A DNA stretch of 64,000 nucleotides from a virus. Taxonomy: Duplodnaviria; Heunggongvirae; Uroviricota; Caudoviricetes. A program made the position numbers and the translations under genes. Below the pieces are notes generated by a model. The model saw nothing but the letters and a program-made list of their open reading frames with translations, had not been told where the DNA came from and ran no database searches. Within the stretch, counting starts at the first letter, position 1. Each line of letters begins with the position of its first letter. Positions 1 through 64,000 of the stretch are shown one piece after another. The stretch is taken from the IMG/VR virus record IMGVR_UViG_3300048930_000918; one strand, 5' to 3'.

Positions 1-1704
1 TTGTAATCTTTGGTTAAAATCATTACGCTCACGCTCTAAACTGACTCGTTGATTACGTTCTTTTTCAAATTGAGGTGCGTTTTGACGAGCTAACTCTTCC
101 TGTCTTGTTTTATATTCTTCAGCAGATTTTATCGAGTTATCCCTGTTTTCAAGTTCTCTCTCAAGCTCGTTATATCTATTCTTAAGATCAGATATAGAAG
201 AAAGATCAATACCTTGGTTATTAAAGTTATTGAATACATTACCAATCCCGCTATCAACGCCGACTGCAACGCCTGTATTTCTAGTGTTATTAAGTAATCT
301 TGGTTGCTGCCAGCTTCTCTCATTCTGATATGATCTATATAACTGTTCGTTATTTTCCTGATCGTTTTTCCATTTATCAAGACCCTTTAAATTAGTACTT
401 TTTATATCAGCTAGTTTATTACCAAAATCACTATTTGCTAACTGATCATATTGACCTAATTGACCTATTTTATTTATATCTCCATACTGGATAGCCGTTA
501 CGCCTTTTAACAAATCCTCTTTTGTTGCTTTACTACGAGCACCAAGTGTAGCCTCACTTAACTCTCTTGTTCTATTGGCAACAGCTTGTAGATGAGATTG
601 AGAACCATAAGTACCTTGTTTGATATACTTGGCGTTTAAGGCATTTATATCGGCTTTTAATTTTCTTTTAGCTTCTGTATCAAGTGCTGCAAATTTAGGA
701 TTAAGTTGCTCAGGTAATCCTTCTACGGCTCTATTAATGGAATTAGGAGTATTTATAACATCTTTACGTGTAAGTTTCCTATTCAGATAATTTTCATCTT
801 TATAAAAAGGACTTAATTCTTCCGCAAGTTTATAAGATGTATCCATTTTCTGGTTAATAGGTTCAATAAGTTTACCTTGATAAACAGGCGTATTTGTTCT
901 TGCAGCATTTTCCCACTGATCACTTGGTTTACCTGTATCGATGCCATATGCTTGTAGTGCTTTTGTTAATTGTTGAGCGTTTAAATTATCAAGATCAGGA
1001 TGACCCGCTAAATCGCCGCTTTCCCCTCCTCCAAGGTTACTTAAAGCTTGTTGCAGGTTTTGAAGGCGAGCGTAAGGATCGTTTCTTTCTGCTTCAAAAC
1101 GTGCTTTATCAGCTGTTAATCCTTTATTTATTATCCCTTGTTTTTGTTCCCCATATCCGTATAAATCATTTATTAGGCTTCTTTCTCTTGCCTCTTTTGA
1201 TCTAGACAATTGATTAAGAGCTGTAAATGCCGCTCTGTTTTTCTTACCCTCTAACTTTCTAATCGGAGCATTTAACGTCTCAATATCAGAGCCAAGTTCA
1301 CTTAGTTTAGTACCAATATCCTGTTGTAATTTATTCTCAAGTTTTGGTAAATAAGGGTTAAGTCTTTGACCATATTGCTTATTTAACTTATTTAAAAGAA
1401 TATTCTGATTAAAATTACTTTGGCTAGATTCAACATTACCTAAAATATTATTTATATTATCAGGTGTTATACCTTGTGCCTGAGCATTAGCAAGTGAGTT
1501 TAATCCGCCTTGATATGGCATACCTTTAGCAAGTCTTCTTTGCTCTAAGCTTTGTGCTCTTTGGGTTAGAGCTGACATTGGAGCTAAAGTTTTACCGGGA
1601 TAAGCTGAGTAATTAGTACCAGCTAACTTAGCTGAGTCTCTAAGTAATATTTGCTGAGCCCTGTTTTTTAGTTCCCCGAAGGATAATTGATTAATTGGTG
1701 GCAT
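1..1704 (-). CDS. Large phage virion/structural protein, start ATG at 1704, continues past the left window edge (more than 567 aa in-window)
   Basis: Manual reverse-complement translation from ATG at 1704 (MPPINQLSFGELKNRAQQ...) is stop-free to position 1. It is missing from the ORF track only because no stop lies inside the window. The product is Q/N/K-rich and coiled-coil-like. The start is separated by 2 nt from the upstream gene's stop (TAA-TT-ATG). Confidence 0.5.
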   Translation of the reverse strand, partial: MPPINQLSFGELKNRAQQILLRDSAKLAGTNYSAYPGKTLAPMSALTQRAQSLEQRRLAKGMPYQGGLNSLANAQAQGITPDNINNILGNVESSQSNFNQNILLNKLNKQYGQRLNPYLPKLENKLQQDIGTKLSELGSDIETLNAPIRKLEGKKNRAAFTALNQLSRSKEARERSLINDLYGYGEQKQGIINKGLTADKARFEAERNDPYARLQNLQQALSNLGGGESGDLAGHPDLDNLNAQQLTKALQAYGIDTGKPSDQWENAARTNTPVYQGKLIEPINQKMDTSYKLAEELSPFYKDENYLNRKLTRKDVINTPNSINRAVEGLPEQLNPKFAALDTEAKRKLKADINALNAKYIKQGTYGSQSHLQAVANRTRELSEATLGARSKATKEDLLKGVTAIQYGDINKIGQLGQYDQLANSDFGNKLADIKSTNLKGLDKWKNDQENNEQLYRSYQNERSWQQPRLLNNTRNTGVAVGVDSGIGNVFNNFNNQGIDLSSISDLKNRYNELERELENRDNSIKSAEEYKTRQEELARQNAPQFEKERNQRVSLERERNDFNQRLQ

Positions 1705-1706
1705 AA

Positions 1707-2831
1707 TTAAAATCTAATAGGTGTTCCTGTAAAATGAGGGTTATCATAATAGTTTAACCATCTACCTGTTTGGGAATACTCCTGAGGGCTACTTACCCTA
1801 TTGTAAATAGGTTCTATATCAATTCTTTCTTCCGGTAAGAATTTACGTCTAGCTATTCTACGTCTTGCTCTTTCCTGCTCAAGCTCATAAGCTTCCTGTT
1901 GCGCCATTTCTTCAGGAGTCAGTCTTTGCGCAAGTAACTTGGCCTTAGCGTCTTTTCCTTCCTGCGCAGCTGACTTTGGTTTAGGTCTATTGAACCTATC
2001 ATATACACTAAGTCCAGCTGTACCAAGTGCTAATAGGTTTTTAGGTTTAGTCGCAAAATCCAAGCTATTGGTTTTTAATTTTTCAAAAAAACCTAAATCT
2101 TTTTTACCTCCTCTTTTTCCTTTTCTAACAATATATTCTGTTACATCTTCATCACCAGCGTTATCAAAGTCATAGTCAGCTCCTGCCGATAATCCTTCAC
2201 CTCTACCTCTTCCTCCTATACTAGATAGAGCTCCTCCCCCAGCTAGATAATCAGAAGCACCAAGTGATTTATCAGCTCCGGTAAACGGTAAACCCATACC
2301 TCTAATACCACCTCCCATTTGGGACATGTTACCAAACCAGCTACCCATATTATTACTGCCATAATTCTGAAGAGCACCGCCAATCGAATTAGCACCGAGT
2401 TTGCTTAAACCTTGTCCTACCATATTACCTATCATTGGAGCAGCTACTCCGTAACCGGCTCCTTTTAATGCTCCGATTAAAGGATTCTCTTTATCACCTC
2501 GAATAAGAGAACGTGTTGCCCCACCAAGAGCACCGCCAACTGGTCCACCGAAAATAGCGGCAGTTGTTCCAATAGTATCGGCTATAGTCCGTTTTGGGTT
2601 TTTAATAGTTTTATTTATTGTTCTACCCGGGTTTTTAATGAAGTTCCTGACTCCTCTAAAAAAATACTCTGGTAATCCGGTATCAGGATTAATAGTACCG
2701 CTACCGCCTACTTTTTTAAGCATTTTAGCTTCTAAAGGATTAATATGAGCAAGTACTGTATCGCCTCCTCTTCCTTTTTTCCTTGTTTGCTCCAGAATAT
2801 AATTGACGTCTTTTTTAGTATATTTTTTCAC
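1707..2831 (-). CDS. Gly-rich phage virion protein (374 aa)
   Basis: ORF track. Long Gly/Ala/Ser-rich central region (GGPVGGALGGATRS, GGRGRGEG). Sits in a tight operon with its neighbours, overlapping by 4 nt. Confidence 0.5.
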   Translation of the reverse strand: MKKYTKKDVNYILEQTRKKGRGGDTVLAHINPLEAKMLKKVGGSGTINPDTGLPEYFFRGVRNFIKNPGRTINKTIKNPKRTIADTIGTTAAIFGGPVGGALGGATRSLIRGDKENPLIGALKGAGYGVAAPMIGNMVGQGLSKLGANSIGGALQNYGSNNMGSWFGNMSQMGGGIRGMGLPFTGADKSLGASDYLAGGGALSSIGGRGRGEGLSAGADYDFDNAGDEDVTEYIVRKGKRGGKKDLGFFEKLKTNSLDFATKPKNLLALGTAGLSVYDRFNRPKPKSAAQEGKDAKAKLLAQRLTPEEMAQQEAYELEQERARRRIARRKFLPEERIDIEPIYNRVSSPQEYSQTGRWLNYYDNPHFTGTPIRF

Positions 2832-3109
2832 TTCTTTTTACCTCTAGCGTTAATCATAACAATATACACGGCTTTTGCCCAATCGTCCCAGTTTTTAAAC
2901 TGATCAGTTTTTTTAGAACCTTTTGTAATTGTAGCTGATGGTATACTATTTGTTCTAAATATACCAACACCAGCTATTTTATTAGCCCATTCCTGCCATT
3001 CTTCACCTGCCCTTGGCACTGGTAAACGCTCATTTTTATAATTTTTTATAAGCTCTGCTGACCATTTCTCAAAAGTTATATATTTAGGAAAGGGTAAATT
3101 ATTAATCAT
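2828..3109 (-). CDS. hypothetical phage protein (93 aa)
   Basis: ORF track. Shows the 4-nt overlap coupling typical of this operon. Confidence 0.4.
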   Translation of the reverse strand: MINNLPFPKYITFEKWSAELIKNYKNERLPVPRAGEEWQEWANKIAGVGIFRTNSIPSATITKGSKKTDQFKNWDDWAKAVYIVMINARGKKK

Positions 3110-4725
3110 TGATTACTTCCTTCTTTATAATTAATAAGTATTGTACCGACATTATAAGGGTAAACACAAGTAAAAGTAACAGTCATAAATCTAGCTGAGA
3201 TTCTTAAATCTATTTTACCCGGTGATATTTCAGGATATAGATTATAATTAAGAGGTGTAGTTAATGTTCTAGGGGTACTTGCGTATTTTTTATAACTAAC
3301 ACCTATAATAAGTTGATCGTTAATTGTTCTAGTATAACCGGCTGGAGCTGGAAAATCAGGTTCTATTTGATCTAAAACTATATATTTATCAATAGCGTTA
3401 CCATTTTTAGCCGGATTAAATGCAACAAAACCGAAATAAGGAGTTGTAAAGAAAGAAAAAATATTTTTTTGAATACCACCTAGTCTTACTTCATTGTAAC
3501 CTGTTTCTTGTTTCCATATTGATTTATAACTATTTATTAGGTTATAAGGATAATTAGCACAACTATCACCATAACTAAAAATATCACCGGTAGCTTCATA
3601 GACAGTAACGCAATCACGTCTGATAGCCGTATCGTACCAACTATTTTCCCGCACGTTATAAACAAGCTCTCTAGTGCATCCTATTACTGGATCATTTCTA
3701 TTTATTTTTTCAGGATAAGCCCAGCGTATCTCGCCGTAACGGGCTATTTTATATCCATAAATTTTTTGTCTTTTATTTAAGTCAACGTTTTCAAGGAAAT
3801 ATTCAAAATTAACGTCGTTCTTAACACTATCTACTATGCCGTTATAAACAAAAACTCTATCTGTTCCAAGCCAGAAAAAAAGGCTGTCATATTGAACAAC
3901 TGCTCTTGAAGACATTAAAGATGAATTAGTTGTTATTTCCTCTCTTTGGAAATCAACAGGTTGATCTGCATTAGCAGGATCAGCTACGTTGGTTAAATAT
4001 ATAACTGAGTTTTCTGTCCAGAATAAAAAGCTAGGTGAATTAGTACCACCCCTTATACTTGCTCCAAAGATAAGTTTATTTTCTGATATTTTATAAACAC
4101 CTGAATCTCCTCCTGAAAACTCTAAAGGGTTTCTTGTTCTACTTCTAATAATTGTGCCATTATTACCATATAAGTATAAACAAGGATTGGAAAATAAAAT
4201 TCCACCTGATACAATGTTATTAGTATTACCCGGTATCAGTCCATCGATATAGCCTTGAAAACTATCGTCTTGTAACATACTTTTCCAGTATAAAGTACCA
4301 TTATTAGAACTAAGTATATTATCTCCATTGGAAATAGAAAGTAATGCTAAATAAGGATTACCATCTTGTCCGATAAATTTTGCTGATTGCCATGTTCTGT
4401 TTTGATCATTTGTTAAAAATAAATCCTCTTGTCCTGTATCCGAACCTAAAACAGCAATATCATCGCTAACAGTATTTAGATCAGTAATGCACCTATGTAC
4501 TTGATTGTGTGATGCGTAAATAAGTATATAATTATTGGCCGTATTATAAATAGTTAAAAAGTTAGGTGTAATATTATTTATAGGACGATGAATTTCCTTA
4601 TTACCTTTCATCTTCTTTATTTTACCGCCAACAAATCTTATCCATTGACCATCAATGCAATATTCATCTTGAAACTCAGTACCGTCTCTTTGTATTCCTG
4701 TTTTATATACTAAAGGTATGCGCAT
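3106..4725 (-). CDS. hypothetical phage structural protein (539 aa), possible tail component
   Basis: ORF track. Lies in the structural operon and shares start/stop with the neighbouring ORF at 4725. Confidence 0.5.
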   Translation of the reverse strand: MRIPLVYKTGIQRDGTEFQDEYCIDGQWIRFVGGKIKKMKGNKEIHRPINNITPNFLTIYNTANNYILIYASHNQVHRCITDLNTVSDDIAVLGSDTGQEDLFLTNDQNRTWQSAKFIGQDGNPYLALLSISNGDNILSSNNGTLYWKSMLQDDSFQGYIDGLIPGNTNNIVSGGILFSNPCLYLYGNNGTIIRSRTRNPLEFSGGDSGVYKISENKLIFGASIRGGTNSPSFLFWTENSVIYLTNVADPANADQPVDFQREEITTNSSLMSSRAVVQYDSLFFWLGTDRVFVYNGIVDSVKNDVNFEYFLENVDLNKRQKIYGYKIARYGEIRWAYPEKINRNDPVIGCTRELVYNVRENSWYDTAIRRDCVTVYEATGDIFSYGDSCANYPYNLINSYKSIWKQETGYNEVRLGGIQKNIFSFFTTPYFGFVAFNPAKNGNAIDKYIVLDQIEPDFPAPAGYTRTINDQLIIGVSYKKYASTPRTLTTPLNYNLYPEISPGKIDLRISARFMTVTFTCVYPYNVGTILINYKEGSNQ

Positions 4726-5411
4726 TAATTATTAGCTCTTATTACGGTTCTATCAGCACTTCTATCAGTATTCATCCTATTAATTGTCTCTAGTTCCTGA
4801 TCAAACAATGATTGATATTTATTACGTTTTTCTTCATCATCTAAAAATAAACATGCCTCAATTAAACATGAATAAAGAAGTAGGTTAGGATAACGCTGAG
4901 TAAGGAAATTAACGGGATAGTCTTGATTAAATAAAGGAATACCTTGATATATAATATCAAAATTATAAATAGCATCGCTTGTAGGAGCGAAAAACCATAC
5001 AAAATTACCATAAGTATTTGCTAAGCTATTATTGTTAAGATTTTGGGTATGATCAGCATAATATTTTGGTTTACTTCTTTGTGTATTTTGATATAAAGGC
5101 CAATAGGTTCTGCAAAAATCATAAGACCTTTGTTGAAGAAAGCTTACATTGTTATTAGAATCAATCATTTGAACGCTAATTGTATTTAACCAATTAGCGG
5201 GTTTTTTTAAAATAAATGTTCCAGGTGGTATATTTCTAAATGTTGTTATAATCTCAAAACCCAAATCCTTGGCGTTATTATAAATCCTTATTATCCCTTG
5301 TTGAATTAAATATGGTATTTGGTCAACAAAAGGATTATCTGTCCTAAGCATGTAGGTTTGCAGAGTTTCAATTAGAATAGGATATGTAAGGGTATAATTG
5401 GTATTAGACAT
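4725..5411 (-). CDS. hypothetical phage protein (228 aa)
   Basis: ORF track. First gene of the leftmost minus-strand sub-operon, diverging from the plus-strand gene at 5491. Confidence 0.45.
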   Translation of the reverse strand: MSNTNYTLTYPILIETLQTYMLRTDNPFVDQIPYLIQQGIIRIYNNAKDLGFEIITTFRNIPPGTFILKKPANWLNTISVQMIDSNNNVSFLQQRSYDFCRTYWPLYQNTQRSKPKYYADHTQNLNNNSLANTYGNFVWFFAPTSDAIYNFDIIYQGIPLFNQDYPVNFLTQRYPNLLLYSCLIEACLFLDDEEKRNKYQSLFDQELETINRMNTDRSADRTVIRANN

Positions 5412-5490
5412 CTATAAACTAAGTAATTTATTGATTAAAAATTTAATTTATAATATATTACAATTTTAATACTTTATCATCAAAAACCTT

Positions 5491-5898
5491 ATGAAATCAG
5501 CAGCTAAAATTCCATTTAAAGGTAAAAAGACTCCTTATAACCTAAATGAGGTTGATGTTAACCTTTTACTTAAAAATCCTTCTCATATTCGTAAGGTAGT
5601 TAAAGGTAATTATAAGGAAGAAAGTAACTATGACGAGGATGAGAGTGAGGAAGAGGAAGAGGAAGAGGAAGAAGGTGAGGATGATAAACTAGAATCCCAT
5701 ATGAAGCGTTATATTACCGAGTATTTTGATAACAAATACAATAAGGAAAGAGATCAGCGTAAAAAAGTAAAGCAGAGATTCGATTTCATAGATAATTATA
5801 TACCTAAATTTCCATATAACGCAGTTACAGTCGGTAAAACTTTAACAGAAATAAAAGACGAAGTGCAAAAACGTCGTAAATTAAAAAATAGCAAATAA
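5491..5898 (+). CDS. acidic poly-Glu protein (135 aa); paralog of 55235..55657
   Basis: ORF track. Conserved N-terminus (KIPFKGKKTPYNLNEVDVNLLLKNPSHIRK) shared with the ORF at 55235..55657. Contains a run of 9 Glu and an overall acidic stretch (DEDESEEEEEEEEEGEDD). Confidence 0.55.
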   Translation: MKSAAKIPFKGKKTPYNLNEVDVNLLLKNPSHIRKVVKGNYKEESNYDEDESEEEEEEEEEGEDDKLESHMKRYITEYFDNKYNKERDQRKKVKQRFDFIDNYIPKFPYNAVTVGKTLTEIKDEVQKRRKLKNSK

Positions 5899-6105
5899 TA
5901 AAATAAAAATATTTACAAAACTTTCATAATTTCTTTGTTTTTCTTCCTCTAATCTTAAATTAATGACAGGTACTATTATACCATTAACTATTAAGATATA
6001 AGTTATTAGTTTATAATTAGGTTTTTGTTTATAGAAATACTTATGTTTAAGTATTATAAAATATAGTGATAATCATTATTTTTATTATCAAAACTAAATA
6101 ATACA

Positions 6106-6297
6106 TTAATGATCCAAATAAGGGTTAGGGCATAAATCAGTCATCATCACACAAAGCGCTCCGACTATTTCTGCAATTAATATAAGATTATCTGTCTCAA
6201 TAAATAATAGCCTAGCTAATATTATAAGGATGAAGATGTTTTTAATAAAACTGGCGTTAGATGCTATTAAATTAAAAAAATTCTTCATAGATAACAA
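6106..6297 (-). CDS. small hydrophobic two-helix protein (63 aa); member of a 3-copy family
   Basis: ORF track. Hydrophobic, with the core ARLLFIETDNLILIAEIVGA shared with small ORFs at 54579..54758 and 55083..55238. Confidence 0.4.
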   Translation of the reverse strand: MLSMKNFFNLIASNASFIKNIFILIILARLLFIETDNLILIAEIVGALCVMMTDLCPNPYLDH

Positions 6298-6566
6298 CTA
6301 AAACTTGAGGAGCAAATTGATTTTTAATCTATTGCTCCATAACAGAGAATAATATAATAAGAAAATTTGTATTTGTCAAATTAAAGAAACATTTTGTTCC
6401 CTTAGAAATAAAAAATGTTTCTTTAAGAGTCTAATAACCTTGTAATATTTTAGCAACAGTTAACAACGTATTTATTAATAATTATTTTTTGTATATAAAT
6501 AATTATTGCAATAGAACATAAATAATTATATATCTTAGTTATATTTCAACTAAAAGAGGACTAAAT

Positions 6567-6773
6567 ATGAATTACATATTAAATAGAACACAGAAAATAT
6601 TTAATGCTATCGATAAATTGAAAGAAACAGGTGAACTCACAGAAGATGAGACAACATTTATTAAAAGCCTATCGGCAATGGAACTATCATACATTAGTGA
6701 TGTATTATACCATGCTTATGATTATAAAACAGCTGCTACACTATGGGAGATAATTAAGGATAAGGGGGAGTGA
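6567..6773 (+). CDS. hypothetical protein (68 aa)
   Basis: ORF track. Preceded by the junction motif AAAAGAGGACTAAAT-ATG. Confidence 0.35.
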   Translation: MNYILNRTQKIFNAIDKLKETGELTEDETTFIKSLSAMELSYISDVLYHAYDYKTAATLWEIIKDKGE

Positions 6774-6774
6774 T

Positions 6775-7251
6775 ATGAGAAAATATTTACTGATAATTTT
6801 ATTGTTACCAATTAATTGTTGGGCTAGTTCGGAAACAAATACTTTTAGTGCTATTTGTGAAGTGCAAAAAACTGTTCATGTTCCAATAGGTAACAATGAT
6901 AATAAACCGGAAGCTACTTTTGAATTAGATGAGAAACCTACGGGCGAAACTTACAGGTTAATTATTAATAAAAAAGGTAGAATTAATATTGAGTATAAAT
7001 CAAAAGCAAACCCTTTCTTAGATTGGGATTTAATAAGTGAAATGAAAAAAGACAATGTTAGATTTAACATGCTTAGAGATGAAAAGTATAACCTGGTATT
7101 TATGTTAACATATTTACCTTTTCAAATACGAACCTTTTATTTTGATTTAGATACATCCGGTAATGGATTTTTATCAATTGTTGAAAGTCGCTGGGTTGGT
7201 ATTGTTAAGTATCAAGGTTTAACCTTTTGCATATGTAAAACAAAAAGATAA
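6775..7251 (+). CDS. secreted/exported protein with N-terminal signal peptide (158 aa)
   Basis: ORF track. N-terminus MRKYLLIILLLPINCWASSE is signal-peptide-like. Start is 2 nt after the upstream stop. Confidence 0.45.
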   Translation: MRKYLLIILLLPINCWASSETNTFSAICEVQKTVHVPIGNNDNKPEATFELDEKPTGETYRLIINKKGRINIEYKSKANPFLDWDLISEMKKDNVRFNMLRDEKYNLVFMLTYLPFQIRTFYFDLDTSGNGFLSIVESRWVGIVKYQGLTFCICKTKR

Positions 7252-7256
7252 ATATT

Positions 7257-7469
7257 ATGGATAACTTTTTCAGAAAAATATGTGATTTTTTTATAGGTAT
7301 ATATGGAGTAACAGGAATTTTATTAGCGTTAGCCGCTGGTAGTTTTTATTGGTTCATGCGCATCGCTATTATAATATTCTTAATAGTATTGGTTTTTAAA
7401 TCACTAGGTCTTTTATTGACCATATTTATAATAATATTGTTATTAATTTTCTTTAGAGATGATGATTAA
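7257..7469 (+). CDS. small two-TM membrane protein (70 aa), holin-like topology
   Basis: ORF track. Two hydrophobic segments followed by a charged C-terminus (FRDDD). Confidence 0.4.
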   Translation: MDNFFRKICDFFIGIYGVTGILLALAAGSFYWFMRIAIIIFLIVLVFKSLGLLLTIFIIILLLIFFRDDD

Positions 7470-9757
7470 TTATCGCTAAAATCTCTTGATAATACCACTG
7501 GTAATTTATTGTAATAATTTTTACCTTGATTCAAATAATTATGCTTTTTTAAATTATTATACCAGTTACCAATAGTTCTAGGTTCTATACCTAGAACTTT
7601 TTGGGCATACGCAGGATCAGTTAAAAATTCCTGTAATATGTTATAATTAGGGTTTAACCTTGTCATATTAGAAATTTCTGTTTTAAAAGGTAGTTTAGGT
7701 ATATATTTGGCAACTTTTAAAGGTTGTTGTACTTCCGGACCTAAATAATTAGTTACCATTTCTCTTAATTGGGCCTTTGGTGTTGTAGCTGAACCAAACC
7801 TGGAATTACCGGATGCAACAGTAGCCCTGTTTTTTAAATATTTATTTACTCTGTTAAATTCTTCCAATTCTTCAGGAGAATATATTTCTTTAAGTTTATT
7901 AATTCTTTGTCTTAAAAAATTACTTGATTTATCATAACTAGGTAAAGCACCCTCAATATCTGCTGCCTTATTAAGGTACATATTTCTTATATATGCCTTT
8001 GTCAACTTTTCAGCATCAGTATCTTTTATTTGCTTGGAATATTTACCTACACTTTCTTGGGGAGCTTGCAAAATATGTCTTGCTAAATCATCAGTAGCAG
8101 TTTTATAATCACCCCATTCATCTTTACTAACATATTTCTTTAATAACTTATCCCTATTTATTTCGTTTATATCAGGGGATAATTCCTTGTAAGCTTTTCT
8201 ATGCACCAATCCTTCGGGTGTTGCTTGCAAATCTGCTTCTAACGCTTTCTTTTGATTACTAAAATGTCTGATTAAAGCTTTATCACCACCTTCATCAGAT
8301 CTCTTTATTTGTTTAATTTTTTTACCAATCCTTTTAATGGTATTATCAATATGAACAGGTTTATAATTACCGCTTTCAAGATTGCTTATCTCTTTTTTCA
8401 AATCAACAATTTTTAATGTTTTTTCACGAAGTCCTGGGACTAATTCACTTAATATTTGTTCTTTAGCTTGGAAAGATAAACCTGGATATTTCTCATCTAT
8501 TTCCCTAACAATAGGTGATATATCTTTTTCAAGCACACTTAATTCCTTTTTGGCACTATCCGCTAATTTTTTATATTTAAGAGGTAAAATGTTTTTATTC
8601 TTTCTCAATCTTTCTTCCAGATCATCTACTTCTTTTAAAGCAGCTGATTCAGTATATTTATCTAAGTTCTTAACGGGATATGTTTCGTTTGCTTTTTCCA
8701 ATTGTTCGTATAAAGGAGCTGTCTGTTCTTTTCTTGTTTTCTTAAATTTATTAAGATTATCTACAACAGTTTGCCTTCCAGCTTCCCCTACTTCTACATT
8801 GGTTGGGTTAAGTTTATTACCTACTTCGTTTAATCTATTACGTAAAATTTCATCATTAAGTGCTTGTCTGCGTTGAATATCTGTAAAATTAGGAGCGTAA
8901 ACGTTATGTAAGTTTGAAATATCATTATTTAAAGCAACCTCAGCTGTAACCGGAAATATACCTATTTCTTCAAAATTCTCAGGTCTGAAATTACGTATTT
9001 CAGATAAACCTTTATCTTTTGTTAAATCTTTAACTAGCTTGTTTACCTTGAGTTCCATCCTAGTTTGTTTGTTATTATAACGAGGAAGAATATTTGTAAC
9101 TTTTTTAGTTAACAAAGGAGTATTAACGTTAATACTGGCAAGATCACCTATTGGCTCTGCATATTGTTCCGGTAATCCTATATCTGTTAATTTCTTTGAA
9201 ATTTCATTAGAGACTATACCTGATGCTGCTCCTTGTTTAGCACCTTCTTTAAAACCACTAATTAAAGGTTTCGCTGCTTTTACAGTTCTAGCTGCATTTC
9301 CTGCTTTACTAAGACTTCCTAACAAACCAAAACCACCTGCAAATTCTAATGGTTTTGAAATATATTTCTGCATATTATTCGCAGGCCTTGGTTCTAAATC
9401 AACACCGGTACTTTCTCTAACGTAATCTCTTAAATCTGATGAATCAGGTATATTTGAACTAATAACATCAAGATCAGGAACTTCTACATTATCGTTAGTA
9501 AAGTCGGGAGCATATAATCCACCGGGATTACGATTAGCTTTACTTACAGCTATAGCTTCTAATCCTTGTGCCCCTAGTTTAGGTAAATCACCAATAGAAG
9601 TAATACCTTTAAGAAAAGATTTACCAGCTGTTGATAACAACGTTTCACTTGGTTTATCCGGAACAAAACGTAAATCATCAATATTATCATTAACTACTGC
9701 TACGTCTTCATCGGGAATAAACCTTAAATCTTCTAAGGAGTTCATTTTAAATCCCAT
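7466..9757 (-). CDS. large phage virion protein (763 aa); paralog of 51054..53324
   Basis: ORF track. Shared blocks with 51054..53324 (e.g. PVTAEVALNN.IS.LHN.YAPN). Overlaps the upstream gene by 16 nt. Confidence 0.6.
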   Translation of the reverse strand: MGFKMNSLEDLRFIPDEDVAVVNDNIDDLRFVPDKPSETLLSTAGKSFLKGITSIGDLPKLGAQGLEAIAVSKANRNPGGLYAPDFTNDNVEVPDLDVISSNIPDSSDLRDYVRESTGVDLEPRPANNMQKYISKPLEFAGGFGLLGSLSKAGNAARTVKAAKPLISGFKEGAKQGAASGIVSNEISKKLTDIGLPEQYAEPIGDLASINVNTPLLTKKVTNILPRYNNKQTRMELKVNKLVKDLTKDKGLSEIRNFRPENFEEIGIFPVTAEVALNNDISNLHNVYAPNFTDIQRRQALNDEILRNRLNEVGNKLNPTNVEVGEAGRQTVVDNLNKFKKTRKEQTAPLYEQLEKANETYPVKNLDKYTESAALKEVDDLEERLRKNKNILPLKYKKLADSAKKELSVLEKDISPIVREIDEKYPGLSFQAKEQILSELVPGLREKTLKIVDLKKEISNLESGNYKPVHIDNTIKRIGKKIKQIKRSDEGGDKALIRHFSNQKKALEADLQATPEGLVHRKAYKELSPDINEINRDKLLKKYVSKDEWGDYKTATDDLARHILQAPQESVGKYSKQIKDTDAEKLTKAYIRNMYLNKAADIEGALPSYDKSSNFLRQRINKLKEIYSPEELEEFNRVNKYLKNRATVASGNSRFGSATTPKAQLREMVTNYLGPEVQQPLKVAKYIPKLPFKTEISNMTRLNPNYNILQEFLTDPAYAQKVLGIEPRTIGNWYNNLKKHNYLNQGKNYYNKLPVVLSRDFSDN

Positions 9758-10872
9758 CCTCTATTTTTAGCTTCTTCTAAGTCTTCAAGATGTACTTTTC
9801 CAGTTTTACCTGTTTTGATGTTAACGATAGCAACATAACCATTTTGATCTGGAATCGGTTGTGTTCCTTCTTCTGTCTCAGGTAAATCACTTATATCGTA
9901 AGCTATACCTTGGTCAGCACTTATATTAGCTGCTTGAGCTTCTAAAGCCATTTCTCTATTTAAATCTTTTAATTTTTCTTCTAACGTAGGTAAACTGTCT
10001 TTTTCATTAGGAAAAAATGGTGATAACCTATCATAAAAACCTTGTCCTAACACACCTTGTCCTTTTAAAGCTCTTTCAGCATTAACACGGAACTTACCCA
10101 GGGTAGCGTATAATAATTTTCGTTTGGCTGTTTCATCCTGATAATCTTTTATATCGAATACATCCCCTATGAAATCTTTAACAGGATTAGCTATAAATGA
10201 TACACCACCCATAGGGGCATATGTATTATTTTTTGTAATATCCTTTAAGTTTGACAACTCTGTGTCTATTTTATCAAGTTCATGTTGTGATGTATTAATA
10301 GCTTTTTTAACATTATTAGCTTTTCTCTGCTCTACCTTATCTAATTTTTTATAAGGTTTACCTTCATAATCAACAGTTTGCCCTACTCCATTAGCCATCT
10401 TAGCCATCAAAGACTGATTATGATAATCCCTTATCTCACCAAGCTTCTCATGCTCTAACGCCATTTTCTGATCGTTCATCTCTCTATTATAGGCATCCTG
10501 CTCCATACGAGCTGCTTTAGCTTCCTCACCCGCTCTAAACCTTCGTGCCATATCAGCGTGCAGACTATTCTGATGTTGAGCTGCCATCTCTGACTCATCA
10601 TAAGCTCTCATACCAGCGGGGACTCCTCTAGCTGCTGCGGCAAACTTACCCATAAAGCCTCTACCGGTAGGCGTCTGATCTTGGTTTAACGCCTCACTAA
10701 AACCCATTAAGCCGTTGCGGAACGCTCTATCTGATTGATCTTCATCAAGTGCTAAAGATTGTTTGGCACTTTTAACAGCACGCATCACACCCTCATCAAA
10801 AGGTGATTTCTTCTGCATATTCTGGTCAATATATGCCTGACGATCAAGCATGTCCTGGATGTATTTGCTCAT
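9742..10872 (-). CDS. phage virion protein (376 aa); paralog of 53328..54350
   Basis: ORF track. N-terminal ~140 aa nearly identical to 53328..54350 (MSKYIQDMLDRQAYIDQNMQKKSPFDEGVMRA...). Confidence 0.6.
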   Translation of the reverse strand: MSKYIQDMLDRQAYIDQNMQKKSPFDEGVMRAVKSAKQSLALDEDQSDRAFRNGLMGFSEALNQDQTPTGRGFMGKFAAAARGVPAGMRAYDESEMAAQHQNSLHADMARRFRAGEEAKAARMEQDAYNREMNDQKMALEHEKLGEIRDYHNQSLMAKMANGVGQTVDYEGKPYKKLDKVEQRKANNVKKAINTSQHELDKIDTELSNLKDITKNNTYAPMGGVSFIANPVKDFIGDVFDIKDYQDETAKRKLLYATLGKFRVNAERALKGQGVLGQGFYDRLSPFFPNEKDSLPTLEEKLKDLNREMALEAQAANISADQGIAYDISDLPETEEGTQPIPDQNGYVAIVNIKTGKTGKVHLEDLEEAKNRGWDLK

Positions 10873-10874
10873 AA

Positions 10875-11270
10875 TTAAAAGTTTAAAGGTGTTTCATTAA
10901 GTACGCTAAATGTTATTTCACAATCAAATAACTGACTAGGGCTATTTGAAAAACAAACCAGATTCTCAGTAACAATAGGATTAGTATTGCTATATTTAAG
11001 TATAAGCTGCATATCAAAATAAGCAATAACATCAACTGTTTGATATGATTTAACCTCAAATTCCTTAATTTTAAAAATACTAACAGGACTAGTTTGTACC
11101 CTATTCTTTTTTAAATTAAATCTTATTGGCTGATTACCTAAATTAACTAAAGAAATACCATTGATTATTAAAGTATGAGGATAATTTATCGAATCAGTAC
11201 CTATTAAAGTTGTTTGCCCGTTACTTAAATTAGCATATGGTAAAGGTTCATAATTTATAAATACCCCCAT
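10875..11270 (-). CDS. hypothetical phage protein (131 aa)
   Basis: ORF track. Start is 3 nt from the upstream stop. Confidence 0.45.
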   Translation of the reverse strand: MGVFINYEPLPYANLSNGQTTLIGTDSINYPHTLIINGISLVNLGNQPIRFNLKKNRVQTSPVSIFKIKEFEVKSYQTVDVIAYFDMQLILKYSNTNPIVTENLVCFSNSPSQLFDCEITFSVLNETPLNF

Positions 11271-11276
11271 AGATAT

Positions 11277-11504
11277 TTACCTGCAAATAGTATTTTTAAT
11301 CTCTTCCAAACTATTTTTCATATCTTCGCATAAGCTATTGATTAATGCGCATGAGTTTTTAAATTCTTCAGATTCTTTATTAGGATTATTTATAATTTGC
11401 GCTACCGCTGTTTTTACATTTTCCCATTCAATAGCAATATTGTTAACAATATTAGCCTTTTTCTTTTGTTCAGCTATTAAAGCTTTAATCTGTTCGTTGT
11501 TCAT
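11277..11504 (-). CDS. hypothetical small protein (75 aa)
   Basis: ORF track. Lies in the operon immediately downstream of the fibre gene. Confidence 0.4.
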   Translation of the reverse strand: MNNEQIKALIAEQKKKANIVNNIAIEWENVKTAVAQIINNPNKESEEFKNSCALINSLCEDMKNSLEEIKNTICR

Positions 11505-11519
11505 TTTACCTCTTTATTA

Positions 11520-14500
11520 TTAAATAATTCCAAAATAAATAGCACTGATAGATACGTTTTTAGCAGTAAGTGTTCCGCTAATAGCTCCTCCGGTACTATT
11601 AGATGCTGAGTAGTATAACTCAAAAGTGTCAAGATTAGAAATATTAGTTACAACACTAAATGATAAATATGCGTAATTACCGCTATAGCTAATTGAACTC
11701 ATTATATCAGTACCATTTTTATATAAAAAATACTTCTGATAAGCACTAGATGAAGTATGATAACTTACAATCGATACATTTATAAGTGCTCTGTACGTTT
11801 TATTTAAATTAGACGTAAATAAAGTAGGTGTATTAGGAGCTGCTCCTGTGTTAAAATTAGTTATGTCTCTATAAATCACATTGCTTGATTGAACAACTAC
11901 GTTAGATGTTGAACCTGAAGTAGAAACACCTATATTATTATCTGTCCATAGAAGACTTATTGAAGGTGGATTATCGATTATATTAGCACAACTAATTCTT
12001 CCGGTGCCTTCACCTACTATTAAATCCGTTCCATTTATACCTAAATTACAAGTATTGCTTGCGCTAGCTATAGAACCTGCTCCTATTGCTATTGCGTTTG
12101 TATAATTAACATCGGCAACATTTGCCTCTGATCCTATTGCTATATTAGTACTTCCTGTTTCATTACCAAAGAGGGCTCTGTACCCCAAAGCTACGTTATT
12201 AGAACCGGATGTATTATAATATAATGCTTCACGACCAATGGATGTGTTATATCCCCCTGTGGTATTTGAAAATAAAGATTGATAACCTAATGATGAGTTG
12301 TTTATTCCGTTAGTATTTGAATTTAATACTTGATAACCGATCGCCGTATTGTCATTACCATTTATATTAGACAACATTGACTCATGACCGAATACAATAT
12401 TTCTAGCACCTATAGTATTAGATGAAAGAGAACTAAATCCAAAAGCCAAATTACCATTACCTGTAGTATTACCTTGTAAAGCCTCTAGACCAAAAGCGTA
12501 ATTACTTTGACCGGTAGTATTGTTGTATAGAGCTTGCCATCCAAATGCTAAATTACCACTTGCTGTTGTATTAGCTTGCAAAGCTTCTTCACCGATAGCA
12601 ATGTTATAGTTTCCTGTTGTATTACTATATAAACTTTTTGTACCTATACCTAAATTAATATACCCTGTTGTATTACTATAAAGAGCTTGATATCCAAAAG
12701 CTGAATTTGAATATCCTGTTGTATTAGCTTGCATGGCTTGATAACCTAATGCCGAGTTACTTTCTGCACTGGTATTATTAAACAAAGAATTAAATCCAAC
12801 AGCAGTGTTATAAGACCCTGTTGTGTTATAATACAGAGCTTGATAACCAAAAGAACTGTTATGTCTACCTGTACTATTTGTAAATAGCGTATTATGTCCA
12901 AACGCACTATTAGCTATAGCCGTTGTGTTATTACGTAAGCTATTGAAACCGAATGCGCAGTTATTATAACCAGTTGTATTAGAAAATAAGGATTGGTAAC
13001 CAAAAGCATTGTTTGTCGAACCTTCAGCAGTACTATCATCATATGTAACATTATTATAAAGAGCTTGGTAACCGAAAGCAGAGTTATACAAACCTAAAGT
13101 GTTAGAATATAAAGCTTGATAACCAAAAGCCGACAAATTAGATTTTAAATTTCTATATAAAGATTGATATCCAAAAGCTACGTTATTACTAGTCGATACG
13201 TTATAATAAAGAGCCTCTGTTCCAAAAGCTGAGTTATTAGAACCTGATTCATTACTATATAATGTTTGATAACCATAAGCACAGTTACCTGATGATCCAA
13301 TATTATTTGTTAAAGACGAATTACCCACAGCACAGTTTGTACCTCCAGTAGTATTTGAATTTAATGAGTTTATACCATAAGCAACGTTGTTATTTCCATT
13401 TGTGTTAGAAGCTAAACTTTGTAACCCGTAAGCACAATTAAAAGAACCTCCTGAATTAGATATAAGAGATTGTGAACCAAAAGCACTATTAGCCGTTCCG
13501 CTTGTATTGGAAGTTAATACATCATAGCCGAATGCACAATTATTAGACCCATTTATATTACTATATAAAGCTCTATAACCAAAACCACTATTATTACCTC
13601 CTATTGTAGTAGAATATAGGGTTTGATACCCAAAAGCTGAATTGTTATCTGCTGATATATTAGAAAAAAGGCTTTGGTAACCAAAAGCTGAATGACCTTC
13701 ACCATTAGTGTTTTTATTCAAGGATTGATACCCAAAAGCTGAGTTGTTGTTAGTAGTATTATCTTTTAATGCTTCTACCCCAAAAGCGGCATTATTGCTT
13801 CCTCCCACATTAGAATGTAAAGAATTATAACCATATGCGCAATTATTGCTTCCTGATACATTAGAATATAAAGACTCAACCCCAAAAGAAGAGTTGCAAT
13901 CACTTCCTACGTTAGAAAAAAGAGAGCTATTACCGAACGCAGAATTATTATCACCTGTTGTATTAGAAAAAAGACTTTGATATCCATATGAGCTGTTACT
14001 TGCACCTATTGTATTTGAATACAAACTTTGATTACCAAAAGTAGAGTTATAACTAGCCGATACGTTAGAAAAAAGAGATTCTGTTCCAAAAGCACAATTA
14101 TATTCACCTGTAGTATTTGAATATAAAGTATGGTAACCTAAAGAAGAATTATTACTAGCAGTAGTTGAAGAATATAAAGCCCTATCACCAACAGCAACAT
14201 TACAACCACCTCCTATATTAGCTCTTAAGGATTGATAACCTATTGCTGTGTTAAAATCCCCGTCTACATTTGAATATAAAGCTTGATATGAATATGCCGA
14301 ATTATGTTCACCTATTGTATTAGAATATAAACTTTGATAACCGAAAGAAGAATTGTTACTACCGGAAACATTTGAGTTAAAAGCTTGAAATCCAAATGCA
14401 CTATTAGCTGTTCCTGACGTATTGAACTGTAAAGCCTGATAACCGAATGCTGAATTAAAACTATTAGTGTTGTAAAAAAGGCTTTGTGTTCCAAAAGCCG

Positions 14501-16007
14501 AATTACCATTACCTATTAAGTTATTACGTAATGTTTCTAATCCGAAAGCAACGTTATCACTACCTCCGGTATTATTTAACAAAGAATCTATACCGAAACA
14601 ATGATTGTCATTACCTGTAGTATTTGCGTTACCTGCATTTATACCTAAAAATATATTATTACTTACATTTTTTAATGTAACATTAGACCAGTTAGGGCTT
14701 GTCGAAGCTCCTGATATAAATAACCTATTAGCTAGAACAGGAACAGCCAAACTAACAATGGAATCACTAGCTCCGCCTATTAAAACTGAGTTATTTGTAA
14801 CGTTTTGAATAGCTACGTTAGTTAAACCTAAATTAGCTCTTGATGTAGAAACGTCATCAACATCAGATAAATTATTAAGTACTTGTAAGAAACTAGAAGG
14901 CCCGTATGCAAATTTTATAAAACTTATAGGGTCTGTTCCAACTGTTGTAACAACAAGTGTCTCAAGCCAAATAGTAGTATAGTTTATAGTACCTACTTCG
15001 ACAGGTATAATTGTCCCCGGATGTATCTCAATATCAGTGTCATAATCAGTAGAACGAGTTAATACCCATGCCGTTGAACCATCACCGACAACTGTTACAA
15101 CGTAGATACCATTTTCATATTGAGTGGTTTGATCTTTAACAAGAATCCTATCATTAACGCTAACAGCTTCATCATCAATTACTAATGCAGCTAAAGCACC
15201 TGAATTAGTAAGTGTAGCACCTACTCCTGATGTACCATTGCTATAAGTACCCGTTAAATTAGCTGTAGTAGCTGCGTAACAAGGAGCTCTAAAACTAAAA
15301 CCGGCAGCAATAGCGTCCACATAACCTTTATTTGCGGCTTGTTGATCCAATACCGGAGCTGGTACAAGTAATGGTACGTCATTTGCAAAAGTAACAGTTG
15401 TATCGGTTCCACCTGTGTTTTCAACAGTAAATACGTTTTGAACTGATCCTAAATTGTTAATCAAATTAAAATTAAAAGTTCCGTATTCCGTGTTTAAATA
15501 AGGAGTATCTTGTAAAAATTGATATTTATAACCGTTATTATTTACAAAATTAAACTCTGTTAAAGAAGATTCCCCAGGATCATTAGCATTAAAATTATTT
15601 AATAAATTAAAAGAAACAGGTTGAACCGCTACTGCGCTGTAAGAAATAGTTTGAGTCGAACCTTGTACGTTTATAACAGGAGGTACTGTTATAGGTACAT
15701 TAAAAGTTATTGTATTATCGTTATTAAAACTAATAAAATCAAATCCGGTAGGACTTGCTCCAACGTAACTTTGAATTGTTAATTTACCAATAGTATCGGT
15801 ATCATTAGTAGCGTGAATCCACCTAAAACCCGATAAAGTATTATTCCTAAATTCAAAACTTGTTTGAGGTGTAATTAAACTTGTCGGAACAAACAGGTTT
15901 TGTAACTGAAACGAAGAAGCAGGTTGATTGAAAATAAATTGTTGTGTATCCCCAAGGATGGATAACGCAGGTGTTATCCCGGATACTGTTATACTGCTCA
16001 TGGCCAT
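11520..16007 (-). CDS. giant tail fibre / adhesin-like protein (1495 aa) with a beta-solenoid-type repeat array
   Basis: ORF track. About 45 tandem 17-residue repeats with consensus N-S-A-F-G-Y-Q-[AS]-L-x-S-N-T-x-G-x-x over roughly aa 470-1250. Distinct N- and C-terminal domains. Positioned beside the coiled-coil fibre gene. Confidence 0.7.
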   Translation of the reverse strand: MAMSSITVSGITPALSILGDTQQFIFNQPASSFQLQNLFVPTSLITPQTSFEFRNNTLSGFRWIHATNDTDTIGKLTIQSYVGASPTGFDFISFNNDNTITFNVPITVPPVINVQGSTQTISYSAVAVQPVSFNLLNNFNANDPGESSLTEFNFVNNNGYKYQFLQDTPYLNTEYGTFNFNLINNLGSVQNVFTVENTGGTDTTVTFANDVPLLVPAPVLDQQAANKGYVDAIAAGFSFRAPCYAATTANLTGTYSNGTSGVGATLTNSGALAALVIDDEAVSVNDRILVKDQTTQYENGIYVVTVVGDGSTAWVLTRSTDYDTDIEIHPGTIIPVEVGTINYTTIWLETLVVTTVGTDPISFIKFAYGPSSFLQVLNNLSDVDDVSTSRANLGLTNVAIQNVTNNSVLIGGASDSIVSLAVPVLANRLFISGASTSPNWSNVTLKNVSNNIFLGINAGNANTTGNDNHCFGIDSLLNNTGGSDNVAFGLETLRNNLIGNGNSAFGTQSLFYNTNSFNSAFGYQALQFNTSGTANSAFGFQAFNSNVSGSNNSSFGYQSLYSNTIGEHNSAYSYQALYSNVDGDFNTAIGYQSLRANIGGGCNVAVGDRALYSSTTASNNSSLGYHTLYSNTTGEYNCAFGTESLFSNVSASYNSTFGNQSLYSNTIGASNSSYGYQSLFSNTTGDNNSAFGNSSLFSNVGSDCNSSFGVESLYSNVSGSNNCAYGYNSLHSNVGGSNNAAFGVEALKDNTTNNNSAFGYQSLNKNTNGEGHSAFGYQSLFSNISADNNSAFGYQTLYSTTIGGNNSGFGYRALYSNINGSNNCAFGYDVLTSNTSGTANSAFGSQSLISNSGGSFNCAYGLQSLASNTNGNNNVAYGINSLNSNTTGGTNCAVGNSSLTNNIGSSGNCAYGYQTLYSNESGSNNSAFGTEALYYNVSTSNNVAFGYQSLYRNLKSNLSAFGYQALYSNTLGLYNSAFGYQALYNNVTYDDSTAEGSTNNAFGYQSLFSNTTGYNNCAFGFNSLRNNTTAIANSAFGHNTLFTNSTGRHNSSFGYQALYYNTTGSYNTAVGFNSLFNNTSAESNSALGYQAMQANTTGYSNSAFGYQALYSNTTGYINLGIGTKSLYSNTTGNYNIAIGEEALQANTTASGNLAFGWQALYNNTTGQSNYAFGLEALQGNTTGNGNLAFGFSSLSSNTIGARNIVFGHESMLSNINGNDNTAIGYQVLNSNTNGINNSSLGYQSLFSNTTGGYNTSIGREALYYNTSGSNNVALGYRALFGNETGSTNIAIGSEANVADVNYTNAIAIGAGSIASASNTCNLGINGTDLIVGEGTGRISCANIIDNPPSISLLWTDNNIGVSTSGSTSNVVVQSSNVIYRDITNFNTGAAPNTPTLFTSNLNKTYRALINVSIVSYHTSSSAYQKYFLYKNGTDIMSSISYSGNYAYLSFSVVTNISNLDTFELYYSASNSTGGAISGTLTAKNVSISAIYFGII
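12250..14600 (-). repeat. in-frame 51-nt tandem coding repeat array (about 45 units) inside the 1495-aa gene
   Basis: Periodicity is visible in the translated protein (..NSAFGYQALYSNTTG..). Spurious antisense ORFs 14312..14509 and 14605..14808 fall inside it. Confidence 0.7.
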
Positions 16008-17230
16008 AATATTTCTACCCTATCGTGCATTAAATCCCAAAGAAAAGTAAAACTAACTGCGTCAAAATCTTCATCCGGGTTTTGTTGTAAATTCTTAACT
16101 CTATCACCACCCATGTCTAAATCACCGGGTGTTCTTATTGTGTCTATAACCCCTGCTATAGGCGGTCCACCTTCCACAAATCCGGTTATTGTAATATTAG
16201 TAGCTGTTCCTATAGCTGCTTCCAATGTTTGTAAATTAACTCCGTCTGTCGGGTTAACAGGATTAGCTAGATTTATTAATTTATAATTGTAAAAAGAGAC
16301 ATCACCGTCAGCAGGTATGGTGTTTAGTCTTAGATTATCAATTCTATTATTCAAGTCTGTTATTTGTCCATCAATAATAGCTACCTGAGCCTGAAGAGCT
16401 GTTACCGCCGCATCTAAAGCTACTACTTGTGCTTGAAGAGCAGTTACTGCAGCGTCTAATGCTGCAATTTGACCCTGTAATGCTAATATTTCACCTTCTA
16501 TAAAATCTACTTCTAGTTCTAACTCATCAACATCAATCTCAAGTAAACTTAAGTCATCTGACTTTTCTGTAATTGCCTCAAAAGAAGAGTTAAGAGCACC
16601 CCTCCATATTTTACCTCTACCCTCTATTAACGGGTGTTCAACTCCGGTATATACTCCTAAATCCGGTAAGTTACTTTCATCTATTTGCTTTTCAGCCTCA
16701 GGTCTATTGCTTCCGTTACCCCTCCATATTCGGTTATGATCTAATCCAGGTAGATTTCCAGTTTTAATAGTACTTGCAGCAGCAGGTCTTCCACTACTAT
16801 TACCTAGCCATAATTTATTTTCGGCTAGGTTAGCCATATTAGCTAAAGGTAAAATAATAGTTTCTTTAGGTCTGTTATTATCATCACCTATCCAAACATT
16901 ACCTTGTGTTAAATTAGGAAGAGAAGAAGGAGGTATGACACCTGTTGTGCTAACAATACCTGCCGTGTTATATAAAATTCCGTCTGCTAAACTATTTAAA
17001 ACCTGAGCATTCGGTAACTGTGAATTTGGAAAACCTATAATAAAAGAAGCTGAAGCACAAACGCTATAATCACGTCTTAAATTTATTAAATCTAATCTTA
17101 AATCAATTAATGCCGGTGAAGGGGTAGCTATTCCTTGTCTGTTACCAACTAAAGCATAGTTATAGTCAGCAAGAACCCTGCCTGTAACAGGTGATATAAA
17201 ATTATGTAAAATATCAAACTTAATTTTCAT
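15998..17230 (-). CDS. tail fibre-like protein with trimeric coiled-coil segment (410 aa)
   Basis: ORF track. Heptad-repeat segment LQGQIAALDAAVTALQAQVVALDAAVTALQAQVAIIDGQITDL. Overlaps the fibre gene by 10 nt. Confidence 0.55.
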   Translation of the reverse strand: MKIKFDILHNFISPVTGRVLADYNYALVGNRQGIATPSPALIDLRLDLINLRRDYSVCASASFIIGFPNSQLPNAQVLNSLADGILYNTAGIVSTTGVIPPSSLPNLTQGNVWIGDDNNRPKETIILPLANMANLAENKLWLGNSSGRPAAASTIKTGNLPGLDHNRIWRGNGSNRPEAEKQIDESNLPDLGVYTGVEHPLIEGRGKIWRGALNSSFEAITEKSDDLSLLEIDVDELELEVDFIEGEILALQGQIAALDAAVTALQAQVVALDAAVTALQAQVAIIDGQITDLNNRIDNLRLNTIPADGDVSFYNYKLINLANPVNPTDGVNLQTLEAAIGTATNITITGFVEGGPPIAGVIDTIRTPGDLDMGGDRVKNLQQNPDEDFDAVSFTFLWDLMHDRVEILWP

Positions 17231-18300
17231 GCTGTTAGATGCCCTAAAAATGTAGTTATATTATCTATATCATTGCTGAACCATGTTGCAGCTGTATCTT
17301 CGTAATATTCCAATATTTCATCTGTTGTATTATCTAATTCAGTATCTAAATTAATATCCAGGTTAGGTTGAAACCTGTAATAATATAAATTATTAAGGCT
17401 GTAAGTAGCTTCAAGATATAAATTTTTAGAAATTGATTCTTGACCGCCTGTACCGGATATATCAAATAGAGAAAATAAATTAGGTATGCTAATAATAGGA
17501 TCAGCACTCGCTCCAAGTAATGTTGTTGGCGCATCATCGTCAAAACCCATTTCACCAAGTCCTGTTCCTATAGATAAAACACAACATCTATTAGCAGTAG
17601 GTTTTAAAATAGTAGCTAGGTTTCTGCCAAAAGAAGAAGGGTTGTTTTGATAAACTCCTCCATCTATAAATCTACCATTTAAAGTTCCGGGTGCAGTTCC
17701 GTTTAAAACAATAGAAGGTAAGTAAAAAGGAGCAGCTGAAGTAACTAAAGCAACATTACTGATTAATTCGTTTTGTCCAACAAAATCAATATAGTTAGCA
17801 TTAGAACATAATGTATATGTACCTGTGTCTATGTTACTTGTTCCTTCTCTAAAATTAACTTTATAAGTAGGAATAATACTATTAGTAAGTAAATCCTGCA
17901 TTGTCATAGAACCAAACAAAGATTGTATTTGAGAAGTAAGTAATGCTGATCCGTAACCAGTACCTGGATCTGTTGCGTAAAAAGGAACACCTGAAATAGT
18001 TAAAGAATATATTTTATCAGCAGTAGTTGCTACATTAGAGGGAGTGCCGTTTGTGCTGAAAATAAGTTTACCTTGAGTTGTAAATAAAGGAGATAAATCA
18101 TCAGTACTTTTACCGATAGCTAAAGCAAGTGCCATCATACCACCTATGGAAGTGCCGCATATAACATCAAAATATTTCCATAATTCATTAGGATTAATTC
18201 CCCATAACTGAACAAATTGAGATAAGAAATTAAGAGATAGATATCCTCTCTCCCCTCCTCCGTCTAACTCTAATATTCTAAGTGTGTATGGATCAGACAT
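17227..18300 (-). CDS. patatin-like phospholipase (357 aa)
   Basis: ORF track. Oxyanion-hole motif DGGGERG, nucleophile elbow G-T-S-I-G (GxSxG), and catalytic Asp motif IDGGVYQNNP (DGG). ATGA overlap with the downstream fibre gene. Confidence 0.8.
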   Translation of the reverse strand: MSDPYTLRILELDGGGERGYLSLNFLSQFVQLWGINPNELWKYFDVICGTSIGGMMALALAIGKSTDDLSPLFTTQGKLIFSTNGTPSNVATTADKIYSLTISGVPFYATDPGTGYGSALLTSQIQSLFGSMTMQDLLTNSIIPTYKVNFREGTSNIDTGTYTLCSNANYIDFVGQNELISNVALVTSAAPFYLPSIVLNGTAPGTLNGRFIDGGVYQNNPSSFGRNLATILKPTANRCCVLSIGTGLGEMGFDDDAPTTLLGASADPIISIPNLFSLFDISGTGGQESISKNLYLEATYSLNNLYYYRFQPNLDINLDTELDNTTDEILEYYEDTAATWFSNDIDNITTFLGHLTA

Positions 18301-18508
18301 CTAATATGCTACCTATTAAACTTGTATTTTCTTCAGCTTGGTCATCACAACATTTAAAACAACAATCGTACTTATTCTCATTATGAACAACCGGTTTAGT
18401 TGAATGATAAATTTTAGCGGCTATATCTCTTTCCCAATAAAAAATTACTCTATGACAAATATTAAATATAGGTGAAGTTATTAACCTGCAAACACTGAGT
18501 AAAAACAT
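18293..18508 (-). CDS. small Cys-rich protein (71 aa)
   Basis: ORF track. Contains a CCFKCCDD cluster. Confidence 0.35.
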   Translation of the reverse strand: MFLLSVCRLITSPIFNICHRVIFYWERDIAAKIYHSTKPVVHNENKYDCCFKCCDDQAEENTSLIGSILDV

Positions 18509-18518
18509 TTCATACCTG

Positions 18519-18749
18519 TTAATTATTAACCAATGGTCCTACTGTAAAAGGTCTTGGATTTGTTACAGGTTTAGGATCGTCTTTTACTAAAGGCGTTCTT
18601 AATTGTTCATTAGGTTTATCAAGTTCATCTATCCCTACCCATAAACCTGTCCATATCTTATGATTACCCGCCCATTCATATTGCTTATGTAATTCTTCAT
18701 ACATTTTCCAGCTTCGGTCGCACTGATAACGCCTTTTTTCAATTCTCAT
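18519..18749 (-). CDS. hypothetical small protein (76 aa)
   Basis: ORF track. Overlaps the upstream gene by 11 nt. Confidence 0.35.
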   Translation of the reverse strand: MRIEKRRYQCDRSWKMYEELHKQYEWAGNHKIWTGLWVGIDELDKPNEQLRTPLVKDDPKPVTNPRPFTVGPLVNN

Positions 18750-19824
18750 AATAACTATTTAAATCATATCCTATTGTCATATCAACATTCTCACTATCGT
18801 TAGATGTTGCTAGTGTAAAGACTTCATCATATTGAGCTTTGAAAACATCTGCCATTTCCGGTTTATACTTAACGGAAAGCATCCATGTAAGACCTGCTGC
18901 TAAAGCTGGATACATACGAGCCGGCACTGATGTTGTATTATAAAACTCACCTGCATCGTACATTGTTTTTACAAACGAATACTGTAGCACCAGATAATCG
19001 TTAGTCGGAGTGGGCCAAAGATTAATATTCGGTGATAATGATTTATCAAAATAATAAGTAGTCGGTCTTCCTTGGAGATACTTTTGGGAAAAAGATAAAT
19101 AAGTATCACGGCTAACAGGACTTATTTTTAAATCTATTGTGTTATTTCCAAAATATATTTCCTGTATGTCTAATGTAGCTCCTCCTATTTCTCTAACTCT
19201 ATATGTCATTGCTGATACGGGTGTTATAACATCTGCCCATCTAGTTACTCCTGTCTGATACTCATAAGGATGAGTCCAATCAACATTTAAAGTTGACCAG
19301 TTAGCATTATCGTTAGAATATTCAATGACTAAATTATAATTAGTGTTTGTATTTGACCTAACACCTATAAACGTGATCGATTTAGATACACCCGGTCCAT
19401 ACGTATAAGATATATTGCCGTCAGCAACGTTTTGAACGCATGAAGTGGAAAAGTCATTGTCAAAAGCAGATAGAGGATTACCGCCTCCATTGTTATCATA
19501 TGTATTCGCTGTATTTGATTGTGCTGTTCCATTTAATTGTCTTGTAAAAGTTCTCTGTAATACCTCTAGAATATCTGTAATTGATGTACCAAGTGTATAT
19601 CTGGATTGTCCCGTATTTAGAGGTAAATACTCTTTGTTTATTGTCCAAAGATTAATGCTCTTACTAATCCAGTCAAGAAGAAGAAAATTAAGACTTCTTC
19701 TTGCTGATTGTAGTTGAACAGGTACTAATTGATCACCGGCAAAACCGATTCTCTCAAAACATTCGAGAATAAGATCATCGTTTTCAAGTGATTGAAAATT
19801 ATAAGTACCTGATACAATAGCCAT
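18739..19824 (-). CDS. putative tail tubular protein A / adaptor (T7 gp11-like N-terminus) (361 aa)
   Basis: ORF track. The N-terminal segment (ILECFERIGFAGD...ARRSLNFLLLDWISKSINLWTIN) resembles the T7 gp11 N-terminus as I recall it (ILASIGEP...ARRILNKINRQIQSRGWTF). This is an unaligned, from-memory comparison. Confidence 0.4.
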   Translation of the reverse strand: MAIVSGTYNFQSLENDDLILECFERIGFAGDQLVPVQLQSARRSLNFLLLDWISKSINLWTINKEYLPLNTGQSRYTLGTSITDILEVLQRTFTRQLNGTAQSNTANTYDNNGGGNPLSAFDNDFSTSCVQNVADGNISYTYGPGVSKSITFIGVRSNTNTNYNLVIEYSNDNANWSTLNVDWTHPYEYQTGVTRWADVITPVSAMTYRVREIGGATLDIQEIYFGNNTIDLKISPVSRDTYLSFSQKYLQGRPTTYYFDKSLSPNINLWPTPTNDYLVLQYSFVKTMYDAGEFYNTTSVPARMYPALAAGLTWMLSVKYKPEMADVFKAQYDEVFTLATSNDSENVDMTIGYDLNSYYEN

Positions 19825-19838
19825 TTTACGTAAATAAA

Positions 19839-20552
19839 TTAGTAAGTATTACCCATAAAACTAAAAAAAGTAGGCGAAGTTATACTATTATCTTTAACTC
19901 TAATAACACACTGTAAACCCGATACATTTGCTATTACCGTAAAAGCATTACCAGATCGTACTGTGGCTTCTGGAATACTAACTGAATTAAGTATCCTATA
20001 GTCTACAGGTCTTGTAGTTTCATTAACTAGCTCAGTTCTTTTTAACAATATTTTTCCTTCTCTAACAGTTGTTAAAAACAACCATGTGTTAGCTGGAACA
20101 GCACCCACTCTATTCGGAGATATATATGTAGTTGAAATTACAGGTCTAACATTTCCTACTTTAGAAATTGTTGAGGTAAAGTATATAGCAACATCATCCC
20201 CATAACCTAAGGTGAATTGATCGTTAATATCAGCAGAAATAGATATAGACGTTATTGTTTCAAACATATGTTCTGATGAAACTGTATTAGCATTAGGTCC
20301 TTGTAGATATTCAACTACGTTATAACCATTATTAACGCCTGTTAAAGTAAATGTTATAGCACTTAAATCCGCAGCACTAGTGATTAGTAAGCTAGAAGAA
20401 TAATTAAACTTATTAAAATTAATAACTCCGTTGTATTCTATTAAACTACCATTAGGAGTTAAGTTTAACACCCCCTCATCTGCGTTCAGAAAAGTACCTA
20501 AGCCGTCAATATCAGTACCATATAGTACTGTGTTTTTAAGCAAGATTGCCAT
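19839..20552 (-). CDS. hypothetical phage structural protein (237 aa)
   Basis: ORF track. Start overlaps the stop of the small upstream ORF (TAATG). Confidence 0.45.
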   Translation of the reverse strand: MAILLKNTVLYGTDIDGLGTFLNADEGVLNLTPNGSLIEYNGVINFNKFNYSSSLLITSAADLSAITFTLTGVNNGYNVVEYLQGPNANTVSSEHMFETITSISISADINDQFTLGYGDDVAIYFTSTISKVGNVRPVISTTYISPNRVGAVPANTWLFLTTVREGKILLKRTELVNETTRPVDYRILNSVSIPEATVRSGNAFTVIANVSGLQCVIRVKDNSITSPTFFSFMGNTY

Positions 20553-20671
20553 TATTTTTTATTAGTTTCTTTTTTAACTTTAATATCCATTTTTACACTA
20601 CCTTTTTTCGGGGCACTTTTTTTAGTGCCCTTACAAAGAATATTAGCAAGTGGTCTACTGTGTGATGCCAT
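20552..20671 (-). CDS. small Lys-rich protein (39 aa), translationally coupled
   Basis: Not in the ORF track (shorter than 60 aa). GGAGG lies 6 nt upstream of the ATG at 20671. Product is MASHSRPLANILCKGTKKSAPKKGSVKMDIKVKKETNKK. Its stop overlaps the start of the next gene (TAATG). Confidence 0.35.
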   Translation of the reverse strand: MASHSRPLANILCKGTKKSAPKKGSVKMDIKVKKETNKK

Positions 20672-20682
20672 TTGCTACCTCC

Positions 20683-21618
20683 TTACATTGATATTGCGTA
20701 TGCGCAACGCCAGTTAGTTACCCCAAAAGAGTATCTTTCCTTAGCTGCAAACCACATATCACGAGTAGCGTTATCAACCCAGCTCCATGCCTCAAGCTTA
20801 TCTCTTTCATAATGGATAAGCCCTCTTTCAGCATCAGTAACGATAGCTGAGAAAGTAGGTGAAGTAATATAGTTATTAACTGTATAACCGCCCGGTAAAT
20901 AACTATCGTTATAAATGGCGTTTATATCGCTAACACCTGAATAGTAAACTCCTCCATCACCGGCAGCGTTATTCGGAGTATTAACAGAAGTTCTATACTG
21001 GCTATTAAGTATAATACTAGCAGCAAACTGGTTAGCCGGTCCAACTACTAGAGTCTGAGGCATAGTTTGAGTTAGAATACCGCTTAATTGCTTGAATTGC
21101 TGAATTGCAACAATAGCGTTTTGTATACCTACTTCGCTAAGCGCTACGTTAGACAGGTTGGAGTTAGTACCCCCATTGTCTAGAGGGTGGTTATTAGCGA
21201 AGAAAGGCACTCCGTCACTAGTTAGAGTAACGTTTCCTAAATTGAAAACGTTAGCTGCTACCTGAGACTTGGCTGCTCTTAAAGAATTTCTAAGAGCAAT
21301 CAAGTGCTGAGGGAATTGTGATTTATAAAGGTTATCCTTCATAGCTTCATCGGTTATGGAAAAACTTAATCCATAAGTAGTATGTAGGTATGAAGTTTGG
21401 TAACGCACAGTCATAGTATCCTGAGCAACAGCTGCTCCTTCATTCTTGACTTGTGCAATTCCTAGAGACTTGAATTCATCTTCAAATTCGATTTTCTTAT
21501 CTGAAGTATAAGTCTTAAAAACTTTTTTCCATTGATCAGGGTATGTATCGTAGTTACCGATAACAGCTTTAACCCCTGGTCTAAGTAATGGATATATCGA
21601 TGCGGTATTGATTGACAT
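20683..21618 (-). CDS. candidate major capsid protein (311 aa)
   Basis: ORF track. Size and position between the scaffold-like gene and the adaptor-like gene fit a capsid protein. No diagnostic motif can be verified by eye. Confidence 0.35.
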   Translation of the reverse strand: MSINTASIYPLLRPGVKAVIGNYDTYPDQWKKVFKTYTSDKKIEFEDEFKSLGIAQVKNEGAAVAQDTMTVRYQTSYLHTTYGLSFSITDEAMKDNLYKSQFPQHLIALRNSLRAAKSQVAANVFNLGNVTLTSDGVPFFANNHPLDNGGTNSNLSNVALSEVGIQNAIVAIQQFKQLSGILTQTMPQTLVVGPANQFAASIILNSQYRTSVNTPNNAAGDGGVYYSGVSDINAIYNDSYLPGGYTVNNYITSPTFSAIVTDAERGLIHYERDKLEAWSWVDNATRDMWFAAKERYSFGVTNWRCAYAISM

Positions 21619-21648
21619 TTATTTAACCTCTTTATATTTCATTAATTA

Positions 21649-22641
21649 TTAAGCAGGAGTTACACTTGCAATACCTGGTCTAAACGCATGATTATTAATA
21701 ATCCCGTATACGTTTAAGAATGGAGTATTGAAATATGTACCGGCAACACCAGTAGCTGGTTGTCCAAAAAGTGCAGGAACGTTTTGTGGATCTTGAGTAA
21801 ATCCTAAAACTTTAAATGAAGTGGATTCATCTCTAGCATACTCGTTAGCCCCGTTAGCAACAGAAGGTCCGTCAGTTGTTCCCGCTAAAGAAGGACAAGC
21901 ATAATATGTTGAAACTCCGAGAGGATTAGATGGACCTGCTCCACCATAGTTAGCTATAAGAGGGTTATCATTATAACCAGCTACAACAGCTCCTGCTCCA
22001 TTCCATGTAGTAATAGTTGTTAAACTCCCAGATCCACCAGCACCTCCACCAACAACACTTCTTCCTGTCAATAGTGCTAAATTAGAACCAATTATTGCAC
22101 TGTTAGCTGGTTGCGGGTTAGCTGCCGCTCCTCCTGTATTAGGCCAAGTAGCATTTTGAAGCTGCATACATGGTAGTACTAAGAATCGAGTATTTACAGC
22201 TTGACTTGATCCGAACCAAGTACCTAATTGTACATCCCATATAACATTTGGATCATCAATAACATAGGCTTTAACAACAGATGTAGCAGGAGTTCCAGCT
22301 ACCCAATATTCCTGATTGTAATAAGTACCATTCACCCAGTATTCACAACCCATAAATACCCCTACTATAGGAGGGCTAGTTGTAATAACTGTAGGGTTAC
22401 CAGCAGCATTTGTTGTAACAGTTGGGTTATATCTGGTAATAGTTGATTGACCCCCTTTGTAATAATTGCCTACAACTGAATCAGCTATAGCTGGTGCAAA
22501 AATAACAGGATCACCTTTATTCAATGTTGAAGCAGTAACAATGTCTATAACATAATTACTATTTGTTCTTATATCGTCAGCTCCGCCGTTTAAATGACTA
22601 TAAGGTCTTAAACCAAAGGGAGCATTTACGCCATACGCCAT
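21649..22641 (-). CDS. phage structural protein (330 aa), Gly-rich C-terminal half
   Basis: ORF track. Alternative capsid or decoration candidate. Confidence 0.45.
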   Translation of the reverse strand: MAYGVNAPFGLRPYSHLNGGADDIRTNSNYVIDIVTASTLNKGDPVIFAPAIADSVVGNYYKGGQSTITRYNPTVTTNAAGNPTVITTSPPIVGVFMGCEYWVNGTYYNQEYWVAGTPATSVVKAYVIDDPNVIWDVQLGTWFGSSQAVNTRFLVLPCMQLQNATWPNTGGAAANPQPANSAIIGSNLALLTGRSVVGGGAGGSGSLTTITTWNGAGAVVAGYNDNPLIANYGGAGPSNPLGVSTYYACPSLAGTTDGPSVANGANEYARDESTSFKVLGFTQDPQNVPALFGQPATGVAGTYFNTPFLNVYGIINNHAFRPGIASVTPA

Positions 22642-22826
22642 AAATTTACCTTAAAATAGTTAAGTTAATTAAAAATATTCTGTGTGATTTTATCTATTTG
22701 AAAGGCCAGATATGCCCATGAAGTAATGAAACTTCCCCGACGTGATGCGGATATATTTGCTTTTTTGCAGAGATAAAAGCTAACTCAAAGCCACTAGGGC
22801 GGAATTTATTAAACGATATTATGACA

Positions 22827-22859
22827 TAAAAATTAACTAATTGTCAATTAGTTAATTTT
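22827..22859 (-). terminator. AT-rich palindromic hairpin with flanking A/T runs (possible terminator/operator)
   Basis: AAAAATTAACTAATTG-T-CAATTAGTTAATTTTT has perfect 16-bp arms. It lies directly after the stop of 22859..24001 and before a 217-bp intergenic gap. Confidence 0.35.
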
Positions 22860-24001
22860 TATATTAAAGAGTAAATCATAACAGATATTCCCTCAGGAAA
22901 ATCAGTTAACATTTCACCTGATAAGTCAGCTAATACTATATTTACATAGTCTTCCGTCTTTACAACGTCATAACCAACTCTTGTTTGCAACGGAGGTGTA
23001 CTATTATTGTTAGCACAACTTATAAATACTCCGTATTCTGTTGACCCCATAGGCGTAGTAAAATTAATCGTATATTGAAAACTTAATGCATCATAAGTTA
23101 CACTATCTACATTATAATTACTTGTTACAACCAATGTACCTGATGTATTTGTAAAGCGACACCATGCCTTAGATATATTAGGACCTATGAAAGCAGTAGT
23201 AGCACTTAAACTAGCTATATTACTGATGTTACCGCTTGTATCTATTTTAACGCCGTTTAATATTAAATATGAAGTACCTGTTGTATTAACATTCATATCA
23301 GTATTATTAGATGTATTACTAATTTCATTACCGCTAATAGCAATATTACCGGCTGTTACCTGATCAATTTCAATAGTATTATTTAAGTTAATAACAATAG
23401 GATCACCAAAACTACTTCCATCACTATTTGTTACAGTGATATTGCCATCACCGGCAAGCAATGTTATGTACCAAGGATCAGCTTCATTATTGTTTATAAC
23501 AACCAACCCTTGAGTTAATGATCCTAGTGTATTAATTTTGTTTATTAATGTCGGGACATCTATACTTACTGTGCCGTTAGGATTAACCACAGTACCATTA
23601 GTAATATTAATACTCTCATCAGGGCTATCAATAGTAAAAGTACTAATAGCCGGTACTCCGTTACCAAGTGGCAATATTAACCATACACCATTAGCAGTTG
23701 TGCTATCAGTAAGAGTTATCGCAAGACTTGCACCGACAGCTAAATTAACCAGTAGTGTTGCTCCATCGTTTAGCATGATACTAACATCATTAGCCCCGAT
23801 ATTACTAAACGCTATTGAAAACCCCGGTCCTGTCTCAGTAGCGTCAGGTAATATTAACGATAACGCTGCCACATTAGCATTTATGCCCATAAGGTCTTGA
23901 ACGGTAGTCTTAGATACATCCGAAGAATACGGATAATCAAGATATACATCTTCATTCATTATTAATTGTGCATAACTGCCGTTTGGTGGGTAATACGCCA
24001 T
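22859..24001 (-). CDS. phage structural protein (380 aa), beta-rich repetitive
   Basis: ORF track. Many short N/T/G/I-rich repeats suggestive of a beta-helix decoration or fibre-like fold. Confidence 0.5.
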   Translation of the reverse strand: MAYYPPNGSYAQLIMNEDVYLDYPYSSDVSKTTVQDLMGINANVAALSLILPDATETGPGFSIAFSNIGANDVSIMLNDGATLLVNLAVGASLAITLTDSTTANGVWLILPLGNGVPAISTFTIDSPDESINITNGTVVNPNGTVSIDVPTLINKINTLGSLTQGLVVINNNEADPWYITLLAGDGNITVTNSDGSSFGDPIVINLNNTIEIDQVTAGNIAISGNEISNTSNNTDMNVNTTGTSYLILNGVKIDTSGNISNIASLSATTAFIGPNISKAWCRFTNTSGTLVVTSNYNVDSVTYDALSFQYTINFTTPMGSTEYGVFISCANNNSTPPLQTRVGYDVVKTEDYVNIVLADLSGEMLTDFPEGISVMIYSLI

Positions 24002-24002
24002 C

Positions 24003-24446
24003 TTAATTTCTCACTGTTCCTATTGAATGACTTTTAACATTTTCATTTTTAAAGTTATAAGCCGGTGAAGTAACAACTCTTTCATGAGACAAGTTGATTC
24101 TTCCTTCTTTTTCAGCTTCGCCGATTGCCAGTTCTCTCTCAAGTAAAATAACATCACCTTGGCATATATATTTACGTGATAAAGGGTTACGATCCAGAAT
24201 ATCACAAAATCTTTCAGGGTCTCTATCAATAGGTACTGGTCTCCAACCTCTACGAAGACTTGCATCCAGCGCGGAATCATTTTGACCCCTTATACTATGT
24301 CTTTCCCAAAAATATTCAAATCCCGGCTTCTTTATATGATCAGGCACATCAGTTGAACTAACATAATCCATGTTATATTTAACACGATTAGGTTCTTTAT
24401 CAAGCTTTCTGCTCTCTAAACCTCTTGATTGTCTCTCGCTACTCAT
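24003..24446 (-). CDS. hypothetical phage protein (147 aa)
   Basis: ORF track. Shares the boundary at 24446 with the upstream gene. Confidence 0.45.
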   Translation of the reverse strand: MSSERQSRGLESRKLDKEPNRVKYNMDYVSSTDVPDHIKKPGFEYFWERHSIRGQNDSALDASLRRGWRPVPIDRDPERFCDILDRNPLSRKYICQGDVILLERELAIGEAEKEGRINLSHERVVTSPAYNFKNENVKSHSIGTVRN

Positions 24447-25486
24447 TATTTACCTCTTCTTGATTCTTTAATATCTTCTATTTTAGCTTTAAGATAATCT
24501 TTCTCGCTAATACCTAAATTCTTTGCATAATCCTTTTCCCATGAGTCAAGTTTAACCTGAATCGTACTAGTATTACCACCACTGGAAGAAAAATTATTAC
24601 GCACACTACCAACACTTGAGGTCTTATAACCTGACTTAGGCTTTTCTACCTTGATCGTATCAATAAACTCATCAAGAACATCAAGGTAATCTTCGCTTAA
24701 AATATCTTCAGCTCTACCTTGGCGTCTTAATTCCCCGTCAAACTCCTCTATAAAAGTTGCAACAGCTTTCTGAATACGAGGATTATACTTATTTGAACCT
24801 TCGATAAGTTCAGGTCTATTATTTAACCATTCCTTGGCATTATCTAGTACCTCATCATCAATTTTTTCAACTCTCTCAGGTATATTCCTAATTTCTTCCT
24901 GCTCTGTTTCTTCTACGTTATCTATTCTACCATTACGAGCTTCAAATTCATTAAGCTTCATTAAGGCTTTATAGTATAAATCATCAGCTTCAATAAGTAG
25001 GTCAGGATCTTCACCAAGTAAAGCCTGTTTTCTAAGCCCTTTTATTTTCTCAAGATCGCTAATTAGATTATTTTTATATAACTCAGCATTAGAACTAATA
25101 GTATTTTGTAAATATTTTCTTAGTTCTTCATTCTCCTGTTCTAATTTCTGACGATCAGCGTAAACACCTTTGCGTTTTTGCTTTTCCTTGTAGTATTTCT
25201 CTCTAAAAAGATCAAGTTCGCTAGGTTCTTCCTCTTTTTCTTCTCCCTTAAGTTCATTTTTAGCCTCTTTTTTCTCTTCTACCACCTCATCATCAGCAAT
25301 ATTAGCCTGCTCAAGGTCTTCCAAGTTCTCAAGTCCATCAACTCTTGGGTCAACATAATCTTTTTTTTCTATATCTTTCCCGAAAATACCTGCTTCCTGT
25401 TCTTCCTGAAGATTTTTATCAATCTCAGCTAAAACAGCAGCAGTATCGTCGTTAGGATCAATGCCGTAGGTTGTATTATCTTTCAT
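24446..25486 (-). CDS. scaffold-like acidic coiled-coil protein (346 aa)
   Basis: ORF track. Highly charged and helical (EEKKEAKNELKGEEKEEEPSELD). Located between the portal and capsid candidates. Confidence 0.45.
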   Translation of the reverse strand: MKDNTTYGIDPNDDTAAVLAEIDKNLQEEQEAGIFGKDIEKKDYVDPRVDGLENLEDLEQANIADDEVVEEKKEAKNELKGEEKEEEPSELDLFREKYYKEKQKRKGVYADRQKLEQENEELRKYLQNTISSNAELYKNNLISDLEKIKGLRKQALLGEDPDLLIEADDLYYKALMKLNEFEARNGRIDNVEETEQEEIRNIPERVEKIDDEVLDNAKEWLNNRPELIEGSNKYNPRIQKAVATFIEEFDGELRRQGRAEDILSEDYLDVLDEFIDTIKVEKPKSGYKTSSVGSVRNNFSSSGGNTSTIQVKLDSWEKDYAKNLGISEKDYLKAKIEDIKESRRGK

Positions 25487-25496
25487 TTGCTACCTA

Positions 25497-25904
25497 TTAT
25501 TTCACATATCTTGGGTCTGGAACGATCATCATCGGCGCATCATCAACAATTGAAAACACAGGTAACTTCTTATAAGTATACCTAATACCTGCATGTCTTG
25601 GAAAAGCTACCCAATCACCTACTTTATACCAATGTCCCCAGTCTTTATAACGCTCACCGCTAAAACCACATTTACCAATCTTTGCAACATAACCGACTAT
25701 CTCATGGAAAATATCCTTGGTGTTATCAAGAATTATCCCGCCTTTTGTTTTTTTAGGTTGAATGTATAATCTGATTAAAATATCTGTAGGTTTAATAGTA
25801 CAATCTTCAAATAACTTCAGCTCTTCCTGAATGTCAAAACTATCTAAATCAATACCTATCTCATCGTTATCTGAAAAATCTGATTGCATAAAAATATTAC
25901 TCAT
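25497..25904 (-). CDS. GroES-like co-chaperonin fold protein (135 aa)
   Basis: ORF track. The segment IKPTDILIRLYIQPKKTKGGIILD...VGDWVAF...IVDDAPMMIV matches the GroES pattern I-x-P-x-D-R-V-L-V-K/TKxGGI-L/VxVGDxVxF/DILAIV. Has an acidic N-terminal extension. Confidence 0.45.
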   Translation of the reverse strand: MSNIFMQSDFSDNDEIGIDLDSFDIQEELKLFEDCTIKPTDILIRLYIQPKKTKGGIILDNTKDIFHEIVGYVAKIGKCGFSGERYKDWGHWYKVGDWVAFPRHAGIRYTYKKLPVFSIVDDAPMMIVPDPRYVK

Positions 25905-26094
25905 TTATTCCGTCCTCCCTGCTTACTAGTTTTATATAATCCTCAAGTTTTGTTAGTGCATATCTAATACCAAGATTAAACTTGTAATCCTCCATTGTCT
26001 GTATACCACCGCTAACAATACGATTCTCAATACTTTCTAAAGTATCCTTAATGTTTTTATTAATCTCTGTTAATATATATTCATGGTCTTTCAT
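25897..26094 (-). CDS. hypothetical small protein (65 aa)
   Basis: ORF track. Overlaps the downstream gene by 8 nt. Confidence 0.4.
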   Translation of the reverse strand: MKDHEYILTEINKNIKDTLESIENRIVSGGIQTMEDYKFNLGIRYALTKLEDYIKLVSREDGINE

Positions 26095-26099
26095 TATTT

Positions 26100-28472
26100 T
26101 TATCCTCCAAATTTGCTTCTTAATTTTTCCATTTCAATTTTAGCCTCAAGCAGTGCTTTCTCTTTCTCAAGTTTAAGTTTCTGCTTGGTCTCTTCAAAGT
26201 GCAACTGTGCTTTAAAGCTATCTGCTTCTAACTGATCATCTGCAATTTGTTTTCTAATTAAGCTTTCCTCTCTCTTCTGTTCAATTTCAGCTTTAATTAA
26301 CTCATTAGGGTCAAGTTGTTTATCCTCATCAACATTATTACCAAGCCCAAGAGCTGTTATTGCTTCAGCAGCTCTTAGTGCTAACATGTCTTGGGCTTCT
26401 TTGTCATTAGGATCAACCTGACTTAAATCTATACCCATTTCATTTTGCATCTGGAGCATGAACTTAAGTGCCATATGCTCCTGTATATGTGCGGCCGACG
26501 CTTCATTATCAACACCAGAGTGCACAACAATATGAGCATCATGATTCTGCTCGATACCTGCTCTTACGGGTTTACCCTGCATCAAGTCCATATTCTCGGT
26601 TATAGGATCACGAGGCTCAACTTCCTGTTGCTCACCCTGCGCAAGTAAACTTTCTATCTCATCCTGAGGTAATCCTTGCGCCTTGAATATCATTTTAATA
26701 GCTTCAACAGCGTTTACCTTATCAGGTAACTGCATCGCTGTTTGAAATACTGCCTCCGCTTTCATCACCCGTTCAATAGTAGAGTTAATAGAAGGGTCCG
26801 ATACCGGTACTAACTGAACGGAATCAACATAATGATCTCTTGTGATAATATATTCCTCGCCGTTAACAAAAAACTCTTCACGATCTATTACCTCCTTGAA
26901 TATCTCATCAAGAAGTCTTAGCTCCTGAGAAAATGAATTATGAATGGATTTTTGAACTTTAGACTGTATCTTGTTCTTCTCTTGCAGAAACGCAATAGCC
27001 GTACCTGTCGGGATATCTTCTCTTGAGTCCATCATCCCAAGTTCACTAGTAGATAACTGATCTTGCATCTGACCTATTATCTCCTGTCTTAGCTGCATCA
27101 AAGCCTGAGACGGCCCGTTCGCAGGAAGAGGTGCAAACATCTGTCTTATATCTCCTGCGCTATCTAGAAACCTCCATTGACCCGCACCAAGAGTTATATC
27201 AGTTATCTGCTGCTTGCTTGTTCCTTTCTGAATAAAACCAGCTGGTAAATTCTGATAGGTCGCTGCATCAATAGTCTGTCTTAACATGTTGGTAACTGTT
27301 ATCGCTCCGTTACCTGCCATTCTGGCCAATCCTTGGCCCCATATATCAAACCCAGTGTAATACTGGTATGCAACGAAAAACTTACGTCTCTTAAACTCTT
27401 TATCGTTTTCTTTCCAGTTACGCTCTATCCTTAGTATCTCTCTGCTTTCCTTATCTATGGTAACTATATAAGGTTTGGCCACCTCTGTTATTTCATCGGA
27501 ATTATAGGTATCATCAAACGTCTCAAGGTTTAAATAGATATGAGACTCATAAACATCATGGAGTGAACGCTGTGTATAAACATCAAGATCAATAACGCTG
27601 TTGGATGTTTTGGTTTCTTCCTCACTATCGTTATAGCTGTTATCGTTCTCATTTGCTCCAACCTTTAAATAAGGTAGTTCAACATCACGGTATATTTTGT
27701 TCTTCTGATTAAGTAATACTTCACGAGCAGATAGCTTTAAAATATGTGTTAGTCTATCTGAGTCGAGAATCGAACTACAATCTATATTGACAAGGAAGTT
27801 CTCAGGTAAGATAAACCTTGATAAAGGCATTTTAAGAATATTATCGTAATAAACCTTACGAATGATTGTGCCGTAAAAACCCAAGTAATATATAAACTTC
27901 TCATAGTCCTTATAATATTCTGAGTCCTTAACTGTTAGATAATAATTAAGCCACTGACTCCTTACTTTAGATATATATTCTAACTCTTCCGTTTCCTGTC
28001 CGAATATTTTAAACCCAGCTGGCCCACTTTCAGGTAACATTTCAGCTACAGTCGTTGCGCAGAAACGAATCACAGCTGTCGACAATGTGCTATCAACAGT
28101 ACGACAAGCTTGTGAGAAAGGTATACTGGTTAAATCTTCACCATCGTAACCAGTATATTTTTTAAGCTTATTATGAAGATCTAGCCAAGGTTGTCTTGCT
28201 TCTATATCCTCATCAATGGCTTCAAGTACAAACTCAGCAAGCTTCTTAAGCGTGCCGTCTTTCATATTAACGGCAAGGTTTGAATGAAACTTACTGTCCT
28301 TTGGTTTATCTTGATCAGGGTCGCCTATTTCATAAACACTTGATCCGTCTTCAAGATCGTTAACTTTATTAATAACATCCAAGTTAACATTGGGATCAAT
28401 TGCTGCTAGTTCGTTATCAAGAGTTGATTGCCTGCTAGTTCTGTTAAGCCGTAGCCTTTCTTTATTTTTCAT
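26100..28472 (-). CDS. portal protein candidate (790 aa) with C-terminal coiled-coil
   Basis: ORF track. Large protein immediately downstream of TerL. Long C-terminal helical/coiled-coil tail, as in P22-type portals. Confidence 0.6.
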   Translation of the reverse strand: MKNKERLRLNRTSRQSTLDNELAAIDPNVNLDVINKVNDLEDGSSVYEIGDPDQDKPKDSKFHSNLAVNMKDGTLKKLAEFVLEAIDEDIEARQPWLDLHNKLKKYTGYDGEDLTSIPFSQACRTVDSTLSTAVIRFCATTVAEMLPESGPAGFKIFGQETEELEYISKVRSQWLNYYLTVKDSEYYKDYEKFIYYLGFYGTIIRKVYYDNILKMPLSRFILPENFLVNIDCSSILDSDRLTHILKLSAREVLLNQKNKIYRDVELPYLKVGANENDNSYNDSEEETKTSNSVIDLDVYTQRSLHDVYESHIYLNLETFDDTYNSDEITEVAKPYIVTIDKESREILRIERNWKENDKEFKRRKFFVAYQYYTGFDIWGQGLARMAGNGAITVTNMLRQTIDAATYQNLPAGFIQKGTSKQQITDITLGAGQWRFLDSAGDIRQMFAPLPANGPSQALMQLRQEIIGQMQDQLSTSELGMMDSREDIPTGTAIAFLQEKNKIQSKVQKSIHNSFSQELRLLDEIFKEVIDREEFFVNGEEYIITRDHYVDSVQLVPVSDPSINSTIERVMKAEAVFQTAMQLPDKVNAVEAIKMIFKAQGLPQDEIESLLAQGEQQEVEPRDPITENMDLMQGKPVRAGIEQNHDAHIVVHSGVDNEASAAHIQEHMALKFMLQMQNEMGIDLSQVDPNDKEAQDMLALRAAEAITALGLGNNVDEDKQLDPNELIKAEIEQKREESLIRKQIADDQLEADSFKAQLHFEETKQKLKLEKEKALLEAKIEMEKLRSKFGG

Positions 28473-28614
28473 TAATTGACAACAAAAATATTAATGGTTA
28501 TTATATCTCTGTTGTCTTTTAGTTTTATTGTTTTCCTAAAAACAACTTTTCAATTACTTGCTCATTTTTCCCCTTAATATTGTTGTTAGTCCTCCAATGT
28601 TAAGGGGTTTTCTT

Positions 28615-30159
28615 TTATCTATACCATGCTTGTGTTTCTTCTCCTATATCATCAGGCTCATAATAGTCTTTAGGATTCTTAATACTGCTACCGTCTCTAA
28701 GTACTATCAATGCTTGTGTTAACGTGTCAGTATAGTCCAAACTCCTTGGATTTGGAAAGTAACTGACTTCGTTAACAAATTCATCTGCAAAGTCTTCCAT
28801 CCTATCAGGATTATTAACTTGGGCTGGCATCCATACAACACCAGCTTCAATAAGAGGAGTTATCAACCTAACACGCTGGGTTTTATCACCATGCTTGTTA
28901 GGGATGAATGGAAAACCATTAACCCCAGCCCTTCTTAAATCCTGCAACAACGGCTCACCAGACGCCTTTGCTTCTATTACAATCTTATCTGGCTTCTTAT
29001 ATATTAATCTTTTATTAACTACTTCGCCGACATCCATATAATTATCAGCAAGCCTTTTAATCCTTTCCCTTAGTTCTGGATATTCAAGCCTGCCACGCCA
29101 GCAGGATAATAATATCACATTTGTATTATCGTATCCATCTTGAAATAATCCCCACGTGCTACAAGCAGAGTAAGCACTATCATCATTAGCAGTAAGGGCA
29201 GTATCCCAGCTTTGAATTACATAATCTATTTGAGGTAATCCCCACTTGAATAGCTTAAACCAATGCTTCTTAATAATACCCCCCTCAAGCGGTGCTGGTC
29301 TTTGTTGGTAAAGAGCAGCGTATCCATAAGAGCCTAGTTCTTTCTTAAGCTTCTTAACATCATCAAGCGTTAATCTTTTAGTAAGTAATTCACCATCCTT
29401 TGTTCGTTTATCTTCCCAAGGTTTCCCACGTGTCCAGTACAAGGGAACAGTGGGACGTTTGCTCTCTGGCTCATATTCTAAAGGTAGTATCAGCTTGACC
29501 CATTCATTATTAATGTCGTTAGCAATTACGCAGCCAGATACATCTTTCTCATCACCTCTTTGCTGTACAAGTACTCGCCTATCATTAGGCAAATCGTTAA
29601 GCCTGTTATACCACTTCATCGACCACCAGTTGTTAATACTATCTCTTACAACCTCTGATTCACCTCCTACTACGTTTGGATCATCTGTGAGTTGAATAGA
29701 ACCCCCTTTGCCGATAACAGATGAGCCGACAGAAGTTGATATACGATAACCTAGTTTGTCATTAGCAAAATAACTCTTTGAGTTCTGATCATCTCTTATC
29801 TTGAACAGATTCCCCCAGTTCTCCTGATACCAGTTACTTTGTATTAGAAGTCTGCTCTTATCCGCAATGTCTAATGATAAAGAGTTGGTACATGATGCGC
29901 TTATTATCTTCTCTGTTGGGTCTTTAATCCAAACCCATGCAGGGAACGCAATGCTTATTAAATTTGTTTTACCAAGACGAGGAGGTATGTTTATTAATAA
30001 ATTCTTAATCTCTCTCTTATACACAAGCTCCAGGTGCTCAGCTATAACCTCCAAAAACCATTCATCTACAAACTTGCTATGCCCTTCAATAATTGGCCAT
30101 GCTTGTATGAAGAATGAATATAAACTCTGCTCTGCTCTTTCCTTAAGTGTGAAGATCAT
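28615..30159 (-). CDS. terminase large subunit (514 aa)
   Basis: ORF track. Walker A-like PPRLGKT. C-terminal RNaseH-like nuclease signature (IQSWDTALTANDDSAYSACSTWG). Confidence 0.85.
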   Translation of the reverse strand: MIFTLKERAEQSLYSFFIQAWPIIEGHSKFVDEWFLEVIAEHLELVYKREIKNLLINIPPRLGKTNLISIAFPAWVWIKDPTEKIISASCTNSLSLDIADKSRLLIQSNWYQENWGNLFKIRDDQNSKSYFANDKLGYRISTSVGSSVIGKGGSIQLTDDPNVVGGESEVVRDSINNWWSMKWYNRLNDLPNDRRVLVQQRGDEKDVSGCVIANDINNEWVKLILPLEYEPESKRPTVPLYWTRGKPWEDKRTKDGELLTKRLTLDDVKKLKKELGSYGYAALYQQRPAPLEGGIIKKHWFKLFKWGLPQIDYVIQSWDTALTANDDSAYSACSTWGLFQDGYDNTNVILLSCWRGRLEYPELRERIKRLADNYMDVGEVVNKRLIYKKPDKIVIEAKASGEPLLQDLRRAGVNGFPFIPNKHGDKTQRVRLITPLIEAGVVWMPAQVNNPDRMEDFADEFVNEVSYFPNPRSLDYTDTLTQALIVLRDGSSIKNPKDYYEPDDIGEETQAWYR

Positions 30160-30179
30160 ATAGTTACAGTTAATATATA

Positions 30180-30398
30180 CTACCTCCAGTGTTGTGATAC
30201 ATAACCATGCTTAACCATGTTGTTAAGTTTTTCTATTATATCTTTATCTCTTCTTTGCTGCATAGATTCTTTAAACTTAAAGAAAGCCTCATCATTTATA
30301 ATAAATACCCGCCTTTCTTTAGCGTTGTATTCGTCATATTCTCTATCTAAAAAGTTTACTGTCTCAACCTCTGTATGTATCCTAGTTATTTTAATCAT
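30180..30398 (-). CDS. hypothetical small protein (72 aa)
   Basis: ORF track. Confidence 0.4.
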   Translation of the reverse strand: MIKITRIHTEVETVNFLDREYDEYNAKERRVFIINDEAFFKFKESMQQRRDKDIIEKLNNMVKHGYVSQHWR

Positions 30399-30747
30399 TA
30401 TTCTTTTTAAGTTCTAACTTGGACACAGTATATTTTATCCTTTCATTAGTATTTATTTGGTTAATTAATTGTTGTTTTAAATCTTCAATCCTATAAACAT
30501 CTATATCTTCAATAAGCTTACATATATGATCAACCATTATATTTATCATATCTAAATTATTCGTTTTATTTAAACGATTCTTTAAAATATCAAAACTTAT
30601 ATTTAACCAATCTCTTTTACTATTAAAATAATTAACCTTTTCTTCTTCAGTCATTTTTCTTTTATTAGCAACATCACCTAAACCTAAACCTATAAATATA
30701 TTTTCACCTCCAGTAATGTGTTTTATTTCTTCTTTTTTTGTTTCCAT
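30391..30747 (-). CDS. hypothetical protein (118 aa)
   Basis: ORF track. Confidence 0.4.
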   Translation of the reverse strand: METKKEEIKHITGGENIFIGLGLGDVANKRKMTEEEKVNYFNSKRDWLNISFDILKNRLNKTNNLDMINIMVDHICKLIEDIDVYRIEDLKQQLINQINTNERIKYTVSKLELKKNND

Positions 30748-30753
30748 ATAGTA

Positions 30754-31281
30754 TTACTCATTTTTAATTAATTTAGTTTCTTCCACCACAAAATCAGCAT
30801 CAATTGCCGTCTCACTATCCATACCAAACCCCATGTCTCTACGATATTTATCATAAAGTTTAATATCTATCTCTTTTTGTCTTCTCTGGTTGTCTGTTAA
30901 TGTGTTAATATTAACATTAACCTCAGGTTGATCATGATTCTCTTTCCACCTACCTTGAGTTTTGAGATAGAACACTATAGCACCAGTGTCAGCCTCAGGT
31001 GCTAAGCCCATTGCTTTATCGTGTAATTTCTGCGCAAACCTATATAACTTCTCGGATTTAGCCTTTTTATATACCTCGGCAATCCTTTGATCACGAGCTA
31101 ATAATTTATAAAAAGTTTCCTGATTAATCTTAAAGTAATCTGCTATTTGTAAATAGTTTAAATAAGGTGCTATTTCTGCTAATTGTTCTAGTTGTTCTTC
31201 TGTAAAAACTATCGGAGGTCTCCCGCCTAAATCTACTTCTTTCTTTTCTGACCCCGTAACATTTTTCAGCTTTTTAGACAT
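30754..31281 (-). CDS. terminase small subunit-like protein (175 aa); paralog of 46465..47082
   Basis: ORF track. Lies two genes upstream of TerL. Shares blocks with 46465..47082 (IADYFKINQETFYKLL vs IAGYFGIFKNTFYKIL; FYLKTQGRWKE vs FYLKAFAGWKD; IDIKLYDKYRRDMGF vs LDVKLYSKFCRENGF). Confidence 0.45.
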   Translation of the reverse strand: MSKKLKNVTGSEKKEVDLGGRPPIVFTEEQLEQLAEIAPYLNYLQIADYFKINQETFYKLLARDQRIAEVYKKAKSEKLYRFAQKLHDKAMGLAPEADTGAIVFYLKTQGRWKENHDQPEVNVNINTLTDNQRRQKEIDIKLYDKYRRDMGFGMDSETAIDADFVVEETKLIKNE

Positions 31282-31296
31282 TAACTTCTCTATTCA

Positions 31297-31599
31297 TCAA
31301 TTCTTTAAATACAAATAATCAAATTCATCATTATTATAACAAAATAGTCTATTTTCACTACATACAACCCAGTCACCTAATTTTAATATATGTTGGTTAT
31401 TGCCGTAACGATGTATGCTATCTTTATATAATGCACAAACCACTATTACGTCATTACCCTCATGTAATTTAATCATATTGTCATGAATATATAACTTTAA
31501 CCAGTCTGGATATTCACTAAATCTATCCTCTAGTTTTTTAACATTATCAACATATTGTACAGCTTCCGCTTTACTAAATTTATATTCACACATTGTCAT
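31297..31599 (-). CDS. hypothetical protein (100 aa)
   Basis: ORF track. First gene of the late operon. Confidence 0.4.
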   Translation of the reverse strand: MTMCEYKFSKAEAVQYVDNVKKLEDRFSEYPDWLKLYIHDNMIKLHEGNDVIVVCALYKDSIHRYGNNQHILKLGDWVVCSENRLFCYNNDEFDYLYLKN

Positions 31600-32169
31600 T
31601 TTGTCTTACTCCCTATTTTATCATCATAAGTAGGTTTATTTATAAATTTATCACTTAAATAAGCTATTAATCCCTTCATCTTTATTTCTTCCTTAAATAA
31701 TAGTCTATCATTTCATTTAAACAATTAGTAACTAACCAACTTTCTATATTTAAATCAACATTATTTTTTAAATTCATCGGATCAGCCCAAGGGAATGTCT
31801 TATACATCCAATCGTAACACATAATACTACTATGTTGATTTAAATATTTAATAACTTTTAATCCGAATTGTTTATTAGTAAGTAAAATTTTTTATATATT
31901 TATCTAATTTCTTATAAACTTTTTCATAATCATATGTAGTAAAACTCTCTTCGCCCATATCTTCAAATGTAATTTCCAATTCTTTCCTAGAGTTCATCTA
32001 ATTTCTCAACTATTTGTTTAAAACCAATTAATCCTAAATGATACACATATACTATAAACACCACCAATACTAAATGTTTTGCAGTCAGCAAACTATATAT
32101 CTCATTAGCAGGAAATAATGCCATGATGCAAAACATGTTGATGCTTAAATATATTAGATGGTTCATTCT

Positions 32170-32607
32170 CTAAAATATTTCTTCACCTCTGTTTATATTA
32201 TAATCAACCCTAATAGGTTTTTCATCTTCTATATCGTCAAAAACATCTGACTGTAAGCCAACACTCTTTATATAATTACCAAGGATGTATCTTATTTGAC
32301 CGTTAACTGACCTTGCTTCATTTTTAGCAAATCCGCATATTAGTTCATAGTCATGCTTACCGAGTCTTAAAGTAATAGGAATCAATAGATCTTTATTATC
32401 TTCTATACTATTAGTTGCATTAACGTTATCACTTTCTTTTTGGATAAAAGCAGATTCAAAATTTGTATTCTCATTAATCCATTTACCCGCAATCATCCTA
32501 TAATGGCTATTAATAGGTCGCGCTTCTTTGTGTGCAATGTCACTAATAATATTATGGTCCTCTTGATCAATCCTTAAATTTATAATTACTGTTTTCTTTT
32601 TGCTCAT
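32170..32607 (-). CDS. hypothetical protein (145 aa)
   Basis: ORF track. Isolated gene at the edge of the control region. Confidence 0.4.
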   Translation of the reverse strand: MSKKKTVIINLRIDQEDHNIISDIAHKEARPINSHYRMIAGKWINENTNFESAFIQKESDNVNATNSIEDNKDLLIPITLRLGKHDYELICGFAKNEARSVNGQIRYILGNYIKSVGLQSDVFDDIEDEKPIRVDYNINRGEEIF

Positions 32608-33028
32608 AAAAATATAACAACTTACTTATATTAAACAATATATTATAACAAAATTTATTTGTCAATACTGAATATACATAAATAATGTAGTTTTTTGTAT
32701 TAGATAATATATACATAAATATCAACATTAAAAACCTATAAAATTTATGTTTATAATTAAATATTGTTCTTTATAAACTACTAAACCCTTCAAATAATAA
32801 CAAATAACTAATATTTAAATACATATTGGATCATTACAAATATTATATTTTGTTATATTTTGTTATATTTTATTATATATATAAATAACTCTTAAGTACT
32901 ACAAATAACAACAATTAATATACTACTATAAAACTACATTTTATAGTAGTATAAATACATATAATTAATGTGAATTGATATTTATTGCTGTTTATTGCTG
33001 TTAAATGATTATATATAAATATACAAGA

Positions 33029-33306
33029 GATCGGCGATCGGCGACCCAATTATATACAAGATCGGCGACCATTCAAACCTTTATGTTTATTATCATTGGA
33101 GGTTCTTGGTGCCGAAATCGCCGATCTTTTTCCTATTGTAGACCAAATGAAAATATATTATTTTAAAATTTAAAATTTAAAATTTCTATCAGCTCCCATA
33201 TAAGAATACTTCGGCGACTTCAGCACTTATATACTTAAATAATAATAAATATAAGGGATTAAAGTATCGCCGATCTAAGTCGCCGAAGTATCGCCGATCG
33301 CCGATC
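33029..33306. promoter_or_regulatory. GC-rich motif cluster (GATCGGCGA / TCGCCGATC, at least 8 copies) bounded by a perfect 16-bp inverted repeat, with short AT tandem repeats inside
   Basis: GATCGGCGATCGGCGA at 33029..33044, and its exact reverse complement TCGCCGATCGCCGATC at 33291..33306. Further copies at 33060..33068, 33118..33126, 33211..33218, 33267..33275 and 33280..33286. TAAAATTT x3 at 33161..33186. The region lies in the 1.17-kb non-coding stretch between the divergent late and early operons. Confidence 0.5.
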
Positions 33307-33543
33307 TAGTAAAAATATTCCATTGGTATTATAAAAACCCACAATAAACACTGCTTCCTAAAACAACCAAACCCTCTAATTTCTCATTTAAACCTAGTTT
33401 TTAGCATCATATTCACATACTTAGCTACCATACTATATTAAATAGACATTCACGCTTATAAACCCTATTAAAACACGATTTCAAACAGCTGTTACCTTAA
33501 CAACACACATTTAATATTTGTAATAAAAAATAATTTTTAGTTA

Positions 33544-33572
33544 TTGACAAGTTAACAACATGCGGTTATATT
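33544..33572 (+). promoter_or_regulatory. sigma70-like promoter candidate for the plus-strand early operon
   Basis: TTGACA (33544..33549), 17-nt spacer, TATATT (33567..33572). About 200 nt upstream of the first plus-strand gene. Confidence 0.4.
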
Positions 33573-33777
33573 CAGCTTACGAGCAACTGTTAATTGAAAC
33601 AAAAAAATGAGTGATGAAAAACAATATAATAATATTTTAAAGTTAATTAGGATATCTTTAGTTCTTTATATGAGATGCCTTATGTTAATGAAACTATTTA
33701 TTATAAAAGAAGAAAACTAAAACATAAATTGGCATATAGAATAGATGCTTTGATAACAAGATGGGAGGTAAAAAAAA

Positions 33778-33960
33778 ATGAATATAATTGAAGCGATAAA
33801 AGCAGCAAAGAATGGTAATAAGGTATATAGGGATATAAAGATAGATGAGAAACTTACATTTAGATCATGGATTCCTTTTGTTGATCTGGAGCAGGAAAAG
33901 TTTACATTATCAGATATATTAGCTGATGATTGGGAAGTAAGTGAGTATAAAAATGACTGA
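33778..33960 (+). CDS. small protein (60 aa); paralog of the C-terminal half of 37658..38308
   Basis: ORF track. MNIIEAIK...DDWEVSEY compared with MNIIECIK...SDWEVSRVE at 37976. Confidence 0.4.
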   Translation: MNIIEAIKAAKNGNKVYRDIKIDEKLTFRSWIPFVDLEQEKFTLSDILADDWEVSEYKND

Positions 33961-34097
33961 TAACAATAAAAAACAATGGGAAAATGAGGCTAACAGATAT
34001 CACATTACTGATGATGAAATACAGGTTGTAAATATAAAAACAAATGAGATTGTTTTTAGTAGTAAACATGATGATTGATAAAAAAAGAGGACTGAAA

Positions 34098-34220
34098 ATG
34101 ACAGAACTTGAAAATAAAATTGTAGAACTGGTAACTGATAACTGGCGGGATAAGGAAGTAGAGACCAACCTTACAAAATTGCGTCTGATGTTAAAACAAT
34201 ATTACGGAGCAAGGAAATGA
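34098..34220 (+). CDS. small protein (40 aa)
   Basis: Not in the ORF track. Junction motif AAAAAAGAGGACTGAAA-ATG. Its stop overlaps the next start (ATGA). Confidence 0.3.
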   Translation: MTELENKIVELVTDNWRDKEVETNLTKLRLMLKQYYGARK

Positions 34221-34468
34221 TAAAATATGAAAAAGGCAGGAATAAGAAAATAACTATCTCAATATTAGCTGATCATAAATTCAAGTTAAGGAAAACCAAT
34301 CTTGATATGGATGAGGTTTTATATCTCTTAACGATCAATCTGGCTAGTCTTATAGTTGCTGAAAATATAAATGTAAACTCGAATAAAATAAATAACCTTA
34401 TAGATGATCTTAAACGTAGTCTCGAGTGGTATACTATGAGGAAAAGTAGCAGAGGAGTAAATTTATGA
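34217..34468 (+). CDS. hypothetical small protein (83 aa)
   Basis: ORF track. Confidence 0.35.
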   Translation: MIKYEKGRNKKITISILADHKFKLRKTNLDMDEVLYLLTINLASLIVAENINVNSNKINNLIDDLKRSLEWYTMRKSSRGVNL

Positions 34469-34755
34469 GAAACTTTATAACAGCGGCAATAATTGTAATT
34501 CTTCCGATTATGGCGTTTGCAGATACGATGAGTGAGATAAATAAGCTTATGGATAGGATCAAGTCCAATAGTAAGGCATACAGGGTTATCTGTTATTTAG
34601 ACAGGAGACTTACTAAAGGTTTTTCACTTGGTATGTTTGATATAGATAACAAAGAAGAATACTGCTTGTTTCTTAAAGAAGAGATAGTAAAGGAAATTGT
34701 TAAAAAGATTTGTGAAGATGTAAAGGTTAATATCAGTATAGATACTAGCGTTTAA
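34465..34755 (+). CDS. small exported protein with signal-peptide-like N-terminus (96 aa)
   Basis: ORF track. N-terminus MRNFITAAIIVILPIMAFADT. Confidence 0.4.
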   Translation: MRNFITAAIIVILPIMAFADTMSEINKLMDRIKSNSKAYRVICYLDRRLTKGFSLGMFDIDNKEEYCLFLKEEIVKEIVKKICEDVKVNISIDTSV

Positions 34756-34790
34756 TATTAATTTAATATTAATTTAATATTAATTTAATA
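34752..34790. repeat. 12-bp tandem repeat (AATATTAATTTA x3) in the XRE promoter region
   Basis: Seen directly between the stop of 34465..34755 and the start of the XRE gene. Confidence 0.6.
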
Positions 34791-34804
34791 AGAGGACATT
34801 AAAA

Positions 34805-35167
34805 ATGGCAAGACAAAGTGAGTTTATAAAAAACATAGATAAACATGTAGGTTCAAAGATACATGACTTTAGAATAGAAAAAGGATTAAGCCGTCAGATG
34901 TTAGCTAAAAATGTCGGTATTACGCACCAGCAATTAGCTAAATATGAACATGGTGTTAATAGAATATCAGTAGGTAGACTGCTTTTGATATGTAAAGAAC
35001 TAAATAAACCGATAACTTCTTTTATTGAGGAATATAATATTAATAGTGCGAATATCGTACTTGCTAAAGAACGTCTAACAATAGAGTTGGTTAGATCATT
35101 CAATAGTATTAAGGATGAGAAAATAAAAGAAGCAATAAACAATCTTGCGAAAGTAATGAGTAAATAA
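34805..35167 (+). CDS. XRE-family helix-turn-helix transcriptional regulator (120 aa)
   Basis: ORF track. HTH core LSRQMLAKNVGITHQQLAKYEHGVNRISVGRL. Confidence 0.7.
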   Translation: MARQSEFIKNIDKHVGSKIHDFRIEKGLSRQMLAKNVGITHQQLAKYEHGVNRISVGRLLLICKELNKPITSFIEEYNINSANIVLAKERLTIELVRSFNSIKDEKIKEAINNLAKVMSK

Positions 35168-35186
35168 TTAAAAAAGGATTAAAATT

Positions 35187-36041
35187 ATGACATATCAAGA
35201 AAAATCAACTTTTAAATTTATACTAATACTATCTTCAGTATTGATGCTGTTTATATTATTTTTAATGTCTGTAAACAGAATATCACCTGGACAAGTTGGT
35301 GTAATTGTCAACTTACTTGGTAATGAAAAAGGGGTTGAACCTGACACAATGGGTGTAGGTATAAACTTTACCGCCCCTTGGAAAAACGTATATGTATTCC
35401 CTACTTATGATCAGAATCATGTTTGGGAAGATATAAAGTTCCAGACGCAGGAGGGCTTACAGGTATCATCCAATATAGGTGTTACGTTTTCTTTAGAAGG
35501 CGATAAAATACCTGTTCTTTTTGCTAAATATAGAAAAGGGATAGAAGAAATCACTGATATATTTATTAAAAACAATGTTCGTGATGCTATTAATGTTGTT
35601 GCTTCAAAAATGAAAGTTGAAGACTTGTATGGTGAGAAAAAAGAAGAATTTTTTTATAATGTCAAAAAGATTTTATCTGAGGAATTGATACAAATAGGCT
35701 TTAATATCCATAAAGTATATATCATTGGTAATTTTGATGTTCCCTCACTTGTTACAGAAGCGTTAAATCGTAAAATTGAAGCTATACAAAGAGCTGAACA
35801 AAGAGAAAATGAACTTAGGGAAGCTGAAGCAGAAGCTAAAAAACAGATAGCGAAGGCTAAAGGTGAAGCACAAAGTAAAATTGTAGCTGCAACAGCTGAA
35901 GCAGAAGCTAATGAGAAACTGTCTAAATCCATCACTAAAAAATTGATACAGTTAAAATTTTTAGAAAAATGGAACGGCATATTACCTAAAGTCAGTTCAA
36001 ATAATGACTTTATTCTGGATTTAAAATCAATGGAGGATTAA
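35187..36041 (+). CDS. SPFH/band-7 (prohibitin/HflC-like) membrane protein (284 aa)
   Basis: ORF track. N-terminal TM anchor, SPFH core, and a C-terminal Ala/Glu/Lys coiled-coil (AEAEAKKQIAKAKGEAQSKIVAATAEAEANEKL). Confidence 0.7.
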   Translation: MTYQEKSTFKFILILSSVLMLFILFLMSVNRISPGQVGVIVNLLGNEKGVEPDTMGVGINFTAPWKNVYVFPTYDQNHVWEDIKFQTQEGLQVSSNIGVTFSLEGDKIPVLFAKYRKGIEEITDIFIKNNVRDAINVVASKMKVEDLYGEKKEEFFYNVKKILSEELIQIGFNIHKVYIIGNFDVPSLVTEALNRKIEAIQRAEQRENELREAEAEAKKQIAKAKGEAQSKIVAATAEAEANEKLSKSITKKLIQLKFLEKWNGILPKVSSNNDFILDLKSMED

Positions 36042-36145
36042 AAACATGAACGATATTGAAATGGTAATTTTAATCCAGAGCGTACCACTTGTTATTGGTA
36101 TAATAGGGATAATCATAATGGTTATAAAAGAATTCAGGGATTAAT

Positions 36146-36406
36146 ATGAATAATGATTATGAAGAGGATCAATATAGGTATGCAGTAGCTATGTTTTTGA
36201 GAGCACAATACTCAAACAAGGATATTTTAGAAAAGAAAATAACACCTGAAACTTTGCTTGTAAAAATAAAAAATCAATTCCCTGAGTATAATGATGATAA
36301 GTTACTATTAAAACTTTTAAGGGAAGTATTATACACAGTATTGGTTGAATTAAAGAATATTAGTAAAAAGGACATGAGTAAATATATAGATAGGAGGTTT
36401 AAATGA
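36146..36406 (+). CDS. hypothetical small protein (86 aa)
   Basis: ORF track. Confidence 0.4.
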   Translation: MNNDYEEDQYRYAVAMFLRAQYSNKDILEKKITPETLLVKIKNQFPEYNDDKLLLKLLREVLYTVLVELKNISKKDMSKYIDRRFK

Positions 36407-36666
36407 GCAATAAGGAATTATTAAAGGATTTAGCCAAGATAGCTGAGAAAAACGGCATGAAGAGAATACTTGTTATTAGTGATAAAGGTATTGCATATGA
36501 AAACGTTACTAATGAAACACTTAATGACCTTATGTTAGGTGTTAATTATGTCATGTACGGCATGGTCGGTGATAACAAACTTAATGTTGATCACATACCA
36601 GTTATATTTGAGGAATATGGTCGGATAGTTCAGGGTAATATTAAAAATGCCATTAAGCCATCTTAG
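36403..36666 (+). CDS. small protein (87 aa); paralog of 36864..37184
   Basis: ORF track. KRILVISDKGIAYENVTNETLNDLM compared with KTAILITDKGFLLHGIDYDEELVSELIF. Confidence 0.4.
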   Translation: MSNKELLKDLAKIAEKNGMKRILVISDKGIAYENVTNETLNDLMLGVNYVMYGMVGDNKLNVDHIPVIFEEYGRIVQGNIKNAIKPS

Positions 36667-36863
36667 CCTCTTGGCATGGGTCAGTATATTGCTGAAGTTT
36701 ATAAAGGAAAGTGAAAAACAATAATATAAAAGAGGATAAAATAGAAAACATTATGACTATAACACTATCATTAATACTTGGGTTAGTTGTTATGAAATAC
36801 CTTTCAAAGTGGGGAATTGTTGATAAAATTCACGACAAAATATTTAAACAATGAGGACTAAAA

Positions 36864-37184
36864 ATGAAAGATTTAGAAATTAATAAAGAAAAACTAATCA
36901 AGGAACTAAAAGAATTAGAAAATAATAAAGAAAAAGTAATTAAAGATTTAGAAAAATTTCTAATATCACATAATCTTAAAACAGCTATTTTGATTACAGA
37001 CAAAGGTTTTTTACTACACGGTATTGATTACGATGAAGAGTTAGTTAGCGAGCTTATTTTTACAGCTAATATTATATTAAATAGGCTTGTAAATCAAAAT
37101 AGACTCACAATAAAACAAGTGGGCGCTATGTTAGATACATATAAAGAATACATATTAAATTACGTTAAAGGTAATCATCATTGA
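36864..37184 (+). CDS. small protein (106 aa); paralog of 36403..36666
   Basis: ORF track. Preceded by the junction motif AATGAGGACTAAAA-ATG. Confidence 0.4.
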   Translation: MKDLEINKEKLIKELKELENNKEKVIKDLEKFLISHNLKTAILITDKGFLLHGIDYDEELVSELIFTANIILNRLVNQNRLTIKQVGAMLDTYKEYILNYVKGNHH

Positions 37185-37217
37185 ACTTGTATTATTAAAT
37201 AACAATGAGTAGTAAAA

Positions 37218-37463
37218 ATGAATAAAATAGAAAAACTTGTTAATAAATTAATCCCTTATATTTTTTTAATATTACTTTTAGTACTTAGTATTTTACTTAT
37301 AATTGGTACTTATAATGTTTTATTAGAAAATTCGTATATTTTTTATAATCCAATTACAAAAATAATGACTATAGGACTTTGTTTTATAGTTATATCCATT
37401 TGTTTATTGATGTTTTATATGGTTATTATAGATATTATAAAAGATAAGAAAAAGGAGGACTAA
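37218..37463 (+). CDS. small two-TM membrane protein (81 aa)
   Basis: ORF track. Ends ...KKKED with the stop embedded in the next gene's RBS (GAGGACTAA). Confidence 0.4.
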   Translation: MNKIEKLVNKLIPYIFLILLLVLSILLIIGTYNVLLENSYIFYNPITKIMTIGLCFIVISICLLMFYMVIIDIIKDKKKED

Positions 37464-37464
37464 A

Positions 37465-37656
37465 ATGCTACCATTACTTATAACACTGCTTTTAACAGCA
37501 CTTATTCTACACGCTATTATAAACGGCAATCATCATAGAACAGTTATAATACTGACATGCTGTATCATGATCTCACAATGTTTCAACTGGTATATTCAGG
37601 AAGAAAAAATACAAGCTCTAAAAGATAGAATAACAGAAATTGAGGTAAGTAAATAA
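37465..37656 (+). CDS. small membrane protein (63 aa)
   Basis: ORF track. Confidence 0.4.
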   Translation: MLPLLITLLLTALILHAIINGNHHRTVIILTCCIMISQCFNWYIQEEKIQALKDRITEIEVSK

Positions 37657-37657
37657 T

Positions 37658-38308
37658 ATGAATAGTATGTTTGAAAGTGTACAGTTTATTAATCCGTTAA
37701 TGAAGAAAAGTAAAAAATCCGTATTTTTGGCTTATAGTTATAAAGATTGTTTCTCTCATATTCCATATTGGTTGGAAGAACTTATTTATGATGGTGTAAT
37801 CGGTTTTAAACATAATAATGATATGGATGAAAAACTTGATTATTTAACATTAAATGGTTCAAAAATAAATTTATACGATTATATAGTTAAATATGACAAT
37901 AACGATAAAATATACATTAAAAAATTTAAACAAAGACAAAAAGAGAAAAATAACAACAAAAAAGGAGGACTAAAAATGAATATTATTGAATGTATAAAAC
38001 TTTTTATTGAGAAAGATATTAAAAAGTTTGAAAGAGGAAATAATACTAAAATTGATTTGAGTATTATTGATACATTTTACGATTATTCTTTTGAAAGTAT
38101 AGTTTCAGAGATAAAAGATATTGAAATAGAAGATTTTACTTCTTCCGATTGGGAAGTATCACGTGTTGAAATAGATGAGACAGAAGAAAAGATTATATTA
38201 GATTTAATTAAAGACCCTCTTAATGATGATCTAACAGTAGAAGAATTAAAAAAGATAGCAAGAGATACTTGTACTTTAAGAATGATTGAACAGGAGATAA
38301 TAGAGTAA
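37658..38308 (+). CDS. hypothetical protein (216 aa); probably two genes (37658..~37975 and 37976..38308) fused in-frame at a junction motif
   Basis: ORF track. An internal AAAAGGAGGACTAAAA-ATG at 37962..37978 is in-frame (read as KKGGLKM), so no stop separates the halves. The second half is paralogous to 33778..33960. Confidence 0.45.
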   Translation: MNSMFESVQFINPLMKKSKKSVFLAYSYKDCFSHIPYWLEELIYDGVIGFKHNNDMDEKLDYLTLNGSKINLYDYIVKYDNNDKIYIKKFKQRQKEKNNNKKGGLKMNIIECIKLFIEKDIKKFERGNNTKIDLSIIDTFYDYSFESIVSEIKDIEIEDFTSSDWEVSRVEIDETEEKIILDLIKDPLNDDLTVEELKKIARDTCTLRMIEQEIIE

Positions 38309-38334
38309 AAATAACATTAAAAAAAGAGGACTAA

Positions 38335-38508
38335 ATGAAAGCAAAAAGAATTGAAGTAGACGCTATAGACTATGATGGATTATGTACTAAGTGTGACTCA
38401 TATATAAACGAGCCTGTAATTATTAAGATAGGTAATAGTTTATATGAAAGTAACTTATGTAAACCTTGTATGAACAAAAATAATTTAACAGGGATTAATT
38501 CCGTATAG
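38335..38508 (+). CDS. small Zn-ribbon-like protein (57 aa)
   Basis: Not in the ORF track. Junction motif AAAAAGAGGACTAA-ATG. Has CxxC...CxxC (CTKCDS...CKPCMN). Confidence 0.4.
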   Translation: MKAKRIEVDAIDYDGLCTKCDSYINEPVIIKIGNSLYESNLCKPCMNKNNLTGINSV

Positions 38509-38530
38509 ACATTATAATATTGGAGGATGA

Positions 38531-38764
38531 ATGAAAAAATATAGAGGTAATACACAACAACCTGTTAATAAAAGCAGAAAATTTGTAACAGTTAGCTTGC
38601 CGTTAGATATTACTGATGTTTTAGAACGGATAGCTAAGGTAGAGAATATAACGAGAAGTTATCTAATAACAAATATACTTGATGAGTATGTTAAAAAATA
38701 CGATATGAAGTTATTAGAGCAAAGGGAATACGTAAAAGATAGTACTATGGATTTTAACAAATAA
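38531..38764 (+). CDS. ribbon-helix-helix (CopG/Arc-like) DNA-binding protein (77 aa)
   Basis: ORF track. RHH-like pattern (KFVTVSLPLDITDVLERIAKVENITRSYLITNILDEYV). Confidence 0.45.
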   Translation: MKKYRGNTQQPVNKSRKFVTVSLPLDITDVLERIAKVENITRSYLITNILDEYVKKYDMKLLEQREYVKDSTMDFNK

Positions 38765-38781
38765 ACAACAAGGAGGACAAA

Positions 38782-39273
38782 ATGAGCGGCAATACACCTA
38801 CAGAAAGAAAATATACTAAAATAAAGAACTTTACCGAGAAAGATCAAGTGAGAATTAAATATTCTCTTTTAGGTAAGGAAAAGAAACTTATGTTATCTGT
38901 TTACATCGGTGAAGATGTTTATAATCAACTAACAGAGGGAAAGGAGTATAAAAGACTTATAACAACATATATTCCCGGTGATATGTTGATTGTAACACCT
39001 ACTAACGATGAAAAGGAAGGGTTGATACACAGATATAATGGTAGCGGTAGATTTAAAACAACCTGTATTCGAATTAGCTTGGGTAGACTAAAGGATTTAA
39101 AATTAAGTAAAAGTGATTTTAAAAATAGAGTAGTTGAATATAACATGGTTTACGGAGGTATTGATGAACCATCCAACGCATTGAGGATTAATATTAGTAA
39201 CAGAAGAAAATCAGATTTACTGTTACAGATCAGAAAGAACAGGTATTTAATATTTATGAAGGTAGTAACTTAG
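38782..39273 (+). CDS. hypothetical protein (163 aa)
   Basis: ORF track. Preceded by the junction motif AACAAGGAGGACAAA-ATG. Confidence 0.4.
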   Translation: MSGNTPTERKYTKIKNFTEKDQVRIKYSLLGKEKKLMLSVYIGEDVYNQLTEGKEYKRLITTYIPGDMLIVTPTNDEKEGLIHRYNGSGRFKTTCIRISLGRLKDLKLSKSDFKNRVVEYNMVYGGIDEPSNALRINISNRRKSDLLLQIRKNRYLIFMKVVT

Positions 39274-39278
39274 GTTAT

Positions 39279-39608
39279 TTGGCTGAGCAATATGGTGAAA
39301 ATAATATTTATGAACAATTAAAACCAGGTTTAGCCGCATTACGCAATTCTCCTTGTTCTATTAAAGACAATATAGCTAAACAAAAAATAGAGGGTGCGCT
39401 AATACCTTATACTACTTTTAATGATTTGGATGAGATAAAAGAAAAAATTGATGAATTATTAAAAAATCAGGAAGCGTTAGCTGAATCAATGAGTCGTACA
39501 ATTGAACTTTTTAATACTGCATTAATTAAAGAAAAAGATGAATCTAAAATATTAAAAGTACATAGTTATAAAATTTTGTTTAAAAAAATATTCGGAGGAA
39601 GTAAATGA
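39279..39608 (+). CDS. hypothetical protein (109 aa)
   Basis: ORF track. Confidence 0.4.
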   Translation: MAEQYGENNIYEQLKPGLAALRNSPCSIKDNIAKQKIEGALIPYTTFNDLDEIKEKIDELLKNQEALAESMSRTIELFNTALIKEKDESKILKVHSYKILFKKIFGGSK

Positions 39609-40156
39609 CACAATACAAAATAAATTTTGAAAATTTATTAAAAACAAGATTCAAATATATGTTTCCTTATTTATCCAATATGGAAATTGATTATACTGAT
39701 GCACCATCTATTGACTATCCTAACGTTGAGAATGGTAATAGAACTGCATATGGTAAAACTTATCAAGCGACAATAAGAGATTTTAAAGGTAATACTGACA
39801 ATGATATGAGTATGTTTGAGCTTAATTATAATGACTTAATACATGTTAACGACGTATCAATTGTTAATGGTGATGTTAATTATCATATAGATGATGCTTT
39901 CTTGAAAATTTTTGAGGAAATGGAAAGAGATGCAATTATCGCTACCAAATTATATTTGGATTCTAATCATTTTGATTTGGTTGACGAAACAAAACATAAA
40001 AATAATCTATATATCAGAAAGGATTTTGAATATTTTACTTACTATGTTTATGACGCTTATGATACATATAATTTGGTTATTAGAGTTAGGCTTATAATGC
40101 GAAGAAAAGAAGATAAACAAGTTGATAGGTTTAGTATTGTAATTAACGATATATAA
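39605..40156 (+). CDS. hypothetical protein (183 aa)
   Basis: ORF track. Last gene before the terminator. Confidence 0.4.
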   Translation: MTQYKINFENLLKTRFKYMFPYLSNMEIDYTDAPSIDYPNVENGNRTAYGKTYQATIRDFKGNTDNDMSMFELNYNDLIHVNDVSIVNGDVNYHIDDAFLKIFEEMERDAIIATKLYLDSNHFDLVDETKHKNNLYIRKDFEYFTYYVYDAYDTYNLVIRVRLIMRRKEDKQVDRFSIVINDI

Positions 40157-40193
40157 TACTATAATAATTAACATCTTTTTTCTTAATAAAAAA

Positions 40194-40226
40194 CCTCTTA
40201 AGTTAATTCTTAAGAGGTTTTTTTTT
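40194..40226 (+). terminator. rho-independent terminator (bidirectional-capable)
   Basis: CCTCTTAAG-TTAATT-CTTAAGAGG has a perfect 9-bp stem, followed by TTTTTTTTT and preceded by an A-run. Confidence 0.65.
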
Positions 40227-40367
40227 ATTAACAATTTAAAAAAGAGGTTTCATATTAAACCTACATAAGCTAAAAAGCCTATCTCTTTTTATATATTATA
40301 AAGGAGGGAAAATGTATAGAGAAATTTATATGATAAAATCTATTAAATTTTGATAACTTTTCACACA

Positions 40368-40388
40368 TAATCCACAAAATTATCCACA
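40368..40388 (+). promoter_or_regulatory. two DnaA-box-like 9-mers (TAATCCACA and TTATCCACA) in direct orientation
   Basis: TTATCCACA at 40380..40388 matches the DnaA-box consensus exactly. TAATCCACA at 40368..40376 has 1 mismatch. They lie in the intergenic region upstream of the replication module. Confidence 0.3.
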
Positions 40389-40508
40389 AAGACATAATTT
40401 TTAAACTAAATTAATTAACAATTAATAACTAAATATATTTTTAACTTTTTTGTTTACTTATAATAATTATTAGTGTATAAGGTTGAAACTATTTATTTAA
40501 AGTAAGCT

Positions 40509-40691
40509 ATGAAAAGAATACTTATTGAAGTTGACGATGATCTAACAGAGTTGATTGATAAAGAGGCACGGGATAGTCAACGTACTAGGAAATCACAGGT
40601 AACTTTTATTGTTAAGAGTTATTACAAACAAGGTTTAGCTAAACTAGAAGAACGCAGGAATGCTTTAACGGAAGACACTTTTAGGTATTAA
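40509..40691 (+). CDS. ribbon-helix-helix (CopG/antitoxin-like) protein (60 aa)
   Basis: ORF track. MKRILIEVDDDLTELIDKEA is a typical RHH N-terminal strand plus helix. Confidence 0.5.
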   Translation: MKRILIEVDDDLTELIDKEARDSQRTRKSQVTFIVKSYYKQGLAKLEERRNALTEDTFRY

Positions 40692-40713
40692 CATTTAAGA
40701 GAGGACTAATTAA

Positions 40714-40935
40714 ATGAAAATCAATGATGCAATAAAATTTATCTATAATCATCGTTATAATATTATTACAAGAGAAAATAGCTATTATATGATCATTAAG
40801 ATACAGGATAAATTATTTAAGTACTATCAATCCTATAATAAACCAGGTACTACTTTTATAGATAAATTAGAGCCCTATTCATTGGTAAATGAGATGGAGG
40901 ATAGTGAGTGTAACGATTGGATAGTAATAAGGTAG
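40714..40935 (+). CDS. hypothetical small protein (73 aa)
   Basis: ORF track. Preceded by the junction motif AGAGAGGACTAATTAA-ATG. Confidence 0.35.
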   Translation: MKINDAIKFIYNHRYNIITRENSYYMIIKIQDKLFKYYQSYNKPGTTFIDKLEPYSLVNEMEDSECNDWIVIR

Positions 40936-40938
40936 ATT

Positions 40939-41130
40939 ATGCAAATAGTAGCACCTATGATAAATTTTCTTCTATGGATGCTTATATCTTATTTTATGTT
41001 ATATAGACAAAGAAAAAGATACGAAAAAATAATTGAAGGAATGCGTCTTGATTTTATCAAGAAACAGAATGATACTGATTTAAAAATGAGAATTGAATAT
41101 GGGCAGAAAAGAGAAGACAGAGACATTTAA
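40939..41130 (+). CDS. small membrane protein (63 aa)
   Basis: ORF track. Single TM (MINFLLWMLISYFMLY). Confidence 0.35.
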   Translation: MQIVAPMINFLLWMLISYFMLYRQRKRYEKIIEGMRLDFIKKQNDTDLKMRIEYGQKREDRDI

Positions 41131-41275
41131 ATTAAGGTTATTTGCAGCTTTTATAATTGCTGTATTATTAACGAGTGGTTACTTCATGTCTAAAAATCAA
41201 AAAGAAAGTAGCATGGATAATATTATTAGTTTAAAACTACATCACTAAACAATTTATTTACCTTAATTTATTTAA

Positions 41276-41402
41276 AACTTAACAATGAAAAAATACTGTA
41301 TCAGTTTTTTCAACAACTGCACTGATGTTATAGCAAAACAAGAGGAGTTAAGTTTTGAAGAGATTTTAAGCTACTTTAATAAAGTATTTACAAAACCTTT
41401 CA
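41276..41402 (+). repeat. left copy of a 127-bp (at least) perfect direct repeat covering the primase gene start; partner at 63874..64000
   Basis: Exact identity from 9 nt upstream of the ATG through 118 nt of coding sequence. The partner copy is cut off by the window end. Confidence 0.85.
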
Positions 41403-43678
41403 CTGGCAAAAAGAATTTAGGAGCTATGGTCTGTGGCTCTTTTAAGGATAATAGGAGATCGGGCGAGAACTTAACATCACGTAGTATTTTAACCTTTGAT
41501 CTTGACGGGTATGAAGAGGATTTTAATAGTTTAAAGAATGAGATTGAAAACAGTCTTGGTAATTATACTTACATTTACTACACCACTAGCAGCAGTACTT
41601 TAATTAAGCCAAGAGCTCGGATATTACTTTTTATTGATAGGGATGTTGATAGAGACAGCTATGGTAACTTGGGAAGAAAGATAGCAGCTAAAGTATTTTC
41701 ACCTATTCTTGTAAGAGCTATTAGTGATGAGTCCAGTTTTACCCCCTCTCAACTCATGTATTTACCAAATAAGGTAAATGATGATTTTAGAACCGGTAAG
41801 AATCAGAAAGAGCTTATAAAGGTTGATGATTATATTGCTGCTCGAGAGGAAGTTAAGAAAGAGGAGGATGAGGAGTTAAAGGATTTTATAGCTGTAAGTA
41901 ACAACACTCCATTACCTAATCTGACAAAAGAAAGGGTTATGGAAACACTTGGTAACTACGATTGCAGTGAGACGGGTTACCATGAATGGTTTAAGGTATG
42001 TCAGGCTCTTCACCATCAGTTTAAAGGATCAGAAGAGGGGCTTCAGATATTTACTAATTGGAGTTTAACCGATACTCGTTATTCTGAAGAAAGAATTAAA
42101 CAGGAATGCAGACTTAAATATAAAAGTCTGACAAAAAAAATTGATAATCCAGTTACTTTTGCGTCTGTTATAAAAATAGTAAATGAGAAAAAAGGGAGTC
42201 CTAATAAAATTGATACGAATTTAAATAACGAGGGAACATATGAGAAGACAAAGGCACTATCTTTAGACTTAGACCCTGAAATTAAACAATTACTAGAGCA
42301 GATAAAACAAGATACTTTTGGAATAGACAACGAAACTGGAGAACAAAAACAATTACCACTTGATTTTACTAAATACTTAAATCTTATAAAGGAACTAAAG
42401 AGAAGACATTTAGCCAAGGGTATTGGTTTAGATAAAAAGCGAAACCTAAACTATACTACTCTCAACAGTATATATCCCGATATAATAGAATATAATAATT
42501 CACTTTCATTAGAGGAAAATGACGATAAACCATACACAGGAGAACAGTTTTTAGAAGATGTAGCAAAGAATACAAATAATGGATTAAAAACAGGTTTCTC
42601 AGACCTAGATAATAAAATAGTTATTCAACCTTCAAGCCTCGCTTTTATAGCTGGTAGGCCATCGCACGGCAAAACTACCATGATGCTTAACATATTAAGA
42701 AATATGCTTGAGGATAAAGATAATAAAGACAAAGCATTTTTGTTTTACAGCTATGAGGAAACAAGAAGCGATATTTTAATAAAAATAGTACTCAGTGTTG
42801 CCAATTATTCAGAGCTTGAGGAAGAATTGAGAGAGGAAGGGGTAGAAGGAGTAAATCTCAGGCAACAGGCATTAAATCAATTTAAGAATTACAAACTAAA
42901 TAATACTTCATTAAATCCAATATTAGAAAAAGCATATAAAAAAGTTAATAGCTGGATAGAAGAAGGAAGATTAGAGATACTTACTCCAAAATCCAATACG
43001 GAAAGTTTGAGCGCTGCAATTATAAATCGTTGTATGGCTTTCCAAAGAGAAGAACAACAAACACAGCAGGCAGGATTAAAAAAAGAAGTTGCAGCAGTAT
43101 TTATCGACTACGTGCAGAAACTAAGCACTGAAGAGAAAAGAGATAACAGACAACAAGAAATCCAAAGAATATGTCAGACTTTACTTTCAACTGCACTGGA
43201 TAAAAGATTTACAACTTCAATAATATTAGGAGCACAAGTGAACAGAACAGTAAAATCATTAGATACTTTCAATTTAGATAACATGAGAGAGTCAGGAGAT
43301 ATTGAACAGGATGCAAACCTTGTACTTGGGATATGGGATGAGCAAGCCGGTAAATTAGACTCATTCTGCCGAAAATTACAAAAACTTGAAGACAAGGAGA
43401 TTAATGATACTACAGAAATGGATAAATTAGACAAAGAGAAAGCAAGAATAAGTGAAAAAATAGAAGAACTACAATCAAGTAACAGTCAGAACAAGCCTTT
43501 AAAAATAAAAGTTTTAAAAAACAGAAATGGGGTCAAAGATGTAATAATTGACCTTTGTTGTAACCCAAACCTTTTTCGTATCAAGGATAAATATGAACTT
43601 GAATATGATATCGACAAGTTTAAGAAAGACCTTGAAGAACAAGAAAACTTAGCACCCAACAATCATAAGAAAGAGTAG
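41285..43678 (+). CDS. primase / DnaB-like replicative helicase fusion protein (797 aa)
   Basis: ORF track. C-terminal half carries the DnaB-type Walker A FIAGRPSHGKTTMMLN plus downstream helicase-like blocks. The N-terminal half is assigned as primase-like by context only. Confidence 0.7.
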   Translation: MKKYCISFFNNCTDVIAKQEELSFEEILSYFNKVFTKPFTGKKNLGAMVCGSFKDNRRSGENLTSRSILTFDLDGYEEDFNSLKNEIENSLGNYTYIYYTTSSSTLIKPRARILLFIDRDVDRDSYGNLGRKIAAKVFSPILVRAISDESSFTPSQLMYLPNKVNDDFRTGKNQKELIKVDDYIAAREEVKKEEDEELKDFIAVSNNTPLPNLTKERVMETLGNYDCSETGYHEWFKVCQALHHQFKGSEEGLQIFTNWSLTDTRYSEERIKQECRLKYKSLTKKIDNPVTFASVIKIVNEKKGSPNKIDTNLNNEGTYEKTKALSLDLDPEIKQLLEQIKQDTFGIDNETGEQKQLPLDFTKYLNLIKELKRRHLAKGIGLDKKRNLNYTTLNSIYPDIIEYNNSLSLEENDDKPYTGEQFLEDVAKNTNNGLKTGFSDLDNKIVIQPSSLAFIAGRPSHGKTTMMLNILRNMLEDKDNKDKAFLFYSYEETRSDILIKIVLSVANYSELEEELREEGVEGVNLRQQALNQFKNYKLNNTSLNPILEKAYKKVNSWIEEGRLEILTPKSNTESLSAAIINRCMAFQREEQQTQQAGLKKEVAAVFIDYVQKLSTEEKRDNRQQEIQRICQTLLSTALDKRFTTSIILGAQVNRTVKSLDTFNLDNMRESGDIEQDANLVLGIWDEQAGKLDSFCRKLQKLEDKEINDTTEMDKLDKEKARISEKIEELQSSNSQNKPLKIKVLKNRNGVKDVIIDLCCNPNLFRIKDKYELEYDIDKFKKDLEEQENLAPNNHKKE

Positions 43679-43682
43679 AAAG

Positions 43683-43871
43683 ATGGAACAAATTGAAGGA
43701 AAAAACTATTTAACTATTTTAGAAGTCATGAAAAGGCTAGAAATATCTAGGCAAACCATACTTAGATATAGAAAACAGCAGAAATTAGACTTTATTAAAT
43801 TAAGAGGAAAAATTTATATAACTGAGGAAAGTTATAAAAGTTTGTTTATTCCTGAATCAGAAAAAAAATAA
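43683..43871 (+). CDS. AlpA/excisionase-like HTH protein (62 aa)
   Basis: ORF track. LTILEVMKRLEISRQTILRYRKQQK is an HTH_17-like segment. Start is 4 nt after the primase stop. Confidence 0.5.
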   Translation: MEQIEGKNYLTILEVMKRLEISRQTILRYRKQQKLDFIKLRGKIYITEESYKSLFIPESEKK

Positions 43872-43966
43872 AAATTCATTTTCTAAAAAGCGTCTTGTAC
43901 CCTGTTATTTTATCATATACAATACAGTGTATTTAAGTTTATTAAAACGTATTTAAGGTTAATGAT

Positions 43967-44218
43967 ATGTCTACAATCACCGCTCGTATTCCAGATGAAT
44001 TAAACGCTGCTCTTTCCAAGGTTGCCAAAGTAATGGAGAGACCTAAAACATTTCTGATATACAAAGCCGTTGAGCAATATATCAGGGAGGCAGAGCAGGA
44101 TATAGAAGATGCTGAAATAGCTCTCGCAAGGATGAAAAGCCCTGATAGAAAATTTTATACTTCTGAAGAAATCAAAGAAAGACTAGAGGCTAGATACCGC
44201 AGTGAGCATAATTTATAA
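43967..44218 (+). CDS. RHH-type antitoxin (ParD/CopG-like) (83 aa)
   Basis: ORF track. MSTITARIPDELNAALSKVAK fits the RHH pattern. Overlaps the downstream toxin gene by 17 nt. Confidence 0.6.
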   Translation: MSTITARIPDELNAALSKVAKVMERPKTFLIYKAVEQYIREAEQDIEDAEIALARMKSPDRKFYTSEEIKERLEARYRSEHNL

Positions 44219-44465
44219 AACAAAGTGGGATGATAGGGCAGAGGAAGACCTTGAGCAACTTCCTTCAGAGATTGCCTTAAAAGTTCACGATCGGGTTGAG
44301 AGCCATTTAACACAGCTACCTAAGCAATTAGGGAAAGCATTAGTTGGTCAGTATAAAGGTTTATATCGATATAGATATGGGGATTACAGAATACTATATG
44401 AGATTGATGCAGATAATAGGTTAATTATTATTATTAAAATAGGACACAGAAAAGAAATTTATTAA
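44202..44465 (+). CDS. RelE/ParE-family toxin (87 aa)
   Basis: ORF track. Family signature GLYRYRYGDYRILYEID...IIIKIGHRKEIY. Confidence 0.75.
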   Translation: MSIIYKTKWDDRAEEDLEQLPSEIALKVHDRVESHLTQLPKQLGKALVGQYKGLYRYRYGDYRILYEIDADNRLIIIIKIGHRKEIY

Positions 44466-44611
44466 TTCTGGTTTTTAATTCTATGTCTGTAAATTAGCCA
44501 TTGCAGACATGGAATTATAACTAAATACATTAACAAATTAACCACCTATCAATACAAAAAATATCAGACAGTTAATTCATTCTAAAATTTTATATATACA
44601 ATGAGGTTTAC

Positions 44612-46072
44612 ATGGCAAAAATTATTCAACTACCTAAACGAGACGTTATTAAATCACTACTTGATGCAAATCACCAAGTAAGGGGAGGGGATAATAAAAA
44701 CTTTTTAGAAGAAGAGTATGTTTACCTCAATAACCGAGAAAACATATTAAAAAAACAAATAACAATCGTTCAATTATTATCCGATAATAATATAAAGCTG
44801 TTTGATGAAATAAAAAATATTGAATCAAATAAAATTAAAATACTCCCTTTAGCAGACAAAAGTAATGTTTTTTATAGTGCATTGAACTTTTTACCAAAAC
44901 CACCAAACGATAAAAACAATGTTCTTCCATTATTCGAAAAAGAAAAAGATAGATTACAATATATTAATAATCTAACCAATCAGGAATTACATAAACACTA
45001 TCAAGATCAGATCAATAATCTAAACTTGGAATTAAAATATATTCAAAACATTATTAAAACATTAAAAGAGAGTTCAAGTAATAACAATACACCTAAATTT
45101 AAAACCATACCTACATATAACGGACTCAATAACACACTAAGTAAAACTCAAAAAGAATTAATAGCACCTTTCTACAAAAAAGATAAAACCGAGAATGAAA
45201 GAAAAATTTTACAAGAAATACTGCTAAATCATGTTAAAAAAGATAATGACTTTACTAACGATCAGAAAATAGAAATTGCACAATATATAATAAACAAAGA
45301 ATATGACAAAGCCTTTGATAACTATTTGATGTTTCCTCTTACAAGAGATGAACAAAGAATATTAAGAGCTTTAAGAGAAGAAATGTATGAACAAATAAAG
45401 ATAGGAAAGATTACAGGAATGGGTCAAACTTCTTATGAAGCATATATATTGTACAATAAATTTTTTACTATCTATGGTGTAAGCAAAGACAACAAAACAA
45501 GAAAACCTATAAAAGACATCTTGTTCGGTCGTACAACAAAAGGACTTCATAAAAATATTCTTTTAGAGCATGAAAATCTAGTTACTACATCCTTAATTCT
45601 TCAGGTACAAGAAATAAAGGAGAAAACAAATCTATCTAAAGAAAATTTAGGTACTGGGTTTATAATTACAATGCCTTCCTTCCTTTTTGTAAACGAAGAC
45701 AAATTAAAAGCAAAGAACTATTATAATCAAGAGAATGAAGGTTATAGAAGATTTATGAAGACAGGGAGAATGGCTCAATCAGATGCAGCAACTAAGATAG
45801 CATGTAAATTAGAAGTACTATGCCATTGTACTATTAATAACAAAAAGAGAAAAGGTAAGAAAGTATTACTTGATTTAGAAACATTAGTCAAGATAGCTGG
45901 ATATGAAAGACGTTACCAACGTAAACCTAGCGAAACAATTAATAAGATTAAAATTATATTAGATAGTCTTGTTGAGGCTAATTATTTGATAGAGGAATGG
46001 TGTATTAAAGAAGGTAAATTTAGACAGAAACAATATATTTTTAAACCTTTAAAAATACCTCTTTCCCAGTAG
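44612..46072 (+). CDS. hypothetical 486-aa protein, candidate iteron-binding replication protein
   Basis: ORF track. No recognisable motif. Its last codons run directly into the 6x22-bp tandem array. Confidence 0.35.
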   Translation: MAKIIQLPKRDVIKSLLDANHQVRGGDNKNFLEEEYVYLNNRENILKKQITIVQLLSDNNIKLFDEIKNIESNKIKILPLADKSNVFYSALNFLPKPPNDKNNVLPLFEKEKDRLQYINNLTNQELHKHYQDQINNLNLELKYIQNIIKTLKESSSNNNTPKFKTIPTYNGLNNTLSKTQKELIAPFYKKDKTENERKILQEILLNHVKKDNDFTNDQKIEIAQYIINKEYDKAFDNYLMFPLTRDEQRILRALREEMYEQIKIGKITGMGQTSYEAYILYNKFFTIYGVSKDNKTRKPIKDILFGRTTKGLHKNILLEHENLVTTSLILQVQEIKEKTNLSKENLGTGFIITMPSFLFVNEDKLKAKNYYNQENEGYRRFMKTGRMAQSDAATKIACKLEVLCHCTINNKKRKGKKVLLDLETLVKIAGYERRYQRKPSETINKIKIILDSLVEANYLIEEWCIKEGKFRQKQYIFKPLKIPLSQ

Positions 46073-46195
46073 GGATAGGGTGTACGCCCAGTAGGGATAG
46101 GGTGTACGCCCAGTAGGGATAGGGTGTGCGCCCAGTAGGGATAGGGTGTGCGCCCAGTAGGGATAGGGTGTGCGCCCAGTAGGGATAGGGTGTGG
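46065..46195 (+). repeat. tandem 22-bp repeat array, 6 copies (CCCAGTAGGGATAGGGTGT[A/G]CG), iteron-like
   Basis: Seen directly. Copies 1-2 have A, copies 3-5 have G, and the last copy is truncated. Each unit contains a TAGGGA/TAGGGT sub-repeat. Confidence 0.85.
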
Positions 46196-46464
46196 AAATT
46201 TAGAAAACCAAATGCCCCAGAAGATGTAGTTGAAATAAGGGTTTTAAGGCTGTTTTTTAACTCTTGTTTTTTAGGTGATAAACTTAATAAAAATGATAAA
46301 TTTTTATTGCGCAAACTTTTTTCATTACCATTCAAAAAGTTTGCTTTATTCACTTAATATATAAGCCGATATATTTTTATTGGAATATCGGCTTTATATA
46401 TAGAACCTTTCCTTGGTCATCTTTTATTCCGAAGGGTGCTCGGAATGGAAAGTTTTTAGTAAGA

Positions 46465-47082
46465 ATGCCTATAATTATAATGACCAGTAAAGCATTAGAA
46501 TATATATTAAACCATAGTACAAAAGAGGTTAAAAAAATGAAAGTGTCCAATAAGAAAGTTTTAAGTAAGAGTAACTCTCTTGAACTAACCCAAATAGATG
46601 GAGAATATATTTTTACCAAGGAAGGTATAGCTCGAATTTTTGAATTAGCTGGTAGATTAACTGCTGATGATATTGCGGGATATTTCGGTATTTTCAAGAA
46701 CACATTTTACAAGATTTTAGAGCGGCAATCTGAAGCCATGGAAGCGTTTTTCAAAGGGAAGTCACATGCTGTCAATACTGTCTCTGAAGCTTTATATCGA
46801 AAAGCTATTGGTGATAGTGATATAGGTGATACCACCGCTGCAACATTTTACTTGAAGGCTTTTGCAGGTTGGAAAGACGCTAACATTCATGACGTAACAT
46901 TAAACGCAGCTGTAAGTACGCCTTTGACTGAAGAAGAAAAAGAGTTGAGAACTTTAGATGTTAAACTATATAGCAAGTTTTGCCGTGAAAATGGTTTTGA
47001 TTTTTTAATGGATACGAAAGAAAAACTTGAAAAACTCAGAGAGATGGACGAAGAAGATGAGGATATTAATCACCTCTCATAG
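46465..47082 (+). CDS. terminase small subunit-like paralog (205 aa)
   Basis: ORF track. Shares blocks with 30754..31281 (see that feature). Acidic C-terminus. Confidence 0.45.
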   Translation: MPIIIMTSKALEYILNHSTKEVKKMKVSNKKVLSKSNSLELTQIDGEYIFTKEGIARIFELAGRLTADDIAGYFGIFKNTFYKILERQSEAMEAFFKGKSHAVNTVSEALYRKAIGDSDIGDTTAATFYLKAFAGWKDANIHDVTLNAAVSTPLTEEEKELRTLDVKLYSKFCRENGFDFLMDTKEKLEKLREMDEEDEDINHLS

Positions 47083-47135
47083 ACATTCTATACTTTTTGA
47101 GTTAAAATATGTTAACAGATTAAAGATTAATTAAA

Positions 47136-47984
47136 ATGTTATCAAGCGAAGTATTGAATTTTAATACCATACGAACAAATAGACATTACATAAAGTCCAG
47201 ATCACCTAAATATGATGTAGTGAAAAATAATGCTCTAAAATATGGAGTACGCTCAAAACATCTAGTTTTACCTTGGGAGAACAAAGCTGATTATGATATT
47301 CTTCTTGCGGCTTTAATAGCTGAATATAACCCTGTAGGACCGACAGAAGAGTTTTACGTTCAAGAGATTGCAACCTATATCTGGCGTAAAGGACGTATTA
47401 TCCACGCTGAAAGTGCTAGCTTACAATCTGCTTTAAACCGAACCATTGGAATTAATGGGCAATTCGGCAGTCATCCCGCTAAAGATGCTCTACTTGACAA
47501 TAACTCCGTCAGCGTAATGGATTACGATGTTAAAAAGGCTATAATGGCTACTGAGGATGAGAACCAATTGGAAATAACTGAGTTGAAAGAATTACACTCT
47601 CATTGTATTAACGCCGAGAAAATACTGTTAGAATTTAACTCTTATGATCAAGGGTTAGATGCTCTACATATAGACGACCAGAATAAGTGGCATGAAACTT
47701 TAGATAAGGGACAGGACGAATGGACTTCGGAGAATGCAGAGGATTTACTAAGCTGGGTATCTGAATTAAAAGCTGATTATGAAGCACGCATTAATGAAGT
47801 CGAAAACAGATATCAAGTAAAACGGCAGACCTTAGGTAAAGCGTATCTAACTAACGATAGCTATGATAAAAATTTTAAATATGAGGTTGGATTCTCTCGC
47901 CAGCTTGAGAGAAGTATAGCAATGCTTCTAAAGTTACAGGAAATGAGAAAGAATAACAATTATCAATCAAAAGTTAATAATTGA
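47136..47984 (+). CDS. hypothetical protein (282 aa)
   Basis: ORF track. Confidence 0.4.
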   Translation: MLSSEVLNFNTIRTNRHYIKSRSPKYDVVKNNALKYGVRSKHLVLPWENKADYDILLAALIAEYNPVGPTEEFYVQEIATYIWRKGRIIHAESASLQSALNRTIGINGQFGSHPAKDALLDNNSVSVMDYDVKKAIMATEDENQLEITELKELHSHCINAEKILLEFNSYDQGLDALHIDDQNKWHETLDKGQDEWTSENAEDLLSWVSELKADYEARINEVENRYQVKRQTLGKAYLTNDSYDKNFKYEVGFSRQLERSIAMLLKLQEMRKNNNYQSKVNN

Positions 47985-48670
47985 TTAAGATTTTACTTTA
48001 TAGTTTATCTTCTTTATTTAAACTATCTAAAATTTTACATTTATCGATTTACTATCAATAGTAAAAAACTTATTAGAACTAATAAATCTATCTATACCTT
48101 TTGAAAAAGGATAATTGGAAGATATTATTTTTATACAGCGGTACATTTCACTATCTTCCGTATTAATCATTAAAAATAGCCTATTTTCTGGATGCACGCA
48201 AAGCAAATTACGCACTGATTTATACCTCCATAATATCTATAGCTTATAATAGATCATCTAAAAGTCATAACAAATTATAAGATATTCACAAAAAACCTTA
48301 ATAACTTTGTGGATTATCTACCTATATATACTTACAAATTAAGCACCTTGAACCTATTGCCTAGAAAAGAGGCAGATAGATAGTTTAATTGGCGTAGTTT
48401 TTTTTTGTCTTTAACTATTTTTTATTCTAATACCGGCTTATCAAATTCTAGAGTATGCTATTCCTAAATATTGTTAAAAACTATTTACAATTTATGTTTG
48501 ATATATTATTTTGCCTAAAAAAAATAAGGAGTTTATTGTTGTGCGTTTTATAATAATTGTGATAATGATTTACCTTATAGCAACATCTTTACCTTTTGAG
48601 GCTTGGTTAATGATTTTTGCTTTCAAAGGGGTACAGACTTTAATCGAAATATGTTTAGATAGGTTATTTA

Positions 48671-49627
48671 CTAAGAAACAAGTTTAGAAAAAATAGAGGA
48701 CAGGATACTTTTAATCGGTTTTGCGGATGTCATATCTTTATCTTTTAAATCATCAAATGACGTCTGACCTTCTAAAATGTCAGAATTGATTTCTTTTACT
48801 TTACCATTTTTAACTAATAGTTTCGGTTTTTGATAAACATTTTTTGTTTTACCGGTTTTTCTGTTGGTAACTTCATGAACAAAGGTTTTTTTAAAAAAGA
48901 ATTTAACTGCAACAACTCTGCGTCCCTCTTTTTCTTCCTCAAACCTTAAATCCATATCGTAATTATCGTTAATTTCTTGGCATGCGTGGTTTAGAATTTT
49001 AGCTTTAAAATCACCATATAACTTAAAACTATTACCTACTGCAAATGCTTCTCTTAATTGATCTACCGACTTTAACATCCACCCTGTCTCTTTGAACTCC
49101 TGTAGTAATTCATAAAGCCTTGTTGTGTAAAGACTACCGAAATTTGCTATTTCCTTGAGGTTATATAGTACAAATTTTTTCTTAACTTGTGCTAGGTACG
49201 GCATAACGTCATCGGTAAATTTGACTGTAATATATCCACCTCCTTTATTATATTTTGCCATTGAACAAACGTTTATTCGCCATACTTCTTTCAGCTCTAT
49301 TCTTTCCACTTTAATATCAGTCTTCATTAACTTATCTACCGCTTTTTGAAGAAATCTATAACTATTATCAATATCGGTATTAAATAACTCACTAAACTCT
49401 TTAGCGGTTAAAATATGTTCTCTTTGTAACTGTTCCGGTTGTAGATATTTTCCAAATTCATCAACCCCTCCTATTTTACTGACCAAATGCAAGAATACCT
49501 GATAATCACTATTAGTAAAATTACCGAAGTTGGCATTATTCAATTTTTTACTTTTATAAGACTTTGGTGTTTTAGATTTTAATACCTTAGGTAATTTGTT
49601 CTGCATTAATTTAATATCTATTTTCAA
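48671..49627 (-). CDS. Rep_3-family replication initiator (318 aa)
   Basis: ORF track. Rep_3-like blocks (GGYITVKF...LYNLKEIANFGSLYTTRLYELLQEF). Iterons lie 50 bp upstream. Confidence 0.6.
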   Translation of the reverse strand: MKIDIKLMQNKLPKVLKSKTPKSYKSKKLNNANFGNFTNSDYQVFLHLVSKIGGVDEFGKYLQPEQLQREHILTAKEFSELFNTDIDNSYRFLQKAVDKLMKTDIKVERIELKEVWRINVCSMAKYNKGGGYITVKFTDDVMPYLAQVKKKFVLYNLKEIANFGSLYTTRLYELLQEFKETGWMLKSVDQLREAFAVGNSFKLYGDFKAKILNHACQEINDNYDMDLRFEEEKEGRRVVAVKFFFKKTFVHEVTNRKTGKTKNVYQKPKLLVKNGKVKEINSDILEGQTSFDDLKDKDMTSAKPIKSILSSIFSKLVS

Positions 49628-49676
49628 ATATGAGTAATTGTAATACTACATATTTAATAGGTCAAATAGAAAAAAA

Positions 49677-49742
49677 CAGCTGTAAAAACCTCATAGTTCA
49701 GCTGTAAAAACCTCATAGTTCAGCTGTAAAAACCTCATAGTT
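49677..49742. repeat. three perfect 22-bp iterons (CAGCTGTAAAAACCTCATAGTT) upstream of the Rep_3 gene
   Basis: Seen directly as three contiguous identical copies. Confidence 0.85.
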
Positions 49743-49975
49743 CAATCCTTGAATGCCTTATTTCAACTAGCAATGGGGGGTAGTACAAATAATACTTCGT
49801 ATATACAAATAAATTTATGAAAGGGATAAGTGTGTGGATAACTTTAACATTTTTTGATTAAAAAAAAGAAAAAACTATCTATTAATTTGAGTTCGCTACG
49901 CTCACAAAAATATTTTTTATTTTAAGTGGTTGGCAAAAAGAATTTTTAGTTTTGCTTTTAAGGTTAGTTTTATAT

Positions 49976-50800
49976 TTACGTAATCCTCTTTGGGGAATTT
50001 AAATAATTTTTATTTGAAATTACCTTTTGACCTGTTTTATCTTCAAGTTCCAATCTTGCAGTCTTTGCAATTTTACCTCCAGCTTTACCTGCTTTTCTGT
50101 TTTCAATCATTCCTTTTGCATTTAAGCTTTCAGCAATTTGCCTAGTTGATAATTCAGCAAGAGCAGTAAAAAGTAGCTCTGCCTCTGTCATATGGTCTCT
50201 TAGGTTGTGTTTTTTTTCTAAACCTTTAAATTTTTGATGCTCTTTTATACTACTGCCAAAGCATTCTTGGTGAATGATGTTTGTTAAAGTAGCATAATCT
50301 TTACCTTCTTTAACATCATGGTCTTTCCAATAATCAGTTAACTTGTTTCTAGTTTCCTGACCTGACATTCTTCGCCTTATCCACTCATCGCTATAACCTA
50401 GCTTTTTCCAGTTACTTCTTGCTCTGTTAATCGATCTTTCAGGATCGGCAATTTCTTGTATACGTTCATAACCGACTTTAGCAAGCCACAACTTAAAAGG
50501 CTCTGCTTTAGGTGATGGGATTGATTGTATAATACGGAATAACGACTCGGTATTCGCACAATCAGTTAAGTATTTCTTACCATCAGAAGCTTTTAATTTC
50601 AGTCCGTGACAAAATGTCACGACCTCACTACCTTCTTGAGTTAATCGTTGTTTTAATTTTCTCCAATAAGCACCAGCATTAGTACTATCAGTTAATGCAC
50701 CTACAACATCAACAACCGAGAAAAACCATGTATCGGATTTTTTATCGTAGATTCTACGAATTTTGTGATCTTCAAAAATAGCTAAATCATTTTTCGTCAT
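49976..50800 (-). CDS. Bro-N domain protein (phage antirepressor-like) (274 aa)
   Basis: ORF track. N-terminus LAIFEDHKIRRIYDKKSDTWFFSVVDVVGALTDS is a typical Bro-N block. Confidence 0.6.
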   Translation of the reverse strand: MTKNDLAIFEDHKIRRIYDKKSDTWFFSVVDVVGALTDSTNAGAYWRKLKQRLTQEGSEVVTFCHGLKLKASDGKKYLTDCANTESLFRIIQSIPSPKAEPFKLWLAKVGYERIQEIADPERSINRARSNWKKLGYSDEWIRRRMSGQETRNKLTDYWKDHDVKEGKDYATLTNIIHQECFGSSIKEHQKFKGLEKKHNLRDHMTEAELLFTALAELSTRQIAESLNAKGMIENRKAGKAGGKIAKTARLELEDKTGQKVISNKNYLNSPKRIT

Positions 50801-51053
50801 AAAATTACCTAATTTGATATTAAAAATTTACTAACTATTCATTTTTAAACAAACTTAAGAAAATAGTATAGGTATATAATTCTTATAGCTCTATTTCTTA
50901 AATAAATACGTTTATAGTAGTATTTATGAGTGGTAATAGGCAACCATAGCTTAAATATATTTAAGCTATTATAAGGTGATTAAAATAGGAAATTCATATT
51001 TAATACATTTTAGGGTTTAAATCCGAATTATCCTTAATTTTGGTAGTTCATCA

Positions 51054-53324
51054 TCATTCCTGATTATTAGCTAATCCCATCAATTGAGCGAGGTATCCTT
51101 GATGTTTAGGCATTAATTCCTTTAGATTTGTGCTTTTCCTCTTTAATACTTTTTGAGCATATACAGGGTCGCTTAAGAACTCGTACAAGGTATTATAACT
51201 TGGATTAGGACGTGTTATTTCCTTTAAACTAGAACCTATTTGCTTCAAACCAGGGATGTGAGTAGCCTTTAAAACGGAACCTGTTTTTTTGTGTGGCTGT
51301 ATCACTTGGTCGCCGAGGTATTTTCTAGTTATATCATCCAGCATCCTTTTAGTGTTGGTAGGAGAACCGAAAGCACTATTGTCAGACAACACTATACTCC
51401 TGTTCTTCAAGTATTCGTTTAGCTTATCAAGCTCTGACATCTCATTTTTATCTAAGATTGCTTCAAGTCTTGGTCTTTGCTGTTTTATAAAGCCAGAACT
51501 CTTGGCATAACTAGGTACTCCACCCTCTATATCCACCGCTTTACCTAAGTACTTATCCCGTAAATAAGCTCTTGTTAATTCATCTGTTCGACTTCCTCTT
51601 GTCCACTTTCCATATTTTCTTACAGAATCAAAAGGAGCTGCTAAAATCGATGGCGGTAACTTCTCTGCGGGCGTCAAGAATTGTCCGTACGGGTCTTTGG
51701 CTATGAAACTATTTAAAAATTCGTCTTGTTCTACTTCATTGATTTTAGGTGAATGTTTTTTATATGTCCGCCTTGCCTTCGAACCTGTATCAGTAGCTTC
51801 AAGGTCTTTCTCTAACGCATCAGCATAACGATTTAAAAAATTTCTTTCCTCTTTGGTAGTAGATTCTTTAAGAGCTTCATTTCGCATATTTTTGAGCGTT
51901 GAGTCAATGTGAGCTGGTCTATATTTACCCCTCTCAAGACCTTTAATTTTTGCTTCTAAATCACCTATTTTCTGAAAATCAGGATTTTCCAGCATTAATT
52001 GTTTTCTAACAGCTGGAGATAATTTATTGATATCAATTTCTGATTTTTTACTACTAATTTTAGATTTCTTTTGAAGCTCAGCTAGCTCGTGCTTTAATTT
52101 TTTCAGTAAAGTAGCATTCTTATCAGGTAGCATTCCAGAATAACGCTTTAAAGTTCTTTCAAGTTCGCCAGTATTATCAGCAATTCCTTGATTTATAGCA
52201 CTCTCAAAATTTGTTACTGGGTATAGATTTTGAGATTCTAGTTGTGCCTGATAGTACGGCGCAGATGCTTTTTCTCTAATCTTTTTTAACTTCCCTACTT
52301 CTGTATTGAAAAATTCCCTTCCTTCCCTGCCAACTTCTTCCACTGTAGGGCTATAATTTTCTACGCCGATTTTATCTATTTTACTTCTTAGAACAGCGTC
52401 ATTTTGTTTTTGTTTATTTAAAATTGTACTAGAATTAGGTGCGTATGTATTATGAAGCCCTGAAATTTGATTATTCAAAGCCACTTCGGCAGTTACGGGT
52501 ACAACATCAAGCCCGTCAGCTTTAAATTCATTTAATTTTTCTAAATCTTTCCCTTTGGTTAAATCATTTACCAAAGCACTGACTTTTCTTTCTGCTTTCT
52601 TTGTATCTATTTTCCTATTATATCTTGATGCAAAAGGTATCTTTATGTCTGAAGCTTTTTGTGCTCCCAGTTTAACAGCAGGTATCGGTCTAGTGTTTCC
52701 AAGTGCTATACCTGTTATATCCGCAACAGGTTCAGGTACGCCATAGTATTGATTTAGTCCGCCTGAAATACCACCTCCGGCAGCTCCGGATAATAAACTT
52801 TTGCCATAATTAACGGCGGTAGTACTTGGAAAAGGCATATTAGCCGTTGCACCTACAAAATTGCCTGATTTATAGAGTACATTTCCCAGTTTATCATCTT
52901 CATCAGGTCGCATTGACTCCAGAGCTTCTAACCCTTTTTCTGCACTATTAGCCATTACTTGTGCTGACTGCGGTAAAATTGGAGCAACTACCCCTGGGGC
53001 AACTTCCATAACACCAGCTCCGAATTGGTCAGCTGCCTCAGCTAATCCTGCACTACTAAAACCTGCTAATGCTCCACTGCCAAATTGCTTGGCTCTATCA
53101 AGTAATGAAAAATTGTCTTCTTGATCATCTAGGACACTACCACCCCTTCGTAAAGCCTCAGGAATATTCTTAACTTTAATTTTCCAAAGCTTACCATCCT
53201 TGGACTGGACTTTGATTTTCTGATCTTCATTAACTAATCGACCGCCTCTCTCAAACGCTTTTCCAACATTCTCGGGCTTAATGTCCCATATTCTCCCGTC
53301 TCTTGATTGAACCTTAACTTTCAT
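51054..53324 (-). CDS. large virion-protein paralog (756 aa) of 7466..9757
   Basis: ORF track. Shared blocks (DVVPVTAEVALNNQISGLHNTYAPN; C-terminal PNPSYNTLYEFLSDPVYAQKVL). Confidence 0.6.
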   Translation of the reverse strand: MKVKVQSRDGRIWDIKPENVGKAFERGGRLVNEDQKIKVQSKDGKLWKIKVKNIPEALRRGGSVLDDQEDNFSLLDRAKQFGSGALAGFSSAGLAEAADQFGAGVMEVAPGVVAPILPQSAQVMANSAEKGLEALESMRPDEDDKLGNVLYKSGNFVGATANMPFPSTTAVNYGKSLLSGAAGGGISGGLNQYYGVPEPVADITGIALGNTRPIPAVKLGAQKASDIKIPFASRYNRKIDTKKAERKVSALVNDLTKGKDLEKLNEFKADGLDVVPVTAEVALNNQISGLHNTYAPNSSTILNKQKQNDAVLRSKIDKIGVENYSPTVEEVGREGREFFNTEVGKLKKIREKASAPYYQAQLESQNLYPVTNFESAINQGIADNTGELERTLKRYSGMLPDKNATLLKKLKHELAELQKKSKISSKKSEIDINKLSPAVRKQLMLENPDFQKIGDLEAKIKGLERGKYRPAHIDSTLKNMRNEALKESTTKEERNFLNRYADALEKDLEATDTGSKARRTYKKHSPKINEVEQDEFLNSFIAKDPYGQFLTPAEKLPPSILAAPFDSVRKYGKWTRGSRTDELTRAYLRDKYLGKAVDIEGGVPSYAKSSGFIKQQRPRLEAILDKNEMSELDKLNEYLKNRSIVLSDNSAFGSPTNTKRMLDDITRKYLGDQVIQPHKKTGSVLKATHIPGLKQIGSSLKEITRPNPSYNTLYEFLSDPVYAQKVLKRKSTNLKELMPKHQGYLAQLMGLANNQE

Positions 53325-53327
53325 GTT

Positions 53328-54350
53328 CTACAAATCTCCGAAATCATCAGAATCATTGATATTATTAGGAGTACTGCTAACATTGTCGGATACAGTGCCA
53401 TCGCTGTATCCGCTTAACCCTTCTGTAGTATTAGGCGTAACATTTACCATTCCTGAATCATACCCTCCTTCCTTGGCATCCCTTATTATTATTTCTTGCA
53501 TCTTTTTCAAGGTGGCTAAATTAGTTGCATCTGAATTATAAGGGGATATATGCGGTAATGATGCAAATTCAATTTGATTGGTGTAATTCATTAACTTATT
53601 TCCATATCCCGCTAATAATGAACCAAGAGTCTCTATCTCGGCTTGCTCAGGTGTTAAAGGAATAGAAATACCCCCCTTCTCTGCTAGCCAGTTATTGTTA
53701 ACAGTTCTTTTTAATAATCCTGCTTCTCCTTTAGAATCCTCACCTGTTGCTTCGGCTAACGCCTGATTTCTATTAATAGTAGCTATTGCGTTATCAATTG
53801 TGCGTGTAATCCCTTCCATTCCTAGTTTGTGTTTCTTATCAAACGGAGTTTCTTTTTTCTGAGCACCTGCTGCCATTCTGGCAAATATAGATCGTTTATG
53901 ATGATCTTTCATCTCACCCAGCTTTTCTTGTTCTAGTGCCATTTTCTGGGCATTCATCTCTCTATTATAAGCATCCTGCTCCATCCGAGCTGCTTTAGCT
54001 TCCTCACCCGCTCTAAATCTATGTGCCATATCAGCAAACACACTATTCTGATTCTGTGATGCTTCTTCACTCTGATCATAAGCTCTCATCCCAGCTGGTA
54101 CTCCTCTTGCAGCTGCTGCGAACTTACCCATGAATCCCCTACTCATTGGGGTCTGATCCTGATTTAAAGCCTCACTAAAGCCCATTAGTCCCGTGCGGAA
54201 TGCTTTATCTGATTGTTCTTCATCCATCCCGATAGACTGCTTGGCACTCTTGATCGCCCTCATCACTCCTTCATCAAAAGGTGATTTCTTCTGCATATTC
54301 TGATCAATGAAAGCTTGTCTATCAAGCATGTCCTGCATGTATTTACTCAT
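53328..54350 (-). CDS. virion-protein paralog (340 aa) of 9742..10872
   Basis: ORF track. N-terminus MSKYMQDMLDRQAFIDQNMQKKSPFDEGVMRAIKSAKQS is near-identical to 9742..10872. Confidence 0.6.
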   Translation of the reverse strand: MSKYMQDMLDRQAFIDQNMQKKSPFDEGVMRAIKSAKQSIGMDEEQSDKAFRTGLMGFSEALNQDQTPMSRGFMGKFAAAARGVPAGMRAYDQSEEASQNQNSVFADMAHRFRAGEEAKAARMEQDAYNREMNAQKMALEQEKLGEMKDHHKRSIFARMAAGAQKKETPFDKKHKLGMEGITRTIDNAIATINRNQALAEATGEDSKGEAGLLKRTVNNNWLAEKGGISIPLTPEQAEIETLGSLLAGYGNKLMNYTNQIEFASLPHISPYNSDATNLATLKKMQEIIIRDAKEGGYDSGMVNVTPNTTEGLSGYSDGTVSDNVSSTPNNINDSDDFGDL

Positions 54351-54518
54351 AATTTACTTCTAATTTCTTTAACATCCCAATTATATCATAATATTTAAGT
54401 ATCTTAAAGCTTCTTTCCCTGATGTTTTAAGTATCTCAACATGAATAGATTGTTTACGTTGAAAATTATTGCGACAGAAAAAATATAACATAAGGTTTCA
54501 AGGCATAGATACGTAAAT

Positions 54519-54562
54519 GGGGTTCTTTGCGAGAAAAATTGTCCTTTCCCGCAAAGAACCCC
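54519..54562. other. GC-rich 13-bp-stem hairpin (GGGGTTCTTTGCG ... CGCAAAGAACCCC)
   Basis: Seen directly, with an 18-nt loop. No downstream T-run on either strand. Confidence 0.5.
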
Positions 54563-54578
54563 TAAATAAGCTGTAAAA

Positions 54579-54758
54579 TCAAAAGTAAACTATTCTAAAT
54601 GTGTAATATCTAGCAAAACATCAGAAAAATTTTTAATTATAAATCCAAGAGCTGTTAGAATCTCTAAAATTAAATATAACGTATTCTCTTCAAGATGAAT
54701 TAATCTTGCGAACAGTAGTAGAACTAGAATATTGAGGCTGATGATGATATATTTCATT
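54579..54758 (-). CDS. small hydrophobic protein (59 aa), family with 6106..6297 and 55083..55238
   Basis: Not in the ORF track (under 60 aa). Product MKYIIISLNILVLLLFARLIHLEENTLYLILEILTALGFIIKNF... Confidence 0.35.
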
Positions 54759-55082
54759 TTTTACCTTTATGTGATAATGGATTATAAGAAAAATACAAAA
54801 AATATTAAAAATTCTTTTATAATTCAAATCTTCTTTAAGAAAAATTTTAACCCTAATAAAATAACAAAATATGCTTCCTAATAGTCCTTGGGTTAAAATT
54901 GGGTATTTTTCAGAAAAAAGTTCTTCAAGTTTACCTACCCATGGTTTTATGAAAAAATTAATTATTACAAATAAATAGAAAATATTGGATATTTTAATTT
55001 TTTCTTTTTTAAAATATCTAGTATGTCCGATATAGAATAATATGCTGACGAAAAGAAATGATTAAACTGTAAACAAAATCAA

Positions 55083-55238
55083 TCATTTTTTGTGATGTTC
55101 CATATTCCAAAATAATACACAACACGCAATACCTATCCCTTCCATAACTAAAAACAAATTATCGTTTTCAATGTATAGGAGTCTACCTGCAACGATCAAA
55201 GCAAGACAATTTAGTAGTACTATTAGAATTTCTTTCAT
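55083..55238 (-). CDS. small hydrophobic protein (51 aa), same family; start overlaps upstream stop (ATGA)
   Basis: Not in the ORF track. Product MKEILIVLLNCLALIVAGRLLYIENDNLFLVMEGIGIACCVLFWNMEHHKK. Confidence 0.35.
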   Translation of the reverse strand: MKEILIVLLNCLALIVAGRLLYIENDNLFLVMEGIGIACCVLFWNMEHHKK

Positions 55239-55657
55239 TTTACCCACTCTTTAACTTTTTCTTGGATTATGCCTTTCTTCTTTCTGGATTCTCTCATTTT
55301 TTCCTTATATTCTTCGTTGGGAAAAACGGAATCATGAAAATTCTTAATTACGTCCAATCTTTTCCTAACCTTACCTCTTTGCTCTGCTTCTTTTAGATGC
55401 TTCCGAGCCAGATAATCATCAATATACTTCTTCATATGTCGCTCTAGCTTATCATCACCTATATCTTCCTCCTCCTCTTCTTCGTCAGCTTCGTCAGCTT
55501 CGTCATCGTGGTAATGTTCTTCTTTATTACCTTTGACGATTTTACGAATATGAGACGGGTTTTTCAGCAGAAGGTTAACATCAACTTCATTTAGGTTGTA
55601 AGGAGTCTTTTTACCTTTAAATGGAACTTTACTTTTAGATTTCATGGTAACTTCCAA
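55235..55657 (-). CDS. acidic protein (140 aa); paralog of 5491..5898
   Basis: ORF track. Shared N-terminus (KVPFKGKKTPYNLNEVDVNLLLKNPSHIRK) plus acidic tract DDEADEADEEEEEED. Confidence 0.55.
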   Translation of the reverse strand: MEVTMKSKSKVPFKGKKTPYNLNEVDVNLLLKNPSHIRKIVKGNKEEHYHDDEADEADEEEEEEDIGDDKLERHMKKYIDDYLARKHLKEAEQRGKVRKRLDVIKNFHDSVFPNEEYKEKMRESRKKKGIIQEKVKEWVK

Positions 55658-55787
55658 TATTAATTTTCAACCATATTATACAAAAATATTTATGCCTTGT
55701 ATACCAATTAAAACCTGATATTGCTGTACTTTTTAATTAAAATATGTTAGTATTAAATCTTAATTTTAACTTAACATGTTAAAATAA

Positions 55788-56120
55788 ATGATAGATTTTA
55801 GATGTATTTACTTACCTTATTGTTTATTGAAGCAAAAGAATGGCAATTATTTAGTTTTAAATTGGAATTATAAGCCTTTAGGTTTTGCTACTAATGATTT
55901 TTTACAATATGAGGATTATCCAATAGAAGTTAAGTTTAGAGGTTTAACTAAGATTACAGCAGCTAAATTATCATGGAACGAATCTAGTGATGTAGAAAAA
56001 ATATTTTTATATAACGATGGTTGTATTCCCACAGTCTCTGATGAGAATATGAAGAAATATTTAAAAAAATTAAAAATATTAGCAACACTTAAAATTGAAG
56101 ATATGCAATACAAGTTGTAG
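55788..56120 (+). CDS. hypothetical protein (110 aa)
   Basis: ORF track. Confidence 0.35.
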   Translation: MIDFRCIYLPYCLLKQKNGNYLVLNWNYKPLGFATNDFLQYEDYPIEVKFRGLTKITAAKLSWNESSDVEKIFLYNDGCIPTVSDENMKKYLKKLKILATLKIEDMQYKL

Positions 56121-56137
56121 TAGAAGAGGCTAAGCAA

Positions 56138-56761
56138 ATGAAAGAAAAAGAACTAAATAAATCCGAAGCGGAAATTGTCAATCAGTTAAAGATGATGTTA
56201 GCTTCTTACCAAACGTTACCTGAAGGAAGGAGTAGGATAAACAAATTTATAAATAATGAGCGCCAAAAAATCAATAATATTCCAACAATAGAAGAAATTA
56301 AAGAGGTTTTATCTTCTTGTTATTTCAATAAATATAGCCTTCCAGAGGCATTGATAGTAAACGCTTTAATTGAATTTAACAGGGAAAAATATCAAAACGA
56401 AAATAGATATGGGCTATTAGCGCATATTAAAAGCTTAATTCGAGGTAGAAATAGCAACCTCGAATTAAAAAATTTAATTAAAAAGAATACTCATGTTAAT
56501 CGTATTAAAGCCGGAACTGCTGCATTTAATATTCTGAAAGAAAAAATAACACAAAAAGGATACACACCAAACTTAAAATCCTCAGAAATATGGGATAAAA
56601 TTCAAAAGGATATTGAGTGTTTTGCTGATCACGTTGATTGGTTGGTACTTTCAGCAGAATTAGTTTTACATCGTGACGAATTTGAACTTTTCTCACTAAG
56701 GTCAGACCTATCTTATGAGAGAATGTGTCGTTTAAAAAAGTTAGTTAATAATGCAACCTAA
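56138..56761 (+). CDS. hypothetical protein (207 aa)
   Basis: ORF track. AAGAGG RBS upstream. Confidence 0.4.
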   Translation: MKEKELNKSEAEIVNQLKMMLASYQTLPEGRSRINKFINNERQKINNIPTIEEIKEVLSSCYFNKYSLPEALIVNALIEFNREKYQNENRYGLLAHIKSLIRGRNSNLELKNLIKKNTHVNRIKAGTAAFNILKEKITQKGYTPNLKSSEIWDKIQKDIECFADHVDWLVLSAELVLHRDEFELFSLRSDLSYERMCRLKKLVNNAT

Positions 56762-56776
56762 TTTACAACACTCAGC

Positions 56777-57151
56777 ATGAGCAAAGAACCAATAATGGAA
56801 GATAATACACCAACTGAAGATTTACATGAAATAGCAGATGTTAAATTTCTAAGAATGTTTGAATTAGTTAAGGATAAATACGAACTATCCTTAATTCCAA
56901 ATACATATGTTTATCCTGAATTGAGAGGAAAAATATTGTGGACGATGCAAGCGGACTCACTAAAAGAGTTGTTATATTCAATCACTATCATTAGTAAAAT
57001 CCTAAAAAGCATAGTAGTTTTCCAAGATACTATTGAAGCAGTGGAGATTAGAGAAATAGAAACTGGAAAAGTTCTACTGCGATTAACTATATTAGATATT
57101 TTTACTGGATGCTTTACTCGTAGAGAGATGAATAGTAATAAAACTAATTAA
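56777..57151 (+). CDS. hypothetical protein (124 aa)
   Basis: ORF track. Confidence 0.4.
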   Translation: MSKEPIMEDNTPTEDLHEIADVKFLRMFELVKDKYELSLIPNTYVYPELRGKILWTMQADSLKELLYSITIISKILKSIVVFQDTIEAVEIREIETGKVLLRLTILDIFTGCFTRREMNSNKTN

Positions 57152-57383
57152 CAAATTTTTCCTGATAAAAAATAATAAAAACTCCTGTAGCTACCCAAAT
57201 TTAAATAACCATTGCTACCAATTAAAACTAGCCTCAGGTATTTAATTTTATTCAACAACGTATTGCGCACTGTAATAAATTCCAAAAAATTATTAATCAG
57301 CATTTCGGCTAATCGTCAATTTCATTTACTATTTTTCTGATTTCCATTTTTTTGAATCTGAAAATCAAAGTTATAACAAACAT

Positions 57384-57992
57384 TTGCAGAATTTTGTTAT
57401 ACGCAATATGCAAACTAAATTTGCTTGCTTAATAAAATTCGTTTCTTTAGAATTAGTTACTTTTTTTAAATTCTATGAGTTGTCCTACTCAAAAAAGTTT
57501 CAATGGAAAAACAAAGATGAAATGGTTATTATGCAAACTAGTTATGATTTAATGTCTAGGCCGAATATTGATGATATTAATAAGCAAATAAAAAGTATAC
57601 TTGATACTATGATACAATTAATTCAAACAGTAAAATCATTAAATTTATTAACTGATGGGACTATTTCTGAGGAAAAAATAAATTATTTAAGAAATTTCCT
57701 TGATACTAGACTAAATAATGAGATATCTGAATTACAAGAAAACACAGAACAAAAAAATCAATGTTCTAGAGAAAATAATAATTCAAACCTTACCACTTCC
57801 CAATTAAATGAACTCATACAAAATAGATTAGATACTATTATAAAATTAGTTAAAGCAATCACATTATTAAGTGATAAAAATATTTTCTTCGACCAAAAAG
57901 AATTATTAAATACTCTTTTGCAAAAAGAGCTAAATAATGAGATATCTGAATTACAGAAATTGCAAGAGGGAAAGCTGAGTTTGGTAAATTGA
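57384..57992 (+). CDS. hypothetical protein with internal duplication (202 aa); true start may be downstream
   Basis: ORF track. LDTRLNNEISELQENTEQ repeats as LQKELNNEISELQKLQEG. Confidence 0.35.
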   Translation: MQNFVIRNMQTKFACLIKFVSLELVTFFKFYELSYSKKFQWKNKDEMVIMQTSYDLMSRPNIDDINKQIKSILDTMIQLIQTVKSLNLLTDGTISEEKINYLRNFLDTRLNNEISELQENTEQKNQCSRENNNSNLTTSQLNELIQNRLDTIIKLVKAITLLSDKNIFFDQKELLNTLLQKELNNEISELQKLQEGKLSLVN

Positions 57993-58046
57993 TTAAAAAC
58001 AAACTATAAAAAGTAATAATATTGCGTATATGATGTTCTCACTAGT

Positions 58047-58859
58047 TTAATTTTCGTCTTGTGGGTCATATGTGTCTTCTCCATATAACCTAGTAATTTT
58101 ATATAGGTTTGGGTTATCATGAATATAAGAAACCTGAACATCTACTATATAAGCTAAATCTTGCCAGTTTTTATTGGCAAATTGTATGTTAGATGACATA
58201 GCAAGTATTTTATCATTTTCATTGTCAAAAATTACTTTTTTAGGTTTTTGATCAATTTCAGGAATTATAACTTTACCGCTATTACTAGTATGTTTTTCAT
58301 TAAAATTAGCACTTGCCCAATACATTAAAACCTTAAAATATTGCTTTGGTTGATCTTCTGTTAAACCTTCTAATTTTTTATTTAAACCATTTTGTATTGC
58401 ATTTGCCTTTGTAGAATCAATAGTAATTATATTATTGATGATTTTATTATTATTACCTTTAACATCTATTACTAAATTACTCCCATGATCATTTGCTGTT
58501 GAATTGATTATATCTGATAATTCTATAAAATCCTTTTTAGTTAATATATGTTTTGATTCCTTTGTAATACCTAAAAAAAAGTCATAACAGTTTTTTAAAT
58601 AAGAACTAAATTCTATTATAGAATTTACTTGATTAATTGTTTCCATAACTACAGGTATTAATTCTGCATATATAGAACCACTTTCTAATTTTGATATATA
58701 TAACTTCCTTTGATTTTTGTTATAATCAAAGAAATCACTTCTTTTTAAAAAATTGTCATACTGATTACCTAAAGCATTTAAAGAAGCAGTAAGTTGATTT
58801 AATTCAATAGGTTGTTTATTATTTAGTTTTATAGTTAACTTCACTTCATTATCTGTCAT
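58047..58859 (-). CDS. hypothetical protein (270 aa)
   Basis: ORF track. Confidence 0.4.
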   Translation of the reverse strand: MTDNEVKLTIKLNNKQPIELNQLTASLNALGNQYDNFLKRSDFFDYNKNQRKLYISKLESGSIYAELIPVVMETINQVNSIIEFSSYLKNCYDFFLGITKESKHILTKKDFIELSDIINSTANDHGSNLVIDVKGNNNKIINNIITIDSTKANAIQNGLNKKLEGLTEDQPKQYFKVLMYWASANFNEKHTSNSGKVIIPEIDQKPKKVIFDNENDKILAMSSNIQFANKNWQDLAYIVDVQVSYIHDNPNLYKITRLYGEDTYDPQDEN

Positions 58860-59172
58860 ATTACCTTTTATTTTTAATTGTTTTGGGTTACCTTTTTACT
58901 GCCGTAAATCGTAAGTTTTATTATAAGGATTGCCGTAGTGTTCCTTTAACTTTGATACTTCCATGTTGAGTGATATTCGCATACATGACTACATCCCATA
59001 AAAACGTAATATAAGTTTCCTTTAAATGTTTTATTTAAAGTAGTGAGGCAAATATACATTAAATATCTTGAAAACCAAAGCTGGTTAAAGCATATTAATT
59101 TTAAAAATATCTTTAATGATATTAAATAAATAACTGATAATAGTACATTATTATATTAAGTATCTTTAAAGT

Positions 59173-59874
59173 ATGGATTGTTCAACCCCTTGCCAGTATT
59201 CAATCAGATTAATAGACAAGTTAAAGTCATTGGATACTAAAAATGTATTGGATTTTGAGTTAATTAATAAGGCTATTTACTGGGCTAAGAAGTATCACGG
59301 CAATCAGAAAAGAAATAGTGGTGAGCCGTATTATTCGCATCCATTAGAAGTAGCTTATATATTTGCTGAAAACATAGCATTAGGAGAATATAAAAGATAT
59401 TACACAACAGACTTGATAATTAGTACTATATTGCACGATACTATTGAAGATACTTTGTTAACTAAAGATATGATTGAGCAAGGTTTTAATCAATCTATTG
59501 CTAACAATGTTGAAGACTTAACAAGAATTAAAACAGATAAAAAATTTACAGCAGGGGAAACTTTAGAATTAATATACCCCCAGAATAAAAAAGGTATTTT
59601 GTATATTAAAATTTGTGACAGACTCCATAACTTACGGACTATAGCCTTTGTTTCAGAAATAAAAAGAAATAAAATTATTGAGGAAACTATAAAATACTTT
59701 ATCCCTCTTTGTGCTTTCTTAGACCTTTATAATATAAAAAAAGAACTAATAACAATAAGTTATTATCACAAATTATTAGAAGTTCCTCAAGACTTAATCT
59801 CTAATAGTGGTTCTTCGCTCCCTAACCCTTTTTCTGATTCGTATCTAATAAAATTGAATAATCCCCAACCATAA
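59173..59874 (+). CDS. spoT: SpoT/RelA-like HD-domain (ppGpp hydrolase) fragment protein (233 aa), lacks synthetase domain
   Basis: ORF track. GNQKRNSGEPYYSHPLEVAYIFAE, ILHDTIEDT and IKICDRLHNLRTI match the E. coli SpoT N-terminal HD domain blocks. The 3' end overlaps proP on the opposite strand by 88 nt. Confidence 0.75.
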   Translation: MDCSTPCQYSIRLIDKLKSLDTKNVLDFELINKAIYWAKKYHGNQKRNSGEPYYSHPLEVAYIFAENIALGEYKRYYTTDLIISTILHDTIEDTLLTKDMIEQGFNQSIANNVEDLTRIKTDKKFTAGETLELIYPQNKKGILYIKICDRLHNLRTIAFVSEIKRNKIIEETIKYFIPLCAFLDLYNIKKELITISYYHKLLEVPQDLISNSGSSLPNPFSDSYLIKLNNPQP

Positions 59875-61121
59875 AGAATGATTACCGGACCAAATAAAAT
59901 TAACAATCCGTAATTACCATAAAATTTAATCAGATAAGCAATTCCGAATGAACTGACTACGTACATTAACGCCCGAGATATTGCGAATATAAGAGAGACG
60001 CTGGTAAATCGTTTGAAAACTGGAAAGGATTTATAAAAAATAGGAACGGCTGGGAACTCAGAGGGCATAAAGAATATTACAAATAACTGAATTAACGAAA
60101 ATTCAAAGACAGTAGAAACATTATTTAAAAGAAATGGTAAACCAAAAAAAACAGGAACACTAACAAGCCATTTTATTTTCAATATTTTTAAAGGATTTAT
60201 ATAACGTACCAACCAAGTCATCAGAATTACTGAAGATAAATCAAATAATGAAAGGACAAAATTATGATCTATAATTTGTGTAGAAGTATAGTTAAAAGAA
60301 TTTTTTAAAACATTAGCTCCATGTATATATATGAAATAAAGGTGATACACAGGACAGGCTAGCTGAATAAAAAACAGTGATATTGCCAATTTCTTATTAA
60401 CAGCTTCCTTGAACCAAAATTTTGCCGTTACTTCTTCTTTATTAAGATTAAATTTATTGCATAATCTAGCTACCTCTTGTCTAGCATCAGCAAAATCAGC
60501 TGTTTCCCTTAAACTTTTTCTTGCAAAAAAACCAACAAACGCAACAACAGCACCTATCCAAAAAGCTATACGCCAATTATATCCATCGCTTATAGAAAGT
60601 TTAGCTATGAATAAAGCACACATAGTACCAGAAAAACTACATATATTAGTAAAAGCAACAGCAGGATAAACTAAAGGAGGTTTTATCATTTCTGTTAAAT
60701 ATACCTCTGCTCCGATAGCCTCACCCATAGAGCTAATGCCTTGAATAATACGACATATTGTAACAGCCCAAGCAGCAATAATGCCTATCTGATTATAGGT
60801 AGGTAAGTTAGCCATGATTACACAAGTAATGGCCATCGCAAAGCTAGTAATTATTACAGTATAACGGCGTCCCATCTTATCACCTAAACGACCAATTAAA
60901 TAAGCTCCTATAGGACGAAAAAAGAATGTAGAACAAAAGGCAAATGCTGATAATAAAGATGCAGTGAACGGATCAGTCTTAGGGAAAAACAACTCATTAA
61001 GAAGTACTGCCATGTGAACGTATAACATAACGTCAAAATACTCGAGAAACGTGCCTATAGATAACAACCCTATAGCCTCTCTCTGTTCTCTTGTAAGACT
61101 TTTTTGTTCTTTTATTATCAA
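59787..61121 (-). CDS. proP: MFS transporter, ProP-like (proline/betaine) (444 aa)
   Basis: ORF track. 12-TM-like hydrophobicity pattern, with an MFS-type N-terminal motif region. Confidence 0.65.
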   Translation of the reverse strand: MIIKEQKSLTREQREAIGLLSIGTFLEYFDVMLYVHMAVLLNELFFPKTDPFTASLLSAFAFCSTFFFRPIGAYLIGRLGDKMGRRYTVIITSFAMAITCVIMANLPTYNQIGIIAAWAVTICRIIQGISSMGEAIGAEVYLTEMIKPPLVYPAVAFTNICSFSGTMCALFIAKLSISDGYNWRIAFWIGAVVAFVGFFARKSLRETADFADARQEVARLCNKFNLNKEEVTAKFWFKEAVNKKLAISLFFIQLACPVYHLYFIYIHGANVLKNSFNYTSTQIIDHNFVLSLFDLSSVILMTWLVRYINPLKILKIKWLVSVPVFFGLPFLLNNVSTVFEFSLIQLFVIFFMPSEFPAVPIFYKSFPVFKRFTSVSLIFAISRALMYVVSSFGIAYLIKFYGNYGLLILFGPVIILYGWGLFNFIRYESEKGLGSEEPLLEIKS

Positions 61122-61248
61122 GGTATTACTCTAATTGCTTTTAGTAATTAGAAAAACAAATTAAATTCATTATGAAAATTATTTTAACCAAATTTATAAA
61201 ATTTAATTTTAGGATAGTGTTTTTTTTACATAGAAGCTACAACTAGCC

Positions 61249-61431
61249 TTAAGTATTTATTAGTTTTTTATACTGTTCTTCGGATATTATAAATACAGTA
61301 TTATCCTTATACTGTATGGCTTGCGTCTTAAGTAAAGCATTATTTACAATAATATCTAAGAATAATCTTGCGTCATTGGCGGGTATTTCATTAAGAGTGT
61401 GTAAATCAAAATCGTATTTGTAATTAATCAT
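61249..61431 (-). CDS. small protein (60 aa), possibly orphan Phd/YefM-like antitoxin
   Basis: ORF track. Loose resemblance to the Phd/YefM N-terminal pattern. No adjacent toxin gene. Confidence 0.3.
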   Translation of the reverse strand: MINYKYDFDLHTLNEIPANDARLFLDIIVNNALLKTQAIQYKDNTVFIISEEQYKKLINT

Positions 61432-61727
61432 ATTAAACCTCTAAAACTAGTCATTAAAACTGGTGCTAGGGGCTGAAGAAAATTATTACACGTAACAATC
61501 CGGCTATACTTCATGCCAAGAGGCATTTATAAATAGCGCACCCCTAGCATGAAGCTTAAAAGGTCTTAAATATGAATCTTAGATTGTTAAATGATATTCT
61601 TCAGTATCACTAACAGATTTAAAGCTACTTAAATTAATATCAATAAGCAAGAATTATTTACTTATTTAGTTATTGATTTTTATAACTATGTGTTATATTT
61701 ATTATTAAATATAATAAATTAATAACT

Positions 61728-62330
61728 ATGAAACTGATTAAATTAGTTAGTATATGGAATCCAAAAGGAGGACAGGGTAAAAGCACTCTAGCTATTAACC
61801 TTGCGGCCTCCTCCGTAGAGCTAGGCTTAAAACCTCTGGTTATTTGCCAAGACCCGCAAGGAACTTCATTATTATACTATAAATCAGGCAACTTGCCTTT
61901 TGAAGTTCTAGATAGCGTGCCAAGTAATCGCCCAGAAGCAGATATTGTCATATTCGATCATCAGGCTAGCGACTGGGAAGTGCCTGCTAACAATTTGATC
62001 GTAATGCCTCTTAAACCAGCAAGAGATCAGTATGCTACTTATATTGACGCTTATAGAAGAGCCGAGTTACTTGAAAAAAGAATAATCACTGTAGTAACAG
62101 ATGGGCAGGAACATAGAGCCAGTGAAAAGCAAACTATGGACTACCTCAAGAGTAAAGGTGCTTACGCTATTGCTGCCAGCGGAGTATTTAGCCGTGCAGC
62201 TAGCGAGTATATGACAATATTTGACCCAAAGATGAATAAGGCATACAAAATCAAAGAACGCAGAATGGAAATTAATAAGATTCTAGCAAACATCTTAATT
62301 GACAATGAGGAAATAAAAAATAATGACTAA
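61728..62330 (+). CDS. parA: ParA-type (small, ParF-like) partition ATPase (200 aa)
   Basis: ORF track. Deviant Walker A NPKGGQGKSTLAINLA. Confidence 0.8.
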   Translation: MKLIKLVSIWNPKGGQGKSTLAINLAASSVELGLKPLVICQDPQGTSLLYYKSGNLPFEVLDSVPSNRPEADIVIFDHQASDWEVPANNLIVMPLKPARDQYATYIDAYRRAELLEKRIITVVTDGQEHRASEKQTMDYLKSKGAYAIAASGVFSRAASEYMTIFDPKMNKAYKIKERRMEINKILANILIDNEEIKNND

Positions 62331-62595
62331 TAATTGGATAGACGAAGAAAACGCAAGAGCAAGCGAGTTAGCTAAAACTGGAACTACTGCTAACAATAAC
62401 GCTCCGCTACTGGTAAAAACCACACCTAAAAATGCTCCAGTTCGTAGTATCAAGAGCATTTATATTCAGGAATCGTATAGCCTAGCTTTTGATAAGCTGG
62501 TATTTGAGCAGAAAATAGCTAAAGGCAAGAAAGCTCCGCAGTTGATGGAGGAGGCTATAGAGTTATTGTTAAAAAAATATGGTGGGAGTTTATGA
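62323..62595 (+). CDS. ParG-like RHH centromere-binding partner (90 aa)
   Basis: ORF track. Overlaps parA by 8 nt. Disordered N-tail plus a C-terminal RHH-like segment (RSIKSIYIQESYSLAFDKLVFEQKI...). Confidence 0.45.
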   Translation: MTNNWIDEENARASELAKTGTTANNNAPLLVKTTPKNAPVRSIKSIYIQESYSLAFDKLVFEQKIAKGKKAPQLMEEAIELLLKKYGGSL

Positions 62596-62862
62596 AACTT
62601 TTTCTCTATGTTATTAATATCCCAGAGGGGACATCAATAGTAAGCATCTTTCAATTCCTGAAGCAATCTTTTTTCTTTCTTAACAGTTAAGATTTCGTAA
62701 GAGTTTTAGTAAATATAATTTAGATAACGAGATTTAGGTGTAAAAATAACCCTGTTAGCAAATTTACTAGAAAAAACATGTAACTAATTGAAAAAAGTTG
62801 TTGTATATTGTGTTAAGTTGTACTATTCTAAGAATAGATAATAACTTTAGGAAAAATAAAAG

Positions 62863-63822
62863 ATGAGCTATCTAACTAATACAAGCAGTCTAGTTAATAT
62901 AGAAGCACAAAATTTCTCAAAATACCTAAGAGAATTTATCTCAGAACAGGATATTAAGGAAAATAGCAAGGGAACTTACAGGAGAGCTTTAAATCAGTTC
63001 TTTTCCTTTATGTCTAATAAATCTATAGGGCTAACTGGCAACGATATTTTGGAGTATAAAAAGTTTCTAGATAGTCAGGGATTAGCTGCTTATACAATTA
63101 CGGCTTATCTAGTAGTAGTAAGGAGGTTTTTTGCGTGGACTGAATCAAAGAAGATATACCCTAATATTGCTAAAACCATAAAGGGGATGAAGAACCCAAA
63201 GGGGTTTAGAAAGGAGTGCTTGTCAAATGGACAAATTGCTAGAGTATTAAAAGGAATTAATCAATCTACTCTTCAAGGTAAAAGGGACTTTGCTATTATC
63301 AACTTATTGCTTAGAACAGGATTGAGGACTATTGAAATTCAAAGAGCCGATATTGGAGATATAGCAAAATGTGTAGATGAGGCTAAGTTCTATATTCAAG
63401 GGAAAGGAAGGGATGCTAAAGACGAATATGTAGTACTTACCTATACTTCTCTAAAACCAATCTTAACTTATTTAGAAGCAAGAGGGCAAGCCGATAAATC
63501 TGCTCCTTTATTTGCTTCAATATCCGATCGTAATAACGGCGATAGAATGACAACTAGAAGCATAAGCAGACTGATTAAGAATGCACTGATTAAAGCTGAT
63601 ATTGACGATAAAAAACTGACAGCACACTCACTTAGGCACACTGCTATAACTAATGCTCTAAAAGGCGGGGCAAGTCTTCAGGAAGTAAAAACGATGGCAA
63701 GACATGCGAATATTAATACCACGCTAATTTATAGCCACAATATAGAGCGTATGGCTAATCCAGCAGAAAGGGTTATCGATAAATACATGGAAGAACACAC
63801 AGAATTTTTAACCTCAATTTAA
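62863..63822 (+). CDS. tyrosine recombinase / phage-type integrase (319 aa)
   Basis: ORF track. C-terminal catalytic blocks TGLRTIEI and HSLRHTAITN...NTTLIYSH (R, H-x-x-R and Y nucleophile). Confidence 0.85.
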   Translation: MSYLTNTSSLVNIEAQNFSKYLREFISEQDIKENSKGTYRRALNQFFSFMSNKSIGLTGNDILEYKKFLDSQGLAAYTITAYLVVVRRFFAWTESKKIYPNIAKTIKGMKNPKGFRKECLSNGQIARVLKGINQSTLQGKRDFAIINLLLRTGLRTIEIQRADIGDIAKCVDEAKFYIQGKGRDAKDEYVVLTYTSLKPILTYLEARGQADKSAPLFASISDRNNGDRMTTRSISRLIKNALIKADIDDKKLTAHSLRHTAITNALKGGASLQEVKTMARHANINTTLIYSHNIERMANPAERVIDKYMEEHTEFLTSI

Positions 63823-63873
63823 AGTAAACAAATGAATGATGATTTTATTAGTTGCCATGATGGCATCTCTAGT

Positions 63874-64000
63874 AACTTAACAATGAAAAAATACTGTATC
63901 AGTTTTTTCAACAACTGCACTGATGTTATAGCAAAACAAGAGGAGTTAAGTTTTGAAGAGATTTTAAGCTACTTTAATAAAGTATTTACAAAACCTTTCA
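63874..64000 (+). repeat. right copy of the 127-bp perfect direct repeat (primase start region)
   Basis: Identical to 41276..41402. A 13-bp palindrome TGCCAT-G-ATGGCA at 63853..63865 lies just upstream, 31 bp after the integrase stop. Confidence 0.85.
63883..64000 (+). CDS. second copy of the primase/helicase gene, 5' end only (runs off the right window edge)
   Basis: First 39 codons identical to 41285 (MKKYCISFFNNCTDVIAKQEELSFEEILSYFNKVFTKPF). Confidence 0.6.
   Translation, partial: MKKYCISFFNNCTDVIAKQEELSFEEILSYFNKVFTKPF

Follow-up and report, generated by a model that had tools for sequence, protein, structure and literature searches.

Satellite P4 encodes a primase-helicase (alpha) and an integrase, exists as a plasmid or in integrated form, and uses the structural genes of its helper. 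The window analyzed here, a stretch of 64,000 nucleotides from a tailed-phage record (IMGVR_UViG_3300048930_000918), contains a discrete 22.6-kb unit that can be compared with P4 and with the PICIs, SaPIs and VEIMEs. We propose that this unit is a phage satellite of plasmid-like build and that the phage to which it is joined is its presumed helper, a reading to which we assign a probability of about 60%. The element holds the second copy of a two-gene module, A/B, whose first copy lies in the phage late operon. Its boundaries and genes, together with the phage small terminase, are as follows.

41276..63873 (no strand): plasmid-like, satellite-type element of 22,598 bp, holding the second A/B module
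41276..41402 (+): left copy of a direct repeat, beginning 9 nt upstream of the primase ATG
41285..43678 (+): primase-helicase, 797 aa, with PriCT_2 and DnaB_C
46065..46194 (no strand): 22-bp repeat array, 5.9 copies of CCCAGTAGGGATAGGGTGTGCG, candidate replication origin or pac region
46465..47082 (+): small-terminase (TerS) paralog (phrog_309, E 4e-15)
48671..49627 (-): Rep_3 initiator (Pfam Rep3_N, E 2.9e-28; Rep3_C, E 2.3e-15)
49677..49744 (no strand): iterons, 3.1 copies of 22 bp with 100% matches, 50 nt upstream of the Rep_3 start
49976..50800 (-): Bro-N domain protein (Pfam), adjoining B2 in most, not all, element versions
61728..62330 (+): ParA-type partition ATPase
62863..63822 (+): tyrosine recombinase/integrase, ending 51 nt ahead of the right repeat
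63874..64000 (+): second (right) repeat copy, matching the left one at 100% identity; the window end truncates it, so the repeat is at least 127 bp
30754..31281 (-): phage small terminase, paralog of 46465..47082

How does the element compare with known satellites? Like PICIs, SaPIs and VEIMEs, it has an integrase beside a direct repeat, its own primase/helicase module with a repeat array behind it (recognized by annotation) and a TerS with a homolog in the co-occurring phage, and neither Pfam nor PHROGs detected a capsid, portal, large terminase (TerL) or tail gene in 41276..63873. VEIMEs have been described with the same gene set (PMC9618062). AlpA-type genes lie upstream of the primase in two variants of the element (L013 and L008), and no AlpA-type regulator was seen in the window's copy. 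However, the element is larger (22.6 kb) than these satellites and adds a Rep_3/iteron replicon and ParA, which make a plasmid life style likely. In this contig it resides within a phage genome rather than a bacterial chromosome. Its host is an obligate intracellular Rickettsiales bacterium, its helper dependence is presumptive, and in place of genes for capsid size or packaging interference it has paralogs of late proteins, probably internal ones of the virion. The element-to-phage size ratio of 0.40 recalls the P4/P2 pair and is near the ~1/3 usual for satellites. P4 differs in lacking both a TerS and ejection-protein paralogs and in having the capsid resized by Sid and Psu, and there is no sequence relationship between P4 and the element. 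The element additionally resembles Rep_3 iteron plasmids in its initiator with WH1 and WH2 domains (the Rep3_N and Rep3_C matches), the three perfect 22-bp iterons just ahead of the rep gene and the presence of ParA; in L011, an analogous array of another sequence lies upstream of the Rep_3 gene. It differs from such plasmids by its phage-derived packaging and late genes, its second replication module and its integrase.

At the left boundary, a cassette common to phages and elements extends from the repeat to about 42193. Collinearity of the phage relatives with the window extends from TerS to 42193 and is lost beyond it, the match of element contig L013 at this boundary is restricted to 41285..42193, and residues 1-314 of the primase-helicase are 82-84% identical to the phage primase. 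An all-against-all comparison of the window's ORFs limits the phage-gene paralogs in the element to TerS, A, B, an acidic protein and a small hydrophobic protein. The TerS pair, which is absent from the earlier note on this DNA, shows 36% identity (E 1e-24), and the element TerS is 99% conserved in other element copies. Possession of its own TerS paralog points to a satellite-type relation to the phage rather than to passive capture. The proposal in that note that the module had been captured by a plasmid-like element is right in part: it comes near, but omits the discrete, repeat-bounded unit and its TerS. The cargo consists of an MFS transporter and a SpoT-like HD protein, with an LRR protein in one relative. 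To judge from its genes, the element can probably replicate and segregate by itself by means of the primase-helicase, Rep_3 with its iterons, and ParA. Given its lack of capsid, portal, large terminase and tail genes, it would depend on the phage for transfer.

The element also occurs without phage DNA. The gene order in L068 (ParA, o90, resolvase, primase, TerS, o282, Rep3, Bro-N, B2, A2, hydrophobic, acidic) is that of the window element closed on itself, and the element is likewise free of phage DNA in L007 (a Megaira MAG), L008, L011, L013 and L014. The contigs that carry it elsewhere, 19-35 kb long, bear plasmid genes; none has clear chromosomal flanks, and chromosomal residence between att sites was not seen among them. 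A search of IMG/VR did not find the element, and its packaging is accordingly putative. In the window, by comparison, the element is joined to a phage genome. The phage partner is short-tailed and belongs to Megaira-type intracellular bacteria. Its close relatives are closed at 56.6-57.6 kb without the element, and the assembly that yielded L013 also contains one such relative, closed at 56.6 kb and with only one A gene. Subtraction of the element's 22,598 bp from the joined 78,933 bp leaves 56,335 bp, which fits these relatives. The window is best explained as the greater part of a podophage of roughly 56 kb (1..41275, and expected to resume after 63874) plus the element, joined to it at the 5' end of the phage primase gene.

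Megaira polyxenophila plasmid unnamed2 (CP113869.1; 64.4 kb, circular) and pPCS109 (AP017967.1) carry a related podophage operon (TerL 50%, portal 34% and MCP 30% identical) that likewise includes patatin, the adaptor and s539, and they share ParA and the SpoT-like HD and MFS cargo. They further encode distant counterparts of A and B: A2 shares 27% identity with the A-like protein across 282 aa, and aa 41-203 of B2 share 51% with the beginning of the B-like one. These phage-plasmids differ in that their single pair follows the s374 and 758-aa genes instead of lying between tailspike and adaptor, and the block of Rep_3, Bro-N, A2 and B2 was not found in either of them.

The two copies of the module and the genes beside them are located as follows.

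4725..5411 (-): SU10-type adaptor homolog, bounding the late-operon A/B slot on its far side
5491..5898 (+): acidic protein 1, 135 aa, alongside A/B in most related phages
6106..6297 (-): small hydrophobic protein, phage copy, 63 aa
7466..9757 (-): B1, 763 aa, all-alpha and basic, with a variable N-terminal ~200 aa and a conserved C-terminal ~560 aa
9742..10872 (-): A1, 376 aa, conserved N-terminal domain (aa 1-150) and class-1 C-terminal domain, in the phage late operon
51054..53324 (-): B2, 756 aa, paralog of B1
53328..54350 (-): A2, 340 aa, conserved N-terminal domain and class-2 C-terminal domain
54590..54757 (-): small hydrophobic protein, element copy, 55 aa
55083..55247 (-): small hydrophobic protein, 54 aa, paralog of 6106..6297
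55235..55657 (-): acidic protein 2, 140 aa, paralog of acidic protein 1

The earlier note had reported that a two-gene module is present twice in the window, and both the ORFs and their pairwise alignments bear this out. A1 and A2 are 64% identical across 238 aa (BLASTP, E 4e-99), and B1 and B2 are 38% identical in their C-terminal ~560-565 aa (E 5e-101), whereas their N-terminal ~200 aa, Gly/Ala/Ser-rich in B1, are unrelated to each other. The A1 stop and the B1 start overlap by 16 nt, and A and B constitute a translationally coupled late-protein pair. The N-termini of A, described in that note as near-identical, are strongly conserved, but the wording was too strong: 127 of the 150 residues are the same (85%), with nucleotide identity of 77-85% in 50-codon windows. 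Beyond residue 150, similarity is undetectable in such windows, and what had been taken for diverged remainders are non-homologous replacements, of which several classes are shuffled through the family. In the N-terminal domain, dS is 0.7-2.8 and dN is ~0.09, values that indicate purifying selection rather than recent gene conversion, in agreement with the functional constraint that had been suggested for this domain. The similarity lies in ordered helical sequence with 21 residues invariant across the family and is not confined to low-complexity stretches, a concern that the note had raised itself. Its description of the surroundings of the second copy was also accurate: Pfam identifies both Rep_3 and Bro-N beside it, and the accompanying paralogs share 65% identity for the acidic proteins (5491..5898 and 55235..55657, on opposite strands; E 2e-39) and 46% over 37 aa for the small hydrophobic proteins at 6106..6297 and 55083..55247 (E 4e-6). 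Intact A2 and B2 genes are present not only in the window but also in at least five further assemblies, and their dN/dS of 0.11-0.21 against four other element copies denotes purifying selection. B2 is 95-98% identical between element copies from six assemblies, and all five element paralogs of phage genes are intact. A2/B2 are best explained as a second, functional allele beside the phage's own late-operon allele.

Copy 1 has a fixed position among the late genes of a podophage family known from metagenomes, in which the order tailspike, s75, s131, A, B and SU10-type adaptor is kept in about 25 phage loci. The pair is built from shuffled segments: the A N-terminal domain is invariant, the C-terminal segment of A and both segments of B vary, and three of the four segments have several non-homologous classes. 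A2-type and B2-type segments are also found in the canonical phage slot, and the late operon of one phage (L002) includes a second A/B-like pair. The module is mosaic and mobile, with examples in phages, in plasmid-like elements and in phage-plasmids.

What are the functions of A and B? We consider them probable ejection proteins, carried inside the virion and accompanying the DNA. Like SU10 gp20-24, T7 gp14-16 and P22 gp7/gp20/gp16, they are encoded amid the tail and adaptor genes of a late operon; large size, an all-alpha make-up, Gly/Ala-rich stretches and the lack of a conserved enzymatic core are further features shared with podophage ejection proteins. SU10 releases five such ejection proteins (PMC9509320), and its adaptor is of the same family as that of the A/B phages. 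A and B match the solved ejection proteins neither in sequence nor in fold. Among 14 diverse A/B proteins, no known domain was found in Pfam or PHROGs; searches of A and B against PDB, by sequence profile and by Foldseek with the models, gave nothing below E 0.1, and none of these four routes led to a characterized relative. In BFVD, the B model matched 38 large phage proteins (Foldseek, E <= 1e-3) with TM-scores of 0.15-0.45; as a hint toward an ejection role, one of them is called 'Injection protein (Fragment)' and another 'LT_GEWL domain containing protein'. The BFVD matches also include 'Large polyvalent protein associated domain' proteins. These would suit A and B as DNA-accompanying establishment or anti-defence proteins, comparable to P1 Dar, T4 internal or 'polyvalent' proteins, instead of channel-forming ejection proteins, as would the extreme mosaicism of the module and its range of settings. 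An establishment or anti-defence role would account for both the phage and the plasmid-like element keeping their own alleles and for the free shuffling of segments. However, the low TM-scores weaken this comparison, and the 14 proteins contain no enzymatic or known anti-defence domain. We regard such a role as unlikely; it would still require A and B to be packaged and hence overlaps with the ejection-protein assignment.

The relation of the element to the phage can be read in other ways. The join may be an assembly artefact, for which the assembler would have walked from the phage through the repeat, a separate circular 22.6-kb plasmid and the repeat again back into the phage; the module would nonetheless be duplicated in the cell, on two replicons. 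The two visible repeat copies are 100% identical, so that a short-read assembler could thread two replicons together, and a 2.8-kb contig from another sample (L053), 100% identical to 61174..63997, ends 124 nt into the repeat, as a graph branch predicts. Other element contigs of 19-21 kb are also expected if assemblies break at the repeat. However, a Campbell-type or integrase-mediated insertion would produce the same path, an integrase adjoins the junction, and 78,933 bp as the sum of phage and element is within the spread of relatives; we give the artefact a real but minor chance. It is unlikely that the contig represents a single ~79-kb phage-plasmid genome, with the 22.6-kb block as a maintenance/accessory region, A2/B2 as an alternative late-protein set (for example, for a second host type) and the repeat as a by-product of modular recombination. 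The contig as assembled does unite phage structural genes with plasmid replication and partition genes, and CP113869.1 and AP017967.1, which combine a whole structural operon with ParA, HD and MFS genes, indicate that such genes can belong to one phage-plasmid. The second pair in the L002 operon and the A2- and B2-type segments in the canonical slot also fit this reading. By contrast, the plasmid genes all lie within the repeat-bounded, separable unit, which is missing from the closed phage relatives and occurs alone, in the same circular order, on other contigs. The block has a second TerS and no TerL, and 79 kb would be ~40% above the genomes that this capsid family packages, as estimated from their sizes. 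The earlier note offered, as one option, a degraded second prophage, that is, the decay remnant of a second phage. The isolation of the second module from other structural genes could suggest decay, but the intact paralogs, the purifying selection on A2/B2 and the near-identity of B2 between assemblies contradict it. Moreover, the all-against-all comparison turned up no capsid, portal or tail pseudogene fragments, and the genes around A2/B2 make up a conserved replicon that bears the marks of a working one (Rep_3-adjacent iterons and ParA). We therefore reject the degraded prophage as very improbable.

We favor the plasmid-like satellite joined to its helper. In this model, the element TerS would direct packaging of element DNA, and A2/B2 would enter helper particles via the conserved A N-terminal domain. 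Phage and element may have been joined by recombination within the shared ~0.9-kb primase cassette, through either an integrase-mediated or a homologous (Campbell-type) route. A more specific version is put forward tentatively, as a possibility at less than even odds: a satellite of Megaira-type Rickettsiales that replicates and partitions as a plasmid, docks in the helper genome via the primase cassette, and brings a TerS and its own ejection-protein alleles, so that satellite-carrying particles would deliver satellite-specified proteins together with the DNA. If true, it would to our knowledge be new among described satellites in two ways: its host is an obligate intracellular bacterium, and the helper factors that it replaces are ejection proteins, not those for capsid size or packaging. 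Horizontal transfer in Rickettsiales and other obligate intracellular bacteria is poorly understood, and a phage with a hitchhiker plasmid bearing host-interaction cargo would offer a concrete route. What satellites are known to take from their helpers would be widened from terminase or capsid factors to probable ejection proteins. The strictly conserved 150-residue A domain provides a clear target for studying the recruitment of internal proteins to the heads of podophages. The A/B family comprises 249 clusters at 50% identity, without annotation, and its single natural A-B fusion (P0176) suggests that A and B work together.

A two-gene module occurs twice in this DNA: A1 (376 aa) and B1 (763 aa) in a phage late operon, and A2 (340 aa) and B2 (756 aa) in a 22,598-bp plasmid-like segment (41276..63873), here called the element. 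An earlier note, made by a model from the sequence alone, had reported this duplication, and it is real: the open reading frames of both modules lie at the coordinates reported there, and pairwise alignments of both protein pairs support the observation.

7466..9757, minus strand, B1
9742..10872, minus strand, A1
51054..53324, minus strand, B2
53328..54350, minus strand, A2

The A proteins align with an E-value of 4e-99. Their N-termini had been called near-identical over ~140 residues; the strong conservation holds, at an identity of 85% over 150 residues (127/150 identical; 77-85% nucleotide identity in 50-codon windows), and the same windows detect no similarity beyond residue 150. B1 and B2 are 38% identical over their last ~565 residues (E 5e-101) and unrelated over the first ~200 in pairwise alignment. 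The similarity is not an artefact of low-complexity sequence. Paralogs of the acidic protein (65% identity) and of the small hydrophobic proteins (one per set related, 46% over 37 aa) accompany copy 2 as the note had described, and Pfam searches place Rep_3 and Bro-N beside it. In the conserved A domain, dS between A1 and A2 is 0.7-2.8 and dN is ~0.09, and thus purifying selection has acted on old copies. The suggestion of a functionally constrained domain agrees with the dN/dS of 0.04-0.11 along it, and recent gene conversion as the cause of this conservation is ruled out by the dS values.

Copy 1 belongs to a podophage of roughly 56 kb, whose late operon on the minus strand is podovirus-type according to PHROG matches:

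30754..31281, minus strand, small terminase (TerS)
28615..30159, minus strand, large terminase
26100..28472, minus strand, portal
20683..21618, minus strand, major capsid protein
17227..18300, minus strand, patatin-like phospholipase (also Pfam, E 1.6e-19)
late operon, minus strand, needle-like protein
late operon, minus strand, tailspike of 1495 aa

The A and B homologs form 87 and 43 clusters, respectively, all metagenomic and without annotation. Approximately 25 related phage loci share the order s361, patatin, needle, spike, s75, s131, A and B (s, o and hyd numbers are ORF labels), followed by small divergently transcribed o68, hyd63 and acidic genes and then by an SU10-type adaptor, s539, s93 and s374. 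Given this conserved order, copy 1 and its acidic and hydrophobic companions are a regular part of the phage family. Cultured relatives are remote, with the portal ~29% identical to those of HTVC023P-type pelagiphages and of Roseobacter and Caulobacter podophages. DNA and protein searches of INPHARED phages with module 1 returned no match, nor did searches of GTDB genome contigs or of IMG/VR with B1 and B2. Two observations indicate that the phage also occurs without the element. One phage relative, JACCDN011177399.1, closes at 56,649 bp with a single A gene split across its ends, and it comes from the same assembly as the element contig L013. The database contig that carries the window's A1 is 78,933 bp long, is probably the source contig of the window, and measures 56,335 bp after subtraction of 22,598 bp, the size of the closed relatives.

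Several other features of the phage deserve mention. Within the virion operon, the patatin-like phospholipase gene is flanked by s361 and the gene for the needle-like protein. Almost every related phage locus retains it, as do the Megaira plasmids, and it may encode a virion-borne membrane-active enzyme. In the tailspike gene, diverged repeats of 51 nt (17 residues) form a long tract (12162..14650) with a consensus peptide resembling NSAFGYQSLYSNTTG. A GroES-like co-chaperonin gene (25497..25904) follows the portal gene, an arrangement likewise annotated in Pelagibacter phage HTVC023P and a Megaira plasmid. An SPFH/Band 7 protein gene (35187..36041) is missing at the same place in two related phage contigs, L044 and L045, whose DNA match skips from 35167 to 36040, giving an insertion of ~870 bp in the window. 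Two additional genes separate o68 from B1 (6775..7469); one product has 158 aa and begins like a signal peptide, and the other is a very hydrophobic 70-aa protein. Neither gene matched any of the related loci, in which o68 follows B within ~1 kb; this segment looks like a moron-type insertion.

What are the A and B proteins? Searches of Pfam and PHROGs with A1, A2, B1, B2 and ten diverse B proteins identified no family, and profile searches and Foldseek comparisons of AF2 models of A1 and B1 with the PDB gave nothing below E 0.1. The AlphaFold models are all-alpha, with a mean pLDDT of 70 for A1 (low confidence in the conserved N-domain) and 67 for B1 (75-94 for residues 230-650). The B model matched, at low TM-scores, 38 large proteins from uncultured tailed phages. 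These proteins are uncharacterised, and a few are labelled as injection, LT-domain or polyvalent-protein-associated proteins. Neither A nor B contains transmembrane segments; A is acidic, whereas B is basic and its N-terminal region is rich in Gly/Ala/Ser. The A1 and B1 genes overlap by 16 nt, and A and B are naturally fused in one database entry (P0176, 1083 aa); therefore, A and B act together.

The family is also mosaic. All members share the A N-domain, while several unrelated classes exist for each of the other three segments (A C-terminus, B N-terminus and B C-terminus), and these classes combine differently between loci. A2-type and B2-type segments also occupy the canonical phage slot in three loci (L015, L028 and L049), which are the counter-examples that exclude strict co-variation of the A C-terminus and B N-terminus classes despite an odds ratio of 3.4 across loci, calculated with relatedness ignored. 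As a separate observation, the last ~25 residues of A1 (VNIKTGKTGKVHLEDLEEAKNRGW, 9742..9840), a beta-hairpin followed by a helix in the AF2 model, are similar to a motif that occurs twice in the N-terminal part of B2 (KVQSRDGRIWDIKPENVGKAFERGG and KVQSKDGKLWKIKVKNIPEALRRGG, 53130..53324), and the same small unit seems to flank the A/B gene boundary on both sides.

The position of A and B among the tail genes of the late operon is a hallmark of ejection proteins. SU10, which has an adaptor of the same family as the window phage, ejects five proteins whose genes lie next to those for its tail (PMC9509320). When tested, A and B fell into no characterised ejection-protein family. From gene position, composition and mosaicism, we give roughly even odds to A and B being internal proteins that are ejected or co-injected.

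The element is delimited by an exact direct repeat (41276..41402 and 63874..64000; spacing 22,598 bp) of at least 127 nt, a lower bound because the window end cuts the right copy. Phage sequence lies to the left of the left copy and a tyrosine integrase gene (62863..63822) to the left of the right copy; a tRNA scan found no att target tRNA. The repeat starts 9 nt before the primase-helicase ATG (41285). Collinearity of L044 and L045 with the window extends through the small terminase, o183 and primase residues 1-314 (to nucleotide 42193); both contigs then continue with a VapE-type helicase domain, DUF2800 and SNF2 helicase genes that are missing from the window. The match of L013 to the window is here confined to 41285..42193, and thus a primase N-terminal cassette of ~0.92 kb is common to phages and elements; this cassette and the direct repeat have an identical start point. 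The element contains the following features:

from 41285, primase-helicase with PriCT_2 and DnaB_C
486-aa ORF
46065..46194, 22-bp tandem repeats, six copies of CCCAGTAGGGATAGGGTGTGCG, between the 486-aa ORF and the TerS paralog
46465..47082, small-terminase paralog (phrog_309, E 4e-15), 36% identical to the phage TerS
282-aa ORF
49677..49744, 22-bp repeats, three perfect copies of CAGCTGTAAAAACCTCATAGTT, just upstream of Rep_3
Rep_3 (Pfam)
Bro-N, B2, A2, two small hydrophobic proteins and the acidic protein
several unknown ORFs
SpoT-like HD protein, MFS transporter, ParA and integrase

Capsid, portal, large-terminase and tail genes are absent from 41276..63873, where paralogs of phage genes are limited to those for TerS, A, B, the acidic protein and a hydrophobic protein. 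The 49677..49744 repeats look like Rep_3 iterons. The 46065..46194 array, which differs in sequence and is G+C-rich within an A+T-rich region, may serve as a second origin or as a pac site.

The block occurs without phage DNA in other assemblies. L007, a contig of a Megaira endosymbiont MAG (host Stentor roeselii), has 87% DNA identity to 48705..54475. Four contigs of 19-21 kb (L008, L011, L013 and L014) are collinear with window 46.5-61 kb and differ in their primase modules, with AlpA-type genes in some. The 35.5-kb contig L068 carries ParA, o90, ProQ, serine resolvase, DUF927 primase, TerS-like (99%), o282, toxin-antitoxin, Rep_3 (100%), Bro-N, B2 (98%), A2 (93%), hydrophobic and acidic genes, the order of the window block closed on itself with no phage DNA between. 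The note had offered a degraded prophage as one origin of copy 2; we reject it because A2 and B2 are intact in every copy, with a dN/dS of 0.11-0.21. The cargo of one version of the element (L013, 432..2337) includes a PD-(D/E)XK transposase and a leucine-rich-repeat protein; leucine-rich-repeat proteins are typical host-interaction factors in intracellular bacteria.

With two replication modules, two repeat arrays and ParA, the element is predicted to replicate and partition, and its lack of capsid, portal, large-terminase and tail genes would leave it unable to build particles. It retains a TerS and, under purifying selection, alleles of two late proteins; these genes are useful only when a phage is present, and therefore we infer that the element is a satellite-type hitchhiker. 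The element TerS would direct the helper's large terminase onto element DNA, A2 would enter helper procapsids via the N-domain that is 85% common with A1, and A2 and B2 would travel along with the element DNA. Recombination in the shared primase cassette, beside the integrase gene that adjoins the junction, may have joined element and phage. The element/phage size ratio (22.6/56.3 = 0.40) is within the range usual for satellites.

The junction can be read in other ways. The entire contig could be one phage-plasmid, with a parallel in the deposited 'plasmids' of Candidatus Megaera polyxenophila (CP113869.1, loci L046 and L047; AP017967.1, locus L048). These carry a complete related podophage structural operon together with ParA, toxin-antitoxin, SpoT-like HD and MFS genes and look like phage-plasmids themselves; their sole A/B-like pair is a distant one, located at the position that follows the 767-aa gene in L002, a 62.9-kb phage contig of a different lineage with a canonical 378/580-aa pair. 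L002 has a distant second pair inserted there (18931..20837); it encodes 310 aa and 324 aa, the latter matching only the B N-terminus, and sibling contigs have no such insertion. The phage-element join could also be an assembler path through the repeat, consistent with a 2.8-kb contig, assembled from a different sample, whose sequence equals 61174..63997 and ends 124 nt into the repeat. Under either alternative, copy 2 is still part of a plasmid-like unit that is separable and functional.

PICI- and VEIME-like satellites lack structural genes and are characterized by a recombinase, repeats at their flanks, a primase/helicase and a TerS homolog (PMC9618062). The element, read as a satellite-type hitchhiker, shares this gene content. 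However, its backbone is that of a Rep_3/ParA plasmid, it is located in a phage genome instead of a chromosome, it carries late-protein paralogs, and its host is probably of the Megaira lineage. We found no description in the literature of satellites with ejection-protein paralogs and no detailed one of Megaira phages. Pelagibacter was rejected as a host: similarity to HTVC023P-type pelagiphages is distant (~29%) and confined to the portal, the element is 87% DNA-identical to the Megaira MAG contig, and the Megaira plasmids share the operon.

Follow-up and report, generated by a model that had tools for sequence, protein, structure and literature searches.

Among characterised proteins, the closest in sequence and fold to the phage patatin analysed here are the CBASS effectors CapV (AbCapV, PDB 8zr9 and 9jeh; 9kh6) and CapE (9iom-9ioq). 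CapV binds membranes through basic surfaces, and AbCapV contacts its cyclic dinucleotide through F147, K149, D159, E207, and R279 (PMC12480259). Wolbachia phage WO also encodes a patatin. Its gene flanks a P2-like contractile-tail module on the outside and has PLD, ankyrin, and holin-like genes for neighbours, with no fibre gene adjacent. The enzyme has been proposed to serve in lysis, as part of a patatin-based lytic cassette that adjoins the tail genes (PMC9203015). In MAnkyphage_25.80 (OP381185.1), a 38-kb podovirus of Megaira polyxenophila, genes annotated "patatin" and "tail Fiber" adjoin each other.

The window, by which we mean the whole 64,000-nucleotide stretch of phage DNA analysed, contains a 357-aa ORF that the original prediction had assigned to the patatins from three signatures. 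The sequence contains all three: DGGGERG at residues 13-19 (nt 18244-18264), GTSIG at residues 49-53 with the nucleophile Ser51 (nt 18148-18150), and DGG at residues 213-215 with Asp213 (nt 17662-17664). A profile search and a structure prediction had been suggested as checks, and both agree with the assignment. The Pfam Patatin profile (PF01734) aligns with residues 12-221 at 71.3 bits (E=1.6e-19); as its gathering cutoff is 27.7 bits, the match lies far beyond chance. In a profile alignment, Ser51 and Asp213 fall opposite S58 and D192 of AbCapV, so that the GxSxG and DGG motifs coincide with the catalytic dyad, the point on which the assignment had been said to stand or fall. The oxyanion loop (G14-G16, R18, and G19) follows the pattern G-G-G-x-[KR]-G. 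Across the family alignment, the three glycines are kept in all 66 ungapped sequences and R18 in 66 of 67, while Ser51, Asp213, G49, and G53 are invariant in all 68 relatives aligned, together with two additional residues, S166 and N167. The protein is a patatin with an intact Ser51/Asp213 dyad, and is predicted from these features to be a catalytically competent lipid acyl-hydrolase.

The AlphaFold2 model (pLDDT 89.2, pTM 0.90) adopts the patatin alpha/beta fold. CapV, CapE, and plant patatin are its top Foldseek matches, with a probability of 1.00 and TM-scores of 0.64-0.69 to 1oxw, 8zr9, 9kh6, and 9ioq. Residues 254-262 form a variable loop of low confidence, and the C-terminus (...GHLTA) is conserved. 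Neither a transmembrane segment nor a signal peptide is predicted, and the absence of the latter indicates that the protein is made in the cytoplasm. It is acidic (pI 4.07), as are its relatives (pI 4.05-5.35, with a median of 5% K+R). We also considered a secreted patatin toxin of the ExoU, VipD, or Rickettsia Pat1-Pat2 type. These are multidomain proteins of more than 500 aa, whereas the window protein has 357 aa in a single domain; its model reaches TM-scores of only 0.28-0.36 to ExoU (4qmk, 4akx, 3tu3) and VipD (4akf), and the NCBIfam VpdC model gave no significant match.

CapV and CapE share with the window patatin a compact single-domain build of ~320-360 aa, an alignable catalytic Ser/Asp pair and oxyanion loop, and 29-33% identity. 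CBASS lipase models are its best profiles: PADLOC PDLC00758 matches over the full length at 143 bits (131 bits for the NCBIfam model). This kinship, with CapV and CapE as best PDB matches, speaks for a captured CapV-type effector that the phage keeps as a conflict gene, which would either divert or soak up cyclic nucleotides (a decoy or sponge) or act as a toxin in superinfection exclusion or abortive infection. However, the top NCBIfam match, NF041079 (CBASS_lipase), scores 130.7 bits, under its equivalog cutoff of 200. In the 8zr9 profile alignment, the four alignable cGAMP contacts of AbCapV, F147, K149, D159, and E207, are replaced by L164, S166, Q176, and ~L228, the last being extrapolated two residues past the end of the alignment, with R279 outside the aligned region. 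Two of the replacements are conserved in the family (S166 in 68 of 68 sequences, Q176 in 53 of 68). No CD-NTase or other CBASS gene was detected with Pfam and PHROGs among the roughly 50 window ORFs scanned, whereas each control CapV has a cyclase gene as its neighbour; in Klebsiella this is a DncV-like CD-NTase, and in Bacillus a gene annotated "nucleotidyltransferase". Unlike those of CapV and CapE, the gene of the window patatin belongs to a virion operon, where it is coupled to a fibre gene, rather than to the early or accessory genes. Two operon-verified CapVs have a pI of 6.4-8.6 and 11% K+R, against a pI of about 4.1-4.4 for the window patatin. Given its sub-cutoff score, the lack of a nearby cyclase, the replaced contacts, and its acidity, the window patatin is, as far as its sequence tells, not a CBASS effector, and we regard a role as a CBASS-derived conflict gene as highly improbable.

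The patatin gene lies in a podovirus-like virion block, as originally proposed, with terminase, portal, capsid, and fibre/tailspike genes recognised around it (Table 1). It sits between the capsid-proximal genes and the fibres, and no convincing promoter or terminator separates them; a scan of the block gave fewer promoter-like sites than shuffled sequence and no intergenic terminator. Successive junctions around the patatin and fibre genes overlap by 8, 4, and 10 nt. At nt 17227-17230, the minus strand reads ATGA, in which the TGA stop of the patatin gene overlaps the ATG of the 410-aa ORF, confirming the predicted coupling to a coiled-coil fibre gene.

Table 1. Genes of the virion module in the window
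Feature	Position (nt)	Strand	Product and relation to neighbours	Profile or model support
Nozzle-position gene, virion structural protein	3106..4725	minus	539 aa	phrog_3287, E=3e-14
SU10-type tail adaptor	4725..5411	minus	228 aa; downstream of fibre genes	PF24175, 51.6 bits, E=2e-13
Two distal tail genes	7466..10872	minus	376 aa and 763 aa	
Long fibre/tailspike	11520..16007	minus	1495 aa; overlaps end of 410-aa gene by 10 nt	
Fibre protein	15998..17230	minus	410 aa; start overlaps patatin stop (ATGA)	
Patatin-like phospholipase	17227..18300	minus	357 aa; ATG start	PF01734; AF2 model
Small ORF	18293..18508	minus	71 aa; overlaps patatin start by 8 nt	
Small ORF	18519..18749	minus	76 aa; lineage-conserved, 52% identical to Megaira pPCS109 ORF	
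Virion protein	18739..19824	minus	361 aa; C-terminal half weakly SU10-adaptor-like	
Major capsid protein	20683..21618	minus	311 aa	PF25209 Phage_capsid_4, E=4e-13; phrog_371
Portal protein	26100..28472	minus	790 aa	phrog_1216, E=3.8e-15
Large terminase subunit TerL	28615..30159	minus	514 aa	PF17289

The first ~100 residues of the 410-aa fibre (about nt 16931-17230) form a conserved anchor domain with the signature HNFISPVTGR...PSPxLIDxRLDLxxLR. A coiled coil follows at residues ~220-300, and the mid-region resembles a trimeric coiled coil, matching the P22 gp26 tail needle (E=7.7e-6); the PHROG matches of the protein are weak and of the tail fibre/needle type. The adjoining 1495-aa protein matches PHROG 23837, 6002, and 4636 (virion structural/tail spike; E=1e-142 to 6.5e-98), and its gene contains periodic repeats of 17 aa (51 nt) in the repeat families D1-D3. 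On the other side of the patatin gene, the 71-aa ORF is Cys-rich with an acidic C-terminus, has no Pfam or PHROG match, and has homologues in both patatin-bearing and patatin-less relatives. The 71-aa and 76-aa ORFs intervene between the patatin gene and the 361-aa ORF, the neighbour that had been called adaptor-like. That description holds in so far as the 361-aa protein scores 26.1 bits with PF24175 (SU10_adaptor), just under the cutoff of 27, and matches phrog_12985 (E=2.9e-21); the clear SU10 adaptor is encoded elsewhere, downstream of the fibres. Neither the 361-aa protein nor the fibre N-domain has a solved homologue. The portal homologue of a relative carries PF23899 (SU10_portal), and TerL is 39% identical to that of Roseobacter phage CRP-901.

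The idea of a phage of an (obligate) intracellular bacterium gains support from the rest of the window. Its Rep3 protein is 87% identical to a plasmid protein of Ca. Megaira polyxenophila, an MFS/SpoT-HD gene pair matches Megaira and then Rickettsia plasmids, and the virion genes are syntenic with those of Megaira plasmid pPCS109. These matches identify Megaira, or a bacterium closely related to it, as the host. Phage and plasmid parts of the window meet at 41276 and 63874, junctions that may mark a cointegrate. Some relatives of the phage are named after Methanofastidiosum, Bacteroidales, or Cytophagales MAGs; we rejected these as hosts, as the contigs are phage-sized and probably mis-binned. 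Two Ca. Megaira polyxenophila plasmids, CP113869 and AP017967 (pPCS109), contain phage-like regions with a patatin inside a homologous virion module. Identity to the window is 31% for the capsid, 40% for the 361-aa protein, 29% for the adaptor, 33-37% for the 539-aa protein, and 33-34% for the patatins. On the plasmids, the patatin gene does not overlap a fibre gene and instead comes after fibre-like genes and before the adaptor.

The MAnkyphage patatin (UXM65450) is 34% identical to that of the window over its full length. As in the window, its stop overlaps the start of the fibre gene (ATGA), the host is of the same genus, and the fibre begins with the same N-terminal domain (MKYDRLYNFISPVTGK...SPVLIDVRQDIIDL). 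The backbones differ. MAnkyphage has annotated T7-like gp11/gp12 tail tubular proteins and carries the two genes after the terminase, whereas the window phage is of a ~56-kb type with an SU10-like portal and adaptor and carries them after the capsid genes. Beyond these two genes, the phages share only a toxin-antitoxin pair and two weak small-ORF matches (E 1e-6 and 7e-5).

We define the cassette as a patatin gene whose stop is no more than 4 nt away from the start codon of a gene for a product that begins with the N-domain signature given above; in the window, the junction is ATGA and the downstream product starts with the N-domain. Among 74 assessable patatin loci, 57 overlap the downstream gene by 4 nt and a further 11 are separated from it by -1 to +2 nt, giving tight coupling in 68. 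The downstream ORFs range from 140 to 1390 aa in length, and 69 of the 74 have the fibre N-domain in common. Conversely, when 80 loci were retrieved by the N-domain alone, independently of the patatin, a patatin gene ended within 30 nt upstream in 74. The same cassette with an ATGA junction is also present on a Rickettsiaceae MAG contig. In the sole patatin-less clade, the fibre N-domain also lacks a segment of ~13 aa (IDxRLDLxxLR), a correlated loss that represents a single evolutionary event. Judged by gene order and domain content, the patatin and the ~100-aa fibre N-domain are a portable two-gene cassette. The placement had been described as unusual, a view that the breadth of the family tempers: the patatins form 172 clusters at 50% identity (E<=1e-30), about 150 cassette loci were retrieved here, and the arrangement is already annotated in MAnkyphage. 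A search among long patatin homologues for a patatin-fibre fusion ("Rosetta stone") found none; the long forms have loop insertions, are plant or bacterial tandem patatins, or carry N-terminal extensions with no recognisable domain.

The pairing of patatin and fibre, which recurs in many uncultured phages, hints at particles that may be equipped with a membrane-attacking enzyme. We tentatively read the window patatin as a fibre-associated virion lipase, which we consider plausible if still short of probable. That it is present in the particle and binds the fibre we infer from circumstantial evidence, namely the near-obligate pairing with the fibre N-domain, the correlated loss, and a very acidic composition unlike that of the membrane-acting cytoplasmic relatives. 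The patatin would be made late and in fixed proportion to the tail fibre, from a single tightly packed virion operon. It would then ride on the virion, bound to the ~100-aa fibre N-domain, and attack a lipid barrier at adsorption or entry. This barrier may be the outer membrane of Megaira, or a host-derived one that encloses the bacteria or lies between them. Docking or oligomerising on the fibre would replace the cyclic-nucleotide switch of CapV and CapE. The retention of a patatin inside the homologous virion module of pPCS109 counts in favour of a virion role. Against it count the single-event nature of the correlated loss, the lack of a fusion protein among the homologues, and the Megaira plasmid patatin, which is not fibre-adjacent; linkage and overlap could also mean co-expression alone.

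The near-obligate pairing, the translational coupling, and the loss of the patatin together with the N-domain segment would also suit a fibre maturation or assembly factor. Such a protein would act as an assembly partner, or add or remove acyl groups on the fibre or a receptor-binding partner, and its retention in the particle would be optional. It counts against this role that known fibre chaperones are not hydrolases and that their genes mostly follow the fibre gene. Moreover, the full lipase active site and S166/N167 are strictly conserved, which a pure chaperone would not need, and we identified no acyl-acceptor motif. We consider this explanation improbable.

The main rival to a virion lipase is an enzyme of late lysis or egress, which would not belong to the particle and would degrade the bacterial membrane or membranes from within at the end of infection. 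The patatin could then take the place of a spanin or holin, or aid exit through host-derived membranes. CapV and CapE kill by cleaving membrane phospholipids from the cytoplasm (PMC12480259), and the window patatin, lacking a signal peptide, is likewise made in the cytoplasm; that these relatives act on the inner membrane from the cytoplasm also counts against a virion role. So does the lack of a canonical endolysin: with Pfam and PHROGs, neither endolysin nor spanin was recognised in about 50 window ORFs, which counts for lysis. We considered the 216-aa ORF at 37658-38308, which follows two holin-like proteins, as an endolysin and rejected it, as it is highly charged and has two homologues only.

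The lytic cassette proposed for phage WO next to its tail module (PMC9203015) also favours a lysis role. WO and the window are alike in that each phage infects an intracellular member of the Rickettsiales and encodes a small patatin near its tail genes. The original prediction went further and placed the WO gene in a comparable position, a parallel that is loose at best: the WO patatins are only 22-23% identical to that of the window (E 1e-5 to 3e-2; 24% in global alignment), are basic (pI 9.35), and are not beside a fibre. The WO cassette is marked by an adjacent single-TM holin-like protein, an ankyrin gene, and a position at the edge of the tail module. In contrast, the window patatin is internal to the virion block, no ankyrin repeats were matched by Pfam or PHROGs among its scanned neighbours, and no transmembrane segment is confidently predicted in the 71-aa and 76-aa products encoded next to it. 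Small holin-like transmembrane proteins are encoded elsewhere, at 7257-7469 and 37218-37656. MAnkyphage has a lysozyme and a lytic transglycosylase annotated besides the cassette, and the acidic, basic-residue-poor patatin family is unlike both CapV and the WO patatin. Lysis also leaves unexplained why the patatin tracks the fibre N-domain across unrelated backbones and is lost along with the domain segment. We regard a late lysis role as rather unlikely; if correct, it would be a modest extension of the WO-phage hypothesis.

The virion-lipase reading can be taken a step further to an armed fibre, a more speculative and doubtful proposal. Here, a latent phospholipase of CapV/CapE stock would dock on the IDxRLDLxxLR segment and be activated by assembly or by a receptor-triggered rearrangement, not by a cyclic nucleotide, so that virions would carry a membrane-breaching enzyme. 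Parvoviruses offer an analogy: the PLA2 of VP1u is a capsid-borne phospholipase without which the entering virus does not get past a lipid barrier. The likeness to the window patatin is in concept only, as VP1u PLA2 is part of a capsid protein of a eukaryotic virus and has an unrelated, secreted-PLA2-like His/Asp fold. An armed fibre would be the phage counterpart of this capsid enzyme, and a single enzyme lineage would then be at work in attack by phages and in defence by bacteria.

Virion enzymes of tailed phages are known to act on sugars and peptidoglycan. No lipase is known for certain to be borne by a tail fibre; a limited literature search, on virion-associated phage phospholipases and Megaira phage patatins, returned nothing relevant. 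If the cassette places an active phospholipase on the particle, the enzymes associated with virions would gain a new class. The cassette would also suggest, in concrete and testable form, how lipid barriers are handled by phages that infect intracellular symbionts (Megaira, perhaps other Rickettsiales). A weapon of phages would moreover be tied to the CapV/CapE family of anti-phage effectors, and one would have to ask on which side the enzyme arose. The clusters and loci counted above are abundant enough for paired-alignment prediction of the interface, and Cryptomonas SAG 25.80 with MAnkyphage provides a culturable system for proteomics.

No phage in GenBank was matched by the virion block (11-31 kb) in a megablast search, indicating that the window phage has no close sequenced relative. 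By exact lookup, no protein identical to its 797-aa primase-helicase is on record, and the sole record with DNA for the exact patatin sequence is a 2.2-kb contig. Within the window itself, diverged second copies of the 376-aa and 763-aa distal tail genes are found at 51054-54350.

The 357-residue protein carries the three patatin motifs of the original prediction, DGGGERG (residues 13–19), GTSIG (49–53) and DGG (213–215), and their codon coordinates were verified. The Pfam Patatin profile (PF01734) matches residues 12–221 with 71.3 bits (E=1.6e-19; gathering score 27.7), and AlphaFold2, with 50 family members in the alignment, yields a confident model (pLDDT 89.2, pTM 0.90) in which disorder is confined to residues 254–262. 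In a profile alignment, S51 and D213 lie opposite S58 and D192, the catalytic dyad of the CBASS phospholipase effector AbCapV. The protein is thus a conserved lipid acyl-hydrolase that is apparently active. No signal peptide or transmembrane segment is found in it. The low-confidence loop at residues ~254–270 is an insertion hot spot across relatives, some of which (L093, L098, P0220) carry inserts of 115–300 residues, including Ser/Thr-rich or LG-D-repeat inserts; two others (P0190, P0217) have N-terminal extensions of ~115–125 aa with no recognisable domain.

Foldseek groups the model with compact single-domain patatins (TM 0.64–0.69), namely CapV (9kh6, 8zr9), CapE (9ioq, 9ion) and plant patatin (1oxw). 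ExoU and VipD, which are large secreted toxins, fall outside this group, at a TM of only about 0.3–0.36. CBASS phospholipase effectors are also the characterised proteins closest in sequence (PDB matches 9wn1, 9kh6, 8zr9, 9iom). The PADLOC effector model PDLC00758 scores 143 bits over residues 6–352 and NCBIfam CBASS_lipase 130.7 bits, the latter below its equivalog cutoff of 200; since these scores are about twice that of the generic Pfam profile, the affinity is real. Membership among the CBASS effectors is rejected on every specific point: the NCBIfam cutoff, the cyclase and the cGAMP contacts of AbCapV. No cyclase is found near the window patatin, whereas two PGAP-annotated control CapVs have one as a neighbour, which in Klebsiella is a DncV-like CD-NTase and in Bacillus a gene annotated as nucleotidyltransferase. 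The cGAMP contacts of AbCapV include F147, K149, D159 and E207 (PMC12480259), which correspond to L164, S166, Q176 and about L228 in the patatin, the last by extrapolation just beyond the aligned region. The phage family is nearly invariant at S166 (68/68) and N167 (67/68), so this surface is constrained for something other than the AbCapV ligand. That the protein serves as a CBASS-derived decoy or toxin, a minor rival reading of this kinship, seems to us very improbable.

The patatin is also strikingly acidic (pI 4.07, only 14 Lys+Arg), as is its family (pI 4.05–5.35, median K+R 5%). The two control CapVs have a pI of 6.4–8.6 and 11% K+R, and the patatin of Wolbachia phage WO a pI of 9.35. 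CapV is reported to attach to membranes via basic surfaces (PMC12480259); the composition of the phage family is unlike that of its membrane-acting cytoplasmic relatives.

The gene had been placed in a virion block between adaptor-like and fibre genes. The virion module holds, while the adaptor similarity is sub-threshold and two small ORFs intervene. Translational coupling is supported: the TGA that ends the patatin gene and the ATG of the following fibre gene overlap as ATGA. The consecutive gene boundaries in this region are overlaps of 8, 4 and 10 nt, the virion block contains no credible internal promoter or terminator, and late co-expression of patatin and fibre is predicted. In the 1495-aa fibre, a 17-aa (51-nt) unit of the type NSAFGYQSLYSNTTG recurs dozens of times (window 12162–14651). 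The array recalls YadA-head-like repeats, and in one relative the fibre matches YadA_stalk faintly.

Features of the virion block, the plasmid-like segment and other parts of the window
Feature	Position	Strand	Remark
Clear SU10-type adaptor	4725-5411	-	
Small opposite-strand cluster	5491-7469	+	135-aa ORF at 5491-5898
Two distal tail genes	7466-10872	-	
Repeat-rich fibre/tailspike, 1495 aa	ORF 11520-16007	-	PHROG E=1e-142
Coiled-coil fibre, 410 aa	15998..17230	-	
Patatin-like phospholipase	17227..18300	-	357 aa, ATG start
Two small ORFs	between 361-aa protein and patatin	-	
361-aa protein	18739-19824	-	sub-threshold SU10-adaptor-like region
Capsid	20683-21618	-	
Portal	26100-28472	-	
TerL	28615-30159	-	
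Small terminase-like gene	30754-31281	-	phrog_309; packaging module
539-aa structural protein, following the SU10-type adaptor	virion block	-	
HTH_3 regulator, SPFH/Band-7 protein	34805-36041	+	
Holin-like cluster	37218-38308	+	
Antitoxin and toxin pair	43967-44465	+	
Tandem repeats CCCAGTAGGGATAGGGTGTRCG	46043-46216		iteron-like
Second small-terminase-like gene	46465-47082		phrog_309; plasmid-like segment
Rep3 initiator	48671-49627		
BRO-N antirepressor	49976-50800		plasmid-like segment
Second copies of distal tail genes	51054-54350		
Second copy of 135-aa ORF	55235-55657		
SpoT-type HD protein	59173-59874		plasmid-like segment
MFS transporter	59787-61121		plasmid-like segment
ParA	61728-62330		plasmid-like segment
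Tyrosine recombinase	62863-63822		plasmid-like segment

A word-indexed search returned 440 patatin homologues, many on 54–58-kb contigs, and an exhaustive profile search 172 clusters (50% identity) at E<=1e-30; generic patatin matches at E<=1e-3 numbered 13,905. The order portal (SU10_portal), capsid, adaptor-like protein, small ORF, patatin, fibre is kept in relatives at 84%, 54% and 47% identity. Among the 74 IMG/VR patatin loci that could be assessed, the junction with the next gene is a 4-nt overlap in 57, and in 11 more the spacing is -1 to +2 nt. The downstream proteins vary from 140 to 1390 aa, and 69 of the 74 begin with the same ~100-residue domain as the 410-aa protein (HNFISPVTGR...PSPxLIDxRLDLxxLR). 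Receptor-binding fibres are built in this way, from a conserved anchor at the N-terminus and distal parts that can be exchanged. In the reverse direction, 80 loci, many of them new, were fetched by the fibre N-domain profile alone, independently of the patatin; in 74, a patatin ends within 30 nt upstream. The linkage of patatin and fibre anchor domain is thus near-obligate in both directions across phage backbones. No patatin–fibre fusion proteins are found in the homologue search.

The six exceptions (L161, L162, L164, L165, L166, L171) are close relatives that make up a single clade within this phage lineage, in which the small upstream ORF is followed directly by a fibre whose N-domain lacks ~13 residues, the IDxRLDLxxLR segment. 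This correlated loss is as expected if the segment contacts the patatin, but is only suggestive because it represents a single event. A role of the patatin in fibre maturation, a minor rival that would likewise tie it to its neighbour, appears improbable.

The cassette is portable between backbones. In the 38-kb Megaira polyxenophila phage OP381185 (MAnkyphage), which has annotated T7-like gp11/gp12 tail genes, a 34% identical patatin lies right behind the terminase and overlaps, as ATGA, a 4.5-kb fibre gene whose product shares the N-domain. A Rickettsiaceae MAG contig carries the same cassette, its patatin being 54% identical to that of MAnkyphage.

We tentatively favour a fibre-associated virion lipase, which would attack a lipid barrier as the phage adsorbs or enters; we infer that the enzyme's docking to the fibre, or its oligomerisation there, might replace the cyclic-nucleotide-driven filament switch of CapV and CapE. 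The main rival, a lipase for lysis or egress late in infection, such as has been proposed for the phage WO patatin (PMC9203015), seems rather unlikely: CapV does work from the cytoplasm, and Pfam and PHROGs recognise no endolysin among the window ORFs scanned, but the holin-like proteins are located elsewhere than the patatin, a lysozyme and a lytic transglycosylase are annotated separately in MAnkyphage, and timing by itself leaves the fibre linkage unexplained. The holin-like cluster encodes two small transmembrane proteins, of 81 aa (2 TM, charged C-terminus) and 63 aa, followed by a highly charged 216-aa protein with only two homologues in 5.8 billion proteins and not recognisable as an endolysin.

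The suggested parallel with WO prophages does not extend to a shared module. WO patatins are detectable only at 22–23% identity, and in WOVitA1 the gene follows gpD of a P2-like contractile tail, beside ankyrin, a small ORF and PLD; the likeness is generic, both being small patatins encoded close to tail genes by phages with intracellular bacterial hosts. Existing annotations of MAnkyphage and of Megaira plasmids already show a patatin next to a tail fibre. In the searchable literature we found no description of the conserved two-gene cassette, its portability or abundance, of a CapV/CapE affinity without the cGAMP site, of the acidic composition, or of the correlated loss of the patatin and a segment of the fibre N-domain.

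That the window phage has an intracellular host, as first guessed, is supported by Megaira-type genes in the right-hand part of the window and by synteny of its virion module with the Megaira plasmid pPCS109 (AP017967). The Rep3 initiator is 87% identical to one on the Ca. Megaira polyxenophila plasmid CP113873, the MFS transporter and SpoT-type HD gene pair finds its best matches in Megaira, then Rickettsia plasmids, and short DNA stretches in the right-hand part are 84–89% identical to Megaira plasmids. The phage-like region of pPCS109 is homologous and syntenic (capsid 31%, 361-aa protein 40%, adaptor 29%, 539-aa protein 37%) and also has a patatin (33%), not fused to a fibre, an arrangement unlike that of the window. 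Methanofastidiosum sp. (HNU60784.1), Bacteroidales and Cytophagales were rejected as evidence on hosts, these MAG labels on phage-sized contigs being probably binning artefacts; close relatives with MAG labels are the P0001 cluster and loci L009 and L011.

Segment 42200–63873 bears Megaira and Rickettsia hallmarks, and the window appears to be a ~56.3-kb phage joined to a 22,598-nt Megaira-type plasmid segment via a shared primase 5' region. Over window 29909–42193, a 56,335-nt contig matches at 99.1% identity; within the primase gene it departs from the window and goes on with different replication genes. The plasmid-like segment is flanked by direct repeats of the primase 5' region, the final 127 nt of the window (63874–64000) being an exact copy of 41276–41402. 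The sum of 56,335 and 22,598, 78,933, is the size in nt of a contig encoding a protein 100% identical to one from the window. A length of 127 nt is also a common assembler k-mer size; as the visible repeat is exactly this long, the junction may be a real phage–plasmid cointegrate or an assembly loop.

No tRNA genes are found in window 1–64000. The ~7 tandem copies of the 22-nt unit CCCAGTAGGGATAGGGTGTRCG lie ~2.5 kb away from the Rep3 gene, directly upstream of the second small-terminase-like gene, which is 36% identical to that of the packaging module. The second copies of the distal tail genes (38% and 64% identical to the first) and of the 135-aa ORF (65%) are diverged; together they may provide a spare or alternative set of host-range genes, and homologues of these duplicated genes also occur on Megaira plasmids. 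The ribbon-helix-helix antitoxin and RelE/ParE-like toxin are homologous to a MAnkyphage pair (67% over 39 aa; 31%). The opposite-strand cluster wedged between distal tail genes and adaptor, for whose proteins no family matches are found, could be a lysis or superinfection-exclusion cassette; it encodes a possible lipoprotein of 158 aa, which has a signal peptide and a Cys (LPINC), and a very hydrophobic 70-aa protein (2–3 TM). The gene for an HTH_3 regulator opens the early-gene block, and behind it lies that for an SPFH/Band-7 membrane protein, an unusual phage cargo.

Follow-up and report, generated by a model that had tools for sequence, protein, structure and literature searches.

The repeat island at positions 33028-33307 of the analysed sequence, a 64,000-nucleotide stretch of phage DNA referred to here as the window, is, judging from sequence comparison, a conserved element acting in cis, with sites that co-evolve with a protein. 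The preferred reading is that the island is the lytic replication origin of the phage, of the iteron type, and a probability of roughly one half is assigned to it. This reading is based on the symmetric array, the AT-rich core, a homologue of the SaPI Rep proteins encoded by the phage, and the confinement of the motif to the island. A first-pass annotation had listed five candidate roles for the island; the origin is the best supported of these with regard to architecture, the SaPI-Rep-like initiator and the conserved layout.

The island is located in a non-coding gap between the divergent late and early operons. The gap was measured as 1170 bp, from the start of the RHH gene at 32607 to the first early ORF at 33778, which agrees with the 1.17 kb given in the first-pass annotation. 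The GC content around the island is locally 24-29%. Two strong, near-consensus promoters diverge in this region, and the island lies between them in promoter-free DNA and overlaps neither. The cumulative GC skew has its minimum at the island, but genes also change orientation here, which confounds the signal. The flanking features are as follows; the leftward operon also contains small ORFs beside the RHH and TerS genes.

26100-28472, minus strand: portal gene, followed by head and tail genes
28615-30159, minus strand: TerL gene (514 aa), late-side operon
30754-31281, minus strand: TerS gene, late-side operon; the island starts about 1.75 kb upstream
32170-32607, minus strand: RHH protein gene, late-side operon
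32637-32665, minus strand: sigma-70-like promoter TTGACA-17-TATATT, driving the leftward RHH-TerS-TerL-portal operon; 365 bp from the island
33544-33572, plus strand: sigma-70-like promoter TTGACA-17-TATATT, driving the rightward early operon; 237 bp from the island and conserved in relatives
34805-35167, plus strand: XRE regulator gene, in the early operon with many small ORFs

On the two strands together, the 64 kb contain 12 copies of the heptamer TCGGCGA; dinucleotide-preserving shuffles contain 0.94 on average and at most 4. Nine of the 12 copies (TCGGCGA/TCGCCGA) fall inside 33031-33304, a segment of about 276-280 bp, so that the at least eight copies reported previously are in fact nine, with a strong enrichment over shuffled sequence. 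The site is 7-9 bp long and can be written (G)TCGCCGA(TC). Seven of the nine island copies are the exact 9-mer GATCGGCGA, and these seven contain GATC.

The copies are arranged in two convergent groups (>>> < AT > <<<<), with four copies on the left of the AT core and five on its right. The outer arms, 33028-33044 (AGATCGGCGATCGGCGA) and 33291-33307, form a perfect inverted repeat of 17 nt; the first-pass annotation had recognised it as perfect but had given its length as 16. A second perfect inverted repeat of 15 nt is formed by 33206-33220 and 33277-33291, and a longer, imperfect one of 66 nt (74%) by 33059-33124 and 33211-33276. With these three repeats, the whole island is roughly two-fold symmetric around a centre at about 33167 and amounts to a large imperfect palindrome. 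Around this centre about 45 bp (33145-33190) are almost pure A+T, with 2.5% GC in 40-bp windows, and contain the tandem repeat TTTAAAA (3.4 copies, 33162-33185). All of the AT tandem repeats described earlier were present, but the period of this central one is 7 and not 8. Folded as a single strand, the island is highly stable (z = -7.9); this follows from the inverted sites and is no argument for a role as RNA or as a cruciform. The parts of the island are listed from left to right.

33028-33044, plus strand: left outer arm, two abutting iterons GATCGGC GATCGGCGA with a 7-bp period; inverted-repeat partner 33291-33307
33060-33068, plus strand: iteron GATCGGCGA; mirror partner 33267-33275
33116-33126, minus strand: inverted iteron AATCGCCGATC, closing the left convergent unit
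33145-33190, no strand: AT-rich core at the dyad centre, holding the TTTAAAA repeat; proposed DNA-unwinding element
33183-33190, plus strand: TTTCTATC box at the right-hand end of the AT core, found in five of 12 islands (window phage, L047, L007, L004 and L006)
33209-33219, plus strand: iteron without GATC, CTTCGGCGACT, opening the right convergent unit; mirror partner 33116-33126
33250-33259, plus strand: TATAAGGGAT box inside the right unit, with an AAGGGAT core in eight of the 11 other islands
33265-33275, minus strand: iteron TATCGCCGATC
33279-33288, minus strand: iteron without GATC, GTCGCCGAAG
33289-33307, minus strand: right outer arm, two abutting iterons TATCGCCGATCGCCGATCT

About a dozen related virome and metagenome contigs were collected by searches with TerL, primase and XRE proteins (TerL 81-94% identical). 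Every contig spanning the region carried an island at the same place and with the same layout, which gave eleven related loci. The left half of the shared layout consists of forward sites, a spacer, inverted sites and the AT-rich centre; the right half consists of forward sites, a spacer with a TAAGGGAT-type box in most islands, and several inverted sites. The end of the AT centre carries the TTTCTATC box in the five islands listed above and variants of it in most others. Each relative's island holds 3-10 copies of its own motif, and in nearly all eleven the sites are split to both sides of an AT centre. Among the 12 loci compared, seven motif classes were found on this one scaffold:

TCGCCGA(TC): window phage and L047
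GTAGCCGA(TC): L007
GGTAGCCGGTT: L005
TGGTAGTAGACC: L049 and L053
GGTAGTAA: L004, L006, L010 and L009
GACATATGCG: L011 and L028
TTATGACA: L038, a more distant relative

The closest pair of different motifs was the most informative. The islands of the window phage and L007 are about 80% identical, and all nine homologous sites differ in class by one base, TCGCCGA in the former and TAGCCGA-like in the latter. As far as the aligned sites indicate, nine independent drift events cannot explain this change, and the sites are too short and too dispersed for homogenisation by gene conversion. The concerted change of nine sites within spacers of about 80% identity points to one specific protein that reads the sites and co-evolves with them. 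In most relatives the motif contains no GATC.

In all genome stretches examined, the phage's own motif was confined to the island, and the array was present once per genome. Arrays of TCGGCGA were found in none of the dozen or so related contigs, apart from the twin contig L047, whose island is identical to that of the window. A search of viral contigs with the motif-array pattern gave no match. In 185,579 reference genomes the pattern retrieved 103 stretches, nearly all from GC-rich organisms, and the four that were inspected proved to be either unrelated simple repeats or dispersed copies of the motif. The objection that the motif might be a generic repeat, common throughout the genome, had been raised with the first description of the island and fails on this distribution, as the related phages show no genome-wide spread. 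A blastn search with 32600-33780 against 50,697 phage records gave no match, an Rfam scan returned sub-threshold chance hits only, and a TerL search of reference genomes revealed no relative.

The candidate initiator is a protein of 709-740 aa with PriCT-2 and VapE-like domains that is encoded by this phage family. It comprises an AEP-type primase, PriCT-2, a VapE/SF3 ATPase and a predicted C-terminal winged helix. The intact gene for a 709-aa form is present in the insertion-free twin (L047:11377-13506). In the window only the first 118 nt of the phage's own gene are found (63883-64000, plus strand), displaced by an insertion and running off the end of the window. The family profile matched Rep1 of SaPI1 (PDB 7PDS) with E = 3e-22. 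An AlphaFold model of the primase-helicase had a mean pLDDT of 85, and its best PDB matches in Foldseek were the six chains of 7PDS, with E values down to 2e-14 over about 450-470 columns. This alignment spans nearly the whole of Rep1, including the C-terminal domain; the next structural matches were the primase-helicases of ASFV and poxviruses. The end of the model, residues 668-716, forms a strand-helix-helix-hairpin unit, which is consistent with a winged helix. The replication module also includes an exonuclease, an SNF2 helicase, a Gp2.5-like SSB and a DNA polymerase of the phage itself, as in phages of the virulent type.

The primase-helicases were compared with the motif classes. Between the window phage and L007 the protein is 89% identical and the motif differs by one base; L004, L006 and L010 have a motif in common and primase-helicases of 95-98% identity. 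The wing sequence of the winged helix is distinct for each motif class. L049 and the L004 group have a common GGTAGTA core, though their primase-helicases are just 51% identical. For close pairs the substitutions were modestly enriched in the wing, with 6 of 15 residues (uncorrected P = 0.004) and 4 of 15 residues (P = 0.12), and the most divergent stretch of the protein lies outside the wing. The columns that group L049 with the L004 group against L005 numbered 21, hardly more than the 16 with the reverse pattern, and this column-wise comparison showed no signal. The primase-helicase sequences are compatible with the origin model, with a weak statistical signal for covariation with the motif, and for the closest pairs the tree agrees with the relatedness of the motifs. 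Four further contigs of complete size are outside these motif/helicase pairs, because their primase-anchored stretch ends a few hundred bases before the island. The island lies 7.7-11 kb upstream of the primase-helicase gene, and no motif cluster was found 3' of this gene.

The SaPI Reps are self-loading helicases of the SF3 clade and act also as initiators (PMC9371898). Their C-terminal winged helix recognises iterons of 5-6 bp, and the origin, located immediately downstream of rep, contains 6-12 iterons around an AT-rich centre with half of them on each side, at least two per side being in opposite directions (PMC9371898). Loading probably involves one Rep hexamer per side of the centre; in SaPI5, primase and Rep are fused in one protein (PMC9371898). 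Each Rep bound its own ori, with the origins of other SaPIs serving as negative controls (PMC9371898).

The likeness of the island to these Staphylococcus aureus systems (PDB 7PDS, 7OLA) extends to several features. The nine short iterons are within the SaPI range of 6-12, and they are divided 4 + 5 about an AT centre and occur in opposite orientations on each side. The phage encodes an SF3-clade helicase homologous to Rep1, with a predicted C-terminal unit resembling a winged helix, and the motif differs between related phages; in the SaPIs it is the specificity of Rep that differs. However, the sites of the island are longer (7-9 bp compared with 5-6 bp), and the island does not directly follow the initiator gene but is situated 7.7-11 kb upstream of it, where the early and late promoters diverge. 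Furthermore, the island belongs to a virulent-type phage of roughly 56 kb with its own DNA polymerase and not to a satellite, and boxes other than iterons, TTTCTATC and TAAGGGAT, are conserved beside its iterons.

Other known origins share parts of this architecture. The ori and crr regions of phage P4 consist of octamer iterons in direct and inverted orientation beside an AT-rich stretch, and the P4 alpha protein is a fused primase-SF3 helicase whose C-terminal winged-helix domain reads the iterons. The island resembles these regions in its iterons of both orientations next to an AT stretch and in the fused primase-helicase as candidate initiator. P4, however, needs crr as a second cis region about 4.5 kb away, and a second motif cluster was looked for in the phage genomes and not found. 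The primase of P4 alpha is of the TOPRIM type, in contrast to the AEP/PriCT-2 type of the phage protein, and a sequence match of the primase-helicase to P4 alpha was not obtained. In lambdoid phages, different ori iterons are matched to different DNA-binding domains of the O protein, which is similar to the different iteron sequences of the related phages here; the initiator of lambda, however, is not a helicase. The origins of SV40 and other polyomaviruses and of papillomaviruses combine pentanucleotides or short inverted sites with an AT tract, at which two SF3 helicase hexamers, of large T antigen or E1, are loaded head to head. The inverted short sites of the island beside its AT tract are comparable, but these are eukaryotic viruses with an unrelated origin-binding domain and far fewer sites.

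By analogy with SaPI Rep, we infer that the primase-helicase is the binder of the island sites and that replication starts at the island. The fused protein would bind the sites with its C-terminal winged helix as the DNA-reading element. Two hexamers, one per side, would be loaded around the AT core and would then melt it, and bidirectional replication would start at the core, primed by the same protein. The specificity of origin and initiator would have diverged together with the motifs between relatives. If the island is an origin, the SaPI-type system of a self-loading SF3 helicase and a symmetric iteron origin would extend to virulent-type phages of about 56 kb that are known from metagenomes only. 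The seven iteron specificities on one scaffold would then be a natural series for site reading by winged helices, and the pair with nine sites differing by one base could reveal the way in which co-circulating phages come to differ in origin specificity. The island is also a defined cis element that could be used for building replicons or for typing uncultured phages.

The gene of the candidate initiator is interrupted in the window. The twin contig L047 (JGI Ga0498918_0002397, 56,335 bp) is 100% identical to window positions 29909-41634, 85% identical over 41635-42193 and unrelated beyond. The segment 41276-41402 of the window is repeated exactly at 63874-64000, and a contig of 78,933 bp, equal to 56,335 + 22,598, is recorded in a protein cluster. 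The break in identity, the repeat and this record together indicate an element of 22.6 kb inside the primase-helicase gene. It is inserted at a segment of 359 bp (41276-41634) that is identical in phage and element, with the second junction from 63874 onwards. The 797-aa ORF at 41285-43678 is a chimera, its first approximately 300 residues being primase-like and the rest DnaB-like. The following genes belong to the element:

41285-43678: primase-DnaB fusion
46465-47082: TerS-like gene
48671-49627: replication initiator
51054-54350: tail-fibre paralogues
61728-62330: ParA
62863-63822: tyrosine integrase, ending 52 nt before the repeat

The element resembles a satellite-like or plasmid-like element that targets the phage genome; alternatively, the insertion could be the product of an assembly walk through the shared repeat. 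Just upstream of the element's TerS-like gene there is a tandem duplication of 66 bp (46065-46194, 97% identical), which may be a cis site of the element itself.

Proteins other than the primase-helicase were also compared with the motif classes as possible readers of the sites. This comparison covered about two thirds of each relative's genome, and the binder could lie in the remaining part. The two types of N-terminal helix-turn-helix domain found in TerS, A and B, cut across the motif classes. L004 (type A) and L006 (type B) share a motif with N-domains that are 46% identical, and the N-domains of phages with the same motif are down to 43-46% identical. Conversely, L007 and L010 have different motifs and N-domains that are 94% identical, and the window phage and L004 have different motifs and nearly the same TerS recognition helix. 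The beta-strand types of the RHH protein likewise cut across the motif classes. The XRE protein has an invariant recognition helix throughout the phages, and the HTH_31 protein of 77 aa encoded in the replication module does not covary with the motif. A conserved early protein of 163-395 aa with a variable coiled-coil tail differs between L004 and L006 despite their common motif. None of the other early-proximal and late-proximal ORF families, within a few kb on each side, had the pattern expected from the motif classes.

The main alternative to an origin is a pac region, in which the repeats to either side would be recognised by a terminase subunit or accessory protein and cutting would occur in or near the AT centre. 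The island adjoins the operon containing TerS (30754-31281) and TerL (28615-30159), and this TerL is akin to the TerL proteins of T1-like phages and of Aaphi23. These are headful packagers, so the phage should need a pac site somewhere, and this keeps a packaging function alive. Repeats around a central AT segment also recall the pac site of P1, where a central site lies between four short GATC-containing repeats to one side and three to the other, within about 160-280 bp; the island has a similar size, and seven of its copies contain GATC. The pacL/pacC/pacR sites of SPP1 are another pac region of several parts. However, P1 pac is located inside pacA and is regulated by Dam methylation, and GATC has no place in the motif of most relatives. 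In P22, SPP1 and Sf6 the pac site is within or next to terS, but the island starts about 1.75 kb upstream of it. The type of the TerS DNA-binding domain, moreover, does not follow the motif. The ends of the contigs are assembly artefacts, for example k-mer overlaps of 127 bp. The pac/cos site suggested at first thus retains its position beside the terminase operon but not a TerS that tracks the motif, and a packaging function is considered unlikely.

It is also quite doubtful that the motif is read by some other fast-evolving DNA-binding protein, or by a terminase-independent packaging or identity factor, instead of the primase-helicase, so that the island would serve as an identity tag of the phage. 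This explanation is retained because all four recognisable DNA-binding proteins fail to covary with the motif and because the signal in the helicase is weak. If it were true, one-base switches would isolate close co-circulating phages from each other in replication or packaging, and also from satellites such as the inserted 22.6-kb element.

A regulatory array, acting as enhancer, silencer or insulator, appears improbable. Here a phage DNA-binding protein would coat the island and set the balance or timing of the divergent promoters. The position between two strong divergent promoters, the small regulators encoded on both sides and the concerted change of the motif, which indicates that a specific protein reads the island, would all suit such an array. 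But the island is 237 and 365 bp away from the -35 hexamers and does not overlap a promoter, and an AT core between convergent sites is an unusual layout for an operator. RHH, XRE and HTH_31 proteins do not covary with the motif, and no early-proximal or late-proximal protein has the expected pattern across the motif classes. The annotation had named RHH, XRE or ParG-like proteins as possible partners of an operator array. This proposal is not borne out by the beta-strand of the RHH protein or the helix of the XRE protein, and the partner resembling ParG drops out, since the ParA and 90-aa genes belong to the inserted foreign element.

Very little speaks for a centromere of the plasmid type (parS), or for an attP carrying arm-type sites, in a phage persisting as an episome or integrated prophage, and this is judged highly improbable. 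Type Ib centromeres and the arm sites of attP are short repeats in both orientations, as are those of the island over its approximately 280 bp, and the distant relative L035 encodes ParA and a ParB_N-methylase by its late operon. However, a search for a Walker A motif of the ParA type in about 300 kb of relatives' DNA was negative, and homologues of the element's integrase and ParA were absent from these 300 kb and from window positions 1-41275. The replication module is of the virulent type, and the sole integrase and ParA of the window belong to the 22.6-kb element, while the twin lacking this element has an identical island. The centromere proposed earlier is accordingly unlikely, neither ParA nor ParB having been found in the phage proper or its relatives. 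In L035 (TerL 62% identical), the region 6963-9568 contains genes for ParA, a 67-aa partner and a ParB_N-methyltransferase fusion beside the late operon; some members of the wider group may thus persist as plasmids.

Finally, a MITE-like mobile element with terminal inverted repeats or a captured generic host repeat, as the perfect 17-bp terminal repeat and the compact GC-rich island in AT-rich DNA might suggest, has a negligible probability, because the relatives carry a homologous scaffold at the same place with other motifs, L007 being positionally homologous at every copy, and because there is one copy per genome and the search of viral contigs for the array gave no match; the small mobile element of the first-pass annotation is thereby refuted.

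Several further observations were made in the region. The DNA between the late promoter and the island (32637-33002) is dense in AT-rich repeats, namely ATATACATAAATA (2 copies), TTATATTTTG (3.6 tandem copies at 32843-32878) and TTTATTGCTG (2.2 tandem copies at 32981-33002). A perfect palindrome of 15 bp is situated in the same interval, within 32919-32953. The repeats are candidate operators for the RHH protein. The RHH gene itself (32170-32607, minus strand) encodes 145 aa, in which two paralogous RHH domains are fused. Relatives have one or the other domain as a separate protein of 63-79 aa, and the fused form is also present in L005.

Between the island and the early promoter, the two non-coding blocks 33378-33406 (AATTTCTCATTTAAACCTAGTTTTTAGCA) and 33489-33507 (CTGTTACCTTAACAACACA) are nearly invariant in eight phages and are more conserved than the flanking genes. 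Covariation of base pairs, as expected for an RNA structure, was sought in these blocks and was not found. The blocks probably bind conserved factors, for example the XRE protein.

In the early region of the window, the adjacent ORFs 38782-39273 and 39279-39608 correspond to the N-terminal and C-terminal parts of a single protein of 277-395 aa in the relatives, so that the gene appears to be split in the window phage. In the complete protein, a variable middle part resembling a coiled coil separates the conserved N-domain from a KSLFEKIFG tail that is also conserved. The TerL of the window phage (514 aa) lacks the intein; in several relatives, TerL is interrupted by an intein with a LAGLIDADG endonuclease (L006:7189-9171, L007:4439-7108 and L031:2616-5210), and the intein-bearing TerL has a length of 864 aa in P0006.

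Follow-up and report, generated by a model that had tools for sequence, protein, structure and literature searches.

A phage and a Rickettsiaceae-type plasmid probably joined by assembly through a shared primase tract

We analysed a 64,000-nt stretch of DNA (hereafter, the window) that carries an exact 127-nt repeat, one copy of which lies at its end. The evidence favors two separate circular replicons threaded into one contig by assembly, with the repeat representing a single plasmid locus written twice. Positions 1-41634 of the window are a podovirus-like phage, and the 22.6-kb unit that follows is a Megaira-type (Rickettsiaceae) plasmid of 22,598 bp. Both replicons most likely belong to one population of a Megaira-like Rickettsiaceae bacterium. 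Coordinates of all features are given in Table 1.

Self-comparison of the window confirmed what an earlier note had reported: the 127 nt of positions 41276-41402 recur without a mismatch at 63874-64000, 22,598 nt further on. The left edge is sharp, with not one further base identical leftward, and the 300 nt 5' of each copy are unrelated to each other. The primase ATG (41285) lies 9 nt within the repeat. At its far side, the right copy runs into the end of the window. A search of the available sequence collections did not find the source contig, which probably also ends at 64000. The described position of the right copy was likewise correct, as the integrase ORF stops 51 nt before it and the perfect 13-nt palindrome TGCCATGATGGCA lies in the spacer. 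This palindrome occurs once in the window and was not found in the matching spacer of two relatives of the plasmid (contigs L010 and L023).

The same phage was recovered as a closed 56,208-bp circle from a sister metagenome (sample 3300048834), with a start/end overlap of 127 nt. This genome matches the window at 100% identity as far as 41634 and at ~81% from there to 42193, after which it continues into its own replication genes (PriCT_2+VapE primase, DUF2800 nuclease, Enc34-type SSB, SNF2 helicase and lysozyme); it contains no plasmid genes. Contig L015 of this phage has 0 differences from the window in 29909-41634 and 105 in 41635-42193. Beyond 42193, no similarity to phage was found in comparisons with the closed genome and related phage contigs. 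The early genes 5' of the left repeat copy are in native phage synteny, which extends across this copy at 85-87% nucleotide identity in contigs L004/L006, L005 and L008 and at 100% in L015; in the related phages L005, L006 and L008, the order from early genes to primase is preserved across 41276, and divergence from the window sets in only at ~42193. These comparisons contradict a reading of the repeat start as an element boundary or att site: the phage is colinear through 41276, remains homologous as far as 42193 and keeps its synteny in three contigs of related phages. Judged by these alignments, 41276 would be merely where phage-plasmid homology starts, and the switch of the contig from phage to plasmid would fall somewhere inside 41276-41634.

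Table 1 Features of the window
Feature	Position	Strand	Basis or remark
Phage part of contig	1..41275		Pfam and PHROG matches; 100% identical to same-phage JGI contigs
Phage virion module	within 1..41275	-	TerS, TerL, portal, capsid, SU10-type adaptors, tail spike
Phage tail spike, 1495 aa	11520-16007	-	Pfam/PHROG
Phage capsid	20683-21618	-	Pfam/PHROG
Phage portal	26100-28472	-	Pfam/PHROG
Phage TerL	28615-30159	-	Pfam/PHROG
Phage TerS	30754-31281	-	Pfam/PHROG
Phage early genes	about 33-41.2 kb	+	Pfam/PHROG
Left repeat copy	41276..41402	+	9-nt leader and first 118 nt of primase ORF
Shared tract, 359 bp	41276..41634	+	Identical to closed phage; at least first 127 nt also identical to plasmid int-proximal junction
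Mosaic primase-helicase, 797 aa	41285..43678	+	Pfam, PHROGs
Plasmid-type ('W-type') prim-pol/PriCT_2 part	41635..42193	+	~80-81% nucleotide identity to phage's own primase
HTH_17/excisionase-family DNA-binding protein, 62 aa	43683..43871	+	Directly 3' of primase-helicase in relatives too
RelB-like antitoxin	43967-44218	+	Family match
RelE/ParE toxin	44202-44465	+	Family match
Conserved protein, 486 aa	44612..46072	+	Synteny with relatives
22-nt repeat array, about 7 copies of CCCAGTAGGGATAGGGTGTGCG	46065..46216		Starts within last codons of 486-aa gene
Small-terminase (TerS) homologue	46465..47082	+	phrog_309, E 4e-15
Rep_3 initiator (WH1+WH2)	48671..49627	-	Pfam; 83.6% nucleotide identity to Ca. 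Megaera polyxenophila plasmid CP113873.1
Three perfect 22-nt iterons CAGCTGTAAAAACCTCATAGTT	49677..49744		50 nt upstream of rep
Bro-N antirepressor-like protein	49976..50800	-	89% nucleotide identity to Megaera plasmid antirepressor gene
Three virion-module-region paralogues	51054..55657	-	Similarity to phage genes
756-aa paralogue	51054-53324	-	38% to phage 7466-9757
340-aa paralogue	53328-54350	-	64% over first 238 aa to phage 9742-10872
140-aa paralogue	55235-55657	-	65% to phage 5491-5898
SpoT-like HD-domain protein, cargo	59173-59874	+	Family match
MFS transporter, cargo	59787-61121	-	Family match
ParA ATPase	61728-62330	+	Family match
ParA-partner ORF, 90 aa	62323-62595	+	Order as in L010
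Xer-like tyrosine recombinase, 319 aa	62863..63822	+	SAM_1 + Phage_integrase; 92% amino acid identity in L010
Perfect 13-nt palindrome TGCCATGATGGCA	63853..63865		In 51-nt int-primase spacer
Right repeat copy	63874..64000	+	Plasmid's own primase start, 127 nt

Based on family matches and repeat arrays, the unit has the content previously ascribed to it (Rep_3 with iterons, a second array, ParA, a toxin-antitoxin pair, a TerS-like gene, cargo and an integrase), and its full plasmid maintenance set (Rep_3 with iterons, ParA, RelBE and the Xer-like recombinase) justifies calling the 22.6-kb stretch replicon-like. No capsid, portal or TerL gene was found in it. The second array may be another origin or a centromere-like site. 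The 90-aa ORF, earlier proposed as ParG-like, had no family match; together with ParA it is 88.5% identical in nucleotides to L010, in unchanged order. The 486-aa protein had no match in Pfam, NCBIfam or PHROG, and homologues of it (462 and 498 aa) come after the primase-helicase in L010 and L023. The three virion-module paralogues had no matches in Pfam or PHROG, and the TerS homologue is 36% identical to the phage TerS (E 1e-24).

The unit's only nucleotide relatives in PLSDB were plasmids of Ca. Megaera polyxenophila, and its likeness to these and other Rickettsiaceae plasmids (CP113873.1, CP113870.1, AP017966.1) is at the nucleotide level. Besides the Rep_3 region and the antirepressor, another segment is shared at 88% nucleotide identity. 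These plasmids also have RelE/ParE toxin-antitoxin genes, antirepressors, DnaB_C-type primase-helicases and low G+C, and the overlapping SpoT-like HD and MFS gene pair recurs on CP113873.1. In contrast, these plasmids showed neither a TerS homologue nor the phage-identical 5' end of the primase. A search of IMG/VR did not recover the plasmid.

The primase-helicase gene links the two replicons. Residues 1-305 of the 797-aa protein are a phage-like archaeo-eukaryotic-type (AEP) prim-pol with PriCT_2, and a DnaB_C-type helicase of plasmid lineage occupies residues 320-797. The N-terminus is 82% identical in amino acids to 719-aa PriCT_2+VapE proteins of phages, while the C-terminus shares 54% identity with the DnaG-type primase+DnaB_C protein of L010 and ~80% with L023. 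The unit's prim-pol is of phage origin, its partner in the phage being a VapE/D5-type helicase. No PLSDB plasmid encodes the full-length PriCT_2+DnaB_C combination (best match, 48% coverage and 39% identity). As in T7 gp4 and Twinkle-type proteins, a primase domain and a DnaB-family helicase share one polypeptide, and the helicase half is of the same kind. In L010 and most other relatives of the C-terminal half, a DnaG-type Toprim primase is combined with DnaB_C, whereas here the prim-pol and PriCT_2 stand in place of DnaG/Toprim. The 100% identity of the shared tract probably means that phage and plasmid recently recombined or underwent gene conversion.

The adjacency of integrase and primase had been read as what a circularized unit would produce. 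It is consistent with a circle, but circularization did not create it. An independent 2.8-kb contig (L001) spans the int-to-primase junction and is 100% identical to window positions 61174-63997. Moreover, the order ParA, 90-aa ORF, Int, primase-helicase and HTH_17 is kept within linear contigs of three diverged relatives, with int-primase gaps of 14 nt in L010, 10 nt in L023 and 0 nt in the P0048 contig. Int followed by primase is the plasmid's native, conserved, operon-like gene order.

These data make it very improbable that the unit was inserted before the phage primase by its own tyrosine integrase, as a tandem or dimer of an integrative plasmid or satellite whose repeat would be of the attL/attP type. 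The tyrosine recombinase 51 nt from the right copy, the excisionase-family HTH_17 gene after the primase and the palindrome in the spacer would all suit such an event. However, the 'empty site' comparison places the divergence of phage and unit at 41635-42193, in homologous coding sequence, rather than at 41276; the identity extends over 359 bp of an orthologous ORF instead of a short core; and the gaps of 0-14 nt in relatives leave no room for an att site. In addition, the recombinase is Xer-like and part of a conserved ParA, 90-aa and Int stability cluster, and no tRNA was found in the window. Tandem integration, a dimer and two related elements side by side, all raised previously, gained no support; unit and phage are joined through the homologous primase tract and not by the integrase.

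The assembly wrap-around that the earlier note had also listed offers the best explanation, given the 127-nt overlap and the closure of the phage without the plasmid. Replicon 1 would be the 56.2-kb phage, with prim-pol/PriCT_2 fused to a VapE-type helicase, and replicon 2 the 22,598-bp plasmid, with a homologous prim-pol/PriCT_2 fused to a DnaB-type helicase. Their primase genes would be identical for 359 bp from 9 nt 5' of the ATG, ~81% identical over a further 560 bp and unrelated beyond, and the shared tract would merge both circles in a de Bruijn graph. The assembler would follow a 'lollipop' path from the phage through the shared 359 bp into the plasmid branch and, after one turn past ParA, recombinase and primase start, halt on re-entering an already used vertex. 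One physical locus would be written twice because the path stopped there, leaving the vertex of k = 127 nt in two copies, the second at the contig end. The repeat is exactly 127 nt long, lies at the window end and matches the k-mer overlap of the sister assembly, and the lollipop is therefore the best reading. SPAdes-type assemblies usually mark circular sequences in this way, with a terminal overlap of length k. Here too the repeat is exact, of the largest k (127), has one copy at the end and an offset equal to the replicon length; it differs in pairing the contig end with an internal point, a phage 'stick' of 41 kb or longer preceding the circle, and in that an inter-replicon repeat would give rise to the lollipop or figure-eight path. 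Terminal-identity criteria of this kind are in use for circular sequences (PMC5332604).

In sample 3300048834, the plasmid is present only as short separate contigs (L001; L003, 5.0 kb; L022, 2.1 kb), and no closed plasmid contig was recovered. As the phage is closed and the plasmid fragmentary there, the replicons are not equimolar in that sample, and in the source sample they were probably physically separate. A true tandem dimer or a cointegrate would look no different once a de Bruijn assembler had collapsed it.

It is improbable, though not negligibly so, that the contig instead records a real phage::plasmid cointegrate or recombinant phage formed by homologous recombination between the primase genes. 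The 56-kb and 22.6-kb circles would then be fused, perhaps with the help of the phage-encoded PD-(D/E)XK nuclease and SSB, and the sequence past 64000 would run through the shared tract into a VapE-type primase, so that the repeat would open a real second, hybrid copy of the primase gene. Contig L018 (sample 3300048587) also passes from phage early genes into plasmid-type primase, at a 33-nt identical stretch (41942-41974) that differs from the crossover in the window (41276-41634). Two such transitions in three assemblies, at different points in two independent ones, suggest that real recombinant molecules could exist, and 33 nt is too short for path merging at k = 127 unless coverage is low. 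The 100% identity of the 359-bp tract within ~81% surroundings points to recent recombination, the plasmid carries further phage-related genes, and a recombination module is encoded in the phage lineage. However, sample 3300048587 is low in coverage, with contigs interrupted at 32746-32812 and overlapping by 31 nt at ~40249-40279 (from contig coordinates), and a crossover of exactly 33 nt fits a low-k chimera, 33 being the lowest k in the JGI metaSPAdes recipe. Furthermore, the sister sample yields the same phage as a closed circle lacking the plasmid, alongside fragmentary plasmid contigs, and a cointegrate of 78.8 kb, 140% of the phage genome, would probably not be packageable in a head built for a genome of about 56 kb.

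Just as doubtful as integrase-mediated insertion is the idea that the whole window is one phage-plasmid replicon, with virion and Rep_3/ParA genes and the repeat as an internal duplication. In both the window and L018, phage modules adjoin plasmid modules, and the Rep_3 gene of a 63-kb 'viral' contig in IMG/VR shares 71% identity with the window's. Nonetheless, the phage part is identical to a closed, self-sufficient phage with its own replication module and without plasmid genes, and the int-to-primase junction closes the 22.6-kb unit onto itself, not onto the far end of the phage.

The plasmid resembles phage satellites in some respects. The satellite phage P4 also has a plasmid state, and SaPI/PICI satellites carry TerS. 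The unit has the P4/PICI core of int, primase-helicase and small AlpA/HTH_17 regulator, and, as in SaPI/PICI, its packaging-related gene (TerS) is homologous to that of the co-occurring phage. It differs in its complete Rep_3/iteron and ParA backbone and its metabolic cargo; no chromosomal attachment site was seen, and the unit gives no sign of packaging or helper dependence. Plasmids with phage inserts are transduced by P22 or staphylococcal phages via homology. Likewise, this plasmid and its co-resident phage share a perfect tract long enough to recombine, but here the sharing is at the sequence level, and cointegrate formation or packaging is only putative.

The duplication itself is ordinary, and the phage-plasmid gene sharing that underlies it is mildly interesting. 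The real biology is a plasmid that carries a phage-derived primase domain, a TerS homologue and three virion-module paralogues.

Positions 41276-41402 and 63874-64000 are identical at all 127 nt, the second copy starting 22,598 nt after the first. The left edge of the repeat is the exact end of identity, with the 300 nt upstream of each copy unrelated to each other, and the right copy is cut by the window end, 127 nt in. The ATG of the primase-helicase gene lies 9 nt into the repeat. The right copy follows the stop of a recombinase ORF by 51 nt, and a 13-nt palindrome that occurs once in the window lies in this spacer. These observations agree with the earlier note, which had described an exact repeat at this offset, its right copy 51 bp past the integrase stop and next to a palindrome, and between the copies a unit with Rep_3 and iterons, a second array, ParA, a toxin-antitoxin pair, a TerS-like gene, cargo genes and int; family matches and repeat analysis recovered the same gene content. 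The repeat and the unit are both real, and the contig that carries them is probably a phage-plasmid chimera.

Features of the phage part, the plasmid unit and the repeat
Feature	Position (nt)	Strand	Remarks
Tail-spike/virion structural protein	11520-16007	-	1495 aa
Patatin-like phospholipase	17227-18300		within the phage virion module
Phage TerS	30754-31281		upstream of TerL
Repeat, left copy	41276-41402		
Primase-helicase	41285-43678		797 aa
Second 22-nt array	46065-46216		~7 copies; 2.4 kb from rep
TerS homologue	46465-47082		phrog_309; 36% identity (E 1e-24) to phage TerS
Rep_3 initiator	48671-49627	-	PF01051 2.9e-28 (WH1) and PF21205 2.3e-15 (WH2)
Iterons	49677-49744		3 perfect 22-nt direct repeats; 50 nt upstream of rep
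RelB/RelE			unit
Bro-N			unit
SpoT-like HD protein			unit
MFS transporter			unit
Xer-like tyrosine recombinase	62863-63822		unit
Palindrome	63853-63865		13 nt
Repeat, right copy	63874-64000		cut by window end

From its start to ~41.2 kb, the window is a podovirus-like phage with TerS, TerL, portal, capsid, SU10-type adaptors and a tail spike on the minus strand, and with small early genes on the plus strand that run straight into the primase gene. Three related phage contigs (two from IMG/VR, of 57.6 kb and 47.9 kb, and JACCDR012509095.1) keep synteny with it from ~35 kb through 41276 at ~85% nucleotide identity, and their similarity to it ends only at ~42193, some 900 nt into the primase ORF. 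The primase of these phages is a 719-aa protein whose first ~305 residues are the same prim-pol/PriCT_2 (82% amino acid identity) fused to a VapE-type helicase; downstream follow a DUF2800 nuclease, an Enc34-type SSB, an SNF2 helicase and a lysozyme. A JGI contig from a sister sample, Ga0498918_0002397 (sample 3300048834, 56,335 bp), shows no differences from the window over 29909-41634 (11.7 kb), ~81% identity over 41635-42193 (105 differences) and thereafter a phage-type replication module. The earlier note had described a unit lying between the two copies; as the phage is colinear through 41276 and divergence sets in only at 41635-42193, the left copy does not mark an element boundary.

The first 127 nt of Ga0498918_0002397 equal its last 127 nt, both ends lying within TerL. 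Identical ends are the standard mark of a circle in assemblies of this type (PMC5332604), and the overlap identifies the phage as a closed 56,208-bp circle in that assembly, with plasmid genes absent. The plasmid is present in the same sample only as separate short contigs of 2.1-5.0 kb. Identical DNA and several gene families are common to the phage and a Megaira-type plasmid, and this implies a Rickettsiaceae host.

Several other features of the phage were recorded. Its TerL has just 39% identity to that of Roseobacter phages CRP-901/902. Dozens of degenerate 51-nt (17-aa) repeats occupy 12162-14651 in the tail-spike gene, and repeat families D1-D4 and D7 all fall inside the same gene. Besides the patatin-like phospholipase gene of the window, a related phage (L005) carries a PLD-like nuclease/phospholipase, a LysE translocator and an OMP beta-barrel gene, accessory genes that are reminiscent of Rickettsiales effectors.

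The 22.6-kb unit has the makings of a Rep_3/iteron/ParA plasmid: a Rep_3 initiator with both WH1 and WH2, iterons beside rep and a partition ATPase. The ParA protein matches AAA_31 and CbiA above the Pfam cut-offs and, weakly and below its cut-off, the NCBIfam ParA_partition model. Gene-family searches found an int/primase-helicase/HTH_17 core in the unit, with capsid, portal and TerL genes absent. Three plasmid genes at 51054-55657 (756, 340 and 140 aa) are paralogous to phage genes at 5491-10872 (763, 376 and 135 aa), with 38-65% amino acid identity; none of these three families has a Pfam or PHROG match. The 756-aa protein has partial matches only, its N-terminus to hypothetical proteins of Megaera plasmids, with none in the phage collection, and the diverged relative L023 keeps a 725-aa homologue. 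The second 22-nt array, which opens inside the last codons of a conserved 486-aa gene without assigned function, differs in sequence from the three iterons adjoining Rep_3 and could serve as a second origin or as a centromere.

Among 72,556 plasmids, the sole nucleotide relatives of the unit were those of 'Candidatus Megaera polyxenophila' (Rickettsiaceae), one of which also carries the SpoT-like/MFS gene pair. A megablast search of 50,697 phage records returned no match, and the unit therefore does not correspond to any known phage or satellite; as its closest relatives are Megaira plasmids and its sequence has the features of a plasmid, we classed it with Rep_3/iteron/ParA plasmids. The plasmid was not found in IMG/VR by junction 40-mer or by integrase search, which is weak evidence against its packaging into helper virions, and an exact-protein look-up of the 797-aa primase gave no match. 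When IMG/VR, the JGI metagenomes and the GTDB genomes were scanned by 40-mer and protein, relatives and sister contigs were recovered but not the source contig, and a search of the literature on Megaira plasmids and phages found nothing directly relevant. A separate viral-classed contig, L039 (IMGVR_UViG_3300045391_006443, 63,242 bp, of which 14 kb was examined), has a Rep_3 gene at 8001-8882 that is 71% identical to the plasmid's, adjoined by RecT-like and PemK-like genes; it could be a misclassified plasmid, a phage-plasmid or another chimera.

The junction at the right end of the unit is genuine contiguous sequence. A 2,824-bp contig from sample 3300048834 (L001) is 100% identical to window 61174-63997, a span covering ParA, a 90-aa ORF, the recombinase, the 51-nt spacer and 124 nt of the primase start. 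The same order lies in the interior of a linear 35.5-kb GTDB MAG contig (L010, CADEGZ010000006.1), where ParA and the 90-aa ORF (88.5% nucleotide identity) are followed by Int (92% amino acid identity), a 951-aa primase-helicase 14 nt past Int and a homologue of the 486-aa protein. In two more diverged relatives, Logan contig SRR25018358_351 (L023) and a JGI/NCBI contig of 11.2 kb (P0048), Int is followed after 10 or 0 nt by a PriCT_2+DnaB_C primase-helicase, HTH_17 and then a toxin-antitoxin pair and/or Bro-N. Because the order is kept inside linear contigs of relatives, integrase-then-primase is conserved synteny and not a junction made by excision. The earlier note had observed that a circle of the unit would produce this adjacency; the junction stands, being present in the independent L001, but its origin by excision does not, given the conserved gene order in L010, L023 and the P0048 contig. 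Circular closure of the unit is implied by the int-to-primase junction; a closed contig was not recovered. Between the 90-aa ORF and int, ~195 bp (62584-62778) have no counterpart in L010, where the gap is 75 nt, and the Xer-like recombinase may have its site in this segment. A search around int gave no convincing inverted-repeat pairs, and a promoter/terminator scan of 62.5-64 kb found sites no more numerous than in shuffled sequence.

The repeat is as long as the start/end overlap of the closed phage contig from sample 3300048834, 127 nt, a length that matches the largest k of the assembler. If phage and plasmid were circles with a common exact 359-bp tract, they would form a figure-eight in the de Bruijn graph, in which the 127-mer at 41276-41402 would be the vertex joining the phage edge to the plasmid int edge. 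A path coming from the phage would turn onto the plasmid where the tract ends, circle the plasmid and halt back at the vertex, which would then be written twice, giving phage, plasmid and 127 nt, as in the window. Such a path agrees with the length of the repeat, with its placement at the end of the window and with the 127-nt overlap of the sister assembly. It is therefore likely that the duplication is a wrap-around in a chimeric contig of phage and plasmid, two separate replicons, and we infer that the contig stops where the window does. Assembly wrap-around had been one of several options in the earlier note and is favoured here by the equal lengths of repeat and overlap and by the genuine junction in L001.

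Two other ways of joining phage and plasmid are very improbable. Integrase-mediated tandem insertion, also proposed earlier, is opposed by the empty-site comparison: the plasmid-free phage runs colinearly with the window, without a difference as far as 41634 and with homology as far as 42193, the two part inside homologous ORFs, and the breakpoints do not coincide with a short att core beside the integrase. No att-type evidence was found, there being no tRNA in the window and the spacer palindrome being unique. That the window is a single phage-plasmid replicon is equally hard to reconcile with a closed 56.2-kb phage without plasmid genes and with a unit that closes on itself through the int-to-primase junction.

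A real cointegrate of the two replicons, formed by homologous recombination, is unlikely, though it has a second assembly in its favour. In sample 3300048587, a 6.6-kb contig (L018, Ga0498925_0038551) corresponding to ~40249 to ~46870 of the window runs from phage early genes into a plasmid-type primase. It switches within a 33-nt identical stretch at 41942-41974 (phage-type to 41941, plasmid-type from 41975), and the crossover of the window lies at or before 41634. The phage assembly of that sample is broken up: there is a gap at 32746-32812, and from their coordinates two contigs overlap by 31 nt near 40249-40279. The JGI metaSPAdes recipe has 33 as its smallest k. The fragmented assembly and a crossover of this very length make a low-coverage chimera plausible, and for L018 the choice lies between a low-k assembly chimera and a real recombinant.

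Within the primase-helicase, the two halves have different affinities. The helicase half (residues 320-797) groups with the plasmid lineage, with 54% identity to L010, ~80% to L023 and 97% in a fragment (L007). The primase half is DnaG/Toprim-type in L010 (10954-13809) and most database homologues, a diverged AEP prim-pol in L023 (1219-3612; ~35% identity in that part) and a phage-like AEP prim-pol in the window. This phage-like part opens with 359 bp (41276-41634) that match the co-occurring phage exactly, and over the following 560 bp identity drops to ~80-81%. Comparison of these sequences indicates that a phage-type primase domain was acquired earlier and its 5' end exchanged recently. The differing primase domains of the relatives indicate repeated swapping at one linker, around residues 305-320. 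The prim-pol/DnaB_C fusion was also considered as an assembly chimera, and this was rejected on finding the same architecture in independent diverged contigs at 40-59% identity.

The unit resembles P4/PICI satellites in its int/primase-helicase/HTH_17 core, its lack of structural genes and its TerS homologue. For TerS the likeness is one of homology only, and a pac or cos site was not identified. The TerS homologue, three virion-module paralogues, Bro-N, the P4/PICI-like core and a primase domain near-identical to the helper's raise the idea that the plasmid is a plasmid-borne hitchhiker or satellite of the phage and not a mere neighbour, an improbable reading. If it were true, the plasmid could be mobilized among obligate intracellular Rickettsiaceae as a TerS-directed concatemer or via the homologous-recombination cointegrates hinted at by two assemblies. 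As a numerical curiosity, which matters only should the plasmid be packaged in concatemeric form, 2.5 × 22,598 bp is 56.5 kb, about one phage headful and close to the 56.2-kb phage genome.

As the contig is likely a chimera, its phage and plasmid parts should be analysed apart, and it should not be presented as a '22.6-kb tandem or integrated unit'. From the 359-bp identical tract inside a ~81%-identical domain it follows that a phage and a plasmid of a Megaira-like intracellular bacterium have recently exchanged DNA, and in this plasmid family the primase domain of the primase-helicase is swappable, being DnaG-type, diverged prim-pol or phage-like prim-pol. To our knowledge, the phages and gene-transfer routes of Rickettsiaceae outside Wolbachia are poorly known, and the phages are essentially undescribed. 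A plasmid with a phage TerS homologue in this setting therefore suggests a testable route of horizontal transfer, a possible phage-assisted plasmid transfer in an intracellular bacterium.
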